From positions 288,001 to 352,000 of the forward strand of contig CAVQSP010000014.1 in assembly GCA_963715985.1 (NCBI GenBank): a stretch of DNA of 64,000 nucleotides, given 5' to 3'. Under the pieces are notes generated by a model. That model was not told the DNA's origin and ran no database searches. It saw nothing but the letters and a program-made list of their open reading frames with translations. The translations under genes were made by a program, and so were the position numbers. Of this stretch, positions 1 through 64,000 are shown in pieces. Every line of letters starts with the position of its first letter. The stretch's first letter is position 1. The stretch is from an uncultured Thermoleophilia bacterium (GTDB lineage Bacteria > Actinomycetota > Thermoleophilia > UBA2241).

Positions 1-263
1 TGCCGGCCCTGCCGGCCGCGCTCGTCAAGGAGCGCACGCGCCGCGCGCTGGCGGCCGCCGAGGCGGCCGCACGCGCCGCGCGCCGCGCCTCCCTGGGCAG
101 GCCGGCGGAGGTGCTCGTGGAGGACTGCCGCGGCGGTCTCTGGAGGGGGTACAGTTCGGAGTACATCCGCTACTACCTCGAGGGGACCGCCGCCCCGGGT
201 ACGCTGGTCGCCGCCGTGGCCGGCGAAGAGTACGAGGATGGAGTGAAAGGACGCATCGCATGA
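1..263 (+). CDS. mtaB: C-terminal (TRAM-like) part of tRNA methylthiotransferase MtaB/MiaB family, partial
   Basis: Frame from base 3 reads ...VKERTRRAL...GRPAEVLVE...GYSSEYIR...*; the TGA overlaps the yqeY ATG; usual position upstream of yqeY/phoH. Confidence 0.7.
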   Translation, partial: PALPAALVKERTRRALAAAEAAARAARRASLGRPAEVLVEDCRGGLWRGYSSEYIRYYLEGTAAPGTLVAAVAGEEYEDGVKGRIA

Positions 264-718
264 GAGAGCTCGGCGTCATCGAGCAGCGCATCAAGGACGA
301 TTCCACGGCCGCCCTCAAGGCCGCCGACAAGCGGCGCCGCGACGCCCTGTCGTCGTTCGTCGCGGCGCTCAAGAAGGAGCGCATCGACAGCCGCAGGCAG
401 CCCACGGAGGCCGACGAGCTCACGGTGCTCAAGCGCGAGAAGAAGCGCCGCGCCGAGGCCATCGAGCTCTACGACGGGGCAGGCCGCACGGACCTCGCCG
501 ACCAGGAGCGCTACGAGTTCGTGCTGCTGAGCGGGTACATGCCGGAGGAGCTCGGCGACGAGGAGCTCGAGGCGCTGGTGGACGAGGGCATCGCCGCCAC
601 CCAAGCCGCGACGCCCAGGGACATGGGCAAGGTCATGGGCTGGCTCAAGCCCAAGGTGGCCGGCCGTGCGGACGGGAAGAAGCTGAGCGCTCTCGTCCGC
701 GAGAAGCTCGGGGGGTGA
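260..718 (+). CDS. yqeY: GatB/YqeY domain protein
   Basis: GRTDLADQE...DMGKVMG...GRADGK motifs. Confidence 0.9.
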   Translation: MRELGVIEQRIKDDSTAALKAADKRRRDALSSFVAALKKERIDSRRQPTEADELTVLKREKKRRAEAIELYDGAGRTDLADQERYEFVLLSGYMPEELGDEELEALVDEGIAATQAATPRDMGKVMGWLKPKVAGRADGKKLSALVREKLGG

Positions 719-1737
719 CGGTGCCGCAGCTCACGCGCACGGTCATCGACCTCGACAGCAACAGCATCGCGCAGGCGCTGGCCGGGGACCACGACGCGCA
801 CCTCAAGATCCTCGAGAACCGCCTGGATTGCACGCTGACGATGCGCGGCAACGTGCTCATCCTCGAGGGGAGGGACGAGGCCGTGAGCCAGGCGCGCTCG
901 GCGCTGGAGGAGCTCCTCACCGTGATCGCCTCCGGACGCCCGGTGAACCCCGCCATGGTCGAGTCCCTCATGGACATCGCCGTGAACTCCTCGGGCAAAC
1001 CGTCCGAGGTGTACGGCGATGTGGTGTGGACGCACCGCGGACGGCAGATCGGCCCGCGTACCGTCAACCAGAAGCTGTACGTGGACGCCATCCGCAGCAG
1101 GACGATCACGTTCGGCATCGGCCCGGCGGGCACCGGCAAGACCTACCTGGCCACGGCGATGGCCGTGAGCTCGTTCTTCTCCAAGCAGGTGGGGCGCATC
1201 ATCCTCACCCGCCCGGCCGTGGAGGCGGGGGAGAGCCTCGGCTTCCTGCCCGGCACCGTGTCCGAGAAGGTCGACCCCTACTTCCGCCCCTTGTTCGACG
1301 CCCTCTACGACATGATCGAACCGGAGAAGCTGGCGACGCTCATCGAGAAGGGCGAGATCGAGGTGGCGCCGCTGGCGTTCATGCGCGGGCGCACGCTCAA
1401 CGACTCGTTCATCATCCTCGACGAGGCGCAGAACACCTCGCCGGAGCAGATGAAGATGTTCCTCACGCGCCTGGGCTTCGGCTCCAAGATGGTGGTCACC
1501 GGCGACGTCACGCAGATCGACCTGCCGCACAGCCGCACGTCGGGGCTCGTCACCGTGCCCGAGGTCCTCGAGGAGATCGACGACATCGCCATCACGCACT
1601 TCGACGGTCACGACGTGGTGCGGCACAAGCTGGTGCAGCGCATCGTCAACGCCTATCGCGACCACGATGAGCGCCTGGCGGCGAGCAGGCCGGCGCCGCG
1701 GCGCGGCGAGCGCCCGCCGCGGGAGGCCGGCTCGTGA
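715..1737 (+). CDS. phoH: PhoH-family ATPase
   Basis: GPAGTGKT, RPAVEAGESLGFLPG, FMRGRT, DEAQN, VRHKLV. Confidence 0.95.
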   Translation: MTVPQLTRTVIDLDSNSIAQALAGDHDAHLKILENRLDCTLTMRGNVLILEGRDEAVSQARSALEELLTVIASGRPVNPAMVESLMDIAVNSSGKPSEVYGDVVWTHRGRQIGPRTVNQKLYVDAIRSRTITFGIGPAGTGKTYLATAMAVSSFFSKQVGRIILTRPAVEAGESLGFLPGTVSEKVDPYFRPLFDALYDMIEPEKLATLIEKGEIEVAPLAFMRGRTLNDSFIILDEAQNTSPEQMKMFLTRLGFGSKMVVTGDVTQIDLPHSRTSGLVTVPEVLEEIDDIAITHFDGHDVVRHKLVQRIVNAYRDHDERLAASRPAPRRGERPPREAGS

Positions 1738-2213
1738 ACCTCGTCGAGGTCTACAACGCCACCCGCACTGAGGTCGACGAGGAGGCCGTGGCGGCGCTCG
1801 TCGACTGCGTGCTTGCGGCCGAAGGCGTGCTGAATGCGGAGCTCGGCGTGGAGCTCGTCGGCGAGCGCCGCATCCGCGACCTCAACCGCGAGCACCGCGG
1901 TAAGGACGAGGTCACCGACGTGCTCTCGTTCCCGCTCGAAGAGGCGGACGAGGAGCCTGACGCGGCGGCGGAGGGCGAGGGCGGCCCGCCGCGCCTGCTC
2001 GGCGACATCGTGATCTGCGCGCGCCGGGCGCTGCGCCAGGCGCGCGCCGACGGCCTGCCGCCGGCCTTCGAGCTCGCGGTGCTCCTCGCCCACGGCACCC
2101 TGCACCTGCTCGGCCACGACCATGAGACCGACGCCGGGCAGATGGCGCTGCGCCAGGCCGAGGTCCTGGAGCTCGTGCGCTGGGAGGGCCTGCTTGTCTC
2201 AACGCCGAGGTAA
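1734..2213 (+). CDS. ybeY: rRNA maturation endoribonuclease YbeY
   Basis: TDVLSFP and HGTLHLLGHDH zinc motif. Confidence 0.95.
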   Translation: MNLVEVYNATRTEVDEEAVAALVDCVLAAEGVLNAELGVELVGERRIRDLNREHRGKDEVTDVLSFPLEEADEEPDAAAEGEGGPPRLLGDIVICARRALRQARADGLPPAFELAVLLAHGTLHLLGHDHETDAGQMALRQAEVLELVRWEGLLVSTPR

Positions 2214-2916
2214 CCTTCTCCACAGCTTCAACTGGGCGTTCGACGGCATCGTCTACGCGCTCCGTCACGAGCGCAACATGTGGATCCACTTCACCGTCGC
2301 CGGCCTGGTGCTCGTGGCCGCCCTCTTCTTCGCGCTCACCCGGCTCGAGGTGATCGCACTGCTCGTGGCCATCTCCTTCGTGCTCATCACCGAGATGTTC
2401 AACACCGCCATCGAGCACGTCGTCGACCTGGTCACCGACGAGGACGACCCGCGCGCCCGAGCCGCCAAGGACGTGGCGGCGGGCGCGGTGCTCGTTGCCG
2501 CCGTCAACGCCATCGCCGTGGCGTACCTGGTCTTCTACGACAAGATCACGTACGTCCCGTACACGCTGCTCAGCAAGCTGCGCAGCTCGCCCATCGACGT
2601 CACCGTGATCGCCCTCTTCATCGTCATCCTGGTGGCCGTCGCCGTGAAGGCCATCACTCACCGGGGCACGGCGTTCCGCGGCGGCCTGCCGTCGGCGCAC
2701 GCCGCCGTCGCCTTCGGCGCCTGGGTGGCGGTCACCGTGGTGGCCACAAGTACGGGCTACGCGCTGCCCATCTCGGCGATCACGCTGTTCCTCGCCTTCC
2801 TCGTCGCCCAGAGCCGCGTACAGACCGGCGTCCACACCTTCCCTGAGGTGGCGCTGGGCGCCGCCCTCGGCATCGTCGTCACGCTGGTCGTGTTCCGCGT
2901 GTGGTACCCGCTGTGA
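2194..2916 (+). CDS. dgkA: Diacylglycerol/undecaprenol kinase (DgkA) fused to a C-terminal PAP2-like domain
   Basis: ERNMWIH, EMFNTAIE, AKDVAAGAV followed by GGLPSAHAA...QSRVQTGVH; start taken at TTG 2194. Confidence 0.85.
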   Translation: MSQRRGNLLHSFNWAFDGIVYALRHERNMWIHFTVAGLVLVAALFFALTRLEVIALLVAISFVLITEMFNTAIEHVVDLVTDEDDPRARAAKDVAAGAVLVAAVNAIAVAYLVFYDKITYVPYTLLSKLRSSPIDVTVIALFIVILVAVAVKAITHRGTAFRGGLPSAHAAVAFGAWVAVTVVATSTGYALPISAITLFLAFLVAQSRVQTGVHTFPEVALGAALGIVVTLVVFRVWYPL

Positions 2917-3341
2917 GCCGCGCCCCGAACGACGCCGATCTCGCCCTGTTCGCGGAGGCCGAGGCGCTCGCGTCCCGGGCCTACGCGCCCTACTCGGGGT
3001 TCACCGTGGGCGCCGTGGTGGTGGACGCCTGCGGGCGCTGCCACCCCGGCGTGAACGTGGAGAACGCCTCCTACCCCGTCGGGCTCTGCGCCGAGCGCGC
3101 GGCGCTCGGCGCACTGGTCACGGCCGGCGAGCGCCGCGTGGGCGCCGTCGCCGTCTCCGCCGGTCCCGGCCGCGACTGCCTGCCGTGCGGCATGTGCCTG
3201 CAGGCGCTGGCCGAGTTCGGAGATCCGGAGATCGTGGCGCGGGCCGGGGGCGAGGTACGCGTGTTCCGTCTGCAGGAGTTGCTCGCGGCGCCGTTCGCCG
3301 CGGCCGGCGGCACCTGGCCGGGCGCGGAGGGCGGCCGGTGA
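2913..3341 (+). CDS. cdd: Cytidine deaminase
   Basis: AYAPYS, NVENASY, CAERAA, PCGMCLQ. Confidence 0.9.
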   Translation: MSRAPNDADLALFAEAEALASRAYAPYSGFTVGAVVVDACGRCHPGVNVENASYPVGLCAERAALGALVTAGERRVGAVAVSAGPGRDCLPCGMCLQALAEFGDPEIVARAGGEVRVFRLQELLAAPFAAAGGTWPGAEGGR

Positions 3342-4225
3342 GCGGCGACTTCCACTCCGGGTTCGTCGCCGTGTTCGGCCGCCCCAACGTGGGCAAGTCC
3401 ACGCTGGTGAACGCCCTCGTGGGACGCAAGGTCAGCATCGTCAGCGACCACCCGCAGACCACGCGCCGGCGCATCACCGGCGTGGCCAATCTCGAGGGCT
3501 GCCAGCTGGTGCTGCTGGACCTGCCCGGCTTCCAGAAGCCGTTCGACTCGCTCACGCGCCGCATGCAGACCGCGGTGGACGACGCGCTCTCCGAGGTGGA
3601 TGCGGCCCTCGTGCTCCTCAACGCCGACGAGGCCTTCGGAGCCGGCGACCGGTTCGTGGTACGCGCGGTCGCCGGCGCCGCTCTGCCGGCCTTCGTGGCC
3701 CTCAACAAGATCGACCTCGTGGACGGTCCGCGTCTGGGGACGCGGCTGGAGGAGGCGCGCACCCTCGCCGGCGACCGCGAGGTGCTGCCGGTGTCGGCTC
3801 TGCGCGGTGATGGGCTCGCCGAGCTCCTCGCCCTGCTCGCCGCCGCCATGCCGCCGGGCCCCGTGTACTTCCCCGCCGGCGAGCACAGCGACCAGCCGCT
3901 CGAGCTGCTCATCGCCGAGCTGGTCCGCGAGCAGGCCCTGCGCCGCACCCGCGACGAGGTCCCGCACGCCGTGGCCGTGGAGGTCACGGGCATCGTGGAA
4001 CGCACCGACCGGCCGCTGGTGGAGATCGAGGCCATCCTCATCGTGGAGACCGAATCGCAGAAGGCGATCGTGGTCGGCAAGGGGGGCCGTGTGGTCAAGG
4101 CCATCGGCAGCTCGGCCCGCCACGAGATCGAGTCCATCCTCGGCGTGCAGGTGTTCCTCGACCTGCGCGTCAAGGTACGCAAGCGCTGGCGCCGCGACGA
4201 CCGCTACATCGAGCGGCTCCTCTGA
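3338..4225 (+). CDS. era: GTPase Era
   Basis: GRPNVGKST, PQTTR, NKID, C-terminal KH domain (VVGKGG). Confidence 0.95.
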   Translation: MSGDFHSGFVAVFGRPNVGKSTLVNALVGRKVSIVSDHPQTTRRRITGVANLEGCQLVLLDLPGFQKPFDSLTRRMQTAVDDALSEVDAALVLLNADEAFGAGDRFVVRAVAGAALPAFVALNKIDLVDGPRLGTRLEEARTLAGDREVLPVSALRGDGLAELLALLAAAMPPGPVYFPAGEHSDQPLELLIAELVREQALRRTRDEVPHAVAVEVTGIVERTDRPLVEIEAILIVETESQKAIVVGKGGRVVKAIGSSARHEIESILGVQVFLDLRVKVRKRWRRDDRYIERLL

Positions 4226-4301
4226 CGGGGCCCTCCCGGCCCGTTTGCTATACTCGAGGCACGTTCAGCCCCGTCTGTCGTCTCCCGGAAGGACCTGCGG
4301 C

Positions 4302-4988
4302 GTGCACGCCGAGGAGCTCGCCAAGACCATCGACCACACGCTGCTCAAGGCCGACACCACCAATCCCGACGTGGAGAGGCTCTGCCGCGAGGCGGCCAGG
4401 TATCACTTCGCGGCTGTCTGCGTGTTCCCGCACTTCGTGCCGCTGGCCTCCGAGCTCCTCCGCACGGCGGACGTCAAGGTGTGCTCGGTGATCTCGTTCC
4501 CCTACGGCGCGGACTCGCTGCGCGCCAAGGTCGTCGGCGCCGAGGAGGCCGTCGCGCAGGGCGCCGACGAGATCGACGTGGTCATCAACATCCCCGCCTT
4601 CCTCTCCGGCGACTTCGGGCACGTGCGCAACGAGCTGGCCAGTGTGGTGCGCACCGTGCGCATGAAGGCGATGAACTCCGGGCGCGGGCAGGTGGTGGTC
4701 AAGGCCATCGTCGAGACCTGCTACCTCACCATCAAGATGAAGCGCATGGCCTGCAGGATCTGCGAGCAAGCCGGCGTGGACTTCGTCAAGACCTCCACCG
4801 GCTGCGGGCCCAAGGGCGCCACGGTGCAGGACGTGGAGATCCTCCGCGACTGCCTGGACGAGCACATCGGCGTCAAGGCGTCGGGCGGCATCCGCACCCT
4901 GCGCGACGTGGAGCTCATGGTCAACGCAGGGGCCGTGCGTATCGGTACGAGCGCCGGCGTGGCCATCATGAAGGAGTTCGCCGGCTGA
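4302..4988 (+). CDS. deoC: Deoxyribose-phosphate aldolase
   Basis: [35 protein letters not shown]. Confidence 0.95.
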
Positions 4989-5392
4989 CGGCCGTCCCGC
5001 CGGCTGCCCCCGAAAGGACGGTCGTCATCGATCCCCAGGCCTTCCTCGACCTCGTACGCTTCGACGCCGCCGGTCTGGCGCCGTGCATCGTGCAGGATGC
5101 GGCGACCGGCGAGGTGCTCATGGTCGCGTACGCCGACGCGCAGGCCCTGACCGCCACGCTGGCCACCGGCGAGGCGCACTTCTGGAGCCGCAGCCGTCGC
5201 GAGCTGTGGCACAAAGGCGGCACGAGCGGCAACGTGCAGCGCGTGCTCACGGCGAGTCTGGACTGCGACCATGACGCGGTGCTGCTGAGAGTGGAACCGG
5301 CCGGACCCGCCTGCCACACCGGCGCCGTGAGCTGCTTCCGCGCGGAGGCGAGCGGGGGCGCGGTGCTCGAGGTGCGTCCGGAGCGCCCGTGA
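4985..5392 (+). CDS. hisI: Phosphoribosyl-AMP cyclohydrolase
   Basis: [35 protein letters not shown]; start uncertain. Confidence 0.9.
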
Positions 5393-7177
5393 GCTCGGCG
5401 TCCGGCGGCGCCGCCTTCGCGGCGGCGCCGGAGGCGGCCGCAGACGCGTCGTCCGGGGGCGCCCCATCGCACGGCGCGGACCCGTCGCACGGCAGCGCGG
5501 CGCCGCACGACCCCGCCCCGCCCCGCCGGCGCTCCGCCTCCGGGGGCGTCGTGATCGCCCTGCTCGCCGCCATCCTCGTGCTCGCCGCCGTGCTGCGGCT
5601 CAAGGGCATCGGCTGGGGCCTGCCGCTGAGCCTCGATCAACGTCGACGAGAGCACGGTCGTCCCCAAGGCGTTCGGGGCTGCCCGCGGGGGCCTGAACCC
5701 GCAGTTCTTCTACTACCCGTCGCTCTTCTTCTACCTTGTCGGCGGGGTGTACCTGCTGGCGGCGCCGGTGCTGTGGGCGTTCAAGGGTGCGAACCCACTG
5801 GCCGTGGCCTCGTTCGTCGTGGACCCGACGCCGTACTTCCTGCTCGGCCGTCTCGTCTCGGCGGCGGCCGGCGTCGCCTCCGTGTACCTGCTGTACCGTC
5901 TCGGCCGGGAGGCCTTCGGCCGCCCGGCCGGTCTCGTCGCGGCGCTCTTCCTGGCGGTGGCGCCGCTCCACGTCGCCTACTCGCACATGGCCGTCACCGA
6001 CGTCACCGCCACGGCGCTCTCGCTGCTCGCGCTCCTCCTGCTGCTCCGTGCGGCGCGGGGCGCCGGCGTCCGCTGGCTGCTCGCCGGCGCGCTCGTGGCC
6101 GGCCTCGCCACGTCCACCAAGTACAACCTCGGCCTGCTGGTGCTCCCGGCGACGGTGGCGGGCGTGTACGCCGGCAGGGCCGCGGCCCGCGCCGCGGCGG
6201 CGGGGACCGCCGCGCAGGTGGCCGGCGGAGCGGCCGGCGCCGCCGCCCGCGTGTGGGCGTGGGCGCGTCTGCTGGGCCTGCGCGTCTACCTGCCCATGCT
6301 CGCCGCCTTCCTCGTAGGGTCGCCGTTCATCGTCCTCGACCCCGGCCACTTCCTGCACGACTTCCTGCGCCAGAACCGCATCATGGCGCGCGGGTGGCTG
6401 GGCTTCGAGCACACCGGCAACGGCCTCTGGTACAACCTGCACGTCAACCTCCAGGGGACGCTGGGCGTGGTGCTGCTCGTCCTTGGGCTCGCGGGGCTCG
6501 CGTGGGCGCTGTGGCGCCACACGCGACTCGACCTGCTGCTGGCGCCCTACGCGATCGTCTACGTGGCCTACATCAGCACGTGGAAGGAGCTTGCCGACCG
6601 CTACCTGCTGCCCGTGGTGCCGCTGCTGATCCTGCTCGCGGTGCGGCTGTGCCTCGAGCTTGCCGGCGCCCGCCCCTCGTGGCGCAAGGTCGCCGTGCCC
6701 GTCGTGGCGGTGCTTCTCGCCGTCGCCGTGGTGGCGCCGCTGACCGCGTCTCTCGACGTCGACCGGGCCCTCGCGGGCACCGACACGCGGGCGCGGGCCA
6801 AGGCGTGGATCGAGGGCAACGTGCCGGCCGGGAGCGTCGTGGCGCTGGAGACCAGCGGCCCGCAGCTCGTGCGTGGGAGGGACGTGAAGTACTACGAGGC
6901 GGCAGGCCGTGACGCGACCGCCTATCGGGTGATCCGCCTGCGCCTGCCGGCGCCCGACATCGCCAACAGGAGCCACGACCTCGCGTGGCTGCGCGAACGC
7001 GACGTGGACTACGTGGTCGTGAGCTCCAAGGTGTACGACCGCGTTCTGGCGGCGGCGGAGCACTACCCGGGGGTCGCCGCCTTCTACCGCGAGCTGGACG
7101 AGCAGGCGACGCTGGTGAAGACGTTCTCGCCGGGGCCGGGCGAGCAGGGTCCTACGCTCAAGCTGTACAGGCTCTGA
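5389..7177 (+). CDS. Integral-membrane glycosyltransferase (GT39/PMT-like, GT-C), apparent frameshift near 5630
   Basis: N-terminal [11 protein letters not shown] then a frame switch to NVDE...YYPSL; many TM helices; LATSTKYN; RYLLP. Confidence 0.75.
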
Positions 7178-7252
7178 GCCCGGCCTCTCCGGCCTGCGGC
7201 GTGCGCCCCGCAGCTCGGCGCCGTGCGCAGCTGGGCCGCCTGTCCCTCCGCC

Positions 7253-8359
7253 TCACGTCTGCGCCGGGTGCGGGCGCTCCATCTCGCACGCCTCCGCCGC
7301 CGCCTCCTCGATCTCGCCCTCGGCGATGGGCCTGCGGCCCGGGCGCACCACGAAGTAGGCGATGAAGCCCGGCGGGATGGGCAGCCAGAAGTTGATCAAG
7401 CGGTAGACGAGCACCACGGCAACGGCTGTGGCGGAGGGCACGCCGAAGCTCACGTACAGGGCGATCATGATGCCTTCGACTGCCCCCAGACCCCCCGGAG
7501 TGGGGGCGAGCGTGCCGATGGCGTAGGCCACTACGTAGCCGACGGCGAGGTAGCCGAAGCCGATGTGGTAGTCGAAGGCCCAGAAGGTCACGTACAGGCA
7601 CAACAGGTCGAAGGCCCAGAAGGCGCAGGCCAGGGCCGTGGTGGTGCGGAAGGCGCCGCGGTGCGACGTCATGCGGCGCATACCGGCGAAGAGGTTGTCC
7701 AGCCAGCCGTCGATGTGGTCCTCCTGGATCACCTTCCGGCGCCAGATCCGGTTGACGATGTGCGCCACCTGCTGCGCCCGGCGGCGCATCCGCGCACGGT
7801 GGTTGTAGAGGTACACGCCGTAGCTGGTGAGCCAGAGGATGAAGCCGATGAGCACGATCCCGACCACGTACCCCGCTATGGACTCGCCGCGGGCGATCAC
7901 CAGCCAGAGGAGCGCCAGCGCGAACACGAACCACAGCACGATGTAGTTGAAGAACTGCTGCGCCGCGATGGCCACGAAGATCAGGCCGTGAGGCACGCGG
8001 TGCTTGCGCAGGGCGTTGTAGGTGACGACCCAGCCGCCGACGCCGCCGGCGGAGAGGATGTGGCTCACGGCGAGGCCGCTCAGGGTGATGGCCAGCACCT
8101 CGCGAAGGCGCAGGTGGATGTCCAGCACCTTGAGGATGTAGCGGGTCAGGTTCGCGTAGCCGAGCAGCGCCATGACCTCGAGGGCGATGGCGGCGGCCAG
8201 CAGCACCCAGCTCGCCCTGGTGAGCAGCGCGACCGTCTGCTCCGTGTCCACCAGCTTCGGGAGCAGCAGGTAGAGCACGAGGACGATGACGGCGAAGACG
8301 ATGATGTGGCGGATGGTCTTCTTGATGGGTGGCCTCCCCCGGCCGCGGGCGTCCGCCAA
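7253..8359 (-). CDS. Lysylphosphatidylglycerol synthase TM-domain (UPF0104/flippase-like) protein
   Basis: TPGGLGAVEG...VLVYRLINFWLP motif; multi-TM. Confidence 0.85.
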   Translation of the reverse strand: MADARGRGRPPIKKTIRHIIVFAVIVLVLYLLLPKLVDTEQTVALLTRASWVLLAAAIALEVMALLGYANLTRYILKVLDIHLRLREVLAITLSGLAVSHILSAGGVGGWVVTYNALRKHRVPHGLIFVAIAAQQFFNYIVLWFVFALALLWLVIARGESIAGYVVGIVLIGFILWLTSYGVYLYNHRARMRRRAQQVAHIVNRIWRRKVIQEDHIDGWLDNLFAGMRRMTSHRGAFRTTTALACAFWAFDLLCLYVTFWAFDYHIGFGYLAVGYVVAYAIGTLAPTPGGLGAVEGIMIALYVSFGVPSATAVAVVLVYRLINFWLPIPPGFIAYFVVRPGRRPIAEGEIEEAAAEACEMERPHPAQT

Positions 8360-8416
8360 GGGGAAGACAGTACCATACGGGCCGCGGGGGAAGGGTGGCG
8401 CGCGGCCCCAGGGGGC

Positions 8417-9446
8417 TCAGGTCTGGCTGGCCTGGCGCAGGCTCGCGTAGGTGGCGAGTCCCGCCGGGATGGGCAGCCAGAAGTTGATGAGGCGGTACAC
8501 GAGCACCACGGCTACGGCGGCGCTGGAGCCCGTGCCGAAGCCGGCCAGCAGCGCGATCATCACCGCCTCCACGGCGCCGAGCCCACCCGGCGTGGGGGAG
8601 AAGGTGCCCACCACGTTGGCCACGCCGTAGGCGATGAGCACGTAGTACACGGGCACCCACTGGTGAAAGGCGAGCATGACGGCCAGCAGGCAGAGGATGT
8701 CGAAGCCCCAGTAGCCGGCTGAATGGCCCACCGTGCGCAGGTGCCCGCGCCCGTCGTGGCGCAGCCGCCGCCAGCCGTCCACCACGCCGTCCAGCCACTC
8801 GTCGAGCTGCTGGTAGGGGACGCGCAGCCGGCTCCAGCGCCGGCCCAGCCAGTCCACCACCTGGCGGCCCCGACGCCGCAGCGCGGTGGGGTGGTTCAGC
8901 AGCCAGAAGCCGTACACGCTGAGCGCCAGCAGGAGCGTGACCAGAGCCGCGGCGACGGCCATCGCCAGGTCGTTGGCCTCGCCGCGCAGCACCAGGGCGA
9001 GAAGGCCGATACCGAAGAGGAGGAAGAGGACGCTGTACGCGAAGGCGTTCTGGAAGATCACGGCGATGAGTACGAGAGAGTGCGGCATGCCGCGCTTCTG
9101 CAGCACGCGGTAGGTGACGGCGGCGCCGCCCACGCCGCCGGCGGAGAAGAGGTGGGCGGCGGCGAGGCCGGCGAGGTTGATGCGCAGCGCCAGGACCAGC
9201 GTGACGGGGAACTGCAGCAGGCCGAGCAGGCGCCGGAACAGCATGGAGTAGAAGACCAGCGACGACCGTCTCCACGGCCACGGCGAGGACGAGGAAGCCC
9301 CAGCTCGCCTGGCGCACCAGATCCACCGCGTGGGCCTGCCCGGCCAGTCGCGGCAGGATGAGGAAGAGCGCCACCACGATGACGAGGAAGATGATGGCGG
9401 CGCGCAGCGGGTGGCCGCGCCGCGGCGGCGACTCGTCGGGCGGCAT
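8417..9446 (-). CDS. Second UPF0104/LPG synthase TM protein, apparent frameshift near 9260
   Basis: Paralog of 7253-8359 (AGGVGG, TPGGLGAVE, VYRLINFWLP); N- and C-halves lie in different frames. Confidence 0.8.
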
Positions 9447-9450
9447 GGAG

Positions 9451-9873
9451 TCAGCGGCGGGCGTCGCGCCCGCCTCTCCGCTGCCGGGTGCGCGAGCCCC
9501 CTCCGAGCACCTCCGACTCTATCTCCTGGCGCCGCACCCAGGCGTAGGCCACGGCCACCGGCACGCCCGTGAACGGGATGGCGCACAGCACGAGCCAGCC
9601 CCAGCGCCCGGCCTTGAACGTCACGTACACGGCGTACACGCAGGTCACCGCCCAACCGGTGAGCAGGACGAGGCCCCACACCGCGGCAACGGGAGCCGGG
9701 ATGAACGTGACGTGGAGGGCCAGGGCGAACGCGCGCAGGAGGAACAGGACGAGGGTGAGGGACGAGACGAGGAAGAGGTTGGCCACCCGGCGCAGTTCAA
9801 GCTGGAGCTCGGGGTCGACGGCGACCCCGGGCCGGTCCCTGTCGAAGCTCATGCGGTCGCGCAGTCGTGTCAT
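9451..9873 (-). CDS. Hypothetical membrane protein
   Basis: Three hydrophobic segments; stop directly before the start of the UPF0104 gene. Confidence 0.55.
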   Translation of the reverse strand: MTRLRDRMSFDRDRPGVAVDPELQLELRRVANLFLVSSLTLVLFLLRAFALALHVTFIPAPVAAVWGLVLLTGWAVTCVYAVYVTFKAGRWGWLVLCAIPFTGVPVAVAYAWVRRQEIESEVLGGGSRTRQRRGGRDARR

Positions 9874-10210
9874 GCCCGTGCCCTGGCGAGGATGGCGCGA
9901 CAGGCACGCACGGCCCGTTGCGAGGACGCCCACAGTCTCGGCGATGGGCTCGCCGAACACAACCTGGGGCCCAGTGGGGACGGTGACAACGGTCCTTGCG
10001 GCTTGCATCGGCGGGCGGACTTTGGTTGACTGGCGGTCCACCGAACAACTGAGGCGTGCCGCGCGCCCCTCCATGCGTTCGCCCCCTAAATCGCTCGCAC
10101 GTTGCTTGCTGTGCGTGTGGAGAGACGTCTCTGCGGTCACGCGGAAAGCCCCGCCGGCGCCCTGCCCCCGCTCTGCCGCGCCCTAAGGGAAACCACGTCG
10201 AAAGGACACC

Positions 10211-10876
10211 GTGACCCGACGGACCAGCCGGATCGCGATGCTCGCATCGTTGCTCGTCGCTTTCACACTGTTTGCCGGTCTGCTCGTCTCCGACGCCGGC
10301 GCCACCACCTCGCTGCGCGGAAGGCTGCACATCGCCCAGCGAGAGCTCGACCGGGCCAACAAGCGACTCGAAGCCGCAAAGGCGGCCCTCGCGGCGGCTC
10401 AGGCGGCCGACGAATCGGCCGCCCCCGCGCCCTCCGGCGCCGCCAACGCCGCGCCCTCCCCCGATGTGGCCGATCTCCAGGCTGCGGTCGACGAGGCTCG
10501 GGACACCGTGCGCACCTGGAGCAGGAAGGTCGACCGCCTGGCCGCGGCCGTCAAGCAGGAAGAAGACATCGACGCCTGGGAGAAGAAGGGCGAGTGGATG
10601 CCCATCATCAGGATCGCGGCCGACAAATACGACGTCAGGGCCGACGGCATCTACCGCATGATGATGCGCGAGTCGGGCGGCGACCCCCGGGCGGGCGCCA
10701 GCTCCCAGTTCAAGGGCCTGTTCCAGTACTGGACGGGGACCTGGAAGAACGACTGGAACCCATGGCGCGACGAGAACATCTACGACGGCAGCTCGCAGAT
10801 CTTCGCGACGGCCTACGCCATCCACAAGGGTATGGGCCCGCAGATGTGGACGACGACGTTCGCGTCGCAGTATTGA
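10211..10876 (+). CDS. Secreted coiled-coil protein with lytic transglycosylase/Rpf-like (lysozyme-fold) domain
   Basis: Signal peptide, coiled coil, then RESGG...GLFQY...TW catalytic motif. Confidence 0.8.
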   Translation: MTRRTSRIAMLASLLVAFTLFAGLLVSDAGATTSLRGRLHIAQRELDRANKRLEAAKAALAAAQAADESAAPAPSGAANAAPSPDVADLQAAVDEARDTVRTWSRKVDRLAAAVKQEEDIDAWEKKGEWMPIIRIAADKYDVRADGIYRMMMRESGGDPRAGASSQFKGLFQYWTGTWKNDWNPWRDENIYDGSSQIFATAYAIHKGMGPQMWTTTFASQY

Positions 10877-10960
10877 CCGCTGCAGATGGGTCAACGCAGG
10901 GTGCACCCAATGCACACCCTGCCCTGACCGCCGCACAGGGCTGACCCGGGCACGCCCGGG

Positions 10961-10999
10961 ACGAGAGGCCGCCGGACCCCGCGTCCGGCGGCCTCTCGT
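10961..10999 (+). terminator. Perfect 17-bp hairpin, putative terminator
   Basis: ACGAGAGGCCGCCGGAC (10961-10977) pairs with GTCCGGCGGCCTCTCGT (10983-10999), downstream of the transglycosylase gene. Confidence 0.6.
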
Positions 11000-11142
11000 G
11001 CTTCCGGGGGAGAGCGTCCCCGTCGCCGGCGCGGCTCAGACCGACGGCGCGCCGGGCCAGGCTCCCGCGGAACTCGGACGGGCGCGCCGGCGCCGGCCCA
11101 CTCGCGGCGCCGGTGCGGTACACTTCCCGCACCACACTTCGT

Positions 11143-11229
11143 GCCGGAGTGGCGGAACTGGTAGACGCGCTGGACTCAAAACCCGGTGCCCGAGAGGGCG
11201 TGTGGGTTCAAATCCCACCTTCGGCACCA
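11143..11229 (+). tRNA. tRNA-Leu (anticodon CAA)
   Basis: Acceptor stem GCCGGAG/CTTCGGC, D loop GGAACTGGTAGAC, anticodon CAA 11177-11179, long variable arm, T loop GGTTCAAATCC, encoded CCA. Confidence 0.95.
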
Positions 11230-11357
11230 ACGTCCCCGACCCGGTCGTGGCCCGCCGCCGGTCGTGGCTTCTGGTAGCATATCCGTTCGGACCGACGTCC
11301 CGCGGCGGGGTACACGTCGCCGCCAGTCCCCGGGTGGCACGGAGAGGAGCTTGGCGC

Positions 11358-12041
11358 ATGACTGTGCGTCTCTTGGGGCTCGACTGCAGCCCTCGCGACA
11401 GAAGCAACAGCGGCATCATGCTCGAGACGGCGTTCGCGGGGCTCGACGAGAAGTACCCCGGCCAGGCCGAGCACGACATCGTCCACCTGCGGGACATCGC
11501 CATCGAGCCCTGCAAGGCGTGCAACGTGTGCGGCAAGACCAAGGATGGGCGCTTCATCCCCTGCGTGCGCGTGGACGACGATGACGTGCAGGCCGTCCTC
11601 GACCAGATGGTGGCCGCCGACGGCATCCTCGTGGCCACGCCCGTCTACTTCGGGCTGCCCACCGACCTGTTCTCGAAGTTCATCATGCGCACGCGGCCGC
11701 TGCGCCATCAGGACTTCAAGCTGGCCAATCGCCCTGTGGGCGTGATGGCCGTGGCCGGGCGCCGCTCCGGCGGCGCCGAGACGGCGATCATCGCCACCTG
11801 GCTGCCGTTCATCCGCAACGGCTGCCTCGTCGTGGGCAACGGCGACGGCACCTGCCAGTTCGGCGCCTACGGCTGGGCCGGTCCCCGCGGCCACATCCTC
11901 AGCGACGAGTGGGGCCTCGAACAGAGCTTCCAGACCGCCGAGCGCGTGTTCACCCTGGCCGGGCTGCTCAAGGCGGGCGCCGAGGCCACGGGCTTCGTGA
12001 ACCCCATGAAGTTCTCGTACAGTGCCGGGACGAGGTCCTGA
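11358..12041 (+). CDS. Flavodoxin-family / iron-sulfur flavoprotein (NADPH-dependent FMN reductase-like)
   Basis: SPR..SNS, CKACNVC, ATPVYFG motifs. Confidence 0.8.
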   Translation: MTVRLLGLDCSPRDRSNSGIMLETAFAGLDEKYPGQAEHDIVHLRDIAIEPCKACNVCGKTKDGRFIPCVRVDDDDVQAVLDQMVAADGILVATPVYFGLPTDLFSKFIMRTRPLRHQDFKLANRPVGVMAVAGRRSGGAETAIIATWLPFIRNGCLVVGNGDGTCQFGAYGWAGPRGHILSDEWGLEQSFQTAERVFTLAGLLKAGAEATGFVNPMKFSYSAGTRS

Positions 12042-12080
12042 CCGATACCGTCCCTCGACCCGCGAGGAGCCCACGACACC

Positions 12081-12329
12081 ATGACCGACGCCGAGACCAT
12101 CCTTGAGTTCATCCGCGACGAGGCCGACCTGGAAGAAGACGAGGTCGGCCCCGACACCTCGCTGTTCCGCGACCAGCTGCTCGACTCGATGAACCTCACG
12201 GCGCTCATCGCGTTTCTCGAAGAGACCTTCTCCATCAAGGTGAAGCCCATGGACATCGTCTTCGAGAACCTGGACACCGTGAGCCACATGCTGGCCTACG
12301 TCGCGCGCAAGAAGGCGGGCGATGCCTGA
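12081..12329 (+). CDS. Acyl carrier protein (DltC-like)
   Basis: Acidic 82 aa with LLDSM phosphopantetheine site. Confidence 0.85.
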   Translation: MTDAETILEFIRDEADLEEDEVGPDTSLFRDQLLDSMNLTALIAFLEETFSIKVKPMDIVFENLDTVSHMLAYVARKKAGDA

Positions 12330-12522
12330 GGCATCCCCTCAGGGTTCACAGGCCGAGACCTCCCCGGAGCCCGCCGCCGCCGAGACGCCGCGCACGAGCT
12401 GGTTCTTCTACGGCCTCGGGCTGAGCCTGCAGACGCTGCTCTGGTTCCTGCTCTTCCTGGCGATCATCGTCGCCGTGCTCGTCGGCGGCCAGCTCACCGA
12501 GTTCCGCTACGTGGGCTTCTGA
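12322..12522 (+). CDS. DltX-like small membrane peptide
   Basis: One TM helix ending in FRYVGF (F-x-Y-x-x-F tail as in DltX and AlgI-type MBOAT tails); lies between the ACP and ligase genes. Confidence 0.65.
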   Translation: MPEASPQGSQAETSPEPAAAETPRTSWFFYGLGLSLQTLLWFLLFLAIIVAVLVGGQLTEFRYVGF

Positions 12523-12541
12523 CCACCCGCCCTCCCGGCAC

Positions 12542-14116
12542 ATGCCCTCCGACTTCATGACCGACGCGGTCGCCCGCCTGCGGGGCTGGGCCGCGGAACG
12601 CCCGGATGCGGTGCTTCTGCTCACGCGCGGGCGCACCTACACGTACGCCGACGTGCTCGAGCGCGCGTCTGCCGTGGCCGCCGGTCTGCGTGCCGCCGGT
12701 GGCGGCCGCGGCCGCCGCGTCGCTCTGCTTCTGGAGGAGTACGACGAGTTCTTCGTCTGCATGCTCGGCGTGTGGCTGGCGGGGGCCGTGGTCGTACCGC
12801 TCAACACGAGCCTGCCCCGCGCCGACGTCGCCTGGCTGCTCGGCAAGTGCGCGCCGGACCTGCTCGTGCTGCCCGGTGGCGATGCGGCCGCACGCGGCAC
12901 CGCGGGCACGGCCGGCGACGGCGGCCCGCTGCGGCTCGCCGTCGCCGCCGGCCCGGACGGCCGCGTCGAGGGCGTGGTGCCGGTCGGGGAGGCGGGCTCT
13001 GCGTCAGGCGCTTCGTCCGGCCGGCCGTCACGGGCCGGGGACGCCCCGGAGCCTGTGCGCGAGGACGAGACTGCGATGATCATGTTCACCTCGGGCACCA
13101 CCGGGCTGCCCAAGGGCGTCTGCCAGACCCTGCGCGCCGTCTCCAGCAACGCGGGGCACGTGTCGGCGGTGCTGGGCCTGCGCCCCGAGGACCGCATCTT
13201 CATCAACACGCCGCCGTACTTCACGAGCGGCATCTGCCACTTCCTCACGCTGCTCGCCGCCGGCGGCGGTCTGGCCGGTCAGCTGGGGTTCTTCTTCGGC
13301 GCCGGATTGCTGGGAGAGATGGAGGCACAGGGCTGCACCGGCTTCGGCGGGGCGCCCGCGCACCTGGTGCGCGTGGTCGAGCCGCTGGAGGAGCCCCGCG
13401 AGCACGCCTTCCGCTTCTGGGTGAGCAGCGGCGACCACCTTCCGCTGCACGTGATCGAGAAGTTCCGCCGGGTGCTCCCCGGCGTGGACCTCTTCAACAT
13501 GTACGGGCTCACCGAGGTGAGCGGCCGGCTGTGCGTGCTGCCGCCGGCCGAGCTCCACACGCTGGAGGGCTCCGTGGGCCGCCCCATCGGGGACATGCGC
13601 GTGGTGGCGCGGCGCGGCGAAGGCGCCGAGGCGGCGCCCGGCGAGACCGGCGAATTGTTCGTGACGGGCTCGCTGCTCATGCAGGGCTACCTGGACGAGC
13701 CCGAGATCACGGAGCGCACGCTCACAGAGCACGGGCTCAAGACGGGCGACTTCGGGCACGTGGACGCGAGCGGCGCCGTGTGGATCGCCGGGCGCAAGGA
13801 CGACATCATCAAGCGCGGCGGCGAGAAGGTGAGCATCGTGCACGTGCAGCAGGCTCTGCAGGGCCTGGGCCGCTTCGCCGACGTGGCCGTGCTCGCCGCC
13901 CCCGACGACATCCTCGGGCACGTGCCCGTGGCCTTCGTCGTGCCGCACGACAGGGAGGGGTTCAAAGCCTCCCGGCTGCTCCGCGAGCTGCGCGGCGTGC
14001 TGCCGTCCGCCTCCCTGCCCAGCCGCGTGATCGCCGTGGACGAGATCCCGCGCACCGGGTCCGGCAAGGCCATCCGCGCCCGCCTGGAGGAGTTGCTCGC
14101 GGAGGACGCCCGGTGA
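12542..14116 (+). CDS. AMP-binding adenylate-forming enzyme (acyl-ACP/CoA ligase family)
   Basis: FTSGTTGLPKG, YGLTE, TGD, GRKDD, PRTGSGK. Confidence 0.9.
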   Translation: MPSDFMTDAVARLRGWAAERPDAVLLLTRGRTYTYADVLERASAVAAGLRAAGGGRGRRVALLLEEYDEFFVCMLGVWLAGAVVVPLNTSLPRADVAWLLGKCAPDLLVLPGGDAAARGTAGTAGDGGPLRLAVAAGPDGRVEGVVPVGEAGSASGASSGRPSRAGDAPEPVREDETAMIMFTSGTTGLPKGVCQTLRAVSSNAGHVSAVLGLRPEDRIFINTPPYFTSGICHFLTLLAAGGGLAGQLGFFFGAGLLGEMEAQGCTGFGGAPAHLVRVVEPLEEPREHAFRFWVSSGDHLPLHVIEKFRRVLPGVDLFNMYGLTEVSGRLCVLPPAELHTLEGSVGRPIGDMRVVARRGEGAEAAPGETGELFVTGSLLMQGYLDEPEITERTLTEHGLKTGDFGHVDASGAVWIAGRKDDIIKRGGEKVSIVHVQQALQGLGRFADVAVLAAPDDILGHVPVAFVVPHDREGFKASRLLRELRGVLPSASLPSRVIAVDEIPRTGSGKAIRARLEELLAEDAR

Positions 14117-15180
14117 GGGGCTTCAGGGCCGGCTTCCGCAACCGCAACCCGCTCGTCCTTGTCGTCGCCGGCCTGCTCCTCCTGCCGGCGCTCCTCGGTT
14201 TCCAGTACTACTTCACGAGCGGCGCCTGGAGCGACGTGCCGCTCAAGTATTGGCTGCGCAACCCCACCGACTCGTTCACCTACGTCTCCTGGACCGTGGG
14301 TCACACCAAGCTGCAACCGCCGCCCGCTCCCGCCCTGTATCTGACGGGCGGCTCGTCGGCCCGCGAGGCCCTCGTCAGCGGGGCCGGCCTGGCCGCCGAC
14401 GTGCGCACACTGGGCGGGCCCAGCATCAGCGCCTGGGACCTGGGCTTCATCAACCAGAACTTCGCCGAGACTCTGGCGATCGCCGACAACGTGCCCGCCG
14501 ACGGATCCTGGGTGCTGGTCGGTGTGAACCTGGGACGCTTCGCGTCGTACCCGGCCGCGAACGAGCGCCAGGTGGTGGGTCGCGACCTCCTGCTCAAGAG
14601 CGCCTTCCTGCACAGCTACGTAGCGGACACCTACGGCCACTACACGTACTCGTTCACGATCCTGCCGGGCATCTTCTCGTACCTCACCAGCTATGCGAAG
14701 AAGGACGGCACGAGACTGCTCGAGGGCAAGCTCCCGGCGAGGGAGTACCGCCAGCACCAGTACACCGTGGCCAAGAACCACAGCGACGCCCAGAAGCGGC
14801 GCATGGTCAAGACGTGGCTGGCCGACCGCTACCCCGTGTTCCGCCACAACCTCAAGTACAACCTGGCCATGCTCGAGCAGATCCTCGTGCGCTGCCGCCA
14901 GCGCGGTGTGCACGCCGTGATCGTGGAGCTGCCGCTCAACCGCGACATCGTCGGCAAGCGCTTCGAGAAGGCCATCGTGCTGTACCGCGTGCCTACGATG
15001 GCCCTTGCTGCCGAGTACGACGCGCCCTACGTGGACGTGAACGCCGCGGCCGCAGTGCCGAACCGCGACTTCCACGACCTCTCGCATCTCGTGGAGCCGG
15101 GCCGCGTGCTGTGGCAGCGGCAGCTGGCCAAGGCGCTGGTGCCGCTGCTCGGCGCGGCCACCCCGGGAGGCACGCAGTGA
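14113..15180 (+). CDS. Membrane-anchored SGNH/DltD-like acyltransferase
   Basis: N-terminal TM, LYLTGGSSA nucleophile block, C-terminal DFHDLSHL (DxxH). Confidence 0.6.
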   Translation: MRGFRAGFRNRNPLVLVVAGLLLLPALLGFQYYFTSGAWSDVPLKYWLRNPTDSFTYVSWTVGHTKLQPPPAPALYLTGGSSAREALVSGAGLAADVRTLGGPSISAWDLGFINQNFAETLAIADNVPADGSWVLVGVNLGRFASYPAANERQVVGRDLLLKSAFLHSYVADTYGHYTYSFTILPGIFSYLTSYAKKDGTRLLEGKLPAREYRQHQYTVAKNHSDAQKRRMVKTWLADRYPVFRHNLKYNLAMLEQILVRCRQRGVHAVIVELPLNRDIVGKRFEKAIVLYRVPTMALAAEYDAPYVDVNAAAAVPNRDFHDLSHLVEPGRVLWQRQLAKALVPLLGAATPGGTQ

Positions 15181-16427
15181 AGATCTACTTCACCGTGTAC
15201 CTCATCCCGGTGGTCGTCATCGCGCTGCTGGTGTTCTGGCTCGCCCTGCGCCGTCAGGAGCGCGCCAAGCTCGTCTTCCTCGCCCTGCTCTCGGTGGGCG
15301 CACTGGCCGTGCTCAACCCGGTCTTCGCGGCCATCGCTGTGGGGCTGGTGCTGATCGCCCACCAGCTGGTGGAGCTCAAGCGGCGCGGCCGCCTCAGCGG
15401 CGGCCGCGTGGTCCTGCTCATCGTGCTCATCGGTGTGGTCACGCTGGCAATCGGCAAGTACGGGCAGCGTGGTGCCATGGCGGTGTGGGGCGACGACGAC
15501 TGGATCGTCGGCCGCCTCATCATGCCGCTGGGCATCAGCTACTTCGTGTTCCGCCTGCTCCAGTACGTGTTCGACTGCATGCGCGGCGTGATCCAGGAGA
15601 ACTCGTTCCTGCGCCTCGTCGCCTTCGTGATGTTCATCCCCACCTTCCCGGCCGGCCCCCTGGAGACCTACCAGGGGTTCTACGAGAAGCGCAGCTACCA
15701 CTTCGACCGCCAGCTCTTCTACCTCGGCCTCCGGCGCATCGCCCTCGGCTACTTCAAGAAGGTCTTCGTGGTCGACTTCCTGTTCTCGATCTTCTTCCAG
15801 GGCATCATCGACGCGGTCAAGGTGGCACACCCCGACTGGAGCGGCATGAACCAGCTCGTGCCGCTGGCCTACGTGATCATCGTGTTCGTGCGCGCCTACT
15901 TCGACCTCTCCGCGTACACCGACCTCGCGATCGGCTTCTCGGCTCTGTTCGGCTTCCGCATCATGGAGAACTTCCACCTGCCCTTCCTGCAGAAGAACCT
16001 CAGCGACTTCTGGCGCAGCTGGCACATCTCCCTCTCCACGTGGTGCCGCAACAACGTGTACTTCCCGGTGTTCGGCCTCACGCGCAAGGTCTGGCTGGGG
16101 CTCTACGCGAGCATGCTCACCATGGGCCTCTGGCACTACGTGGACCTGCAGTGGCTCGCCTGGGGCCTGTACCACGGGACCGGGCTGGTGGTGTTCTCGC
16201 GCTGGGAGCGCTGGAAGAAGAAGCGCCGCAAGGCGCGCAAGAAGGCCGGCAAGCCCCCGGCGGCGGGCTACGAGAAGTTCCTGGGCTGGATCGGCTATCC
16301 CGCCACCTTCCTCTACGTGGCGCTGGGGTACGCGTTCGTCTCGTCGGTCACGTTCCAGCACGCACTCGCCCTCTTCTACAACGCACTCATCGGCCCCATA
16401 CTCTGGCTGACCGGTCATCCTCTGTGA
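15177..16427 (+). CDS. MBOAT family O-acyltransferase (DltB/AlgI-like)
   Basis: PLGISYFVF, DLSAYTDLAIG, ENF..PF, FWRSWHISLS, GLWH. Confidence 0.92.
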   Translation: MKIYFTVYLIPVVVIALLVFWLALRRQERAKLVFLALLSVGALAVLNPVFAAIAVGLVLIAHQLVELKRRGRLSGGRVVLLIVLIGVVTLAIGKYGQRGAMAVWGDDDWIVGRLIMPLGISYFVFRLLQYVFDCMRGVIQENSFLRLVAFVMFIPTFPAGPLETYQGFYEKRSYHFDRQLFYLGLRRIALGYFKKVFVVDFLFSIFFQGIIDAVKVAHPDWSGMNQLVPLAYVIIVFVRAYFDLSAYTDLAIGFSALFGFRIMENFHLPFLQKNLSDFWRSWHISLSTWCRNNVYFPVFGLTRKVWLGLYASMLTMGLWHYVDLQWLAWGLYHGTGLVVFSRWERWKKKRRKARKKAGKPPAAGYEKFLGWIGYPATFLYVALGYAFVSSVTFQHALALFYNALIGPILWLTGHPL

Positions 16428-16431
16428 TGGG

Positions 16432-17643
16432 ATGAGTGTGGCGGTGGCAAAGGAACCCGTCAGCGCCGGCGGCGGGCCGGCGCGCCCGCGCCGCGCAGCC
16501 TTCGCCCGAGGGTTCCGCCAGCGGAACCCTCTGGTGCTCGTCGCCGCGGCGTTGCTCGCCGGCCTGCTGATCCTGCTGGCGCAGCAGGTCTTTCTCCGTG
16601 GCGGTTTCACCGCCGTCTCCGAGGGTCGCTTCCTGCGCATCGAGAACGACGACTACGTCCACCTCGCCTACAGGCTCGCGCAGCTCAAGAAGGACCCGCC
16701 GGTGGGCCCGACCCTGTACCTCTTCGGCGGCTCCGGGGCGATGGAGTCCATCGTGAGTCAGCGCTCGCTGGCGCAGCAGCTCGAGCGCGACGGCGCCGGC
16801 GAGGTCAACGTGATCAGCCTCGCGGCGCACCGCGAGACCCTGGCCGCGACGCTCGCGCTCATCGACAACCTGCCGCCGGGCCAGGTGGCCCTTGCCGTGG
16901 GCCTCACGCCGATGCGCTTCACCACCTCACCGGCAGAGGACGCCGGGCTGCTGCAGGGCAAGCCGATCATCGTGAAGAGCCCCCGGCTGGCCGAGCTGGG
17001 GCCGCGCCTCTACGGTAAGGACTCGCGCTTCTGGGGGCTGCTGCCGGGCATGTTCGACTACGCCGGCGCCTACATCCGCGAGCGCGCCAGCGCCCCCTTC
17101 TGGGGCGTGCGCATCCCCTACGCCCACCACTACTGGCAGAAGGGGGAGACCGGCGCCCTGCCGCTGGCCAAGCGCCGCAACGTGCTCTCGGTGCTGGCTC
17201 GCGACCAGCGGCTGTACGCGGAGAACGCGGACTACAACTTCGAGGTGCTCAGGGAGATCCTGCGCCTGGCCGGCGAGCGCGGGTTCTCCGTGGTGCTGTG
17301 GGACCAGCCCCTCAACGGCTCGGCGGCCGGCCCGGACTGGGCCGGGGTGGTGCCGGCCTACCGCAGGCGCGCCGAGGCGCTGGCGCGCGAGGCCGGCGTG
17401 CCGTATGTGCACCCCGGCGACACCGCCCGCCTGGAGGACGCCGACTTCGCCGACCTCTTCCACCTGCTTGACCGCGGGCGGCTCAAGTGGCAGCCGTCGT
17501 TCTCGAGGGAAGTGACCGCGGCCATCGGCCTGCTGGGCGGCAGCGCCGCGGCCGTGCCCGTCGGCATGGACCAGCCTGCGCCGCCCCCGCTGCCGGAGCC
17601 GTCGCTCTCGCCGATCCTGCCGACGGCTGCGCCCGCGCCTTAG
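16432..17643 (+). CDS. Second membrane-anchored SGNH/DltD-like protein
   Basis: Paralog of 14113-15180 (RNPLVLV, LYLFGGSGA, DFADLFHL). Confidence 0.6.
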   Translation: MSVAVAKEPVSAGGGPARPRRAAFARGFRQRNPLVLVAAALLAGLLILLAQQVFLRGGFTAVSEGRFLRIENDDYVHLAYRLAQLKKDPPVGPTLYLFGGSGAMESIVSQRSLAQQLERDGAGEVNVISLAAHRETLAATLALIDNLPPGQVALAVGLTPMRFTTSPAEDAGLLQGKPIIVKSPRLAELGPRLYGKDSRFWGLLPGMFDYAGAYIRERASAPFWGVRIPYAHHYWQKGETGALPLAKRRNVLSVLARDQRLYAENADYNFEVLREILRLAGERGFSVVLWDQPLNGSAAGPDWAGVVPAYRRRAEALAREAGVPYVHPGDTARLEDADFADLFHLLDRGRLKWQPSFSREVTAAIGLLGGSAAAVPVGMDQPAPPPLPEPSLSPILPTAAPAP

Positions 17644-17644
17644 A

Positions 17645-17765
17645 GAGCGGTGTGCCTGCGCGCATCGAGCGGTTGCCGCGGCGCCCCACTCGCTGGTTTG
17701 CCTGCGGCCGCTAGTGAGCGGTGTGCCTGCGGCGCCCCACTCGCTGGTTTGCCTGCGGCCGCTAG
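17645..17765. repeat. Tandem ~50-bp REP/MITE-like element (one partial and two near-full copies)
   Basis: GAGCGGTGTGCCTGCGGCGCCCCACTCGCTGGTTTGCCTGCGGCCGCTAG at 17716-17765, a variant at 17667-17714, a partial copy at 17645-17660. Confidence 0.85.
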
Positions 17766-18829
17766 CCGCGCGGGATGAAGCGCGCCGCGTCCCAGCCGTC
17801 GGCCACGCGGCGCGCCACCGCGGCCGCCAGCAGGGCGCCGGCCTCGGCGTCGTCGGGCTGCATGACCTCGAACGCCGAGTGCATGTTGCGCACGGGGATG
17901 CTGAAGGAGAGCGTCGCCGCGGTGCCTGCCGCCATGAACTCCTCGGCGTCGGTGGACGTGCGCCCGGGCATGGCTTTGACCTGTACAGGGATGCCCTCTT
18001 CCGCGGCCACCTCGCGTGCCAGCTGCAGCAGGGCCTGATTGCCGGCGGCGCCGCGGTGCAGCACCGGGCCGGCGCCGAGCTTGACCTCGCCGCCGAGCTT
18101 CTTGGCGTCGTTGCCGGGGTCGTCGCTGGCGAAGTCCACGTCGACCACGATGATCACGTCGGGACACAGGCGCCGGGCCGCGGCCTTGGCGCCCATGAAG
18201 GTGGTCTCCTCGTGCACCGTCGTCAGGGCAGTGAGACGGGCGGCCGCGGGCCGCTCCGCGTAGAGCTCCAGGGCGCGGGCGGCCACGTACACGCCGGCAC
18301 GGTCGTCGAACGCCGGTGAGCCGTAGCGCCCGTTGGCCAGCGGCAGGAAGACGGGCGGGAACGTGATGGGGTCGCCGACGCGCACCAGGGCGAGCGCCTC
18401 CTCGCGGGAGGTGGCCCCCACGTCCAGCCACTGCTCGTGCAGCTCCGGCGCCCGCGAGCGCTCTTCCTTGGTCATCTTGTGCGAGGGGCGGCGGCCCACG
18501 ACGCCGTTCACCGGCCCGTCCGGGCCGTGCACGACGAGGTTGCGGCCCGGCAGCAGCTGCGGGTCCACGCCGCCGATCTTGTCGAACGAGATGAAGCCGT
18601 CGTCGTCCACGTAGGTGACGATGAGGCCGATCTGGTCGTTGTGCGCCGTGACGACCACGTGAGGGATGCCGTCCGGCTGCACGTCGGCCCAGACGTTGCC
18701 GAGCGGGTCGCCGTCCACGGCGGCGATGGGGGAGAGGCGCCGGCGAACGACCTCCTGGGCAGGCGCCTCGAAACCGGTGGGCGCCGGCGCGGCGCACAAC
18801 TCACGCAGGAAGTCGAGATCGGTCGGCAT
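17762..18829 (-). CDS. M42/M20 family metallo-aminopeptidase
   Basis: AHNDQIG, FDDRAG, VHEET, VDVD, RNMHS metal ligands. Confidence 0.9.
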   Translation of the reverse strand: MPTDLDFLRELCAAPAPTGFEAPAQEVVRRRLSPIAAVDGDPLGNVWADVQPDGIPHVVVTAHNDQIGLIVTYVDDDGFISFDKIGGVDPQLLPGRNLVVHGPDGPVNGVVGRRPSHKMTKEERSRAPELHEQWLDVGATSREEALALVRVGDPITFPPVFLPLANGRYGSPAFDDRAGVYVAARALELYAERPAAARLTALTTVHEETTFMGAKAAARRLCPDVIIVVDVDFASDDPGNDAKKLGGEVKLGAGPVLHRGAAGNQALLQLAREVAAEEGIPVQVKAMPGRTSTDAEEFMAAGTAATLSFSIPVRNMHSAFEVMQPDDAEAGALLAAAVARRVADGWDAARFIPRG

Positions 18830-19001
18830 GGGTCCCTCCGCGGTCGCACGTGAGTGGGTCGTGCCGGCTCGAGAGGCCGGCGAGCTGAGGGAATCCTATC
18901 GCACGCCGGCCCGGACGGTTCCGGCCGCCGGGCCGCCCGCCACCTGGGCTCGCGCGGTCGGCGGTCCGTCCGCTGCCCGGCCCGCCCCGCCGTAGTATCG
19001 T

Positions 19002-20675
19002 GTGCGCATCGACCCTACGCCTGGCATCCCAACGCGCTCCGCGCAGCGCCGATCCGCGGCCCGCCGCCGCCAGCTCGCGCGACGCCGCGGCGCTCGCGCT
19101 GCTCGTCGGCGTGGTGGTCCTCGCCCTCATCCTGTGGCGGGCGGCGGCCTGCGCCTGCGGAGGCACGCCCGAGGTCAAGGTCACGTACGGCCCCGTGCCG
19201 CCTGCGCCCATCCCGTCGCTCACCGGCGACGGCGTCAAGGTGGGCACCTTCCTCGGCAACTATTCGCGTCGTTTCTACGGGCTGGGTCCAGTGCCCTCAC
19301 GCCTCGACGTGCTTTGGAAGGTGCGTCTGGGCGAGGGCTGGACCAGCGGCAAAGAGGTCACCGACCCGCCCAACAAGTGGGCCGGCAGCGGCTGGACCGG
19401 TATGCCCAACGTGGTCGTGGACAGGGGCAAGACGTACATCGTGGTGGGCGGATACGACCACCGACTCCGCCGCCTGGACGCCGTCACGGGCGACGTGGTC
19501 TGGGAGTACAAGTACGACGACATCATCAAGAGCAGCCCGTCGGTGTTCAAGAACCCGCAGCCCGCGGGCCGCCGACGATGCATACATCGTCTGCGCCGGG
19601 TCGCGGCGCGGGTATCCGCTCGCGATCGACGACCCCAACGTGGCTCCGTACCGGGCCGTCACGTTCGGCAGCGGCAAGGAGCTCTGGCGGCTGCCGGTGC
19701 CGAAGACGGCCTCCTACAGCCGCGACACGGACGGCAGCGGTTTCTTCCTGGACGGGCGCCAGTACATCGGCGTGGAGAGCGGGTGGTTCTACGCCCTCGA
19801 CCCGCTGCAGACCACCGCGTGGAACGGCTTCAAGAAGCCGCAGATCGTCGCCCGGCGCCTGCTGCTCGGCGACGAGCGCGCCGCCGTCTCACGGCGGCAA
19901 CCTCGTGCTCGAATCGTCGGCCTCCGTGCTGGGCAGCCGCATCTACATCGCCTCAGGGGCCGGTCACGTGTACGGCATGCGGCGCGGTGATCTCGCCGTG
20001 ACGTGGGACTACTTCACCGGCTCGGACCTCGACGGCACCGTGGTGCCCACGCGCCGCGGCAAGCTGCTGGTGCCCGTGGAGAAGCAGTACATCAAGGGCC
20101 ACGGCGGAGTGCTCGGCCTCGATCCCACCAAGCCCCCCGAGTCCGCCACGGAGTGGTTCTTCCCCACCGACGAACGCAAGGTGGGGGAGTGGCGCGGCGG
20201 CCTGATCGGCTCCTGCGCCGTCAACGACGAGTACAACCGCGACGGCAAGCTGCCGGCGCTCATCGCCTTCAACGCCATCGACGGGAACACGCACCTGGTC
20301 TCCCAGGACACGATGAGCGGGCAGACCGTCAAGGGTCCCAACCTCGAGCCCGGCCTGCAGACCCCGGTGGAGGTGGCCAAGCTGTGGAACACCGGCGCCG
20401 TCTCCACGCCGCTGCTCCTCGCCGACACGCTCATCACCGCCGCCTACGACCAGCGGGTCCATCTCTACCACCTGACGTTCACGCCCTCCGAGCTGGGTCT
20501 CGAGGGCGCGTTGCCCAGCGCCAACGGCGACGGCAAGTACTGGCGCGTGAGCGTCACCGAGACCGACCAGTTCTTCGCCGGCGCCGGCTTCGAGAGCACC
20601 CCCACACTGTGGGACGGGCGCGTGTACGTGGGCTGCCGCGACGGCTGGTTCTACTGCCTGGGCGACAGACCCTGA
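19002..20675 (+). CDS. Membrane-anchored PQQ-like beta-propeller protein, apparent frameshifts (~19060, ~19570, ~19885)
   Basis: TM anchor; repeats such as DAVTGDVVWEY, GKELWRL, ESTPTLWDGRVYVGCRDGWFYCL spread over three frames. Confidence 0.65.
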   Translation: MRIDPTPGIPTRSAQRRSAARRRQLARRRGARAARRRGGPRPHPVAGGGLRLRRHARGQGHVRPRAACAHPVAHRRRRQGGHLPRQLFASFLRAGSSALTPRRALEGASGRGLDQRQRGHRPAQQVGRQRLDRYAQRGRGQGQDVHRGGRIRPPTPPPGRRHGRRGLGVQVRRHHQEQPVGVQEPAARGPPTMHTSSAPGRGAGIRSRSTTPTWLRTGPSRSAAARSSGGCRCRRRPPTAATRTAAVSSWTGASTSAWRAGGSTPSTRCRPPRGTASRSRRSSPGACCSATSAPPSHGGNLVLESSASVLGSRIYIASGAGHVYGMRRGDLAVTWDYFTGSDLDGTVVPTRRGKLLVPVEKQYIKGHGGVLGLDPTKPPESATEWFFPTDERKVGEWRGGLIGSCAVNDEYNRDGKLPALIAFNAIDGNTHLVSQDTMSGQTVKGPNLEPGLQTPVEVAKLWNTGAVSTPLLLADTLITAAYDQRVHLYHLTFTPSELGLEGALPSANGDGKYWRVSVTETDQFFAGAGFESTPTLWDGRVYVGCRDGWFYCLGDRP

Positions 20676-20700
20676 CGGCGGGCGCCCGCGCCGGCGGCGC

Positions 20701-22521
20701 TCACGGGAGGAGCTTCTGCGCCGCTGCGACCGCGCGCAGTGCCTCCTGAAGGCTCACGCGCGCCAGCGGCCTGAGCTTCTCGGTGTCGATGACGTTGTGC
20801 GGAGGGATGCCCTTCTGGATGAGCTTGGCATGATGGAGCAGGCGCACCTCCGACATGCTGGCGTAGGCCTCGTTGAGGCCACGGGCCTGGTCGGCGAAGG
20901 CGGGGCTCAGCTCCTGTACGGTCACGAGGCGCTCCACCGTGCCGCCCGCCGACACGCCTCTCGAGAAGGCGTAGAAGCGGGCCAGGTTTATCACGGGCAG
21001 AAGGCCGCTCTTCTTGATGTCGACGGGGCCGGTGAGCCGACCCCGGAACCCCAGGGGCGAGGGGATCTGCGAGGCCAGGTGGGCCAGGCCGCTCAGAAAG
21101 CCGCCGTGCCTTGGCGCCCTGCGCATGACTGCGCTGAGCGGCGTCACGATGTCGAGGTCCCCTGCCACGCGACGGAAGTCGAAGGCGATGCTGGCGCGCA
21201 GGAGGTTGTTCCAGTCCCACACCTGCAGGCAGCGCGCGAACACTTCCACCCAGGCGCTTTGCGAGAGGCGCCAGTGGGGGTCGCGGGCCAGGACTCCCGA
21301 CTCGTCGAAGCTGAAGCCGCACCGCGCGAGCCCGCTGTTGACCTCGTCGGCCACGAGCGCGAAGTAACCCTTCGCCTCCGGGTCGTCCGTGTCCTCAAAC
21401 GCGAGGGCGTTGTCCTGGTCGGAGGCCAGTGTGAGCTCGTTGCGGGCGCTGCTCCCGAGCGCGAGCCAGGCGAACGGCACCGGAGGTGGGCCGTGACGGG
21501 CGATGGAGAGCTCGAGGAGGCGGCTCGTCATCACATCGCTCAGCAGTGTGATGACGCGGGTCACCGTCGGCGCGTCGAGGTGCGCGTCCAGAAGACCGAC
21601 GAACAGGCCGGGAAGCTGCGCCGCGGCCGCCACCACGGCGTCATCGTCGTGAGCCGTGCTGATGGACCAGCGCAGCGCGAAGGGGCTGAGCGCATCGAGG
21701 TTCATCAGGCTGCCCGCCGACACCACGCCCAGCACGTGCCCGTCTCTGCCCACCACGGGGAGGTGGTTCACCCCGGCCTGCATCATCTCGATGCTGGCTT
21801 GTGGGGCGAGGATATCCTCGCTCACCGTGGCCACGGGAATGGTCATGATGGCGCTCACCGGCACCTCCGGCGACACGCCGACGGCGAGGACCTTCTTGCG
21901 CAGGTCGGCGTCGGTGACGATGCCGAGCCCCTCGCTCGTCTCCACGAGCAGCGCCGTCACGATCTCGTCGCTCATCAGTCGCGCCGCTTCGCGAACGGTG
22001 GTGTCCGGCGGGCAGAACACCGGCGCCCGCCGGATGAGCGAGGTGACCGGCACGCTGCGCACGTCCGGCATGGAACGCACCGCGTCGGTGGCGCGCACGA
22101 GCCGGTCACGGAAGCCGCGGGCCACCATGGTGACACCTTCGGGACGGCTGAGCACGGCGATGGCCTCGTCACGGGGCAGGAGGTACAGGTCCGTGTCCTC
22201 GCGGGCCCTCACCGTGAACTCCGGGGCGAGGCCCGAGAGCAGGGTGGGGTGGCCGAAGAGCTGTCCCTTGGTGACGACGTCGACGACGAAGCCCTTGTGG
22301 TCGATCTCCATGGTGCCGTCGCGGACCACGTAGAGGTGGTCGCCGGGGCGGCCGTTCTCCACCAGCACCGCCTCGCCGGTGACGGCGTGGCGCTCGACGA
22401 CGGCGGCCGCCACACGCTCCAGCTCGGGTCGCTCGAGGGCGTCGAACGGCTGGTACCGCCCCAGGAAGCGGGCGATCTCCCTGACGCGGTCAGATGCCGC
22501 GGCTGATGTGACCGCCGTCAT
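20701..22521 (-). CDS. cNMP-binding + CBS pair + DUF294 nucleotidyltransferase-domain protein
   Basis: LYVVRDG cNMP domain, GIVTDADL/HLPV CBS motifs, LGSSARNELTLASDQDN, DIKKSGLLP. Confidence 0.9.
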   Translation of the reverse strand: MTAVTSAAASDRVREIARFLGRYQPFDALERPELERVAAAVVERHAVTGEAVLVENGRPGDHLYVVRDGTMEIDHKGFVVDVVTKGQLFGHPTLLSGLAPEFTVRAREDTDLYLLPRDEAIAVLSRPEGVTMVARGFRDRLVRATDAVRSMPDVRSVPVTSLIRRAPVFCPPDTTVREAARLMSDEIVTALLVETSEGLGIVTDADLRKKVLAVGVSPEVPVSAIMTIPVATVSEDILAPQASIEMMQAGVNHLPVVGRDGHVLGVVSAGSLMNLDALSPFALRWSISTAHDDDAVVAAAAQLPGLFVGLLDAHLDAPTVTRVITLLSDVMTSRLLELSIARHGPPPVPFAWLALGSSARNELTLASDQDNALAFEDTDDPEAKGYFALVADEVNSGLARCGFSFDESGVLARDPHWRLSQSAWVEVFARCLQVWDWNNLLRASIAFDFRRVAGDLDIVTPLSAVMRRAPRHGGFLSGLAHLASQIPSPLGFRGRLTGPVDIKKSGLLPVINLARFYAFSRGVSAGGTVERLVTVQELSPAFADQARGLNEAYASMSEVRLLHHAKLIQKGIPPHNVIDTEKLRPLARVSLQEALRAVAAAQKLLP

Positions 22522-22633
22522 CTCGTCCGTGTCCGACCTCCTGCAGACGGACCGCGGGACGTACCTCCCCGCGGCCGCGATGGTCCGCGGCCAAGGATAG
22601 CAGCCGCCGCGCGCACGCCAGTGTTGACCTGCC

Positions 22634-23395
22634 TCAAGCCAGCCCCTGGGCGCGCAGGTACGCGAGACTGGCGAGCACGTCGTCCGGGTGCTTGTGCTCG
22701 ATGACCACCGTGGCGCCGGCGGCGCGCGCCACCACGAGCACCGCGGCGGCGTCCACGACGCCCGTCCCCAGGGGCAGGTGCTCGTCGCCGCCCGCCGGTC
22801 CGTGGTTGTCGTGGAGGTGCACGAGGCGCAGCGGCGCGCGCGGGTCGGCCAGCCACGCGGACAGCGTCCGGGACGCTGCGGCGTGGCCGGCGTCGAGCGC
22901 CACGCCCAGCCCGCACAGGTCGATGTCGCCGGGGCTCACGAAGTGGGAGAAGCCGGCCACCGGCATGTTCTCCACGACCACGGGCACGCCGTACTGGTCC
23001 TGCAGCTCGCGCAGCTCGCAGAGCGACCGCTGCAGCGCCGCCACCACGGCCGGCTGCCGCGGCGCGATGCGGCGCTGCCGGTCCGGATGCACGAGGTACG
23101 TGGAGGCGCCCAGAACGGCGGCGATCTTGAGGTGGCGGCGATGCAGCTCCACGCCGGCCCGCCGCTTGATCTCGCTCGTGCTGCCCAGATCGACCCGGAA
23201 GAAGGGTCCGTGCACGCTGATCGGCACGCCGAGCCGTGCCACCGCGCGCGCGTTGTCGATCTCGAGCAGGGAGTGGTGGCCGTAGGAGGTGACCTCCGCC
23301 GCGAGGGCGAGCTCGCGTATGGCGCGCAGGACGGCATCGAGGGGCAGACCGGAGTACGCCCCGGTGGAGATCGCGATGTCGTGCGGAGGCTCCAC
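22634..23395 (-). CDS. Xylose isomerase/AP endonuclease 2 TIM-barrel metalloprotein
   Basis: SVHGP, VHPD, VENMP, LDAGH, HLHDN, DEHLPLGTG, IEH. Confidence 0.8.
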   Translation of the reverse strand: MEPPHDIAISTGAYSGLPLDAVLRAIRELALAAEVTSYGHHSLLEIDNARAVARLGVPISVHGPFFRVDLGSTSEIKRRAGVELHRRHLKIAAVLGASTYLVHPDRQRRIAPRQPAVVAALQRSLCELRELQDQYGVPVVVENMPVAGFSHFVSPGDIDLCGLGVALDAGHAAASRTLSAWLADPRAPLRLVHLHDNHGPAGGDEHLPLGTGVVDAAAVLVVARAAGATVVIEHKHPDDVLASLAYLRAQGLA

Positions 23396-23478
23396 GGCCT
23401 CCCCAGTATCGCACGAAGGTCGCGGCCTCAGGGGGGCGGTGCACCTACGGCGCCCCGCTCGTCGAGTCCGCTGCTGCC

Positions 23479-25095
23479 TCAATCCGGGGCGTAGACCTCC
23501 ACGCAGTCCTTGCCACGGAGCTTGGCTTCGTACAGGGCCTTGTCGGTCTTCTGCACCAGGTCTTCGGCGTCGGCCGCGTGCAAGGGGAGCGTTGCCACCC
23601 CGATGCTGGCGGTGATGCCGTCCCATGGAGCACCCTCCGACGACACCTGCAGGCGGGCGATCGCGGCGCGGATGCGCTCTGCTGTGGCGACCGCGCCGTC
23701 GGGTGTGACCCTGTCGGCCAGCACGGAGTCGGTGCTCGGGAGGACGACCATGAACTCCTCGCCGCCGTACCGCGCGGCGACGTCGACGCCGTGCCGCACC
23801 TGCCCGCGCAGAACCTCGCCAACCGCACGCAGTACCTCATCGCCGAAGAGGTGCCCGAAGCGGTCGTTGACGCTCTTGAAGTCGTCGAGGTCCAGCATCA
23901 GCAGGGAGACCGGCTGGCCGTAGCGACGGGCGCGGGCCACCTCGTCCCGCAGACGTGTCCAGAACTGGCGGTGATTGGCGAGGCCCGTGAGGCTGTCGGT
24001 GGTTGCCTGTACTTCGATCGTGGTCTTCTGCTCCTGCAGGCGGCGGTACAGCTGGGCATTGTGGATGGCGACTGCGGCCTGCTCTCCAAGGGCCACGCAA
24101 AGTGCCGTCTCCTGCTCGCTGAAGTGGCGCGGGTAGGCGGTCTCGCTGACTTCGAGCGCGCCTACAACGGCGTCGCCCATGATCAGCGGCACCATGAGCG
24201 ACGACTGCTCCTGCCACTCGGCGAGTTGGGTGCGGGCGTGCGGGTCCAGGTCGGGGTCGTCGAGGCGGACCTCAACGGGACGCCGCGTGCGGACCACGGC
24301 GAGATCCTGGGGCAGCCCGTCCAGCGGGTAGACGGCGCCGAGTGGCTCTTCGAACACGTGATCGGGGTCGCGCTGGTACTCGGCCAGCCACACCATGGCG
24401 TCGCCCTCAGGGTCGTACTCGTAGATGTAGCTGCAGGCGGCGTCGAGGGCGCGCGCGGCCTGCCGGCACACGACCTCGAGCACCTCGTCGATGTCCAGGG
24501 TGGAGATCATCGCCTTGGACGAGTCGATGAGGGCCGTGAGCTGGCGGTTTCGCTCCTCCACCGCCCGCGTCACACGGGCGTTGCGGAGCGCGATGCCGGC
24601 GAGCGCGGCCATGCGGCGCACCAGCGTCGTCTCCGTCTCGTCGAAGGTGCGCGGGCGCTCCTTCTCGGTGAGCTCGAGGATGCCGAGCACCTCATCATCG
24701 TGGGTGATCGGCGCCCAGACGGCGGCCAGCTCACCCCAGTAGGCCATGCTCTCGAAACCGCCCGTGGCCGCGTCCACGGGGTCCTCGGGGTGCGAGACGA
24801 CCACCTCGCGCCGCGTGATCACGGCCTCGAAGTCGGGGATCTCCACGAGCGCGTGCATCTCGCCGACCCAGGTGCGGTCGCGGGGCGTGAGCCCGCGTGA
24901 CCAGATCGCCAGGGCGCGCAGCGCATCGTGTTCCGGCAGGTAGTCATAGATGCAGCACTCGTAGCAGCCGAGCGCCCTGGCGATCTCCTCGGCCAGGATG
25001 GCAAGGGTCTCCGGCAGCACGCTGCCGCCGTCGCCTTCATCGCGCAGAACGACGAAGGAGCGGCCGTCCGTGTAGATGTCGTCCCCATGTTCCAT
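23479..25095 (-). CDS. Diguanylate cyclase with two GAF domains
   Basis: TDSLTGLAN, DLDDFKSVND.FGH, RYGGEEF; two GAF repeats. Confidence 0.92.
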   Translation of the reverse strand: MEHGDDIYTDGRSFVVLRDEGDGGSVLPETLAILAEEIARALGCYECCIYDYLPEHDALRALAIWSRGLTPRDRTWVGEMHALVEIPDFEAVITRREVVVSHPEDPVDAATGGFESMAYWGELAAVWAPITHDDEVLGILELTEKERPRTFDETETTLVRRMAALAGIALRNARVTRAVEERNRQLTALIDSSKAMISTLDIDEVLEVVCRQAARALDAACSYIYEYDPEGDAMVWLAEYQRDPDHVFEEPLGAVYPLDGLPQDLAVVRTRRPVEVRLDDPDLDPHARTQLAEWQEQSSLMVPLIMGDAVVGALEVSETAYPRHFSEQETALCVALGEQAAVAIHNAQLYRRLQEQKTTIEVQATTDSLTGLANHRQFWTRLRDEVARARRYGQPVSLLMLDLDDFKSVNDRFGHLFGDEVLRAVGEVLRGQVRHGVDVAARYGGEEFMVVLPSTDSVLADRVTPDGAVATAERIRAAIARLQVSSEGAPWDGITASIGVATLPLHAADAEDLVQKTDKALYEAKLRGKDCVEVYAPD

Positions 25096-25178
25096 GGCCC
25101 TTCAGTAGGTCAGGTCGACCGCAACGGCGCTTGCCAACATGGAACGTTCGTTCATTCGCTGAGGGCCGGACGCGCGGT

Positions 25179-25234
25179 CTAGCGGCCGCAGGCAAACCAG
25201 CGAGTGGGGCGCCGCAGGCACACCGCTCAGCTAG
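25179..25234. repeat. Inverted copy of the ~50-bp element at 17716-17765, flanked by CTAG
   Basis: CTAGCGGCCGCAGGCAAACCAGCGAGTGGGGCGCCGCAGGCACACCGCTC-AG-CTAG. Confidence 0.85.
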
Positions 25235-26439
25235 TAGCGCACCATGAGCTTCCTCGTGGCCGCCGTGAGCCCATCCACGGTGAGCTCGAACATGGGGAAG
25301 ACCTCGCGCACCTTGCGGATCGTGACGCTGCCGTAGGCGTGCTCCCAGTCACCCGCGGGGATGGTGTTGAGCCACACCGAGTGGTCGAAGTGGTGGCGCA
25401 GGCGCTTGAGCCAGTCGATGCCGGGCTCGTCGTTGCCGTGGCCCCACCAGATGATGCCGTCGCGGGCCATGAGCTCGCTGGGGGCCATGGCCGCGTCGCC
25501 GACGAGGATGAGCTTGTAGTCGCTGGGCAGCTCCTGCAGCACGCGGCGCGTGGAGACGGCCTCCGACGTCGACATGCGCGTGGTCGTGTACAGCCAGTCG
25601 TACACGCAGTTGTGGAAGTAGTAGAAGCGCAGGTCCTTGAAGTGCGAGCTGCGGTTCACGGCGCTGAAGAGCTGGCTGCAGAGGCGGATGTAGGGGTGCA
25701 TGGAGCCGCCCACGTCCATCAGCAGGATGACCTTGACGGCGTTCTTGCGGCTCTTGCGCCACACCAGGCTGAGACGGCCGGCGTTGCCGGCCGTCTCGTC
25801 GATGGTCTCGTCGAGGTCCAGTTCGTCGGGGACGCCCTCGGTGCGCGACGAGAGCTGGCGCAGGCGCCGCAGGGCGAGCTCGAACTGGCGCACGCCGACC
25901 TCCTGGTCGGTGCGGTAGCCGCGGTAACGGCGCTCTCCGGCCACCTTGACGGCGGAGCGGTTGCGGCTCTCGCCGCCCACACGGATGCCGCCGGGGTGGA
26001 AGCCGCTGTGGCCGAACGGACTGGTGCCGCCGGTGCCCACCCAGCGGTTGCCGCCGTGGTGGGCCTCGTCCTGCTCGCGCAGGCGTTCCTCGAAGAGCTT
26101 CTGCAGCGCCTCGAGGTCGAGATCCTCCATGGCGGCCGCCAGCAGCCGGCGCTCCTCATCCGTGAGCCACGGCATATCGAGCGGGTCCGCGAGCCACTCC
26201 CAGACCTCTTCCTCGATCTTCAGCGGCGTCTCGATGCCGTTGAACATCGCCGCGAACGCCTGGTCGTACTGGTCGAAGTACGCCTCGGACTTGACGAGGA
26301 TGCTGCGCGCCACGGCGTAGAACTGGTCGAGGCCGGCCGGGGCGAGACCGAGCGCCAGGGCGCGCATGAGCGCCAGCCACTCGGTCACGGTGACCGGCAC
26401 GCCGTAGGCGCGGAGCAGGAAGAAGAAGTCGGTGAACAT
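25231..26439 (-). CDS. VWA domain protein (CoxE-like), MoxR partner
   Basis: MDVGGSM MIDAS, FYYFHNC, VGDAAMAPSEL. Confidence 0.85.
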   Translation of the reverse strand: MFTDFFFLLRAYGVPVTVTEWLALMRALALGLAPAGLDQFYAVARSILVKSEAYFDQYDQAFAAMFNGIETPLKIEEEVWEWLADPLDMPWLTDEERRLLAAAMEDLDLEALQKLFEERLREQDEAHHGGNRWVGTGGTSPFGHSGFHPGGIRVGGESRNRSAVKVAGERRYRGYRTDQEVGVRQFELALRRLRQLSSRTEGVPDELDLDETIDETAGNAGRLSLVWRKSRKNAVKVILLMDVGGSMHPYIRLCSQLFSAVNRSSHFKDLRFYYFHNCVYDWLYTTTRMSTSEAVSTRRVLQELPSDYKLILVGDAAMAPSELMARDGIIWWGHGNDEPGIDWLKRLRHHFDHSVWLNTIPAGDWEHAYGSVTIRKVREVFPMFELTVDGLTAATRKLMVRY

Positions 26440-26460
26440 GGCGCCTGGACCGCTGCGGCG

Positions 26461-26565
26461 CTACCGGCGCCTGAGGACGCGGACGGCGGTGAAGACGAGG
26501 AGGGCGGCCAGGGCGAGCACGATGACGGCCGCCGCGACGACCTCGAAGGACCCTACCTGTGGCAC
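26461..26565 (-). CDS. Possible 34-aa single-TM peptide
   Basis: GGAGG RBS before GTG; hydrophobic stretch then RRR; fills the gap between MoxR and VWA genes. Confidence 0.4.
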   Translation of the reverse strand: MPQVGSFEVVAAAVIVLALAALLVFTAVRVLRRR

Positions 26566-26594
26566 GCCGTCCACCTCCTCGCGGCCCGCGCGTC

Positions 26595-27428
26595 CTACCG
26601 CCTGCGGCCCCCGGCCAGCGCGCGCTGCGCCACGTCCACGTCGTGGTCCTTCTTGAGGAGCACGCCCATGAACGGGAGGCGCGCGGCGATCTCCTGCGGG
26701 TCGACGCCGCCGCGCGCCAGCGCCTGCACCCAGTCGATGAGCTCGCTGGTACTGGGCTTCTTCTGCAGGCCGGGCACGTCGCGCAGCCAGTAGAACGCCT
26801 GGATGGCGAGGTCGAGCAGGCGTTTGTCCAGCTGCGGCACGTGCACGTGCACGATGCGCTCCATCATCGCCTGGTCGGGGAACTCGATGTAGTGGAACAC
26901 GCAGCGCCGCAGAAAGGCGTCCGGCAGCTCCTTCTCCGCGTTCGACGTGATGAGCACGATCGGCCGCTGGACGGCCTGGACGGTCTCGCGCGTCTCGGGG
27001 ATGTGGAACTCCATCTGGTCGAGCTCCCACAGCAGGTCGTTGGGGAACTCGAGGTCGGCCTTGTCGATCTCGTCGATGAGGAGCACCACGCGCTCCTCGC
27101 TCGAGAACGCCTGGCCCAGCTTGCCGAGCTTGATGTACCGGGCGATGTCGCTCACGTCGCTCTCGCCGAACTGGCCGTCGTAGAGGCGCTGCACGGTGTC
27201 GTAGACGTACAGGCCGTCCTGCGCCTTGGTCGTCGACTTGATGTTCCACACGACGAGCGGCATCCGCAGGCCGGCGGCGATGCTCTGGGCGAGCATGGTC
27301 TTGCCCGTGCCGGGCTCGCCCTTGATGAGCAGCGGCCGGCTGAGCTGCACGGCGACGTTGACGGTCTGCATGAGGTCGGGCGCGGCGATGTAGTCGCTGG
27401 TGCCCGCGTAGGTGGACGGCTGGCTCAT
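26595..27428 (-). CDS. MoxR-family AAA+ ATPase
   Basis: GEPGTGKT, LLIDEIDK, ELPDAFLRRC. Confidence 0.9.
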   Translation of the reverse strand: MSQPSTYAGTSDYIAAPDLMQTVNVAVQLSRPLLIKGEPGTGKTMLAQSIAAGLRMPLVVWNIKSTTKAQDGLYVYDTVQRLYDGQFGESDVSDIARYIKLGKLGQAFSSEERVVLLIDEIDKADLEFPNDLLWELDQMEFHIPETRETVQAVQRPIVLITSNAEKELPDAFLRRCVFHYIEFPDQAMMERIVHVHVPQLDKRLLDLAIQAFYWLRDVPGLQKKPSTSELIDWVQALARGGVDPQEIAARLPFMGVLLKKDHDVDVAQRALAGGRRR

Positions 27429-27513
27429 GGCGTGCGCTTTCGGTCGTTGGACGAACGTGGGGGCGCCGAAGCGGCACCCGACGAAGTCTATCAGACCGGG
27501 CCGGCGCCCCGGC

Positions 27514-29349
27514 TCAGGGCTTCGTGCCGCCGCTGCCGGGAAACCGCTTGCGCGCGGCCGCGACTTCGCGCAGCGCCTCCTGCAGGTTGGCGCGCGTGAT
27601 GGGCCGCAGGATCTGCGTGTCGATGATGTTGCCGGGCGCCCTGCCGGCGCGCAGTTGTGCGGCGTGCAGGTCGAGCTGGATCTGGGTGACGTTGATGAAC
27701 GCGTCGCGCAGGGTCTTCTCACAGTCCAGGGTCCGCTCGTCGATCCCGCAGACCGCAGACAGGCGCTCGAGCGTGCCCTGGCTGGTGACGCCGCGGGCGA
27801 AGGCCTGGTACCGCGCCAGGTTCTGGATGGGCACGAGGCAGTCTTTCTTGATGTCCAGCCAGCCCTCCAGACGCTGCAGAAAGCCCAGTGGGAGGCGCAT
27901 GCCGGTGCCCAGGCGCGCGAGCCCGCGAAGAAAGCGGGGGTGCTCGGGCACCGTGCGCATGATCTCCGTGAGGGCCTGGTCCACGTTGAGCTCGCCGGTC
28001 ACCTGGCGGTAGTCGAAGCAGACGCTGGCGCGGGCCATGCGGTCCAGGTCCCGCCCCTCCAGGCAGTACGAGAAGATCTCCTGCCACCCACTGAGCGTGG
28101 TGCGCCACTGGCGAGTGCTCGCGAGGACGCCGTGCGGGTCGGCCGGCAACCCACAGAGAGTGAGGCCATGGTTGACGTCCACGGCCACGCGTTCGAAGTA
28201 CTCGTCGACCGCCGGGTCGTCGGTGTCGGCATAGGCCAGCCCGTTGTCCTGGTCCGAGGCCAGGGTGAGTTCGCTGCGCGCCGCGCTGCCGAAGGCGAGC
28301 CAGGCGAAGGGCACCGGCGGCGCGCCGTGGCGGGCGATGGCGAGCTCCAGCAACCGCGCCGTGAGCGAGTCGGCGAGCACGGTGAGCACCCTGGTCAGCG
28401 AGGGCGCGTCGAGGTGCGCCTCGCGCAGGTCGAGGAAGAGCTTGGGCACGTCGGCGGAGAGAGCGATGAGCTCCTCCTCGTCCCGCGCCCACTGCAGCGA
28501 GCGTCGCAGCGCGAACGGGCTCCGCGCCTCCAGCGTCATCAGGTTGCTGGCCGAGAGGATCCCCAGCACCGTCCCGTCCGCGTCCACCACCGGCATGTGG
28601 TTCACGCCGGCCGACATCATGGCGATGCTGGCCTCGGGCGCGAGCGAGTCGGCGCCGATGGTGTGCACCGGCGTGCTCATGATGGCGCTCACCGGCTCAT
28701 CCCGCGACATCTTGCCGACGACGACCTTGTCGCGCATGTCCACATCGGTGACGATGCCGAGGCCGTCGCGCAGACGCACGAGGATGGCCGAGCGCCCTCC
28801 CGCGGCCATGATCTCGGCGGCCTCGCGGATGCTGGTGTCGGGGTCGCAGAACAGCGGCTTGCTGCGCACCACGGCGGTCACCGGCAGGGTGCGCACCTCA
28901 GGAAGGGCGCTCATCGAGCGTGCGGCCTGGATGAGACGCTCGCGCTGATTGGCGGCCAGCCAGCGCACGCCGCCCGGGTGGCACAGGAGCCCGAGGGCCA
29001 CGTCGCGGGGGATGCAGTAGAGGGTGGTGGCGCTGCGCGCCTTCACCGTGAACTCGGGCGCCAGCCCGGTCAGCAGCGTCGGGTGGCCGAACACGTCGCC
29101 GCCGGTGATCATCGCCACCAGCACGTCGCTGCGCGTGAGCTCCATGGTGCCGTCGTGCACCACGAAGAGCTCGGTGCCGGGCGGGCCGCCCTCGACGAGG
29201 ACGTCCTCGCCGGCGCGGACGCGGCGCCGTGTCACGGAAGCGGCCACGCGGAGGAGCTCGTCGTCCGCGAGGGAGCCGAAGGGCTCGACGCCGCCGAGGA
29301 ACGCGGCGACGCTCTGCGCGCTGCTGGCCTCGCCGGCCCTGGTGCTCAC
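27514..29349 (-). CDS. Second cNMP-CBS-DUF294 nucleotidyltransferase protein
   Basis: Paralog of 20701-22521; FGSAARSELTLASDQDNG, DIKKDCLVP. Confidence 0.9.
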   Translation of the reverse strand: MSTRAGEASSAQSVAAFLGGVEPFGSLADDELLRVAASVTRRRVRAGEDVLVEGGPPGTELFVVHDGTMELTRSDVLVAMITGGDVFGHPTLLTGLAPEFTVKARSATTLYCIPRDVALGLLCHPGGVRWLAANQRERLIQAARSMSALPEVRTLPVTAVVRSKPLFCDPDTSIREAAEIMAAGGRSAILVRLRDGLGIVTDVDMRDKVVVGKMSRDEPVSAIMSTPVHTIGADSLAPEASIAMMSAGVNHMPVVDADGTVLGILSASNLMTLEARSPFALRRSLQWARDEEELIALSADVPKLFLDLREAHLDAPSLTRVLTVLADSLTARLLELAIARHGAPPVPFAWLAFGSAARSELTLASDQDNGLAYADTDDPAVDEYFERVAVDVNHGLTLCGLPADPHGVLASTRQWRTTLSGWQEIFSYCLEGRDLDRMARASVCFDYRQVTGELNVDQALTEIMRTVPEHPRFLRGLARLGTGMRLPLGFLQRLEGWLDIKKDCLVPIQNLARYQAFARGVTSQGTLERLSAVCGIDERTLDCEKTLRDAFINVTQIQLDLHAAQLRAGRAPGNIIDTQILRPITRANLQEALREVAAARKRFPGSGGTKP

Positions 29350-29360
29350 GGCGGCTCCTC

Positions 29361-30155
29361 TCAGTCCGGGTGTTGCGTGAGCAGGCCCCGCGACCTCAGA
29401 TAGTCGAAGCTCTGCTGCACCTCGTCCTCGTCCTTGTGCTCCAGGATGATGGTGGCGCCGATGGCGCGTGCGGCGGCGATGACCGGCCCCGCGTCCACGA
29501 CGCCGGTCCCGCACGGGTCGTGCAGGTCGCCACCGTGCGTGCCGAGATTGTCGTGCAGGTGCACGTGGCGGATGTCGTGGTCGGTGGGCGCCAGCCAGGC
29601 GTCCAGCGTGTCCGTGATGGCGGCGTGGCCGGCGTCCAGCACCACGGCGAGTCCCCTGACGTCCAGGTCGCCCGGGGCCACGAAGTGGGAGTGGCGCGCG
29701 AACGGGAGGTTCTCGACGGCGATCGGCATGCCGCACTCCGCCTGCAGCTCGGTGAGCTCCTCGAACGCCTGCTCCATCATGGCCACCACGCGGCGGCTGC
29801 GCACGCGCGGCTTGCGCTGGACGTCCGGGTGCACGACGTAGAGGCCGGCGCCCAGCTCGGCGGCGGCGGCGATGTGGCGGCGGTGCATGTCCATGGCCAT
29901 CTTGTGGGCGGAGCCCCAGCGGCTGCCCAGCTCGAAGTGCGCGAACGGGCCGTGCACGCTGAACGGCAGGCCCGCCACTTCGAGCACGCGCGCGTTGGCC
30001 GGCTCGAGGATGGAGTGCGGTCCTAGGGAGAGCACCTCCGCAAACGCGGTGAGCTCGGAGATGCGCAGGAGGGCAGAGGCGAGGGAGAGGTTCAGGTACG
30101 CCCCGGTGGAGATGCCGATGTCCGAGATGCACTGCACGCTGCGAGTATCGCACAT
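29361..30155 (-). CDS. AP endonuclease 2/xylose isomerase TIM-barrel protein (paralog 2)
   Basis: SVHGPF, VHPD, VENLP, LDAGH, HLHDN, DLH, LEH. Confidence 0.8.
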   Translation of the reverse strand: MCDTRSVQCISDIGISTGAYLNLSLASALLRISELTAFAEVLSLGPHSILEPANARVLEVAGLPFSVHGPFAHFELGSRWGSAHKMAMDMHRRHIAAAAELGAGLYVVHPDVQRKPRVRSRRVVAMMEQAFEELTELQAECGMPIAVENLPFARHSHFVAPGDLDVRGLAVVLDAGHAAITDTLDAWLAPTDHDIRHVHLHDNLGTHGGDLHDPCGTGVVDAGPVIAAARAIGATIILEHKDEDEVQQSFDYLRSRGLLTQHPD

Positions 30156-30211
30156 GCGCCGAGACTCGGGTGGGTGCGTCGGACCCGGCCGCCGCGCTCG
30201 GGACGCTTTGG

Positions 30212-31000
30212 TCAGGTCAGAAGTCCGGTCTCCCGCAGGTGCTCGAGGCTCGCGACCACGTACTCGTCGCGGTCGTGCTCGAGCACGACGGAGGCGCCGG
30301 CGGCGCGCGCGGCGGCCAGCACGGCTGCCGTGTCCACCACGCCGGTGCCCAGCGCCAGGTGCGGGTCGGCGTCATCGCCGGACCCGGCGTTGGAGTGGAG
30401 GTGCATGTGGCGCAGCGTGGCCTTGGGGTCCCCCAGCCAGGCGTCCAGGCACCCGGTGATGCTGGCGTGGCCGACGTCCAGGAGCAGCCCGAGGCCCTGC
30501 AGGTCGAGGTCGCCCGGGTGCGTGAAGTGAGAGTGTCCGGCGCCGGGCATGTTCTCGACGACGATCTCGATGCCGTACTGGTCCTGCAGCTCGAGCAGCC
30601 TCGTGAAGGAGGCGGCGAGCGCCGTCAGCACGAGCTCGTCACGCGGCGCGCCGTCCACCGGTCGCCAGTCGGGGTGCACCACGTACAGGCGCGCGCCGAT
30701 CTCGGCACTGGCCTCGAGGTGGCGGCGGTGCTCGTCGAGCGCCTCCAGCCTTGCGCTCTCGTCCACGTCGGCGATGCCCGTGTAGCCGAAGGGGCCGTGC
30801 ACGGTGTAGTCCAGGCCCGCCGCGGCGGCCGTGCGACGGTTGCGAGGGCTGAGCAGCGTGTGCAGGCCGAAGCTGCGGATCTCGGCGGACGGCGCCATCC
30901 CGGCCTCGACCTGCAGCTCCGCGATGCGGGCGAGGGCGGGGGTGAGCAGGGTGTCCGCGTACGCGCTGGTGGAGATGCCGATGTCGGGAAGGCCGGGCAC
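30212..31000 (-). CDS. AP endonuclease 2/xylose isomerase TIM-barrel protein (paralog 3)
   Basis: TVHGPF, VHPD, VENMP, LDVGH, HLHSN, DPHLALGTG, LEH. Confidence 0.8.
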   Translation of the reverse strand: MPGLPDIGISTSAYADTLLTPALARIAELQVEAGMAPSAEIRSFGLHTLLSPRNRRTAAAAGLDYTVHGPFGYTGIADVDESARLEALDEHRRHLEASAEIGARLYVVHPDWRPVDGAPRDELVLTALAASFTRLLELQDQYGIEIVVENMPGAGHSHFTHPGDLDLQGLGLLLDVGHASITGCLDAWLGDPKATLRHMHLHSNAGSGDDADPHLALGTGVVDTAAVLAAARAAGASVVLEHDRDEYVVASLEHLRETGLLT

Positions 31001-31116
31001 GGGACACCAGTATGGCAGAGTACGTGGCGGCCTGCCGCCGGCTCGCGGTGGCGCCTCGGCACGGGTCGCCGGCGCCGCGGAGGTTCGTCCGCCGCTCGCG
31101 CGGGTAGGCTGCCCGC

Positions 31117-32224
31117 ATGGATACTTCACTGCGCAACAAGAACTCGGGCGTCGGGGAGTCGGTACGCTCGCCTTGCAGAGCTGCCCCTGGAGGTGGAGGA
31201 GTACTCGGTGGAGCGCGCCGAGCTGGACGTCTCCAGCGGCTTTCTCCGCGTCACCACCACCGTCGTGCTGCGCGGGGGCGGCTTCGAGGGGCGCGGGGAG
31301 GACGTCACCTACGCGGCCGAGGACCACGACGACTTCCCGGCGGCACTGCCGCTGGCCGGGTCGTGGTCGTTCGGCGGCTTCTCAGAGCATCTCGGCGGCC
31401 TGGACCTGTTCCCCGGCAGGCCCCCGCAGCAGGAGTTCTTCCGCCGGTACCGGCGCTGGGGCTTCGAGAGCGCCGCGCTGGACCTGGCCCTGCGACAGCG
31501 GGGCCAGTCGCTGGGGGCGGCGCTCGGGCGCGAGTACCGGCCGGTGCGCTTCGCCGTCTCCACGCGCCTGGACATCATGCCGTGGCTTGCCGTGGACCCC
31601 CGGCTGGAGTTCAAGCTCGACCCCACTCCCGAGTGGGACCTCGAGACGATGCGCCGCATCGCCGCCACGGGTCGGGTGCGCGTCATCGACTTCAAGTCGT
31701 TCTACGAGGGTTCTCCAGTGGACAACCCACCTGACCCGGTCCAGTACCGCGACGCGGCCGACACCTTCACCGGCGCCGTGCTCGAGGATCCAGCGCTGAC
31801 CGGGCCTGCCAGAGACGCTCTGAGCGGGGAAGAGGCCCGCTTCAGCTTCGACGCGCCCGTCCATTCGTGGGCCGACGTGGAGGCTCTCACCGGGCGAGTG
31901 CGTGAGGGAGCGCCGGGCGGTGCGGACGGCCTCCCGGCCCTTCGCCACCTCAACATCAAGCCGTCGCGCTTCGGCTCGGTGCGCGCGCTGCTGGAGTGTA
32001 TCGAGCGCGCCCATGCCGCCGGCATGGAGCTGTACGGCGGCGGCCAGTTCGAGCTCGGCGTGGGCCGCGACCACATCCAGGCTTTGGCCAGCCTGTTCTA
32101 CCCCGATGGCCCCAACGACGTGGCGCCGCGCGACTACCACGGCGCGGCGCGGGCCGGCGTGCCCGCCAGCCCTCTGCAGCCGCTCGAGCAGGCGGCGGGG
32201 TTCGTGTTCTCCTTCCGTCGCTGA
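31117..32224 (+). CDS. Enolase-superfamily-like protein, start probably frameshifted near 31160
   Basis: GRGED, ESAALDLAL, KLD, EDP, NIKPSRFG, YGGGQFE. Confidence 0.6.
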
Positions 32225-32322
32225 TCTCTGCGGCCCCCTCTCCTGCGATGTAGCCTGAGGCCGGCAGCGGTCGCAGCCGGCGGCTGCGTCCGGGCGTACA
32301 TCGCGAGGCGGGGGGTCGGGCT

Positions 32323-34164
32323 GTGACGGAGGGTCCGTGGGAGGCCGCGAGTGCGGCGAGTCGGCCCGCCGCCATCGTCGGCCGGCGGGACGAGCTCGCC
32401 CTCGCGATGGCGGTGCTCGCGGACGGCCGCCACCTGCTGATCGAGGGGCCGCCCGGCGTCGGCAAGACGGCCCTCGCCGCGTGCGTCTGTGAGCGCCTGG
32501 GGCGGGCGACCGTCCGCGTGGACGGCGACCACGGCGTGTCGGCCGACCGGCTCGCCGGCTGGTTCGACCCGCCGCTCGTGCTGCGCGCCGGATATCGCTC
32601 CGACGCCTTCACCGCCGGCCCGCTGGCCGCGGCCATGAGCGAGGGCCGGATCCTTCTCGTCAACGACCTCGACCGGCTGCCGGAGGCGGCGCAGAACCTG
32701 CTCCTGCCGGCGCTCGACGAAGGGCTCCTCCAGGTGCCGCGCCTGGGCAGTGTCCGCGCCGCGCGCGGTTTCCTCGTGGTGGCCACGCGTGGCTCTGGCC
32801 GGAGACGCGGGTGCGGCGCGTGTGCGCGGAGGCGCTCCGCGACCGGTTCGAGCTGTTGCTCCCTCGGCTACCAGAGCGAGAAGGAGGAACGCGAGATCGT
32901 GAGGGCGCGGACCGGCTGCGAGGACGAGGACCTGGTGCGCGCGGCCGTCAGGATCACGCGCGCCACCCGCGTCCACCCGGCGCTCTCCCGGGGCGCGTCC
33001 GTGCGTGCCGCCATCTCGATGACGGCGCTGGCCGGCGAGCTGGGGGGCGTGAGCAGGCTGCGCCGCGCGGCCGCCGCCGCCCTGTGGGCGCGTGTCGAGC
33101 TTGACGATGCCTGTGGACGCCCGCTGGCGGACGTGATCGACGAGCTCGTCGAGGCGGCCGTCGCCGGCCGCGCGCAGCCGGCGGAGCGCCGGGCAGCCAC
33201 CGTGCGGCGTCATGACGGCGAGGGGACGGATGCCGAGTCGGGCGCGGAGTCACGCTCGAGTGAAGCGCCCGCTGCGCCCGACCCGGCGGCCGCCTGCGGC
33301 CTGGAGGCGCGCCGCGACCTCGCCGCGCGCCTCTCGCTGGACCTCCGCGACCTGGACGGCTGGGACATGGCGGCTCGCCTCTCGGCCGGCCGCCTCCCCG
33401 GCGAGACCGCCGGCGCCCGGCTCTGCGCGGAGCAGCTTGCGGCTGCGGCGGTGCTGGCCCGGGCACAGCGGCTCGTCGGCCCCCTGCGCGCGAGCACGCG
33501 TCCGGTGCGCGAGAAGCTCGCGGAGCCGCACCTGGGCGAGCTGTGCCTCGAGAACACGCTGGAGAACATCCTCGGCAAGCCGTGGGCCGAGGAGGGTGAC
33601 CTCGTGGTGGAGCGCCGCGAGGAGCGCCGGCGCGAGGCGGTGCTGATGCTCGACACCTCGCTGAGCATGGCCGGCGAGAAGATGGCGCTGGCCGCAGTGG
33701 CCGCGGCGGCGCTGGCGCTCAAGCTGCACGCCGGCGACCTCGCGCTGGTGCTCTTCGCCGACGAGGCGCGCGTGGTGGTGCGGCTGCGCGAGGAGGTGTC
33801 CGCCCGCGAGCTCGTGCGGCGCATGCTCGCGCGGCCGTGCGGCGGCGCCACCGACGTCGCGGCCGCGCTGGAGCTCGGGCAGGCCGAGCTGCGGCGCGGC
33901 CGCGACCCTCGCCGCAGCGCCGTGCTCGTCAGCGACGGCGTGTACACGGCCGGGCCGGACCCGCGCGCCGCCGCCGCCGGCTTCCCGGCGCTGCACGTGC
34001 TCCTGACCGGGACCGAGCGCGTCGGCGGAGGCTACTGGATCTCGCCGCGGCGCATGGCCGGCCGCGACGTAGCGGCGGCCGGCGGCGGCCGCGTGGTCCC
34101 CGTGGAGAGCTTCCGGGCGCTGCCGCGCCGCATGGTCGACCTGGCCGACCACGTGCTCCGCTGA
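32323..34164 (+). CDS. Fused MoxR-like AAA+ ATPase-VWA protein (compensating frameshifts ~32790-32860)
   Basis: GPPGVGKT, LAGWFDPPLVL; EALRDRFE is in an alternative frame; C-terminal LDTSLSM MIDAS, SDG. Confidence 0.75.
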   Translation: MTEGPWEAASAASRPAAIVGRRDELALAMAVLADGRHLLIEGPPGVGKTALAACVCERLGRATVRVDGDHGVSADRLAGWFDPPLVLRAGYRSDAFTAGPLAAAMSEGRILLVNDLDRLPEAAQNLLLPALDEGLLQVPRLGSVRAARGFLVVATRGSGRRRGCGACARRRSATGSSCCSLGYQSEKEEREIVRARTGCEDEDLVRAAVRITRATRVHPALSRGASVRAAISMTALAGELGGVSRLRRAAAAALWARVELDDACGRPLADVIDELVEAAVAGRAQPAERRAATVRRHDGEGTDAESGAESRSSEAPAAPDPAAACGLEARRDLAARLSLDLRDLDGWDMAARLSAGRLPGETAGARLCAEQLAAAAVLARAQRLVGPLRASTRPVREKLAEPHLGELCLENTLENILGKPWAEEGDLVVERREERRREAVLMLDTSLSMAGEKMALAAVAAAALALKLHAGDLALVLFADEARVVVRLREEVSARELVRRMLARPCGGATDVAAALELGQAELRRGRDPRRSAVLVSDGVYTAGPDPRAAAAGFPALHVLLTGTERVGGGYWISPRRMAGRDVAAAGGGRVVPVESFRALPRRMVDLADHVLR

Positions 34165-34257
34165 GGCCGTGAGGCTGGTACACTGGCGCATCGTCGTGCG
34201 CCGGAGACGGCTGCCCCAGCGGTCGCGCCGGCCGGTCCGGACCCCGGAGGGAGACAC

Positions 34258-34797
34258 GTGAGCGACACGTCACACGAGCAGTTGCGCGAACGGGCGCTCG
34301 CCGCCGGTGCCAGCGACGCCGTCGTGGTCGGCCCATCGACCATCGTCACGGCCGAGTGGGTGCGCATGAAGTGCCTCTACGGCTGCACCCCGGGCGGCTG
34401 CCTCAACTGCCCGCCGCACTCGCCCACACCGCGGGAGACGCGCCGCCTCCTCGACGAGTACGAGACCATCCTGCTGCTCCGTTTCGACGTCGACTCCACG
34501 CGCACCGAGTGGCTCGCCTCGAGCGCCTGGGTCCACGACACCGCCTTGCGGCTGGAGCGCGAGCTCTTCCTGGAAGGGTTCTACAAGGTGTTCGCCATCG
34601 CCGGCGGGCGCCCGTGCGATCTGGAGGAGGACTGCGGCCGCCCCGAGACCTGCGCCAGCCGCGAGGGCCTGCGCCCGGGTCCTGTGGCCTGCGGCATCGA
34701 CGTGTTCACCACCAGCGCCAACGCCGGCTGGCCGTTGGCAGTGGTACAGGCGCCCGGCGAGCCGTATCATCGCTACGCACTCATCCTCGTCGCGTGA
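34258..34797 (+). CDS. DUF2284-like Cys-rich metal-binding protein
   Basis: EWVRMKCLYGC..CPP, LERELFLEGFYK, CGIDVF. Confidence 0.75.
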   Translation: MSDTSHEQLRERALAAGASDAVVVGPSTIVTAEWVRMKCLYGCTPGGCLNCPPHSPTPRETRRLLDEYETILLLRFDVDSTRTEWLASSAWVHDTALRLERELFLEGFYKVFAIAGGRPCDLEEDCGRPETCASREGLRPGPVACGIDVFTTSANAGWPLAVVQAPGEPYHRYALILVA

Positions 34798-34860
34798 CAG
34801 AAGGCCCGCGACGCACCGATCCACTGCAGTCTGACACCGCCGGACCCTGAGGTTGACCAT

Positions 34861-35772
34861 ATGACCCCCATCGAGAAGATCAAGCGCGAGCACGGCATCA
34901 TCGGCCGCGACCAGGAGCTCGCCATGGCACTGGCCGTGCTCGGCGCCGGCCGCCACCTGCTCCTCGAGGGGCCGGTGGGCGTGGGCAAGACCACAGTGGC
35001 CCTCGCCGTGTGCGCCCACCTCGGCCGCGACACCGTACGCGTGGACGGCGACGACCGCTACTCCGAGAGCAAGCTCACCGGCTGGTTCGACCCGCCGCTG
35101 GTGCTCAAGCAGGGCTACCGCGAAGAGTCGTTCTTCCCCGGCCCGCTGGTGGAAGCCATGCGCGGCGGCCGCGTGCTGTTCATCAACGAGCTCAACCGCA
35201 TGCCGGAGTCGGTGCAGAACGTGCTGCTGCCGGCACTCGACGAGCGCATCCTGCAGGTGCCGCACATCGGCCAGGTGCGTGCCGCCGAGGGCTTCCAGGT
35301 GGTGGCCACGCAGAACCCCGTGGAGTACGTGGCCACCGGACACCTCTCCGAGGCGCTCCGCGACCGCTTCGAGCACCAGGCGCTGCTCTACCAGTCCGCG
35401 GCCGAGGAGACGGACATCGTGATCGCCGAGACCGGCAGCGACGACCTCGGTCTGGTGACCACCGCGGTCCGACTCACCCGCGGCACGCGCCTGCACGCAC
35501 GCTTCCGCAAGGGCTCGTCCGTGCGCGGCGCCATCGCCACGGTGGCCATCGCCGAGGGCCTGTGGGCCACGAACCAGGACGCCTGCGGCTCCGTGAGCCG
35601 CGAGGTGCTGCGCCGCGCGGCCGAAGCCGCCCTCACCACGCGTGTGGACCTGCGCGACGATATCGACGCGGAGTTCGGCACGGCCCTCGACGAGCTCTTC
35701 GACCTCGTCGTCGACAAGGGCCTGGATCCCGACGAGGTGCTGGGCACAGCGGAGGCCTCCCCAAAAGTGTGA
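34861..35772 (+). CDS. MoxR-like AAA+ ATPase
   Basis: GPVGVGKT, LFINELNR, ATQNP, EALRDRF. Confidence 0.88.
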   Translation: MTPIEKIKREHGIIGRDQELAMALAVLGAGRHLLLEGPVGVGKTTVALAVCAHLGRDTVRVDGDDRYSESKLTGWFDPPLVLKQGYREESFFPGPLVEAMRGGRVLFINELNRMPESVQNVLLPALDERILQVPHIGQVRAAEGFQVVATQNPVEYVATGHLSEALRDRFEHQALLYQSAAEETDIVIAETGSDDLGLVTTAVRLTRGTRLHARFRKGSSVRGAIATVAIAEGLWATNQDACGSVSREVLRRAAEAALTTRVDLRDDIDAEFGTALDELFDLVVDKGLDPDEVLGTAEASPKV

Positions 35773-36698
35773 GCGCCTCCGGCAAGGGGCTCGACCAGAT
35801 GCGGAAGCGCCCCAGGACCAGGCCGGTGCAGACGCGCGAGCCGCCGCCACCGGAGCACGACGTCGCTATGGAGGCGCTGTCCAAGCGCTACCGCATGGAG
35901 GTGGACGACCTCGACGGCTGGTCGGTCGCGGTCAACCTCACCAAGACCGGCTGCCGCATCGTGGACCCGACGCTGCGTCACTACGCCGAGAAGCTGGCGG
36001 CGCGCGCCGTGCTGGCCCGCGCCCACCGCATCGTCGGCCCGCTGCGCGGCACCACGCACGTTGTGCGTGAGCGGCTCCGCGAGCCGTTCGCCGGCGAGAT
36101 CGACCTCGAGGCCACCATCGACAACGTGCTCGGCAAGGAGTACCCGGAGATCGGCGACTGGGTGGTGAAGCACCGCGAAGAGCGGCGCCACCAGGTGGTG
36201 CTCATGGTCGACACGTCGCTCTCCATGTCGGGCGAGAACATGGCCATCGCTTCAGTCGCCGCCGCCGTGCTGGCCCTCAAGCTGCACCCCGAGGACCTCT
36301 CCGTCGTCGTGTTCGAGAACACGGCCAAGGCGGTGACGCATCTGGAGGTCGCGGACGCGCCCGAGACGGTGGTGGAGCGCATGTTGGACCAGCCGGTGAA
36401 CGGCTATACCAACATCTCGGCCGCCCTGGAGCTCGGCGCGAGGGAGCTGGAGCGCGGCCGCAACCCCCGCCGCAGCGGCCTGCTCATCACCGACGGCGTC
36501 GTGACGGCGGGCGGCGACCCGGTGCACCTCGCGCACCGCTTCCCCAAGCTCTTCGTCCTGCTCACGGAGGACTACAAGTCCAACCCCAGGTTGTGCCGCG
36601 AGCTGGCCGACGCCGCCAAGGGCGACGTCTTCCCGGTCAACACGTTCCGTGAGCTGCCCTCCCGCCTGCTGACGGTGGCCAACCGCGTGCTGCGGTAG
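35769..36698 (+). CDS. VWA domain protein
   Basis: VDTSLSM MIDAS, YTNISAAL, LLITDG. Confidence 0.85.
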   Translation: MSASGKGLDQMRKRPRTRPVQTREPPPPEHDVAMEALSKRYRMEVDDLDGWSVAVNLTKTGCRIVDPTLRHYAEKLAARAVLARAHRIVGPLRGTTHVVRERLREPFAGEIDLEATIDNVLGKEYPEIGDWVVKHREERRHQVVLMVDTSLSMSGENMAIASVAAAVLALKLHPEDLSVVVFENTAKAVTHLEVADAPETVVERMLDQPVNGYTNISAALELGARELERGRNPRRSGLLITDGVVTAGGDPVHLAHRFPKLFVLLTEDYKSNPRLCRELADAAKGDVFPVNTFRELPSRLLTVANRVLR

Positions 36699-36746
36699 AC
36701 TGTGCGCGGGGCGCCACCGCGCCCCTTCACGCGCAAGGAGACAGTG

Positions 36747-37250
36747 GTGGCAGTGTTCGGACCCCCCAACGTCGCCAAGCTCGAGGCAGTCGGCAAGATC
36801 GACGGGCTCGTGCGGGCGGCCAAGTACAAGAAGGACCCGGCCGTGGCCGCCGACGCGCGCCGCGCCCTCACGGGCTTCCTGGACAAGGTCATCCAGCGGC
36901 TGGACACCAAGAACATCGTGCAGCTCGACACGGCCCGCGAGGCCCTCGTCATCATCGGCCCGCCGGCCCGCGACCGCCTCATCTTCATCCTGCAGCAGGG
37001 CCACCTCCACCGCCGCCAGGATGCCGCCTATGTTCTGGGCATGATGGGTGACTCCGAGGCAGTCCAGCCGTTGTGCGTAGCCATGCACAACCCCGACGCG
37101 CTGCTGCGCATGATCATCGTGGAGGCGCTGGGCAAGATCGGCGACCCGGCGGCCACCGACACGCTGCGGCGGGCCCTGGGCGACCCGGAACCTCGCGTGG
37201 CCACCGCGGCGTCCAAGGCGCTGAAGAAGCTCCGCGTGGAGCCTTCTTGA
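36747..37250 (+). CDS. HEAT repeat protein
   Basis: AAYVLG, VEALGKIGD, ALGDPEPRVATAA repeats. Confidence 0.8.
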   Translation: MAVFGPPNVAKLEAVGKIDGLVRAAKYKKDPAVAADARRALTGFLDKVIQRLDTKNIVQLDTAREALVIIGPPARDRLIFILQQGHLHRRQDAAYVLGMMGDSEAVQPLCVAMHNPDALLRMIIVEALGKIGDPAATDTLRRALGDPEPRVATAASKALKKLRVEPS

Positions 37251-37422
37251 CGCACCAGCGTTGCCCGTGGGTACACTCGCAGTGACGCGGGCGCCGTGGA
37301 GCGCGCCCGCATCACAGGGCGTGAGGAGGTCCGTTGCAGTCTGTCGCTGTCGTCCTGCACTCGTGGTCTGAACCGAGCGCCGCCCGGACGGCGGGCGACG
37401 GCCCGATGAGGAGCGAGGCCGC

Positions 37423-39207
37423 GTGAGCGTGCTGACGCTGGACGGGCCGGCCTTCTCGAGGGCCCTGCGTGGCGGCGCCCTCGCGGTGATGCGCGAGCAG
37501 GAGGTCCTCAACCGCATCAACGTGTTCCCGGTGCGCGATGCGGACACCGGAGCCAATCTCGCGGCGACGCTCAAGGCGGCTGCGGCCCGTCTGGGAGCGG
37601 CCTCGGCCGTGGGCGTGGGGGAGGCGGCCCGTGTGGCCGCCGACGGCGCCCTCGAGGGCGCCCGCGGTAACTCCGGCGCCATCTTCGCGCAGTTCCTCCA
37701 CGGCCTCGCCGGCGGCATGGCACCGCACCAGCAGGTCGACGGGGTCCAGTTCGCGGTCGCCGCCGGCCTCGGCACGGACTCCGCCTACTCCGCCTTGCAG
37801 GAGCCGCGTGAGGGCACCATCCTCTCCGTGTTGCGCGCCTGGTCGCGCGAGCTCACGCGCCGGGCCCACGAGGACGAGTTCGTCGAGATGATGCACGGCG
37901 GCCTCGTGGAGGCGCGGGCGGCGCTCGCCGAGACGGAGCACCAGCTCAAGGTCCTGGCCCTCAACCACGTGGTGGACGCAGGCGGCCAGGGGTTCGTGTA
38001 CTTCCTCGAGGGCCTGCTCGAGTCGTTGCGCGGGCGTAGCCCGCAGTGGGCGCCGGCGGAGGCATCGCCGCGCGGCATCCCTCCGTTCTCGCCCGGCCAC
38101 GATGAGGTCGACGACCGGTATCGCTACTGCAGCGAGGTCCTTCTGGCGCCGGATGACGGCCGGGCGCTGTCGCGCGACGCCGTCATGGCCGCGGTCGGGG
38201 GGCTCGGCGATTCCCTCGTGGTGGCGGGCGGCGAGCGGCGGCTGCGCGTGCACCTGCACACCAACGAGCCGCAGCGCTTCATCGCCACCGTCGCGAGCCT
38301 CGGCGTGCTCGAGCGCAGCAAGATCGACGACATGGTCCTGCAGCAGCTGGCCGGGCGCGAGTCCACGGTGGCGCTGGTCACCGATTCCACCACGGACATG
38401 CCCGAGGAGGACGCCTTCAAGCTCGGCGTCGTCACGGTGCCGCTCACGCTCGTGCTCGGCGACGAGGAGTACCTCGACGGCGTGGACATCACGGCGGAGG
38501 GGTTCGTGAGGCGCGTCAGCGACAGCTCCCTCGCACCTCACTCCTCGCAGCCGGCGGCGTCCGACTTCGCGGAGACCTACCGGCGCCTGCTCGAGTACCA
38601 CGACGGCGTACTCTCCGTGCACATCGCCGGCGCGATGTCGGGCACGGTGCAGGCTGCGCGCGCCGCGGCCCGCGAAGTCGACCCCGAGCGCGTTCGCGTG
38701 GTGGACACGCGCTCCGTCTCGGTGGGCTCCGGGCTGGTCCTGGAGGCCGCGGGAGAGGCGGTCGCCGGCGGCGCCGGTCTCGACGAGGTGGCCGCCGCGG
38801 CCGAGCAGGCTGCGCGGGACGTGCGCGTGTTCGGCGCCCCGGCCTCGCTCGAATTCGCCGTGCGCGGCGGCCGCGTGAGCCCCCGCATGGCGCGCACGCT
38901 GAAACGTCTTCACTTGGCCCCCATCATCGTCTTCGACGAGACCGGCAGGGCGGGCAAGGGAGGGGCTGCGCTCGGGTTCGATCGCGCCCTGGACGCCATC
39001 GTCAAGCGCGCCCTGCGCTACGCCGGCGGCGCTCCGGCCCGTGCCATGGTCGTGCACAGCGGCGATCCGGCGGGCGCCGCGCACGTTTCCGCCCGCCTGC
39101 AGGCCGCTCTGGGCGGCGACGTGCCCGTGGTCCGTGCGGGGGCGGTGCTCACCAGCCACGTCGGGCTGGGCTCGGTCACCGTCGCCATCCGCCGCCTGCC
39201 CGGCTGA
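37423..39207 (+). CDS. DAK2-DegV fusion (fatty acid kinase A and B domains)
   Basis: LNRINVFPVRDADTG, GARGNSG, EGTILSV, VDAGG, VHLHTN; then VTDST, SSQP, DTRSVS, SHVG DegV motifs. Confidence 0.88.
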   Translation: MSVLTLDGPAFSRALRGGALAVMREQEVLNRINVFPVRDADTGANLAATLKAAAARLGAASAVGVGEAARVAADGALEGARGNSGAIFAQFLHGLAGGMAPHQQVDGVQFAVAAGLGTDSAYSALQEPREGTILSVLRAWSRELTRRAHEDEFVEMMHGGLVEARAALAETEHQLKVLALNHVVDAGGQGFVYFLEGLLESLRGRSPQWAPAEASPRGIPPFSPGHDEVDDRYRYCSEVLLAPDDGRALSRDAVMAAVGGLGDSLVVAGGERRLRVHLHTNEPQRFIATVASLGVLERSKIDDMVLQQLAGRESTVALVTDSTTDMPEEDAFKLGVVTVPLTLVLGDEEYLDGVDITAEGFVRRVSDSSLAPHSSQPAASDFAETYRRLLEYHDGVLSVHIAGAMSGTVQAARAAAREVDPERVRVVDTRSVSVGSGLVLEAAGEAVAGGAGLDEVAAAAEQAARDVRVFGAPASLEFAVRGGRVSPRMARTLKRLHLAPIIVFDETGRAGKGGAALGFDRALDAIVKRALRYAGGAPARAMVVHSGDPAGAAHVSARLQAALGGDVPVVRAGAVLTSHVGLGSVTVAIRRLPG

Positions 39208-39339
39208 GCTCACGCCTCGCCGACATCGCGTCGCGCCCGGGGCGCAAAACACCGGCTGCGTGATGTTTTCGCCGCCGTGCCCCCGGGAAGTGACTCCACG
39301 GGTCCCTGCTGGGCCCGCCGTTCCTACCCTGGAGGACCG

Positions 39340-40473
39340 ATGGCCGTTCGCATAGGCGTGCCCCGCGAGACCGCGACGGGCGAGACGCGTGTGGCCCTGG
39401 TGCCGGCGGTGGCCGAGAAGTACGCGGCTTTGGGCGCAGAGGTCCTGCTGGAGAAGGGCGCCGGGCAGCTCAGCCACCTCTACGACGCCGAGTACACGGC
39501 GGTCACGCTCGTGGACACCGCCGCCGAGGCGCTCGGCGCCGACGTGGTCCTCAAGGTCGATCCACCCTCGCCGGCAGAGACCGCGCAGATGCGCGAAGGC
39601 GCCGTCGTCGTCGGCCTGCTGCATCCGTACAAGGCCTTTGAAGACATCACCGCGCTGCGGGACCGCAAGGTCACGAGCTTCGCCTTGGAGCTGCTGCCGC
39701 GCATCTCGCGCGCCCAGTCCATGGACGCTCTCACCTCGCAGGCGTCCATCGCCGGGTACAAGGCCGTGCTCATGGCCGCGTGCATGGCCGGCCGCTACTT
39801 CCCGATGCTCACCACCCCGGCCGGCACGCTGCGCCCGGCCAAGGTCGTGGTGCTCGGCGTCGGCGTGGCCGGGCTGCAGGCCATCGCCACGGCCCGGCGT
39901 CTCGGCGCCGTGGTGGAGGCCTACGACGTGCGCGCCGCCACGCGCGAGCAGGTGCAGTCGCTGGGCGGGCGCTTCATCGACACCGGCATCGACGCCGAGG
40001 CCGAGGGCGGCTACGCCCGCGAGCTCACCGACGAGGAGAAGGCCAAGGCCCAGGAGATCGTCGACAAGCACCTCGTGGATGCCGACGCGATCATCACGAC
40101 GGCCGCCATTCCCGGCCGGCCGTCGCCCAAGCTCGTCAGTGCCGCCGTGGTCGACCGCATGAAGCCGGGCGCGGTGATCATCGATATGGCCGCCGAGGGC
40201 GGCGGCAACTGCGATCTCACCAGGCCCGGAGAGCAGTACAACCATCCCAACGGCGTCTTCATCTATGGGCCGCTCAACATCCCCGGCATGCTGCCGGTGC
40301 ACGCCAGCGACCAGTACGCGCGCAACCTCATGCACTTCCTCACGCCGTTCATCGTGGAGGGCGAGCTCAAGCTGGACTGGAGCGACGAGGTGCTGGCGGG
40401 CAGCGTCCTCACGCACGACGGCGCCATCGTCAACGAGCGCGTCCGTGCTCTGGTGGAAGGAGAGGCGCCATGA
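39340..40473 (+). CDS. pntA: NAD(P) transhydrogenase subunit alpha, part 1
   Basis: GETRVALVP, RISRAQSMDAL, GVGVAGLQAI, GGNC. Confidence 0.95.
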   Translation: MAVRIGVPRETATGETRVALVPAVAEKYAALGAEVLLEKGAGQLSHLYDAEYTAVTLVDTAAEALGADVVLKVDPPSPAETAQMREGAVVVGLLHPYKAFEDITALRDRKVTSFALELLPRISRAQSMDALTSQASIAGYKAVLMAACMAGRYFPMLTTPAGTLRPAKVVVLGVGVAGLQAIATARRLGAVVEAYDVRAATREQVQSLGGRFIDTGIDAEAEGGYARELTDEEKAKAQEIVDKHLVDADAIITTAAIPGRPSPKLVSAAVVDRMKPGAVIIDMAAEGGGNCDLTRPGEQYNHPNGVFIYGPLNIPGMLPVHASDQYARNLMHFLTPFIVEGELKLDWSDEVLAGSVLTHDGAIVNERVRALVEGEAP

Positions 40474-40813
40474 TCAGCGGCTGGGCGGCGCTGTACATCT
40501 TCATCCTCGCCGGCTTCGTCGGCTACGAGGTCATCTCGCGGGTGCCGGTGATCCTGCACACGCCGCTCATGAGCGGCTCCAACTTCGTGCACGGCATCGT
40601 GGTGGTGGGCGCCATGGTGGCGCTCGGTAACGCCACCACGACGCCCGAGCGCATCCTCGGCTTCATCGCGGTACTGCTGGGCACGGCCAACGCCGTCGGC
40701 GGCTACGCCGTCACCGAGCGCATGCTCGAGATGTTCACGAGCAGCAAGGACAAGGGACGCAAGAAGGCCGACGAGGTCGACACGGCGGCGGCGGCGAGAG
40801 AAGGCGGGCTGCG

Positions 40814-42205
<1,392 letters not shown>

Positions 42206-42283
42206 CGAGCTGGGCTCGCGCCGGCCAGGGTGACGTTCCCCGTCACCCGTTGAACTCGGACACCGCCCCGCCACACTGAGGCG

Positions 42284-43258
42284 GTGTCGGAGCTCATCAC
42301 CCAGATGCAGGCCGCCCTGCGTGCCCGCCACTACAGCCGCCGCACCGAGCAGTCCCATTGCCGCTGGGTGCGTCGGTACATCCGCTTCCATGGCCTCAGG
42401 CACCCGGCCGGCATGGCCGAGCCGGAGATCAACGCCTTCGTCACCCATCTTGCGGTCGAGGACAAGGTCAGCGCCTCGACGCAGACGCAGGCGCTCTCCG
42501 CGATCCTCTTCCTCTACCGCCACGTGTTGCATCGGGAGGTCGGAAGACTCGCCGGCCTCGTCCGCGCGTACGAGTCCACGCACCTGCCCGTCGTCCTGAG
42601 CAGGGAGGAGGTCCGGGTGCTCCTAGACGAGCTCGAGCGCCGAGGCCCGGCCGGCTTCGAGGTCTGGCTCATCGCGTCCCTGCTCTACGGCGCAGGCTGC
42701 GCCTCAACGAGTGCCTGCGCCTGCGTGTGCTCGACCTCGACCTTGCGCGCGGCGAGCTCGTCGTGCGCGACGGCAAGGGCGGCAAGGACCGCGCCACGAC
42801 ACTGCCACGTGCCCTGGAACCGGCGCTGCGCGACCAGTTGCGCCACACGCGCGCCGTGCACGAGGCGGACCTCGCCGCCGGCTGGGGACGTGTCCAGCTC
42901 CCCGACGCCCTCGCGCGCAAATACCCGCGCGCCCCGGCCGAGTGGCGCTGGCAGTGGGTCTTTCCGCAGCAACGCCGCTGGATCGACCGCCGCACGGGGG
43001 ATCAGGGCCGTCACCACGTCCACCCGACCATCGTCCAGCGCGCCGTCCACGACGCCGTCCGGCGCGCCGGCATCGACAAGCACGCCACTTGCCACACCCT
43101 CCGCCACTCCTTCGCCACGCACATGCTCGAGACCGGCTACGACATGCGCACCATCCAGGAGCTCCTCGGCCACAAGGACGTCGGCACCACCATGATCTAC
43201 ACCCACGTCCTCCATGCGCGGCGGCCAGGGTGTGCGCAGCCCGCTCGACGCGCTGTGA
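42284..43258 (+). CDS. intI: Integron integrase (tyrosine recombinase), two apparent single-base frameshifts (~42696, ~43216)
   Basis: [44 protein letters not shown], IntI-specific insertion [47 protein letters not shown], corrected end [13 protein letters not shown]. Confidence 0.93.
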
Positions 43259-43290
43259 TGACTCCCCCGCGCTCCTTGGCATCAGAGCAA

Positions 43291-43305
43291 TAAAGGTATA
43301 CTTTA
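43291..43305 (+). promoter_or_regulatory. Near-palindromic operator with -10 box for brnTA
   Basis: TAAAGGTATACTTTA overlapping TATACT, directly at the start codon. Confidence 0.5.
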
Positions 43306-43590
43306 TGGAGAGTAAAGGGAGCGAGCCGCAGTTCGAGTTCGACGAGCGCAAGAGCCGCCTCAACAGCCTCAAGCACGGCATCGACTTCGTCGAGGCGCAG
43401 GCGCTCTGGCTGGATGAAGCGCTTCTCGAGGGTCGTGGTCGCGGAACGGGAGAGACCCGGCTTCTTATGATCGGACGGATCGAAGCGGAGACACTGGGCG
43501 GCGGTCATCACCTACCGGGGACCGTCCATCCGGATCATCTCGGTGCGGAGAGCACGCGCGAGGGAGATCGAGGCATATGAAGGCCAGTGA
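43305..43590 (+). CDS. brnT: BrnT-family toxin (frameshift near 43490)
   Basis: FEFDERKS..N..KHGIDF; the corrected frame ends IRIISVRRAR.REIEAYEGQ*. Confidence 0.85.
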
Positions 43591-43813
43591 CTTCGACAAG
43601 AAGTTCGACGACGGCGTCGAGGACATCATCGACGACATCGACCCCACCAGCTGGAGGAGGCCCAACCGAGAGGTCAGGCGCGTGAACGTCGACTTCCCTG
43701 TGTGGATGGTCGAGTCGCTGGATCGCGAGGCCCAGCGACTGGGCGTCACCCGCCAGGCGGTCATCAAGGTCTGGATCGCCGAGCGCCTGGAGCAACAGGC
43801 GAAAGCGAGCTGA
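43577..43813 (+). CDS. brnA: BrnA/CopG-type antitoxin
   Basis: MKASDFDKKFDDG...RRVNVDFPVWM..SLDREA.RLGVTRQ..IKVWIAERL. Confidence 0.85.
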   Translation: MKASDFDKKFDDGVEDIIDDIDPTSWRRPNREVRRVNVDFPVWMVESLDREAQRLGVTRQAVIKVWIAERLEQQAKAS

Positions 43814-43844
43814 CCGGATCGCGCCTCACCCGCCTCTCGCAGTC

Positions 43845-43941
43845 TGCATATGCCACCCCTGCGAACTCGGTAGTACAGTCCTACGCAGAAGTCGGCAGGC
43901 TCACGCAAGCTCATACATGTACTGCCGAAAGCTTGTTAGCG
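43845..43941 (+). other. Candidate attI region with core GTTAGCG at 43935-43941
   Basis: Non-coding, lower GC, no attC hairpin; the core's reverse complement CGCTAAC matches R'' of the first attC (CCCTAAC) at 6 of 7 positions. Confidence 0.6.
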
Positions 43942-44014
43942 GTACACCGGTCGTGAGGCCAATGTCCACCACTCGGGTGTTGCGCCCGCCGGGCGCACGG
44001 GGGAGACTGTCGAC

Positions 44015-44245
44015 ATGCGCACCACCGATCTCGAGATCGCCAAGCTCTCCCTCGCTGAGCGCATCCAGCTCGCCGAGGACCTCTGGGACAGCGTCGCCGC
44101 CGAGACCGGTGGGTTGCCGCTCACCGAGGCGCAGACGACGGAGCTCGACCACCGCCTCGCCCAGCTCGCCCGCGATCCTGAGGCCGGCGACCCCTGGGAG
44201 GTCGTGCGCGGGCGCATCCAGGAGCGCCTCGACAAGGCCGGATGA
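44015..44245 (+). CDS. Cassette 1: addiction module antitoxin component (TIGR02574-like)
   Basis: LSLAERIQLAEDLWDS...ELDHR...PWEVVR. Confidence 0.85.
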   Translation: MRTTDLEIAKLSLAERIQLAEDLWDSVAAETGGLPLTEAQTTELDHRLAQLARDPEAGDPWEVVRGRIQERLDKAG

Positions 44246-44544
44246 CCCTGCGCCTCGTCGTCCGCGCGGCCGCCGAGGCGGACGTCCTCGAAGCGGCACT
44301 CTGGTACGAACAGCGCTCCCCAGGTCTCGGCACAGAGTTCCTGCGCGCCGTCGACGTCACCCTCGCCGAGATCGCGCGCATGCCCGAACGCTTCCCGCTC
44401 GTCTACTGCGAGTCGCGCCGTGCGCTGCTGCGCCGCTTCCCGTATGGCGTCTTCTTCGTCGCCGCTCCCGATCTGGTCAGCGTGGTCGCCTTCATGCACG
44501 CGCGCCGCGACCCACGCCGCTGGGAGGAGCGCGTCGGTGGATGA
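44242..44544 (+). CDS. Cassette 1: RelE/ParE-family toxin
   Basis: WYEQRSPGLG.EF...RRFPYG...HARRDP. Confidence 0.85.
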   Translation: MTLRLVVRAAAEADVLEAALWYEQRSPGLGTEFLRAVDVTLAEIARMPERFPLVYCESRRALLRRFPYGVFFVAAPDLVSVVAFMHARRDPRRWEERVGG

Positions 44545-44545
44545 C

Positions 44546-44633
44546 CCCTAACAAACGCATCAACCTGACGGCCACGAGCTACACTGCGGAAGTGAGGGTT
44601 GTTCGCCGCAGGCCTATGCGCAGCACGTTGGGC
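44546..44633 (+). repeat. attC1
   Basis: R'' CCCTAAC, L'' GCATCAACCTG ... L' CAGGCCTATGC, R' GTTGGGC. Confidence 0.85.
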
Positions 44634-44654
44634 AAACACCGGTGGAGGTTGGTC

Positions 44655-45134
44655 GTGATCGGACGTCGTCTCCTCGCAGCCTGCGCCGTCGCACTTGCCT
44701 TGTGTGCCGTGCTGCTGCTTTCCGCCTGCGGCTCCGGCAGCGAAGCGACGCCAGGTCCGCAGCCCACTTACGGCACGGCACGCGAGACCGTGGTCGCCTT
44801 CTACGAGGCGCACGCCGAGGGCCGCGAGGCCGACGCCTACGCGCTGCTCTCCGATCTGCATGACCCCAGCCTGACGCTCGACCAGTACGTGGGCGAGACG
44901 CGCTGGCGGCGCGACCTGCAGCTGCAGGAGGTGGGCCCGGCCGAAGCCGAGAGCTCCGCAGGCCGTCCCGAGTACTACGAGAGCCTGCACGACCTGCGGG
45001 AGGTCATGGTCGAGTTCTACCAAGCGCACGACGCGGAGGCCCGCGAGAGCGGAGACGCGACCGAGTTCGTGACGGTCGCGCGGGAGAGCCCGGACGGCCC
45101 TTGGCGCATCGTCGAGATCGGTACGGGGCCGTGA
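44655..45134 (+). CDS. Cassette 2: putative lipoprotein
   Basis: Lipobox LSAC after a hydrophobic signal; ends WRIVEIGTGP. Confidence 0.7.
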   Translation: MIGRRLLAACAVALALCAVLLLSACGSGSEATPGPQPTYGTARETVVAFYEAHAEGREADAYALLSDLHDPSLTLDQYVGETRWRRDLQLQEVGPAEAESSAGRPEYYESLHDLREVMVEFYQAHDAEARESGDATEFVTVARESPDGPWRIVEIGTGP

Positions 45135-45152
45135 AGGGAGCGGTGGAGTGTT

Positions 45153-45239
45153 GCCCGACAAGCGGATCAAGCTGATTCGTCAAAGCGTCGCGGCAAGACG
45201 GAGCCGCGGCGCTCGCAGCTTATCCGCGGTGCGTTAGCC
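45153..45239 (+). repeat. attC2
   Basis: R'' GCCCGAC, GGATCAAGCTG ... CAGCTTATCC, R' GTTAGCC. Confidence 0.85.
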
Positions 45240-45281
45240 CGAACCGATTCTGTCCACACACCCGTAGGGAGACTTCTCGCA

Positions 45282-46028
45282 GTGGACATTCCACGGATAT
45301 TCAACATCACTGAGAGTGCTCACCGCATCCACAACCCGATCACACCCGAGAAGCTTGCCACTCTCGGCGCGGCGCTGCGTCTGGAATCGGGGGTCCGAGT
45401 GCTCGACCTCGGCAGCGGTTCGGGGGAGATGCTGTGCACCTGGGCGCGCGATCACGGCGTCATCGGCACCGGCATCGACATGAGCCGGTTGTTCACCGAG
45501 CAAGCGAGACTCCGTGCTGAAGAACTCGGCGTCGCCGATCAAGTCAAGTTCATCCATGGCGATGCTGCCGGCTATGTCTCTGACGAGAAGGCCGATGTGG
45601 CAGCCTGTGTCGGTGCCACTTGGATCGCTGGGGGAGTTGCCGGCACTATCGAGCTTCTGGCGCGGAGCCTGCGCACCGGAGGGATCATCCTCATCGGCGA
45701 GCCCTACTGGCGGCAGTTGCCGCCGACGGAAGATGTTGCCACGGGGTGTCTTGCCAACTCGATCTCCGACTTTCTCATGCTTCCAGGACTTCTCGCGTCT
45801 TTCGGCCACCTTGGCTACGACGTTGTTGAAATGGTTCTCGCTGACCAAGACGGCTGGGACAGATACGAGGCGGCCAAGTGGCTCACCATGCGCCGATGGC
45901 TTGAAGCCAATCCCGACGACGAGTTCGCGAAGGATGTTCGAGCCAAACTGACCTCGGAACCCGAGCGCTACGCCGCTTACACGCGCGAATACCTGGGCTG
46001 GGGTGTGTTCGCGCTGATGCCGCGGTGA
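45282..46028 (+). CDS. Cassette 3: class I SAM-dependent methyltransferase, YjhP-like
   Basis: MDIPRIF..ES.HRIHNP, VLDLGSGSGEMLCTWARDHG, WDRYEAAKWLTMRRWL; resemblance to E. coli YjhP recalled, not searched. Confidence 0.85.
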   Translation: MDIPRIFNITESAHRIHNPITPEKLATLGAALRLESGVRVLDLGSGSGEMLCTWARDHGVIGTGIDMSRLFTEQARLRAEELGVADQVKFIHGDAAGYVSDEKADVAACVGATWIAGGVAGTIELLARSLRTGGIILIGEPYWRQLPPTEDVATGCLANSISDFLMLPGLLASFGHLGYDVVEMVLADQDGWDRYEAAKWLTMRRWLEANPDDEFAKDVRAKLTSEPERYAAYTREYLGWGVFALMPR

Positions 46029-46108
46029 CGCGTTGGCGCATCCGGCGGATCGTCAACGTCCAAGGTCATTGGCGGTCGGCGTGGGCCCAGATTGGCTACA
46101 CGCGGTCG

Positions 46109-46193
46109 GGCTAACAGAGGCATCAACCTGACGGCCAGAAGGTAAACTGACCAGAAGGCGCCTGCGCCGCAGGTCATGCCTAACACGTTGGGC
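46109..46193 (+). repeat. attC3
   Basis: R'' GGCTAAC, GGCATCAACCTG ... CAGGTCATGCC, R' GTTGGGC. Confidence 0.88.
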
Positions 46194-46231
46194 ACATCAC
46201 GACGCGGCCACGGGCCACATCGCCTCTGTGT

Positions 46232-46729
46232 CTACGGTGTCTGGGCGCGCGCTTTGATGATCTCGATCGCGGCCTTGCCGGTCATGTGCTCGATGGCGAG
46301 CTCTATCACGCACACTCTCTTCCATTCGCCATCGATCTCGGAATCCGCCGCTTCGAGGTAGTCGGGAGAGTACTTCTTCGCGAGGGATTCGAGGGCGTGT
46401 CTCTTCTCACTGTCCTCTGTGAGGACCCTCGCCCTGCCGAAGACGATGGCACTTCGGAAGTGCGTGGTGAACGTGCTCTGCACAACGTCGTCTGCAGCTA
46501 TCACGCAGAACGAGGCCTTCTCGTTCCGCTCGATAGCATCGATCTTGTGGCCGGCCTTCGCAGAGTGAAGGAAGAGCTTGCCGTCTTCGTAGGCGAAGCT
46601 CAGGGGGACCGCATAGGGATAGTCGTCATCACCGTGTACCGCCAAGACCCCCGAGGTGCAGGACTGCAGCATGGCGATCGTTTCCGTCTCCGGGAGTTCT
46701 TGCCTCTTGCGCCTCATCCCTCTGAACAT
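46232..46729 (-). CDS. Cassette 4 (reverse): Nim-like pyridoxamine 5'-phosphate oxidase family protein
   Basis: MFRGMRRKRQ, YPYAVPLS, HSAKAGHKIDAI, FTTHFRSAIVFG. Confidence 0.82.
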   Translation of the reverse strand: MFRGMRRKRQELPETETIAMLQSCTSGVLAVHGDDDYPYAVPLSFAYEDGKLFLHSAKAGHKIDAIERNEKASFCVIAADDVVQSTFTTHFRSAIVFGRARVLTEDSEKRHALESLAKKYSPDYLEAADSEIDGEWKRVCVIELAIEHMTGKAAIEIIKARAQTP

Positions 46730-46847
46730 GGTGCTTCTCTCTCTTCCGTAGTACTGGCCAGTGGAGGCTGGCATCCGGGCGCGCAGCCACGTTCGACAGC
46801 TCACATACTAGCCGAAGCTGTGGCGCCCTGAGGGGGACTGAAGCGAC

Positions 46848-46937
46848 GCATGACAAGCGCATCGAGCAGATTGTTCCGCAGGCTATGATGTCGGCGACAG
46901 CGCAGCGAGCCAACTGCTCATGCGCGAAACGTCAGGC
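46848..46937 (+). repeat. attC4
   Basis: R'' GCATGAC, GCGCATCGAGCAG ... CTGCTCATGCGC, R' GTCAGGC. Confidence 0.8.
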
Positions 46938-46944
46938 CCACGGA

Positions 46945-47730
46945 GTGCCGTTGAAGCGACCGCGTCTCATGGTCCACACTGTGGCCTCAGCCGATGGCCG
47001 GGTGTCGCTCGGCGCCAATCGTACGGGATTCGACGATGTTGGCGACGAGCGCTGGCAGGCGATCTGGGCTTCTGACACCAGCCTGGAGGAGAGTGTTCGC
47101 GCCCTCGTGTCTCGCTATCAGCCCCAGGTGCTGCTTGAGGGCAGCGGCTCGTTCGTAACGGAGGGCGCGAGTCTCTCGGAACTCCCTCCTGCGGAACTCG
47201 GCCCAGCGGAGCTGCATCGGGACTTCCTGCCCGGTGAGGTGGTGCACGCTCCGGACCACCGCGGATGGTTCGCGGTAGTGGATGGACGCGGGCGGATGCG
47301 GGCCGGGGTGAAGGAGTTCCCCGGTTGGGAGGGATGGCGCACGCTTCACCTCGTCTCCCATGCCACCCCGCCCGAGTACCTCGCCTTCCTCAGACGCTGT
47401 GGGATCCCCTACCTCATCGCGGGACGCGGGCATGTCGACCTCGAGCAGATCATGGCGAAGCTGAGGTCCCTCCTCGGCGTCAATTGCGTCGTTTGTACTG
47501 CCGGGAGCAGGCTGAACGGCGCTCTGCTGCGAGCGGGCCTGGTCGACGAGGTGAGCCTCGTGCTTCTGCCGGCGGTGATCGGGGGGTCCGAGACGCCGCA
47601 GCTGTTCCGCTGCGCTGAGCTGGGTCCTTCGGACTCGCCCACTCATCTCGAGTTGTTGTCCGTCGAGGGTGAATCCCAAGGGCGCGTCTGCCTCCGCTAT
47701 CGAGTCGTCGGAACGTCGAGCGAGGCCTGA
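46945..47730 (+). CDS. Cassette 5: RibD C-terminal / dihydrofolate reductase family protein
   Basis: ASADG, VVDGRGR, LNGALLRAGLVDEVSL..LP; stop TGA lies in R''. Confidence 0.8.
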   Translation: MPLKRPRLMVHTVASADGRVSLGANRTGFDDVGDERWQAIWASDTSLEESVRALVSRYQPQVLLEGSGSFVTEGASLSELPPAELGPAELHRDFLPGEVVHAPDHRGWFAVVDGRGRMRAGVKEFPGWEGWRTLHLVSHATPPEYLAFLRRCGIPYLIAGRGHVDLEQIMAKLRSLLGVNCVVCTAGSRLNGALLRAGLVDEVSLVLLPAVIGGSETPQLFRCAELGPSDSPTHLELLSVEGESQGRVCLRYRVVGTSSEA

Positions 47731-47814
47731 CAAGCGCATCAACCTGGCGCGTCTGGGCGCTGCGGTCGTATCCTCCGGCCGCAGCCCGTGCAGGTCATCC
47801 GCGGTGCGTTGGGC
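47725..47814 (+). repeat. attC5
   Basis: R'' GCCTGAC, GCGCATCAACCTG ... CAGGTCATCCGC, R' GTTGGGC. Confidence 0.85.
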
Positions 47815-47845
47815 AGAGCGGCGCATGGGTGAGGGTGAGAGGCGT

Positions 47846-48316
47846 ATGCGGACTCAGACGGTAAACGGCCCTTGGTGGGCGGCGCTCACCGTATGGGCCG
47901 TCGTCAACACCGTCAACCTGCTCCAGTCCGTCGGGTTCCTTTCAAGGATTCCGGCTGGCAGCATGGCGACCAACCAGCTGCTCGGCTACGTGATGATCGC
48001 CCTCGCGGCACCGGCGGGGCTCGCTCTCGTCGTGTTCTTGCGCGCTCGGGCAGGCTGGCTGCAATTGAGCGGCCCGATCGTCTACCTCGCCTTCGTCGCA
48101 CTGATGATCATCGTTGACTACGTCTCACCCATCGAGTGGCGATCTCCCGCGCGCTACGAGATCCTGGCGCCATATCTCCTGCTGTTCTTCGGGGCGATCT
48201 TGTTGATGGGCCTTCCCATGTACTGGCGTAGTCGCGCGTTCTGGATGGTGACGGTGGGGACTACTGTCCTATTGCTCGGTTCGATGGTACTCGCGTTGCG
48301 CGGAGGAGTGGGCTGA
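47846..48316 (+). CDS. Cassette 6: hypothetical multi-TM membrane protein
   Basis: About 5 hydrophobic helices between two attC sites. Confidence 0.7.
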   Translation: MRTQTVNGPWWAALTVWAVVNTVNLLQSVGFLSRIPAGSMATNQLLGYVMIALAAPAGLALVVFLRARAGWLQLSGPIVYLAFVALMIIVDYVSPIEWRSPARYEILAPYLLLFFGAILLMGLPMYWRSRAFWMVTVGTTVLLLGSMVLALRGGVG

Positions 48317-48331
48317 TGCAGCCGGGCTCGC

Positions 48332-48416
48332 GCCTGACAAGGGCATCGAGCAGAATGCCAGAAGGCAGACTGACCTGAGAGGGTATCCGCGCCTGCTCAT
48401 GCCCAATACGTTGGGC
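48332..48416 (+). repeat. attC6
   Basis: R'' GCCTGAC, GGGCATCGAGCAG ... CTGCTCATGCCC, R' GTTGGGC. Confidence 0.85.
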
Positions 48417-48490
48417 GTAGCAGGCTCGCAGCGTCTTCCACGGCCGAGGCGGGGTAGTATCCTTGTCGTGATGTCTTAGGGAGGTGAGTG

Positions 48491-48702
48491 ATGTCGGTCG
48501 TCTTTCGAATCGAGTTTGAGCGCGAGACGGACGGGCGCTGGATCGCCGAGGTAGTCGAGCTGCCTGGCGTGTTCGCCTACGGCGCGACCGAGGACGACGC
48601 CATCGCTCGCGTGCAGGCGCTGGCCCTGCGCGTCGTCGCTGACCGGCTCGAGAACGAGGAAGCCGGCGCGAGTATCGGAACATCTCCTTCGCCGCTGCGT
48701 GA
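48491..48702 (+). CDS. hicB: Cassette 7: HicB-family antitoxin (frameshift near the 3' end)
   Basis: IEFERETDGRWIAEVVELPGVFAYGATEDDA. Confidence 0.8.
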
Positions 48703-48911
48703 GCGACTGGCTCAGCACGCGCGCCAACGCTCGTCCTCGCCGCCCTCCTGCGCATCGGCTGGACGGTCGAGCGACAGACCGGCTCACACAAGGTCCTCTC
48801 GCGCCCGGGCAGGCTCAAGCTCGTCTTCGCCTTCCACGACCGCGAGGGATCGGGCCGCGGATGCTCGCGCGCCACGCCAAGCACAGCGGCCTGAGGCCCG
48901 GGGACCTGTGA
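48699..48911 (+). CDS. hicA: Cassette 7: HicA-family toxin (frameshifted)
   Basis: Joined frames read ..LLRIGWTVERQTGSHKVL...FAFHD..IGPRMLAR..K.SGL. Confidence 0.75.
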   Translation: MSDWLSTRANARPRRPPAHRLDGRATDRLTQGPLAPGQAQARLRLPRPRGIGPRMLARHAKHSGLRPGDL

Positions 48912-48921
48912 GAGTGAGCAC

Positions 48922-49009
48922 GCCCAACCAAGCGCATCGTGCAGAACGCCACGGGGTCTGCCGCACGGCGACAGGCACGCCGCGTCTGCCCATGCGCGAT
49001 GCGTCGGGC
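48922..49009 (+). repeat. attC7
   Basis: R'' GCCCAAC, GCGCATCGTGCAGA ... TCTGCCCATGCGC, R' GTCGGGC. Confidence 0.8.
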
Positions 49010-49079
49010 ATCACGAGCCGCGTCAACGGTTGCTCACAGTCAGCCGTGGTAGCGGGCCACAGCACCAAGGAGAGCCCTC

Positions 49080-49475
49080 ATGACAGTCGATCGCGAGAAG
49101 GTCAGCAGGATGGCTGCAGCCTACACGGCGGCCTGGAATTCCGGCTCACCAGACGCCGTTGCGTCCTTCTATGCTCCAGATGGGCAGATCGTCATCAATC
49201 GCGGTCAGCCGTGGGTCGATCGCAAAGGCATCTCTGAAATGGCCGCGGGCTTCTTCGCCGACGTGCCAGATCTTCAGTTGACGTGCGACGAGGTGCGTTG
49301 TGCTGGCGATCATGTCGCGTATTTCTGGACCTTTGCCGGGACACACGCAGCCACGAAGAATCCACTTCGAGTCGTCGGCTGGGAAGAGTGGGATCTCGAT
49401 GCCGACTTGAAGGTCATTGCATCGCGGGGTTGGTACGACTCCGCCGACTACGAACGGCAGACCACGGCCAGATAG
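49080..49475 (+). CDS. Cassette 8: SnoaL/NTF2-like protein
   Basis: YTAAWNSG...FYAPDG...WTFAGTH...GWEEWDL. Confidence 0.8.
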   Translation: MTVDREKVSRMAAAYTAAWNSGSPDAVASFYAPDGQIVINRGQPWVDRKGISEMAAGFFADVPDLQLTCDEVRCAGDHVAYFWTFAGTHAATKNPLRVVGWEEWDLDADLKVIASRGWYDSADYERQTTAR

Positions 49476-49577
49476 ATGAAGGGCGTTCCCGGCATGGACT
49501 GCATCAATCCCTACGGCGGATCGTAGTAACGCAGAACGCCGCAGAACATCATGACAGCGCGCTCTTGAGGATGTGAT

Positions 49578-49620
49578 GCCCAACCACTCGGTCAAGCGGA
49601 CCCGCCTGCGGCAGTCCGTC
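49578..49620 (+). repeat. attC8, truncated (left arm only, short-type attC)
   Basis: R'' GCCCAAC, then CACTCGGTCAAGCGGACCCGCCTGCGGCAGTCCG; no L'/R' follows. Confidence 0.6.
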
Positions 49621-49701
49621 CGCCGGACCGCAGACATGTCGAAGGACAGTCTTCCGCCAGGCTCACCGTGGAGACCCCATCGTCGTAGGCAGCGCGTAGG
49701 C

Positions 49702-49979
49702 ATGAGACTGTGGCTGGGCTATCTCCCCGGCGTCATCGTGCTCGGTTGGCCACTCTCGAGGGCGCTTGGATCCGGGCTCGCGTACCTGGCCGTTGCACTG
49801 GCCTGGATGGCAGCGGGCCTGCTCGTCCAGTTCTGGGCAGGGTCCTTTCGCTGCCCTCGATGCGGGAACCCCTTCTACCGGAACGGGGGTATCAGGGCTC
49901 GTGGGCACGCAGGTGTGCTCATTGCGGCCTCCTCATATGGGCTGAGTGTCGAGAATGCCTGACAAGGCGTTCGAGCTGA
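49702..49979 (+). CDS. Cassette 9: small 2-TM protein with CxxC..CxxC zinc ribbon (probable frameshift)
   Basis: RCPRCGNPF in one frame, RRCAHCGL in another. Confidence 0.5.
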
Positions 49980-50043
49980 GTCACGTAGTCGGCGCGCAAG
50001 ACTGTGGCGTGGGCTCTCGCAGCTCAACGCCCGGACGTTGGTC
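49957..50043 (+). repeat. attC9
   Basis: R'' GCCTGAC, GGCGTTCGAGCTG ... CAGCTCAACGCC, R' GTTGGTC. Confidence 0.85.
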
Positions 50044-50112
50044 ACAGCCTTCTCCACTGGTGGCGTGGGTGCGTTAGTGGTACCGTTCCCAGTAGCATAG
50101 GAGGTAGCGTCA

Positions 50113-50388
50113 ATGGCATCAGTACCCGACATCGTCCCCATCACCGACCTACGCCAGAACGCCTCGGGCGTCATCAAGCGCGCCGCCGACACGCAGCAGC
50201 CGGTGTTCATCACCCAGCGCGGCCGCGCGGCCGCCGTCGTCGTCAGCGCCAGGGCCTACGAGCGCACGCAGCACGAGCTCGAGATCCTGCGCCTGCTCGC
50301 CCACGGCGAGGCCGAGATCGAGGCCGGCATCGGGCACGCGCTCGCCGACGTGCTCGACGAGGCCGACGAGCTGCTCGGCAGGCCGTGA
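50113..50388 (+). CDS. Cassette 10: Phd/YefM antitoxin
   Basis: PITDLRQNAS...PVFITQRGRAAAV. Confidence 0.88.
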   Translation: MASVPDIVPITDLRQNASGVIKRAADTQQPVFITQRGRAAAVVVSARAYERTQHELEILRLLAHGEAEIEAGIGHALADVLDEADELLGRP

Positions 50389-50691
50389 GCCGCGGGGTCC
50401 TCTTCACGCCTGCCGCCCGCGAGCAGTTCCTCGCGACGCTGGCCTACATCGCTGCCGACGACCCGGCCGCGGCGCGAGGTCTGCGCGACCGCGCCGCCGC
50501 CTCACTCTCGCGCCTCGCCGACTACCCCGAGTCGGGCCGCGTGCTGCCCGAGTTCCCGACCTGCCGTTTCGCGAGGTCGTCGTACCGCCGTACCGCTTCT
50601 TCTACCGCGTGAAGGACGACGCGGTCTGGGTCGTCGCAGCCTGGCACTCAGCCCAGCTCCAGCAGAGCCGGAGGATGTTGGGCGGGACTGA
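50385..50691 (+). CDS. Cassette 10: RelE/ParE toxin (frameshifted)
   Basis: YIAADDPAAA, L.DYPESGR.LPE; alternative frames give PYRFFYRV..DAVWVVAAWH. Confidence 0.8.
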
Positions 50692-50773
50692 CAAGCGGAT
50701 CTGTCGAGGCGCCTGCGCGCGGTATCCTTCAGCCGCGAGCGCGGGCTCGCAGGTCATGCGCGGTGCGTTAGTC
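50686..50773 (+). repeat. attC10
   Basis: R'' GACTGAC, AAGCGGATC ... GCAGGTCATGCGCGGTGC, R' GTTAGTC; left arm partly degenerate. Confidence 0.75.
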
Positions 50774-50786
50774 CGAACTCCGGAGA

Positions 50787-51416
50787 GTGGTTGCTGTGTA
50801 CCTCGCCAAACCAGAGGTCCCGACCGGCCAGGGAGTCCTGGTCCTGCACTCGTGGTGGGGCTTGAACGGGTTCTTCCGCGACCTGTGCGACCGGCTGGCA
50901 TCAGACGGCTTCGTCGCACTCGCGCCGGATCTCTACGACGGCAGGACCGCGAGCACCATCGGTGAAGCGAAAGCCCTACGTGCAAGGGTGGGCGCCTCCA
51001 GGAAGGAGTCCGCCTACCGCTACCTCATCCGCATGATCGGCGAGCTCGAAGCGCAGGCTGCCGGGGACCTTGCCCTGCTCGGCTTCTCGATGGGCGGACA
51101 TTGGGCCTACTGGCTCTCTCGGCGCCCTGAGCTTCCCATCTCGAAGACGGTGACGTTCTATGCCGCACGCGACGGGGACTACTCGACAAGCCGCTCAGCC
51201 TTTCTCGCTCACTTCGCCCAGACTGATGAGTGGGTGTCGGCTACCGATGTGCGCAAACTCGAGCGCAGCTTGGCCAAGGCCGGTCGCGAGCATGTGTTCC
51301 ACACCTACGAGGGCACCGGGCACTGGTTCTTCGAGTCCGACAGGCCTGAGTACGACCCTGAGGCCGCGGCGCTCGCATGGGAGAGGACGCATGCCTTCCT
51401 GCGGAGGTCGGGCTGA
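50787..51416 (+). CDS. Cassette 11: dienelactone hydrolase family protein
   Basis: HSWWGLN, APDLY, GFSMGG, YEGTGHWF, AWERT; stop TGA lies in R''. Confidence 0.88.
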   Translation: MVAVYLAKPEVPTGQGVLVLHSWWGLNGFFRDLCDRLASDGFVALAPDLYDGRTASTIGEAKALRARVGASRKESAYRYLIRMIGELEAQAAGDLALLGFSMGGHWAYWLSRRPELPISKTVTFYAARDGDYSTSRSAFLAHFAQTDEWVSATDVRKLERSLAKAGREHVFHTYEGTGHWFFESDRPEYDPEAAALAWERTHAFLRRSG

Positions 51417-51501
51417 CGAGCGCATCAGGCTGACGCGCAGCAAGCGCCGGCGTCGTGTTCTGGGACCGTCGCACGCGCAGCTCATGCGCGGAGCGTTCGG
51501 C
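51411..51501 (+). repeat. attC11
   Basis: R'' GGCTGAC, GCGCATCAGGCTG ... CAGCTCATGCGC, R' GTTCGGC. Confidence 0.82.
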
Positions 51502-51550
51502 GCACCACGGCCGCCGGCGCTCATAGGCAAGGTGGGGTAGGGAAGACCGC

Positions 51551-51919
51551 ATGGACGCATTGCTCTACGTCGCAGCCGCGTTGACCGGCCTCTGGGGGAT
51601 CGCCCACCTCTTCGCCACTCGCGGCGTCGTGGCCGGCTTCGGCGAGCTCACGGCGGACAACCGCCGCATCATCACCATGGAGTGGATCGTCGAGGGCGTG
51701 GCCTTGGTCTCGCTCGCCTCCCTTGTCGCCGCGGTCACCGCCGTCGATGCGGCCGCAAGGGTCTCCTCGGCGGCCTACGCCGTCGCCATCGCCACGCTGC
51801 TCGTGCTGGCGCTCGTCTCGCTCGCGACCGGCTTTCGGGTCGCCTTCCTGCCCTTCCGCCTCTGCCCCTTCATCTTCACGCTCTCCGCGGTCCTGATCGC
51901 TCTGGGCGCCTGGCGGTGA
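51551..51919 (+). CDS. Cassette 12: hypothetical 4-TM membrane protein
   Basis: WGIAHLF, DNRRIITMEW..EG; hydrophobic. Confidence 0.75.
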   Translation: MDALLYVAAALTGLWGIAHLFATRGVVAGFGELTADNRRIITMEWIVEGVALVSLASLVAAVTAVDAAARVSSAAYAVAIATLLVLALVSLATGFRVAFLPFRLCPFIFTLSAVLIALGAWR

Positions 51920-51946
51920 CGGGGCGCTCGCCGGCAGCGGGCGGGC

Positions 51947-52036
51947 ACCGAACAAGCGGCATCGAGCTGATGCGCCGCAGGGTCTTCAGCACCCGGGGAG
52001 CGCTGCGTGCGCAGCGTCATCCGCGGTGCGCTAGAC
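51947..52036 (+). repeat. attC12
   Basis: R'' ACCGAAC, GCATCGAGCTG ... CAGCGTCATCCGCGGTGC, R' GCTAGAC. Confidence 0.72.
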
Positions 52037-52064
52037 ACAACAGAAGCCGTGACCGCGGCGTGTA

Positions 52065-52096
52065 CGATACGTTATACTGTACGTCATAGCGTATCG
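52065..52096 (+). promoter_or_regulatory. Inverted-repeat operator with -10 box for the cassette 13 TA module
   Basis: CGATACG(52065-71)...CGTATCG(52090-96) enclosing TATACT. Confidence 0.55.
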
Positions 52097-52112
52097 AACC
52101 ACGGAGGCCCCC

Positions 52113-52394
52113 ATGCCGCTCTTCCGCCCATCCGTCGACGTCCGTCCCGTCACCGAGTTCCGCGCCCACGCCTCGGAGGTGCTCGAGCAGGTCCAGTCCA
52201 CGAAGCGTCCGGTGGTGCTCACCCAGCACGGCCGCAGCGCCGCCGTGCTCCTCGACGTCGAGCTCTACGAGGACCTTGTCGAGGAGGTCGCCCTGCTCCG
52301 CGACCTGTGCGCCGCCGAGGCGCAGCTCGACGCCGGCATGGTGGTGCCGCACGAGGAGGTCGAGGCGCGCCTCCGGGAGCGCTACGGACGGTGA
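52113..52394 (+). CDS. Cassette 13: Phd/YefM antitoxin
   Basis: PVTEFRAHAS...PVVLTQHGRSAAVL. Confidence 0.88.
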   Translation: MPLFRPSVDVRPVTEFRAHASEVLEQVQSTKRPVVLTQHGRSAAVLLDVELYEDLVEEVALLRDLCAAEAQLDAGMVVPHEEVEARLRERYGR

Positions 52395-52687
52395 GGCTGG
52401 TCTGGTCGCGGCTCGCCGACCGGCAGGTCGACGAGGTGCTTGCCTCCATTGCCGCCGACGATGTCGCCGCTGCCGCGCGCTGGCTCGATGAGCTGCTCGA
52501 ACGGGTCGCCGACCTGCGCCGCTTTCCAGACACCGGGCGCATCGTCCCCGAGATCGGGCGTGACGACCTGCGCGAGCTCCTGATCGGCTCCCATCGCGTC
52601 ATCTACCGCCGCAGCAGCGGCGCGGTCGAGATCGTCGCGCTCCGTCATCAGGCGCAGCGATTCGACGAGGACGGACTTGCGCGGTAG
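52391..52687 (+). CDS. Cassette 13: RelE/ParE toxin
   Basis: LVWSRLA, FPDTGRIVPE, RELLIGSHRVIYR. Confidence 0.88.
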   Translation: MRLVWSRLADRQVDEVLASIAADDVAAAARWLDELLERVADLRRFPDTGRIVPEIGRDDLRELLIGSHRVIYRRSSGAVEIVALRHQAQRFDEDGLAR

Positions 52688-52692
52688 CGTGG

Positions 52693-52782
52693 GTCTGACC
52701 AGCGCATCGACCAGATGCGCCCAACGGTGTCTGTAGGAGAGTCCAGGCGCAGCCCGCGCAGGTCATGCGCGGTGCGCCGGCT
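52693..52782 (+). repeat. attC13
   Basis: R'' GTCTGAC, GCGCATCGACC ... GGTCATGCGCGGTGC, R' GCCGGCT. Confidence 0.75.
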
Positions 52783-52804
52783 GCACCAAGGCAGGAGGGT
52801 CTTC

Positions 52805-53260
52805 GTGAGTCGGGTCGACGATGCGGCGCAGCTCTTCACAGACGGCAAGTCCTGTTCGCAGGCCGTGTTCGCCGCGTTCGCCCCGTCACTCGGAATGGAT
52901 GCGGCTGAAGCCCTCAGGCTCGCTGCGGGCTTCGGTGGCGGCATGCACATCGGCGGCACGTGTGGAGCGGCAACGGGGGCGGTGCTCGTGCTCGGGCTCC
53001 GGTATGCCGGCGACGACTGCGATGCGGGCCGCAAGACGGTCATGGCCGCAGTCGACGCGTTCTTCGCGCGATTCCTGGCGCAGGTCGGTGCAACAGACTG
53101 TCCCGCGATCCTGGAATGCGACATTCGCTCGTCAGAGGGGGCGGAAACCGTGCGAGAAAAGGGCTTGCGTGAAGCGCGATGCCTGCCCGCAGTATGTGCG
53201 GCGGCCCAGATCCTCGAGGAGATGCTGGAGTCGGACCGCCCAACAAGCGCATCAACCTGA
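52805..53260 (+). CDS. Cassette 14: C-GCAxxG-C-C family redox protein
   Basis: SCSQAV, GFGGG...TCGAATG, TDC, C...V; the ORF reads into attC14. Confidence 0.85.
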   Translation: MSRVDDAAQLFTDGKSCSQAVFAAFAPSLGMDAAEALRLAAGFGGGMHIGGTCGAATGAVLVLGLRYAGDDCDAGRKTVMAAVDAFFARFLAQVGATDCPAILECDIRSSEGAETVREKGLREARCLPAVCAAAQILEEMLESDRPTSAST

Positions 53261-53324
53261 CTCGCCCACGCGCTGCGCTTCGCTGTCCGCGCGGCGCTCG
53301 CAGGTCATACGCGGTGCGTTAGGC
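53238..53324 (+). repeat. attC14
   Basis: R'' GCCCAAC, GCGCATCAACCTG ... CAGGTCATACGC, R' GTTAGGC. Confidence 0.88.
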
Positions 53325-53339
53325 CCACAAGGGGGTCGC

Positions 53340-53804
53340 ATGTCGGGGCTCGAGCTGAAGGTCCCTCCGGATGTAGTCTGGCTCGCAGTCGGGGTGATAA
53401 TGTGGCTCGCCTCGAAGGTGACGCCGGGGCTCACCTTCAGATTGCCGCTCCGGCTTCTCGTGGCTGGCGCATGTGTCGCCCTCGGCGTGGGACTCGTCGT
53501 TGGCGCCCGGGTCATGCTGGACCGCGCGCACACGACCTGGCATCCGACCGAGCCCGAGCGCACCACGAGCTTGGTCAGCGGCGGGGTCTTCCGGTTCAGC
53601 CGCAACCCCACATACCTCGGAATGCTGCTCGTCCTCGTCGGTTGGGGGGTGGTCCTGGCCAACCCGCTCGCGTTTGTCCTCGCGGCGATCTTCGCGTTGT
53701 GGATGAGCCGCTATCAGCCCCGGAGGCAGAGGTCAACGGCATTCGGTATGTCGCCATGCGCAAGGAGCGTCCTGCGCGTGGCTGACAAGATGGCATCAAC
53801 CTGA
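53340..53804 (+). CDS. Cassette 15: isoprenylcysteine carboxyl methyltransferase (PEMT/ICMT) family protein, C-terminus disrupted
   Basis: LELKVPP, TTSLVSGGVFRFSRNPTYLG. Confidence 0.8.
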   Translation: MSGLELKVPPDVVWLAVGVIMWLASKVTPGLTFRLPLRLLVAGACVALGVGLVVGARVMLDRAHTTWHPTEPERTTSLVSGGVFRFSRNPTYLGMLLVLVGWGVVLANPLAFVLAAIFALWMSRYQPRRQRSTAFGMSPCARSVLRVADKMAST

Positions 53805-53869
53805 CTCGAGAAAGCGATCGCGGCAAGACGAAGCCGCGGCGCTCCGAGGTTATGCGCGGTGCGTCAGGC
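53780..53869 (+). repeat. attC15
   Basis: R'' GGCTGAC, GCATCAACCT ... AGGTTATGC, R' GTCAGGC; centre nearly identical to attC2. Confidence 0.82.
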
Positions 53870-54814
53870 AGTCCTGTTCACCGTCACTGCCACGTTGCCC
53901 CGCTTGTGCCCAAGCTCCACGTACCTGTGGGCGGCGACGATCTGGTCGAACGCATAGCACCTGTCGTTGACCGGTGTGATCCGCCGCGCTTCCACGAGTC
54001 CTCTCACCTTGTCGAGGCGCTGGGAGCTCAACTCGAGGGACCCATCGTCGATCGAGACGAACGTGCCGCCGTCCGCAAGCGCTCGCCGGCACGCCTCCTT
54101 GAGCGCGGATGTCCTTCGCTTTCCGACCGCGTCGAGCACGACGTCGTACCGTTCCAGCTCTGACAGCGACTGCTCGTCGGTGTAGTCCAGCACTCGGTCT
54201 GCTCCCAGCGCGGTCACGAAGCGAGCATTGCGTGCGCTGCACACACCAGTGACGTCGGCACCGAGATGCTTCGCGTACTGCACCGCGATCGTCCCCGCGG
54301 TGCCGGACGCCCCGTACACGAGCACCTTCTGGTTCGGTCTGACGCCGGCCTTGTCGAGATACTGCAACGCCAGCAGACCACCGTACGCGGCCGAGGTAGC
54401 TTCTTCGTGGCTGGTGTTGGCCGGCTTCAGCGCGATGCAGCCCTGCTTCGAGTCGTCTTCCTTCATGCACTTGTAGTCTGCATACGCGCCGAGAGAGAAG
54501 CCGGTGAGGCCGAAGACCTGATCGCCGGCCTTGAAGCGCCTCGTCCTCGCGCCCACCTGCACGACTTCTCCGGAGAGCACCTCACCGATGATGGGGTGCC
54601 TCGGCCTGGTGATGCCGAGCATCAGGCGCATCGGAATGCGGAAGCGCAGTGGGATCTGCGAGCCCCTGATGAAGAGGTCGCTGTTCGTCACCGAGGTGGC
54701 GTAGATCTTGATCAGGACTTCGTCGTCTCTTGGCACGGGCCTCTCGTACTCCACGATCTTCAGCACGTCGGGAGGGCCGTACTTCGTACAGGCGATAGCC
54801 TTCATGGTCTCCAT
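53864..54814 (-). CDS. Cassette 16: NAD(P)-dependent zinc-type (quinone reductase-like) alcohol dehydrogenase
   Basis: YGPPDVL, YGASGTAG, LGADRVLDY, GHKRGNV. Confidence 0.88.
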   Translation of the reverse strand: METMKAIACTKYGPPDVLKIVEYERPVPRDDEVLIKIYATSVTNSDLFIRGSQIPLRFRIPMRLMLGITRPRHPIIGEVLSGEVVQVGARTRRFKAGDQVFGLTGFSLGAYADYKCMKEDDSKQGCIALKPANTSHEEATSAAYGGLLALQYLDKAGVRPNQKVLVYGASGTAGTIAVQYAKHLGADVTGVCSARNARFVTALGADRVLDYTDEQSLSELERYDVVLDAVGKRRTSALKEACRRALADGGTFVSIDDGSLELSSQRLDKVRGLVEARRITPVNDRCYAFDQIVAAHRYVELGHKRGNVAVTVNRTA

Positions 54815-54841
54815 GGATACTCCTTCGTGATGCGGTAGCTG

Positions 54842-55574
54842 CTAGCTCGCAGGGCTCGGGTCGGTCAGGCAGGGTGCTCCGGAGTCGACGAGCCTTCACG
54901 CCCCTCACGAGGAGCCACAGCGACAGCCCCACTTCGGCGACGAAGCTCACGACGAGCCCGGGAGAGGTGATCGCGGGGTGGGCCGGCAGTAGCAGGGCCT
55001 GAACGAACCAGATCAGGACGGCGATCCCGTCAAGCAGCAGAAGGACGCCCAGGAACCGGGGAAGGTAGCCGGACTTGTAGACCAGGTAGCCGAGCGGGAA
55101 CAGCCACGTGCCGAAGAACAGCTGGGCGGTGACGAAGCCCGTCTTGTACACGTTGATGGACAGGTACCCCAGCCCCTCCAGCTGGGCCGCCGAGTAGGCC
55201 TGCATGTGACTGCCCGCGTCGCCCATCAGGAGCGCGGAGAGCAGCGGGAACATGCTCGCGCACTGTATGGCGACACCGACCGTGTTGAGCAGGAGGAAGA
55301 GCAGCGCCAGATGCTTGTTGACCGGTCGCAGAAGGACGTAGAGACCCCAGGCGGCCATGAGGAAGAGGAACGCCGAGATCAGCCCGACGACAAGAGCCAG
55401 GCGGAAGGATGATGGGTTCGTGACGACCGACTGGTAGACCTGCTGCGCGCTGCCCAGCCCGATGTGCCCCAGCCTGTCGGCGAGCACGGACGTCAGGATG
55501 AACGCGAGGTAGCAGCCGCCCGTGATCCTGGCCAGCCTGTCCGGCGCCAGGCGATCTGTGATGCTGTGGGACAT
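54842..55574 (-). CDS. Cassette 16: DUF4386 membrane protein (3' end uncertain)
   Basis: ARITG..YL, LYVLLRPVNK.LA, FFGTWLFPLGYLVYKSGYLP. Confidence 0.8.
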
Positions 55575-55609
55575 TGCGGTCCCTCCTCTTCTGTCGTTCG
55601 ACGTGCGGA

Positions 55610-55924
55610 TCACGAGATGCTCGCTGACGGCTTGGCGCCCGTCTCTTTCCGAGCGGCGGTGGCGTTGGAGTGGGGAGTCCTGGGGCACGGGGCCCGTGCG
55701 ACGGAGAGCAGCGGCACGCCCAGATCGCGGATCCTCCTCAGCAGGCCATGCAGGGCGGCCTGATCGGCTACCGGTCCGCTGAGGAGCGTCGTGCCGTCCT
55801 CTTTCGGCGTGACGGTCAGGCCCTCGAACCAGTCTGACCATTCGCGGTCGAGATGGCCTTCGATCCTGATCTCGTAGATCGTCGGCTGCCCTGGATCAGG
55901 TTGGGGATCAGGTGTGCTCGGCAT
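55610..55924 (-). CDS. Cassette 16: small conserved hypothetical protein (ACT-like)
   Basis: YEIRIEGHL...WSDWFEG...DQAALHGLL.RIRDLG.PLLSV. Confidence 0.75.
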   Translation of the reverse strand: MPSTPDPQPDPGQPTIYEIRIEGHLDREWSDWFEGLTVTPKEDGTTLLSGPVADQAALHGLLRRIRDLGVPLLSVARAPCPRTPHSNATAARKETGAKPSASIS

Positions 55925-56013
55925 CGGCCTGTGTCCGTTCTCGCGGGTGATGACGGTGCGTGCCACCAGCTCGGTGTACGGGCAGGCTAGGCGTGCCGGA
56001 GTGCCTGCGGTAG

Positions 56014-56055
56014 ACACTTCGGTGTGGGTCGGAGTGTTGTTCTGAGTGTTGTTCT
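56014..56055 (-). promoter_or_regulatory. Putative operator: 12-bp tandem repeat plus short palindrome
   Basis: GAGTGTTGTTCT twice (56032-56055) and ACACTTCGGTGT (56014-56025), between the regulator and its downstream genes. Confidence 0.45.
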
Positions 56056-56106
56056 GGGGTGATGAGGAGCGGAGCGCGGAGGCCGGCGGGGCGCGGGGGG
56101 CTGCGT

Positions 56107-58780
56107 CTACAGCAGGCCCAGCTCCCCGGCGCGGGCGACGGCCTCGGTGCGCCGCTGCACGTTGAGCTTCTCGAAGATGCGGCGGTTGTGGCCCTTGACC
56201 GTGTCCAGGGCCAGGAAGAGCCGCTGGCCGATCTCCCGATTCGAGAGGCCTTGGGCGATCAGCCGCAGGACTTCGAGCTCGCGTTGGCTGAGCGGCTCGG
56301 CCGACGACGAAGGACCGGGAGCGGGGGATGCCGGAGCGGAGGCTGCCGGTCGTCCGCCCTTCGTCTCCCGCCGGAAGGCGGCCAGGAGCCGGCCTACGTA
56401 GTCCGGCCGGATACCCTGCGCGGCCGCCGCGGACAGGAGCTCCGCCATCGGAGCCCCTTCATCCACGAAGAGACGGATGAAGCCGCCGGGCTCGGCCAGC
56501 GCCAGCGCCTCGCCCAACGAGTGCGCCGCCGCGCCCTCGTCCGCCCCGCCCTCTTCCTCGAGCGCGTGCTGGGCAACGGCTTGCAGCACTAGCGTCCTCA
56601 GCCGTTCGTCCGCCCAGCCCTGGGCCTGCAGGCGCTGGCCCAAGGGTCCCAGCACCGCCAGCGCTGCGCCCGGATCGCCCTGGGCGATGAGCACGCGCGC
56701 CTGGCTGTGCGGGAGGTCGTACTGCCCGGCAAGTCGAGCGGCAGCGGCGACCTGGTCCTGTCTGATCAAGATGAGGACCTGCGCGGCGGCGATCTCCGGC
56801 AGCCGCATGATGAAGGCGTTGTCCTGCGCGGATCGTTGCGCCTCGGCCAGCATCGTCGCCGCGCCCTCCGCATCGCCCCGGGCCAGTGCCACGCGGGCGA
56901 GGAAGACGTCGCCGGCGATGGATCGGTCGATCGCGCGGTCGTAGAGCCGGGCCAGATCCCGGCTCTGCTGCGCGTGCCGTTCGGCGGCATCCAGGTCGTC
57001 CCACTCGTAGGAGATGGAGGCCAGGCTGAGATGCGCTTCCTCGACGTTCGGCAGCGGCTGGTCGCCGGCGAGCTCCAGCACTCGCCGGTAGCTCTCGGCC
57101 GCCTGGTGGAGCTGGTTGTCCAGCTCCTGCACCTTGCCCAGGGCCTCGGACGCCAGCATCCTCGAGAACACGTGCCCGGATCTCTCGGCGAGCTCGACAC
57201 ACTCCCGGCAGGCGCGAGCGGCGGCCGACCCGATCGCCCCCAAAGAGCTGGGCGTACGTCGCCGCCCACGCGGCGGTGAAGCGGAAGGGCAGGTTCTCGG
57301 GGCGCAGGTACTCCTGGGCACGACGTGCCTGGGCGGCCATCGTCTGGACGTCGTAGCGGGTGAACGCCAGGGTGGCCCTGGCACAGGCTATCTGCCCGAT
57401 CAGGTCGCGGACCTCCTCGTCGAGGTCAACGCCCTGCAGCGCCTGCTCGGCCGCCTGCAGCTTCTCCTCGACCCCCGTCGTCTGCGCGGCCATCAACGTC
57501 ACCGTGGCGGAGCGCACCAGCAGCCGGGGTCGTGCCTCGAGCACCGCTCCTGGGAGGGAGGCCAGCCAGTCCAGGATGGGCATCAACACGCTGCGCAGAT
57601 GCAGGTCCATGTCCGAGCTGTCGATGAGACGCTCCGCGCGCTCCACGTCGTCGGCTGCCGTCGCGTGCTGGAAGGCCTCGAGGAGCCGGCCCTCGCGCTC
57701 GTACCATTCACTGGCCCGGAGGTGCAGGTCGGCGATCTCCTCCGCCGAGGCACTCTGCCCCAGCCGGCGCTGCAGCAGGTCGCCGAAGAGATGGTGGTAG
57801 CGGAACCAGCGCCGTTCGTCGTCCAGAGGGATGATGAACAGGTTCGCGCGCTCTATGGCCCGCAGGGTCTCATCGCTCGCGCCGGCCGGGGCGCGCAGGA
57901 GCGCGTCGCACAAGGGGCCGCACAGGCGGTCGAGGACGGACGTGCGCAGCAAGAACGTCTGGACCTCGGCGGGCTGTCGCTGCAGGACCTCCTCGAGCAG
58001 GTAGTCCAGCACGAAGCGGTGGCTCCCGGTGAAGGAGCGGATGAAGCCGGCGGCATCCGGGAGTCCCTGGAGGGAGATGGCCGCCATCTGCAGTCCGGCG
58101 ATCCAGCCCTCGGTGCGGGTCTCCAACGCCTCGATGTCGTCTGCTGAGAGGTCGAGACCCGCCGCCCGCTTGAGGAACTCGGTGGCTTCAGCGGGCGTGA
58201 ACCGCAGGTCGGCGGCGCGCAGCTCGGTCAGCTGGCCGCGGGCGCGCAGCCGGGCGAGGGGCAGACGTGGGTCCTCGCGGGTGGCGATGACGAGATGCAT
58301 CCGCGGCGGCAGGTGCTCGAGCAGAAACGCGAGGGCCTCGTCGTCCGGCCTGGAATCGAGCACATGGTAGTCGTCCAGGATGAGCACGAAGTCGTCGGGG
58401 ACGGTGCTGAGCTCATTGACGATGGTCGTGAGGATCGACTCGATCGGCGGCGGCTGAGGCGACTGGAGCGCGACCATCACCCCGCTGCCGATCTCCGGTG
58501 CGATCGTCCGCGAGGCGGCGACGAGGTAGGTCAGGAAACTCGAGGGATCGTCATCTCTCTGATCGAGCGACAGCCAGGCGACCGGTCGCCCACACCCGAC
58601 GGCCCATTCGGCGACCAGTGTGGTCTTGCCGAAGCCCGCGGGTGCAGAGACGAGGGTCAGCTGCCCGTGCGTGCCCTCGTTCAGCCGCTCCATCAAGCGG
58701 GGGCGGGCGACTACGCCGGGCCGAGGCGGCGGGACGTACAGCTTCGTCAAGAGAAGTGGGGCAGGCGCTCCGTTGGTCAC
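56107..58780 (-). CDS. Cassette 16: MalT-like LuxR-family STAND transcriptional regulator (frameshift near 57230)
   Basis: TKLYVPP, APAGFGKTT, LILDDYH, TEGWIAGLQ, RYHHLF; C-terminal LSQRELEVL..IAQGLSNREI HTH. Confidence 0.88.
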
Positions 58781-58945
58781 AGCCGCTCCAGGAGCCGAGT
58801 CACGGCAAACTCAGGACCAGTCTATCCGTTCCTGCCTTGCCGTTCCCTCCGAGTAGGCGGAGCGCGCCCATCCCCGGACGGTGGGGATAGCGTATCGTTC
58901 CACTTCAGGAAGGGCCATGTTGCAGGTGGTCTCTGGATTCGCGCT

Positions 58946-59032
58946 ACCTGACGATCGCGTCAACCTCGCGCGGCCCAGCGCCGCGATACACTGCGGTCGC
59001 AGCGCGCGCAGGTCTTGCGCTGCACGTTGGAC
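58946..59032 (+). repeat. attC16
   Basis: R'' ACCTGAC, CGCGTCAACCT ... CAGGTCTTGCGC, R' GTTGGAC. Confidence 0.72.
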
Positions 59033-59062
59033 CGACATCACAGGAGACGCATCGGGGGGACC

Positions 59063-60034
59063 ATGAAGGCAGTCGTGCAGACCGAGTACGGCACGCCGGA
59101 CGTCATGCGGCTCGCGGACGTCGACACTCCCTCAGTCCGCGAGAACGAAGTCCTCGTGCGCGTTCGTGCCGCCTCCGTGAACCCGCCGGACTGGGCCGGA
59201 GTGCATGGCGCGCCGTACATCGTCCGCCTGGCCTTCGGGCTGCGCAGGCCCAAGCTCGGCATCCGCGGCACCGACCTGGCGGGCACAGTCGAGGCGCTCG
59301 GCGCGAACGTGACACGGCTGTCTGTCGGTGACGAGGTCTTCGGCGTCGGCGTCGGCACCTTCGCGGAGTATGCGGTCGCAAAGGAAGAGCACCTCGCGCC
59401 GAAGCCGGCCGGCATCACGTTCGAACAGGCTGCAGCCACGGGGATGGCCGCATTGACCGCGCTCCAGGCGCTGCGTGACGCCGGTCGCATCCGGGCGGGA
59501 CAGAAGGTGCTCATCGTCGGCGCCGGCGGCGGGATCGGCACGTTCGCCGTCCAGATCGCGAAGTCCTTTGGCGCGCACGTGACCGGCGTCTGCAGCACGT
59601 CGAAGCAGGAGCTGGTCCGCTCGCTCGGCGCCGACAACGTCATCGACTACACGGCGGAGGACTTCACGCAGGGCGGAGAACGCTACGACCTCATCTTCGA
59701 CAATGTGCTGCGACACTCGCTGTCCGAGCTCCTGCGTGCGCTCAATCGCAGCGGCACACTCGTGCCCAACGGCGGTCAGTTCTACAAGCGCTGGTTCGGG
59801 AGCGTCGGTGTCCTCATGGTCAAGGCGCCGCTGCTCTCGCTGTTCGTGCCGCAGCGGATCCGCGTGTGCACGGAGCGCCCAAGGCAGGACGATCTGCTCG
59901 TTCTGAAGCAACTCATCGAGTCCGGGAAGCTGATGCCGGTCGTCGGCCGGACGTACCGTCTGGACCAGGCCGGCGAAGCCATCTCCCACTTCGGGGAGGG
60001 GCACGCAGAGGGCAAGGTCGTCATCACTCCCTGA
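59063..60034 (+). CDS. Cassette 17: NAD(P)-dependent zinc-type alcohol dehydrogenase
   Basis: YGTPDV, ASVNP.D, GAGGGIGTFAVQIAK, GHAEGKVVI. Confidence 0.9.
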   Translation: MKAVVQTEYGTPDVMRLADVDTPSVRENEVLVRVRAASVNPPDWAGVHGAPYIVRLAFGLRRPKLGIRGTDLAGTVEALGANVTRLSVGDEVFGVGVGTFAEYAVAKEEHLAPKPAGITFEQAAATGMAALTALQALRDAGRIRAGQKVLIVGAGGGIGTFAVQIAKSFGAHVTGVCSTSKQELVRSLGADNVIDYTAEDFTQGGERYDLIFDNVLRHSLSELLRALNRSGTLVPNGGQFYKRWFGSVGVLMVKAPLLSLFVPQRIRVCTERPRQDDLLVLKQLIESGKLMPVVGRTYRLDQAGEAISHFGEGHAEGKVVITP

Positions 60035-60058
60035 GGCTGGGGAGCGGACCCGCCTGCG

Positions 60059-60147
60059 GTCCAGCAAGCGCATCGACCCGACGTGCCCAAGCCTTCTGTA
60101 GTGACCTCAGACCGCAGCCCGCTCAGGCCATGCGCGGTGCGATAGAC
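60059..60147 (+). repeat. attC17
   Basis: R'' GTCCAGC, GCGCATCGACC ... GGCCATGCGCGGTGC, R' GATAGAC; same family as attC13. Confidence 0.7.
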
Positions 60148-60174
60148 CGCCCACTCAAGCCAGACGACTCGCCC

Positions 60175-60570
60175 TCAGCTCGCGGCCTTGCGCACGATGG
60201 CGGCGAGCTTGGCCTCGGTCGCGTCGTCCAGCGCGGTGAAGAACCAGGCCGATTCACGGAGCTGGTGCGGCGCGCCCTCCTCGAGGCTGAGGTTCGCCTT
60301 GTCGGTGAGGCCGAACGTCATGTATGTGTCCGCGCGGAAGAAGCAGACGACCGGACCGTCCTTCGCGTACGCCGGCATGCCGTACCACGTGGTCGCCTGC
60401 AGAACGGGCGCGCTGCGCAGGACGAGTGCGTGGAGACGCTCGCCCATGGCGCCGTAGGGTTCCGGCATCGCGGCGATCTTCGCGAGCGCTGCAGCCTCGC
60501 TGTCACCCTTCTTCACAGCCGGCTTCGCGGCCTTCTTCCTCGCCTCTTTGCCCGCCTTGTTCTCAGCCAT
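60175..60570 (-). CDS. Cassette 18 (reverse): DUF1801/YdhG-like protein
   Basis: TWYGMPAYAKDG.VVCFF...Y.TFG..D.ANL. Confidence 0.8.
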   Translation of the reverse strand: MAENKAGKEARKKAAKPAVKKGDSEAAALAKIAAMPEPYGAMGERLHALVLRSAPVLQATTWYGMPAYAKDGPVVCFFRADTYMTFGLTDKANLSLEEGAPHQLRESAWFFTALDDATEAKLAAIVRKAAS

Positions 60571-60733
60571 TGCTACTCCCGCTTCCGGTGTCTTGTCGTT
60601 GGGGCTCCAAGTCCGGTTGCCGCTCGGACCCGCGATCGGGGTCGCGGCATCTCACGGAGCTCGTATGTGATACCCGCACGGCTCGGTGGCCAAGAGCACC
60701 GCTCGCCCGGAGGCTCGCGGCACGCCGGTGGCC

Positions 60734-60816
60734 GTCCGACAGGCGCATCGAGCGGACGGCGCACGCTACACTGGTCCCATCGCGCGTGAGCGCCGCTCAT
60801 CCGTGGTGCGTTCGAC
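60734..60816 (+). repeat. attC18
   Basis: R'' GTCCGAC, GCATCGAGCGG ... CCGCTCATCC, R' GTTCGAC. Confidence 0.78.
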
Positions 60817-60847
60817 AGACCCAAGACCCTCGGCAGGAGAGGACTCC

Positions 60848-61835
60848 GTGTCCGTTCAGCCTGACATCCATCGCCACGTGTGCGTCTTCGGCGTCGGCGG
60901 CGTCGGCGGCTACTTCGGCGGCCGACTCGCGTGGTGGCTGGCGAGTCAGACTGCTCCGACCTGGCACGTCCATTTCGTCGCGCGTGGCGCGCATCTGGCC
61001 GCGATCGACAGTCGCGGTCTTGAGCTGGACACTCCCGGCGCGCGGCTGACGTGCGTGCCTGCTTCTGCGTCTTCGGACATGAAGCGCTTGCCCGTTCCCG
61101 ACGTGGTGCTGCTGTGCGTCAAGGGCTACGGCCTGGACGAGGCGCTGCGGCAGATCGCCGCCCACTGCGGCGAGGACGCCGTGGTCATCCCGCTGCTGAA
61201 CGGCGTGGACATCCACGAGAGGATCCGCGTTCATCTCCCCAAGGCTCGCGTGCTTCCCGCGTGCGTCTTCGTCGGCACTCACGTGGACCGGCCCGGGGTC
61301 GTCTCACAGGCGGGCGGCGACGGGGTCATCGTCCTCGGCGGCGACCCCGATGACCCTGACTTCGTGCCGGTGTCGTTCCTCTCGCTGCTCGAAGATGCCG
61401 GCATCCGTTTCACCTGGTTCGACGACCCCCGCCCCGCGATCTGGGAGAAGTACGTGTTCATCTCGGCGCTTCGGGCTGGTGACCGCCGCTTCGCGGAAGA
61501 CCCTCGGCGCTGTCCTCACAGACGCCCGTCTCCTCGAGGATGCTCGCGAGATCATGCGCGAGGTCGCCAGTCTCGCGGTTCGCGAGGGTGTCGTTCTCGA
61601 TCCCGAAGTCGTCTCCACTGCCGTGGCCAAGGCACGTGGATTCCCCTTCGAGACAAAGACGTCGTTTCAGCGAGACGTGGAGTCGGGGGGCCAGGACGAA
61701 GGTGACCTGTTCGGGGGTACGATCCTTCGTCTGGGGAGGCGGCACGGGGTGCCCACCCCGACGACACAGCGCGTCTACGCTCAGGTGCGTGAGGGCGCAA
61801 CAGGGGCACTCTCGGCCGAGCGCAGCTCCGGGTAG
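60848..61835 (+). CDS. Cassette 19: ketopantoate reductase (ApbA/PanE) family protein, frameshift near 61465
   Basis: GVGGVGGYFG, ARGAHL, CVKGY, LNGVD, WEKY, TSFQRD...E.D.FGG. Confidence 0.85.
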
Positions 61836-61892
61836 AATCCGCACATGGCGGTGACCCCCACGTGTCATAGGCCTCGGGACCAAGGAAGAGAA

Positions 61893-62297
61893 ATGGGCGT
61901 GAAGAAGAGCGGATCGCAGGAGAGCACGTCTCCTTCGCAGCTGATAGACGCGAGGATCAAGGAGCTGGGCGACTGGCGTGGCGAGATGCTCGGCCGGCTC
62001 CGCACCTTGGTCAAGGAGGCCGATCCCGAGATCATCGAGGAGTGGAAGTGGAGAGGAGTCCCGGTCTGGTACCACGACGGGATGGTCTGCACCGGCGAGA
62101 CCTACAAGGACCATGTGAAGATGACCTTCGCCAAGGGCGCGGCTCTGGAGGATCCTTCGGGTCTCTTCAACTCCGGTCTCGACGGGAACGTCAGGCGGGC
62201 CATCGACTTCCATGAGGGCGAGCAGATAGACGAGCAGGCGTTGAAGACTCTCGTTCGCGCCGCCGTCACTCTGAACAAGTCCACAGCCCGAAGCTGA
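61893..62297 (+). CDS. DUF1801 domain protein
   Basis: LIDARIKELGDWRG, EEWKWRGVPVW, FAKGAAL.DP.GLFN. Confidence 0.88.
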   Translation: MGVKKSGSQESTSPSQLIDARIKELGDWRGEMLGRLRTLVKEADPEIIEEWKWRGVPVWYHDGMVCTGETYKDHVKMTFAKGAALEDPSGLFNSGLDGNVRRAIDFHEGEQIDEQALKTLVRAAVTLNKSTARS

Positions 62298-62337
62298 TCC
62301 ACGGACTGGCGATAGGCCGCAAGGCCCGCCCATTGAC

Positions 62338-62421
62338 GCCTGACAAGCGCCTCGCGCGGGCGGCCGGAGCCTGAAGCCACCTGTAGGCGCGTAGGCCGCC
62401 GTCAAGGCACTCGCGTCCGAC
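62338..62421 (+). repeat. attC19, degenerate terminal site
   Basis: Left end GCCTGACAAGCGC matches attC5; right arm eroded, possible R' GTCCGAC. Confidence 0.45.
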
Positions 62422-62514
62422 GAGCGTGCCGCTCCTACCGCGCGGCAAGGCTCACCGCCGGAGAGTCGCTCCGGCCTGCGCTAGGGTGTCCGTATCACTT
62501 GCTCGCAGTCGCCG

Positions 62515-62551
62515 TTGCACGATACGATATCGACTTGTCATCAGTCGATAT
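62515..62551 (+). promoter_or_regulatory. Putative promoter with palindromic operator upstream of the MFS gene
   Basis: TTGCAC at 62515; ATATCGACT-N7-AGTCGATAT at 62527-62551. Confidence 0.5.
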
Positions 62552-62569
62552 GGCAACCCCGCACACCGG

Positions 62570-63901
62570 ATGCGACCCACGGACGACGCCTCGACACGCA
62601 TCACCATCTCGGTCAGCTTCTACCGCGGCTGGCTGGTCACGTTCGCTGCGGCGGGGATGGGCCTCGTGCTCGGCATCCTGTACGTGTGGAGTGTGGTGAG
62701 GGCCGGCATCCCCGCCTCGTGGGGCTGGAGCAAGGCCGACATGGCCCTTCCGTACTCCACGATGTGCGCCTTCTTCGCGATCACGATGATCCCGGCCGGC
62801 CGGCTCCAGGACCGTTTCGGGCCGCGCATCGCGCTGCTCGTGGGCGGGTCTCTCGCCGGCCTCGGGTGTGTGGTGTGCGGGCTCGGAGGCTCGTCGCTGG
62901 CCGTGTACGTCGTCGGCTTCGGCCTGCTCACGGGCAGCGGCGTCGGCTTCGGCTACGCCGCCACCACGCCGGCGTCGCTCAAATGGTTCCCGCCCGAACG
63001 CACAGGGCTCATCGCCGGCATCGTGGTGGCCGGCTTCGGCCTCGCGCCGGTCGTGCTCGCGCCCCTGTCTGCCTGGCTGCTGGACGCCTTCGCCACCACG
63101 ACGGCGGCCGGGACTGTGGAGAAGGGCGTCCCGGCCACCATGATCGCCCTCGGCGTGCTCATCTGGGCGGTGGTCGGCGGGCTTTCGCTGTTCGTGCGCA
63201 ACCCGCCCGAGGGTCTGCTGCTGGACCCGCCACACGCCCGCCGGCAGGTCGCGGGGCGGCCGGTCGCGGCCGACTTCTCGTGGCAGGCCATGCTTCGCAC
63301 CGCTCAGTTCTGGCTGCTCTTCACCATGTACTTCTTCGGCGCCGCCGCGGGGCTCATGTTCATCTCCGTGGCCTCGGACCTCGGCAAGCACGCCCTGGGC
63401 ACGCTGGCCTTTCTGGCGGTGGTGGTGCTCGCCGTGGGCAACAGCAGCGGCCGCATCCTCGCCGGCGTGGTGTCCGACAGGATCGGCCGCCAGTGGACGC
63501 TGCTCGCCGAGTTCGTGTGCCAGGGTGTGGTGGTCGCCGCGCTCTACGAGCTCAGTGGAAGCGGCGGCACGTGGCCGGCCGTCCTCGCCGTGGTCTTCCT
63601 GCTCGGCTTCAACTACGGGGCCAACCTGGCCGTCTTCCCGGCCGTCTGCAAGGACTACTTCGGCCTCCGCGACTTCGGGCTCAACTACGGCTGCCTCTTC
63701 GCCGCCTTCGGCACGGCCGGGCTCATCATGCCGTGGCTCAACGGCTTCATCCAGGATGCCACCGGCTCCTCGGACCTGTCGTACGCTCTCGTCGTCGGCC
63801 TCATGGCCCTCGCCGCCGTGCTGGCCGTCGTGAGCCGTCTCGTCGGCCGGCCCCGCCTGCGCCCGGTGCCGGCCGGGCTTCCCGATGCAGGAGTGCGGTA
63901 G
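62570..63901 (+). CDS. OFA (oxalate/formate antiporter)-family MFS transporter
   Basis: YVWSV, GRLQDRFGPR, KWFPPERTGL..G, GVVSDRIGR, DYFG...FG.NYG. Confidence 0.88.
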   Translation: MRPTDDASTRITISVSFYRGWLVTFAAAGMGLVLGILYVWSVVRAGIPASWGWSKADMALPYSTMCAFFAITMIPAGRLQDRFGPRIALLVGGSLAGLGCVVCGLGGSSLAVYVVGFGLLTGSGVGFGYAATTPASLKWFPPERTGLIAGIVVAGFGLAPVVLAPLSAWLLDAFATTTAAGTVEKGVPATMIALGVLIWAVVGGLSLFVRNPPEGLLLDPPHARRQVAGRPVAADFSWQAMLRTAQFWLLFTMYFFGAAAGLMFISVASDLGKHALGTLAFLAVVVLAVGNSSGRILAGVVSDRIGRQWTLLAEFVCQGVVVAALYELSGSGGTWPAVLAVVFLLGFNYGANLAVFPAVCKDYFGLRDFGLNYGCLFAAFGTAGLIMPWLNGFIQDATGSSDLSYALVVGLMALAAVLAVVSRLVGRPRLRPVPAGLPDAGVR

Positions 63902-64000
63902 ATGGCCATCGTCACGATCTCGAGGGGCACGTACACCGGCGGCATCGCCGTGGCCGAGGCGCTCGCCGCCGAGCTCGGCCACCCCTGCGTGAGCCGCGAG
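63902..64000 (+). CDS. Cytidylate kinase-like family protein, partial
   Basis: MAIVTISRGTYTGG..VAE.LA.ELG.PCVSRE. Confidence 0.7.
   Translation, partial: MAIVTISRGTYTGGIAVAEALAAELGHPCVSRE

Follow-up and report, generated by a model that had tools for sequence, protein, structure and literature searches.

GAC and GTC triplets in a Thermoleophilia attC array look like decay, not a new recombination specificity

The GAC and GTC triplets that replace AAC and GTT in an integron array of a Thermoleophilia bacterium look like one-letter decay, and not like a new recombination specificity of GC-rich genomes. The window, the whole stretch of 64,000 nucleotides that we analysed, holds an integron made up of intI, an inferred attI, 18 strong attC sites and a weak one, attC8 (Table 1). 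The probable explanation is a lineage-specific erosion of the attC sites in a non-working sedentary chromosomal integron after loss of its integrase, concentrated at rare TpA-containing words. The loss of the integrase probably came first, and compositional pressure, not selection, seems to set which position changes; the speed of change at one position is only partly explained.

Integron layout and attC sites

All 19 sites are located where the earlier note on this DNA had placed them; since attC8 scores 13.6 bits (E 0.5), we count 18 solid sites and one doubtful one. The covariance model proposed there was built from the bottom strands of the 18 attC sites (model R1), which it scores at 53–91 bits by construction. 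R1 finds four more attC sites elsewhere in this genome. At E<=1e-5 it has matches in 31 of 36 further members of the genus, and in none of 24 genomes from other families of the class. The relatives compared are Thermoleophilia MAGs. In the R and L helices, 85.0% of cells are paired, compared with 76.2 ± 1.4% after shuffling (0 of 500 shuffles as high) and 17–38% with the partners slid. The wide occurrence of the integron in the genus, a side result of this work, may be of greater note than the triplets.

The attI crossover is placed by the second copy of cassette 1, which lies on contig C11, is 99% identical (636/644 bases) and starts 3 bases ahead of the GTT at 43935. A Pfam search with the ORF at 43577–43813 gave no match, and G018 has, at the equivalent place, a stretch 78% identical to the small-ORF region. 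The R1 search found no attC inside the body of 'cassette 16' (53870–58945); this block is syntenic in G019, G070 and G004 at 86–91% identity. By reading, the frames of several cassette genes are broken, which adds to the decayed look of the array.

Table 1. Features of the integron (coordinates in the window)
Feature	Position	Strand	R''	R'	Bits	Remarks
intI	42275-43258	+				Integron integrase, predicted broken (three-frame reading); Pfam PF13495, PF00589; TIGR02249
Small ORFs	43306-43813	+				Putative genes between intI and inferred attI, read from sequence
attI crossover (inferred)	43935-43941	+				GTTAGCG = start of cassette 1; canonical GTT triplet
attC1	44546-44633	+	CCCTAAC	GTTGGGC	59.8	
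attC2	45153-45239	+	GCCCGAC	GTTAGCC	84	Syntenic G069 site GCCCAAC / GTCAGCC
attC3	46109-46193	+	GGCTAAC	GTTGGGC	69.7	Orthologues AAC, GAC, AAT, GAT
attC4	46848-46937	+	GCATGAC	GTCAGGC	62	Covered by metagenome contigs
attC5	47725-47814	+	GCCTGAC	GTTGGGC	80.6	TGA = stop of ORF 46885-47730
attC6	48332-48416	+	GCCTGAC	GTTGGGC	69.8	
attC7	48922-49009	+	GCCCAAC	GTCGGGC	62.2	
attC8	49578-49655	+	GCCCAAC		13.6	Doubtful or degenerate; R'' by eye, no assignable R'; match at 49591-49635
attC9	49957-50043	+	GCCTGAC	GTTGGTC	66.6	TGA = stop of ORF 49573-49962
attC10	50686-50773	+	GACTGAC	GTTAGTC	57.3	
attC11	51411-51501	+	GGCTGAC	GTTCGGC	76.3	TGA = stop of ORF 50787-51416
attC12	51947-52036	+	ACCGAAC	GCTAGAC	63.8	
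attC13	52693-52782	+	GTCTGAC	GCCGGCT	70.9	Orthologues GTCTAAC
attC14	53238-53324	+	GCCCAAC	GTTAGGC	91	
attC15	53780-53869	+	GGCTGAC	GTCAGGC	67.1	TGA = stop of ORF 53402-53785
'Cassette 16' body	53870-58945	-				5.1 kb; several genes, including a 773-aa AAA/MalT-TPR regulator-like ORF
attC16	58946-59032	+	ACCTGAC	GTTGGAC	64.5	
attC17	60059-60147	+	GTCCAGC	GATAGAC	81.4	G015 orthologue likewise GTCCAGC
attC18	60734-60816	+	GTCCGAC	GTTCGAC	63.8	G020 orthologue GTCCAAC
attC19	62338-62421	+	GCCTGAC	GTCCGAC	53.4	Last site of the array; weakest of 18

Triplets of the array

The triplet readings of the earlier note are borne out: R'' ends in GAC at the 12 sites named and in AGC at attC17, the R' variants GTC (four sites), GCT, GCC and GAT are as read, and R' is GTT at the other 11 sites. 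Of its six AAC ends, those of sites 1, 3, 7, 12 and 14 stand and the sixth is that of the doubtful attC8; the extrahelical C of L'', described as retained, is present in 15 of 18 sites. Cassette 5 does start with GTCAGGC and end with GCCTGAC, and cassette 16 runs from GTCAGGC to ACCTGAC. The idea of compensated GTC/GAC pairs finds no support in the array as a whole, where there is no excess: of the four cassettes whose third letter is C, two end in GAC (5 and 16) and two do not (8 and 14), against 9 of 14 GAC ends where the third letter is T. The GAC sites are mostly uncompensated, and an A–C mismatch is present on the recombining bottom strand at 8 of the 18 sites. The complementarity of each cassette start to its own end is 5.35 of 7 letters; when this genome (G000), G064 and G069 are set aside, the remaining genomes reach 6.46 of 7, so that our array looks decayed in this respect too. 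The cleavage-proximal AC of R'' is retained in 17 of 18 sites, and the L-box pairs are Watson–Crick in 13–18 of 18, similar to relatives.

Comparison with related genomes

Among 258 sites of this attC family in 17 congeners, R'' is AAC in 237 and GAC in 6, and R' is GTT in 245 and GTC in 3; as R1 was trained on the GAC-rich sites of the window, any bias in these counts is towards GAC. The difference in GAC between our array (12/18) and the congeners (6/258) gives a Fisher p of ~1e-12, which is overstated because kin are not independent. At the variant position the congeners have A at 97%, a conservation no less strict than that of the two neighbouring triplet letters. The GC content of the array is 0.67, and that of the congeners' loci 0.66–0.70. 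An integrase whose core specificity has been relaxed or shifted to suit a high-GC genome, one of the two readings in the earlier note, is therefore unsupported, since congeners of equal GC keep the canonical triplets; it is also opposed by the integrase gene of the window, with its two frameshifts, a Y-to-H change and an unchanged K160-equivalent, and by G069, the other genome rich in GAC, where this locus lacks intI.

Orthologous cassettes point the same way. The GAC sites attC10, 11, 13 and 18 face AAC orthologues in 8, 2, 2 and 1 genomes, respectively (13 genome-level comparisons), with flanks otherwise identical, e.g. GACTGACAAGCGGATC vs GACTAACAAGCGGATC. AAC thus stands opposite GAC at all four testable sites, the outcome that had been named beforehand as speaking against a new specificity; this count refers to the first locus set, and the attC10 orthologue in G069, found later, shares GACTGAC, so that the attC10 change may be inherited and not parallel. 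At the syntenic attC2 and attC3, in a stretch 90.4% identical, this genome and G069 differ at three of the four outer triplet positions, from which it follows that triplet changes went on independently. Taken together, the comparisons show that the triplet variants are real, derived and lineage-specific.

Read errors, also raised earlier, are a very improbable source of the variants. The genome is MAG-like (22 contigs, 88.8% complete, 7.3% contamination), every variant is a transition, and the array has several single-base indels, two of which, at 57223 (within a C run) and 61468, are not seen in related metagenome contigs; consensus or base-calling errors, for instance at a methylated motif, could leave such traces. 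However, GAC is also found in the independent assemblies of G069 and G064, once at the attC10 orthologue, and a contig from another run that covers attC4 (46703–47187) has no change at the G at 46852 among the 11 of its 12 differences that are listed. A motif-driven error would not split attC2 (GAC) from attC14 (AAC), which share their surrounding letters. Finally, rpoB and rpoC can each be read through in one frame, which speaks against an assembly riddled with indels.

The integrase gene and the question of activity

Three-frame reading gives intI two frameshifts: the N-terminal part runs to ~42691, the catalytic part follows in a second frame that ends at ~43213, and the final 15 codons are back in the first. 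TIGR02249 accordingly matches in two pieces (C-terminal, 271.7 bits; N-terminal, 133.6 bits). Codon 42356–42358, equivalent to Y26 of VchIntIA and Y37 of IntI1, has changed from Y to H; among 76 loci hits this residue is Y in 74 and H in two, and the match at the second H-bearing locus is limited to IntI residues 1–72. In IntI1 the base pair of the triplet is touched by K171, Y37 and R112, and with Y37F recombination drops by a factor of more than 1e5 (PMC2811028). The lysine equivalent to VchIntIA K160, the sole base-specific contact with the altered base pair, is unchanged. The predicted integrase is thus damaged; if the two frameshifts were consensus errors, the Y-to-H change alone would argue for inactivity.

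In G069, intI is absent between the conserved flank and the array, and R'' is GAC in 4 of 6 sites and GAT in one. GAC does not follow from a broken or absent intI alone: AAC is found at 35 of 35 sites in G001 and GAC at 1 of 9 in G013 (both with split intI), GAC is at 0 of 7 in G009 (fragmented intI), and G017, with no intI match, has no GAC and AAC at 8 of 9. Erosion as the explanation therefore needs an assumption about the time since inactivation. It also faces G064, which has two intact-looking, full-length intI genes (matches 2–315, no stops) and yet GAC at 8 of 30 sites; as G064 is a bin of 1070 contigs, its intI genes and GAC sites may come from different strains.

G064 would fit better with a natural variant tolerated in a system that still works or did so until recently, in which the third triplet position is the least critical, GAC and GTC sites recombine, and the variant is simply commoner in a subclade made up of G000, G069 and G064. 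We consider this unlikely, though not negligible. Frumerie et al. (2010) found the conserved triplet to be less absolute than its conservation implies, and with IntI1 an attC site that carries GTC together with the compensating change is as efficient as the wild type in recombination with wild-type attI (PMC2811028). The retained AC and intact L-box helices, the conserved lysine and the near-identical copy of cassette 1, which hints at recent duplication or movement, agree with it as well. Against it, our intI is broken and has Y-to-H where Y-to-F abolishes IntI1 activity, and most GAC sites are uncompensated, with the A–C mismatches described above; the only non-complementary triplet in that study, at the second position, cut recombination ~370-fold (PMC2811028). 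Moreover, the 97% A of the congeners argues that the position is not free in working arrays.

Word usage and the position of the changes

Across the genome, the variant word exceeds the consensus word by a ratio of 32.9 for CTAAC to CTGAC (R''), 39.7 for CTTAT to CTCAT (L') and 32.9 for GTTAG to GTCAG (R'); the ratios for the other 13 conserved A/T positions tested are 1.4–12.2. Transitions are found at these three positions in 12, 15 and 5 of 18 sites, and in 0–7 elsewhere. GAC depends on the preceding base: it is found in 10 of 12 T contexts and 2 of 6 others in our array, and in 8 of 19 and 0 of 10, respectively, in G064. The number of TpA per attC is 1.44, compared with 2.58 in the 17 congeners (Mann–Whitney p 4e-4) and 1.5 in G069. 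Over the 16 positions, observed changes correlate weakly by rank with word ratio (Spearman 0.33, p 0.22), and R' GTTAG, with a ratio equal to that of R'' CTAAC, shows far fewer changes: GTCAG has replaced it at 2 of 7 A-context sites.

Based on these data, intI would have been disabled by the two frameshifts and the Y-to-H change at the residue that abuts the site's GTT strand. With the integrase so broken, selection on the AAC/GTT triplets would have lapsed in this lineage, and the attC sites may since have drifted towards the word usage of their own genome. The consensus TpA words, 30–40 times rarer than their one-transition neighbours, are the positions that flipped; GAC and GTC would then be scars of decay and not a working alternative core. 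The two cleavage-proximal bases and the L-box stems are so far largely intact. The second reading of the earlier note, erosion towards GC, thus stands in so far as the changes are derived and lineage-specific; it is refined in that they fall mainly at the genome's rarest TpA-containing words, similarly in the intI-less G069. The rest of the attC, which is without visible erosion and has L-box pairs much as in relatives, speaks against this reading, as does G064, which has GAC beside its intact-looking integrases. In the cassette bodies, changes specific to this genome amount to 1.5–2.7% at sites on which the relatives are unanimous, with neither a bias from AT to GC nor a TpA hotspot (0/53 and 2/95 TpA sites). 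As 12 of 18 at one position far exceeds this background, plain neutral drift is not obviously sufficient.

Such an excess at a single position, with the structure preserved and parallel changes in at least four unrelated cassettes, could also result from selected 'locking', in which the T3-to-C3 change of R'' blocks excision by attC x attC recombination, where both partners carry it, and permits capture at a canonical attI, making the array a one-way store. With IntI1, GTC is harmless in one partner and leads to a 150-fold drop when in both, and in vitro no cleavage of a GTC attC is detectable when it is in complex with another attC (PMC2811028); the inferred attI here is still GTT. We regard locking as quite improbable nevertheless. 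It requires twelve separate sweeps, many mutations could lock a cassette so that a single position is not predicted, and a dead intI leaves nothing to select. Word usage, and not recombination, is favoured by the T-context bias and by the matching change at position 8 of L' (15/18), and the published mutants are compensated whereas most of our sites are not.

Comparison with known systems

The closest counterparts of our triplets are class 1 integron attC sites engineered to carry GTC/GAC (PMC2811028), in which the same base pair is altered: T3 of the GTT strand becomes C, which on the top strand is R'' AAC to GAC. There, both arms were altered so that pairing is preserved, whereas 8 of our 18 have an unpaired bottom-strand A–C; ours are also natural, lie beside a broken integrase and are known from sequence alone. 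As far as the parts of Cury et al. (2016; PMC4889954) used here describe them, chromosomal integrons with an inactivated integrase and CALIN elements, clusters of attC sites that have no integrase, are similar in having an attC array beside an intI pseudogene (as in G000) or without intI (as in G069), and in cassette genes that are partly broken. Within the same parts of that source, our array differs in that ~330 sister sites from its attC family allow the decay to be followed one letter at a time, and in that this decay is concentrated on one triplet position and not spread. With Treponema-type integrons (PMC3607928) the window, G036, G018 and G011 share an intI and cassettes on the same strand and an array downstream of intI; they differ in phylum (the relatives are labelled Thermoleophilia) and in the two small ORFs that separate intI from the inferred attI.

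Distribution of the integron across the genus

One attC family and one syntenic chromosomal integron are found across the whole genus of uncultured Thermoleophilia (window 42275-62421; loci L039-L058 and L165-L184), and the array studied here is part of this genus-wide system in the Actinomycetota. The window corresponds to G000:C14:288001-352000; the source genome (G000) is an assembly of 4.35 Mb in 22 contigs, with 70% GC, 88.8% completeness and 7.3% contamination. We built a covariance model from the bottom strands of 18 of its attC sites; attC8 was left out and is considered doubtful because it scores only 13.6 bits. At E<=1e-5 the model has matches in 31 of the 36 other genomes of the genus (up to 59 per genome) and in none of 24 genomes that belong to other families in the class. 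It also detects four further attC sites elsewhere in the source genome and hundreds in the other genomes; the scores of 53-91 bits on the 18 sites themselves follow by construction, as these form the training set. The records of the relatives are labelled as uncultured Thermoleophilia MAGs.

The 19 kb upstream of the integrase gene (intI) are syntenic beside the arrays of congeners G069, G011, G036, G001 and others, with 72-87% identity. Of 54 genomes, 29 have an intI above the family cut-off, in most cases full-length and in one frame. The gene is transcribed toward the cassettes in the window (42275-44546) and in the congener contigs G036:C16, G018:C72 and G011:C13. The features of the window are listed in the table.

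Features of the window considered in this analysis
Feature	Position	Strand	Remarks
tRNA gene	11143-11226		sole Rfam match in the window
intI, integron integrase gene	42275-43258	+	Pfam PF13495, PF00589
Two small ORFs	between intI and inferred attI	+	
Cassette 1 (addiction-module pair)	43932-44575		second copy on contig C11
Inferred attI crossover GTTAGCG	43935	+	start point of the duplicated cassette
attC1-attC19	44546-62421	+	downstream of intI
Cassette 3 (methyltransferase)	45282-46028		
Small cassette genes seeming to switch frame midway	48490-48900, 50390-50690, 53319-53785		by reading
Block between attC15 and attC16	53870-58945		5.1 kb, no attC inside

Structure of the attC sites

The attC array lies downstream of intI and on the same strand. 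Sites of this kind range from about 57 to 141 nt; those of the source genome are 83-91 nt long, each stands at the 3' end of its cassette, all 18 share one strand and their spacing is 545-5166 nt. In the bottom-strand alignment of the 18 sites the R and L boxes pair, and 85.0% of the cells in the 17 modelled pairs are paired, versus 76.2 +/- 1.4% in shuffles (0/500 reach the observed value) and 17-38% with slid partners. Ten of the 17 pairs have changed on both sides, and the extrahelical C is retained in 15 of the 18 sites. The sites consist of imperfect inverted repeats (R''-L''...L'-R') and have the R and L helices, the unpaired spacer and the extrahelical bases of an attC fold. Single-sequence folding, which is uninformative in this GC-rich DNA, gives z-scores from -2.4 to +0.9, and Rfam reports no attC family in the window.

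The conserved core is where the sites depart from the canonical form: R'' is AAC in 5/18 and R' is GTT in 11/18. The triplets listed in the earlier note are confirmed, with R'' reading GAC at 12 sites, AGC at one and AAC at five (six with attC8), and R' reading GTC at four sites and GCT, GCC and GAT at one each.

Core triplets in the relatives

Two readings of these triplets had been proposed, namely an integrase whose core specificity has relaxed or shifted to suit a high-GC genome, and erosion of the sites toward GC. Concerning the first, the baseline consists of 20 array stretches from 17 congeners, with 258 sites at E<=1e-6. R'' is AAC in 237 of them and GAC in six; for R' the counts are 245 GTT and three GTC. 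The GC content of these arrays is the same as that of the array studied here. The genus consensus is canonical at equal GC, so GAC is not a requirement of high GC, and a GC content above that of the relatives is ruled out as the cause. Across 54 genomes of the genus, an exact AAC-type pattern has 488 matches summed over the 53 congeners, with controls near zero. For an exact GAC-type pattern the controls are of similar size, with one word occurring once in almost every genome, so that background swamps the signal; its sole use was as a pointer to G064 and G069. GAC is found in 8/30 sites of G064, 4/6 of G069 (plus one GAT), 3/27 of G074 and 1/12 of G076, rates that describe a biased sample, as these four genomes were picked on pattern counts hinting at GAC. 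G064 (27% GAC) is the only partial exception among genomes with an intact intI; otherwise the congeners with an intact gene carry AAC/GTT. The inferred attI also has GTT. In IntI1 the sole base-specific contact is K171 (K160 in VchIntIA), to T3 and A2' (Frumerie et al., PMC2811028); the equivalent lysine is conserved in the integrase of the source genome, which rules out a change in this residue. On this evidence a specificity suited to high GC is not supported.

Two further candidates were set aside. The R-to-H substitution at the K101 equivalent is shared with G006 and G070, of which the former has AAC sites. A base-calling error at a methylation motif is unlikely because attC2 (GAC) and attC14 (AAC) have identical neighbouring letters.

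The origin of the GAC triplets was followed by comparing the last 250 bases of each cassette and the start of its attC with a first set of loci. Four GAC sites have orthologues in that set which reach through R'', and all of these orthologues are AAC: in eight genomes for attC10, two each for attC11 and attC13, and one for attC18. The neighbouring letters are unchanged, so GAC at these four sites represents point changes in this lineage, which again speaks against a shifted specificity. An exception, found later, is the cassette 10 orthologue in G069, which shares GACTGAC. The AGC of attC17 is common to the window and its orthologue in G015, and the orthologues of attC3 (AAC in the window) vary between AAC, GAC, AAT and GAT. 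Cassette 3 and both its flanking sites are shared by G069 and the window with 90.4% identity; at the four outer triplet letters there are three differences between the two, with the changes falling in different genomes.

Integrase gene and versions of the locus without it

The intI of the window is readable only as three stretches, with frame shifts near 42691 and again near 43213. The TIGR02249 model gives 271.7 bits (cut-off 265) for the catalytic C-terminal piece and 133.6 bits for the N-terminal one, which places the interrupted gene in the IntI subfamily, the tyrosine recombinases that have the IntI-specific insertion. The closest solved structure is VchIntIA (2a3v, E 8e-90), with an intact copy from a congener as the query. 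By alignment to 2a3v, codon 42356-42358 corresponds to VchIntIA Y26, the equivalent of IntI1 Y37; it is CAT (H) in the window and TAC in the relatives. Y stands at this position in 74 of 76 loci hits, and the second H belongs to a locus matching IntI residues 1-72 only. The IntI1 tyrosine comes within 5 angstroms of the GTT strand, and its replacement in Y37F cuts recombination more than 1e5-fold (PMC2811028). Judged by the two frame switches and the Y-to-H change, the integrase would be neither intact nor expressible. As rpoB and rpoC each have one open frame, the breaks in intI and in the cassettes are taken to be real on the strength of the assembled sequence. A stretch with 78% identity to the two small ORFs downstream of intI is present at the same place in G018.

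No intI is present between the conserved flank and the array in G069, where the flank homology ends at window position 42205 (G069:C2, L180 about 3643). In metagenome contigs from four runs, 42205 is joined directly to 43224 or 43228, a join that removes almost exactly the intI gene. These joins and G069 together indicate that versions of the locus without intI exist in nature. The public-run contigs matching the window come from wetland and soil metagenomes, are short and are 90-99% alike, and provide related sequence, some joints and, among the differences listed, the state of a minority of the 12 GAC positions; the joints are short-sided and mixed, and none is assigned to an excised cassette.

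Altered positions and the case for erosion

Relative to the genus consensus, most conserved letters are kept in 67-100% of the sites of the window, and three positions stand out. Only 33% of the sites retain the first A of AAC (12 G), and only 17% the consensus letter at position 8 of L' (15 C; C is already found in 18% of relatives); for the last letter of GTT the figure is 72% (5 C). Apart from this, the helices are intact. In the source genome the one-transition variants of the consensus words at these positions outnumber the words themselves 33- to 40-fold (CTAAC 187 vs CTGAC 6146 for R'', CTTAT 188 vs CTCAT 7470 for L', GTTAG 187 vs GTCAG 6146 for R'), while the ratios at the other conserved A/T positions tested are 1.4-12. 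GAC is found mostly after T, in 10/12 sites vs 2/6 otherwise in the window and in 8/19 vs 0/10 in G064; in four of the 12 GAC sites the resulting TGA is the stop codon of the cassette ORF. The number of TpA per attC site is 1.44 in the window and 1.5 in G069, vs 2.58 in the congeners. The rare consensus words, the T context and the loss of TpA fit a drift of the sites toward the word usage of the genome, which would set in once selection by the integrase has gone.

The fit is imperfect. Over 16 positions the correlation between word ratio and observed changes is weak (rho 0.33, p 0.22), and R' has changed less than R''. Congeners G001, G013, G009 and G017, whose intI is broken or missing, keep AAC, and GAC is found in G064 despite its intact intI. 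In the cassette bodies, at sites unanimous in at least three relatives, there are 18 A:T-to-G:C vs 49 G:C-to-A:T changes and 0/53 TpA sites have changed, with patchy orthologue coverage of 0 to 14 genomes per position. Neither a lineage-wide AT-to-GC bias nor a TpA-specific mutation bias is seen at these conserved sites. For these reasons we favour erosion toward genome word usage after loss of integrase selection with moderate confidence; the erosion suggested in the earlier note is supported in a refined form, with derived point changes that lie mainly at rare words.

A different constraint, in which the hairpins are kept after integrase loss as RNA or top-strand structures and A-to-G is silent as a G-T pair, was ruled out: over all 17 pairs the top-strand share of wobbles is 0.56 in the sites of the window, and the 17 congeners have 0.53. 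In 8/18 sites an A-C mismatch stands at the triplet pair of the bottom strand, the one that recombines.

Complementarity of the cores and rival readings

In 309 neighbouring site pairs from 22 genomes, the end of a cassette matches its own start at 6.34 of 7 positions, and agreement between both cores of a single attC as it stands in the array is lower, at 5.2 of 7. As is classical for such sites, R'' is complementary to the start of its own cassette, the 3' portion of R' being part of the cassette that follows; in the source genome the match is weakened to 5.35 of 7. Cassettes with a GTC start end in GAC in 4/5 cases (attC8 added by hand) vs 20/271 for GTT starts, and the four belong without exception to the two GAC-rich genomes. 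Within the array of the window, GAC ends follow C starts in 2/4 and T starts in 9/14. These rates lend no support to covariation at the triplet in this array, where the GTC/GAC pairs described previously do not exceed the base rate.

Bench work bears on two rivals of erosion which are still live. The first is that GAC is a tolerated natural variant of the core triplet; at the third triplet position, bench work has already established tolerance (PMC2811028). The second is that the R'' change was selected because it locks cassettes in place. A compensated GTC site recombines with a wild-type attI at the wild-type level, recombination falls 150-fold when GTC is present in both partners, and the GTC site has no detectable cleavage in vitro (PMC2811028). 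By analogy with that engineered T3-to-C3 site, A-to-G in R'' could keep capture at a canonical attI and lose excision against a like partner. The integron of a putative subclade of G000, G069 and G064 would then have become a one-way store before or instead of integrase loss, with G064 (intact intI) as a living intermediate. We regard this scenario as improbable; the flank identities of the three genomes are too alike to show a clade.

Cassettes and neighbouring features

The cassette products include an addiction-module antitoxin, a methyltransferase, a pyridoxamine-oxidase-like protein, RibD_C, SnoaL, a dienelactone hydrolase and a zinc dehydrogenase, and several of the genes are visibly frame-broken by reading. 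The small genes that seem to switch frame midway we take, from translation by eye, to be HicA-like, ParE-like and a methyltransferase-like membrane protein. Single-base indels relative to related metagenome contigs are found at 57223 (a run of C inside a regulator-like gene), 61468 (a gene reading as frame-broken), 44613, 60149 and other positions; these could be either genuine pseudogene lesions or errors in the consensus.

Cassette 1 has a second copy at G000:C11:614328-614971, identical at 636 of 644 bases. Within the body the copies differ at a single base, and from R'' on they part ways, which means that one cassette body is joined to two distinct attC sites. After the C11 copy come two attC sites (614942-615028 and 615689-615748), and no intI is close by. 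For cassette 3 the summed metagenome contig depth is in the thousands, with neighbouring bins in the tens, and orthologues at 90-96% are found in many genomes of the genus; it seems to be a very widespread cassette or gene. The block between attC15 and attC16 contains several genes on the reverse strand, one of them an AAA/MalT-TPR regulator-like ORF, and the same block recurs within or close to the arrays of G004, G070 and G019 with 86-91% identity.

Comparison with known systems

Odd triplets in one array call for a check of sister arrays and orthologous cassettes before they are taken as a sign of new integrase specificity; here both show ordinary AAC/GTT in equally GC-rich relatives. With about 350 sites of one attC family in 22 genomes, the genus provides a natural experiment on the attC letters that selection maintains. 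Under erosion, the letter lost first upon integrase loss would belong to the outer triplet base pair, the most dispensable one in bench work.

The finding is well observed and of an ordinary kind. Complete-genome surveys (PMC4889954, PMC9024848) list no complete integrons in Actinobacteria/Actinomycetota and a review (PMC8618304) names Actinobacteriota among the integron-bearing phyla; by title or abstract, no Thermoleophilia integron was found in print. Decaying arrays with intI pseudogenes are already known, as are integrase-less attC clusters (CALIN) (PMC4889954). The layout with intI directed toward the cassettes is atypical and is shared with the Treponema integrons (PMC3607928).
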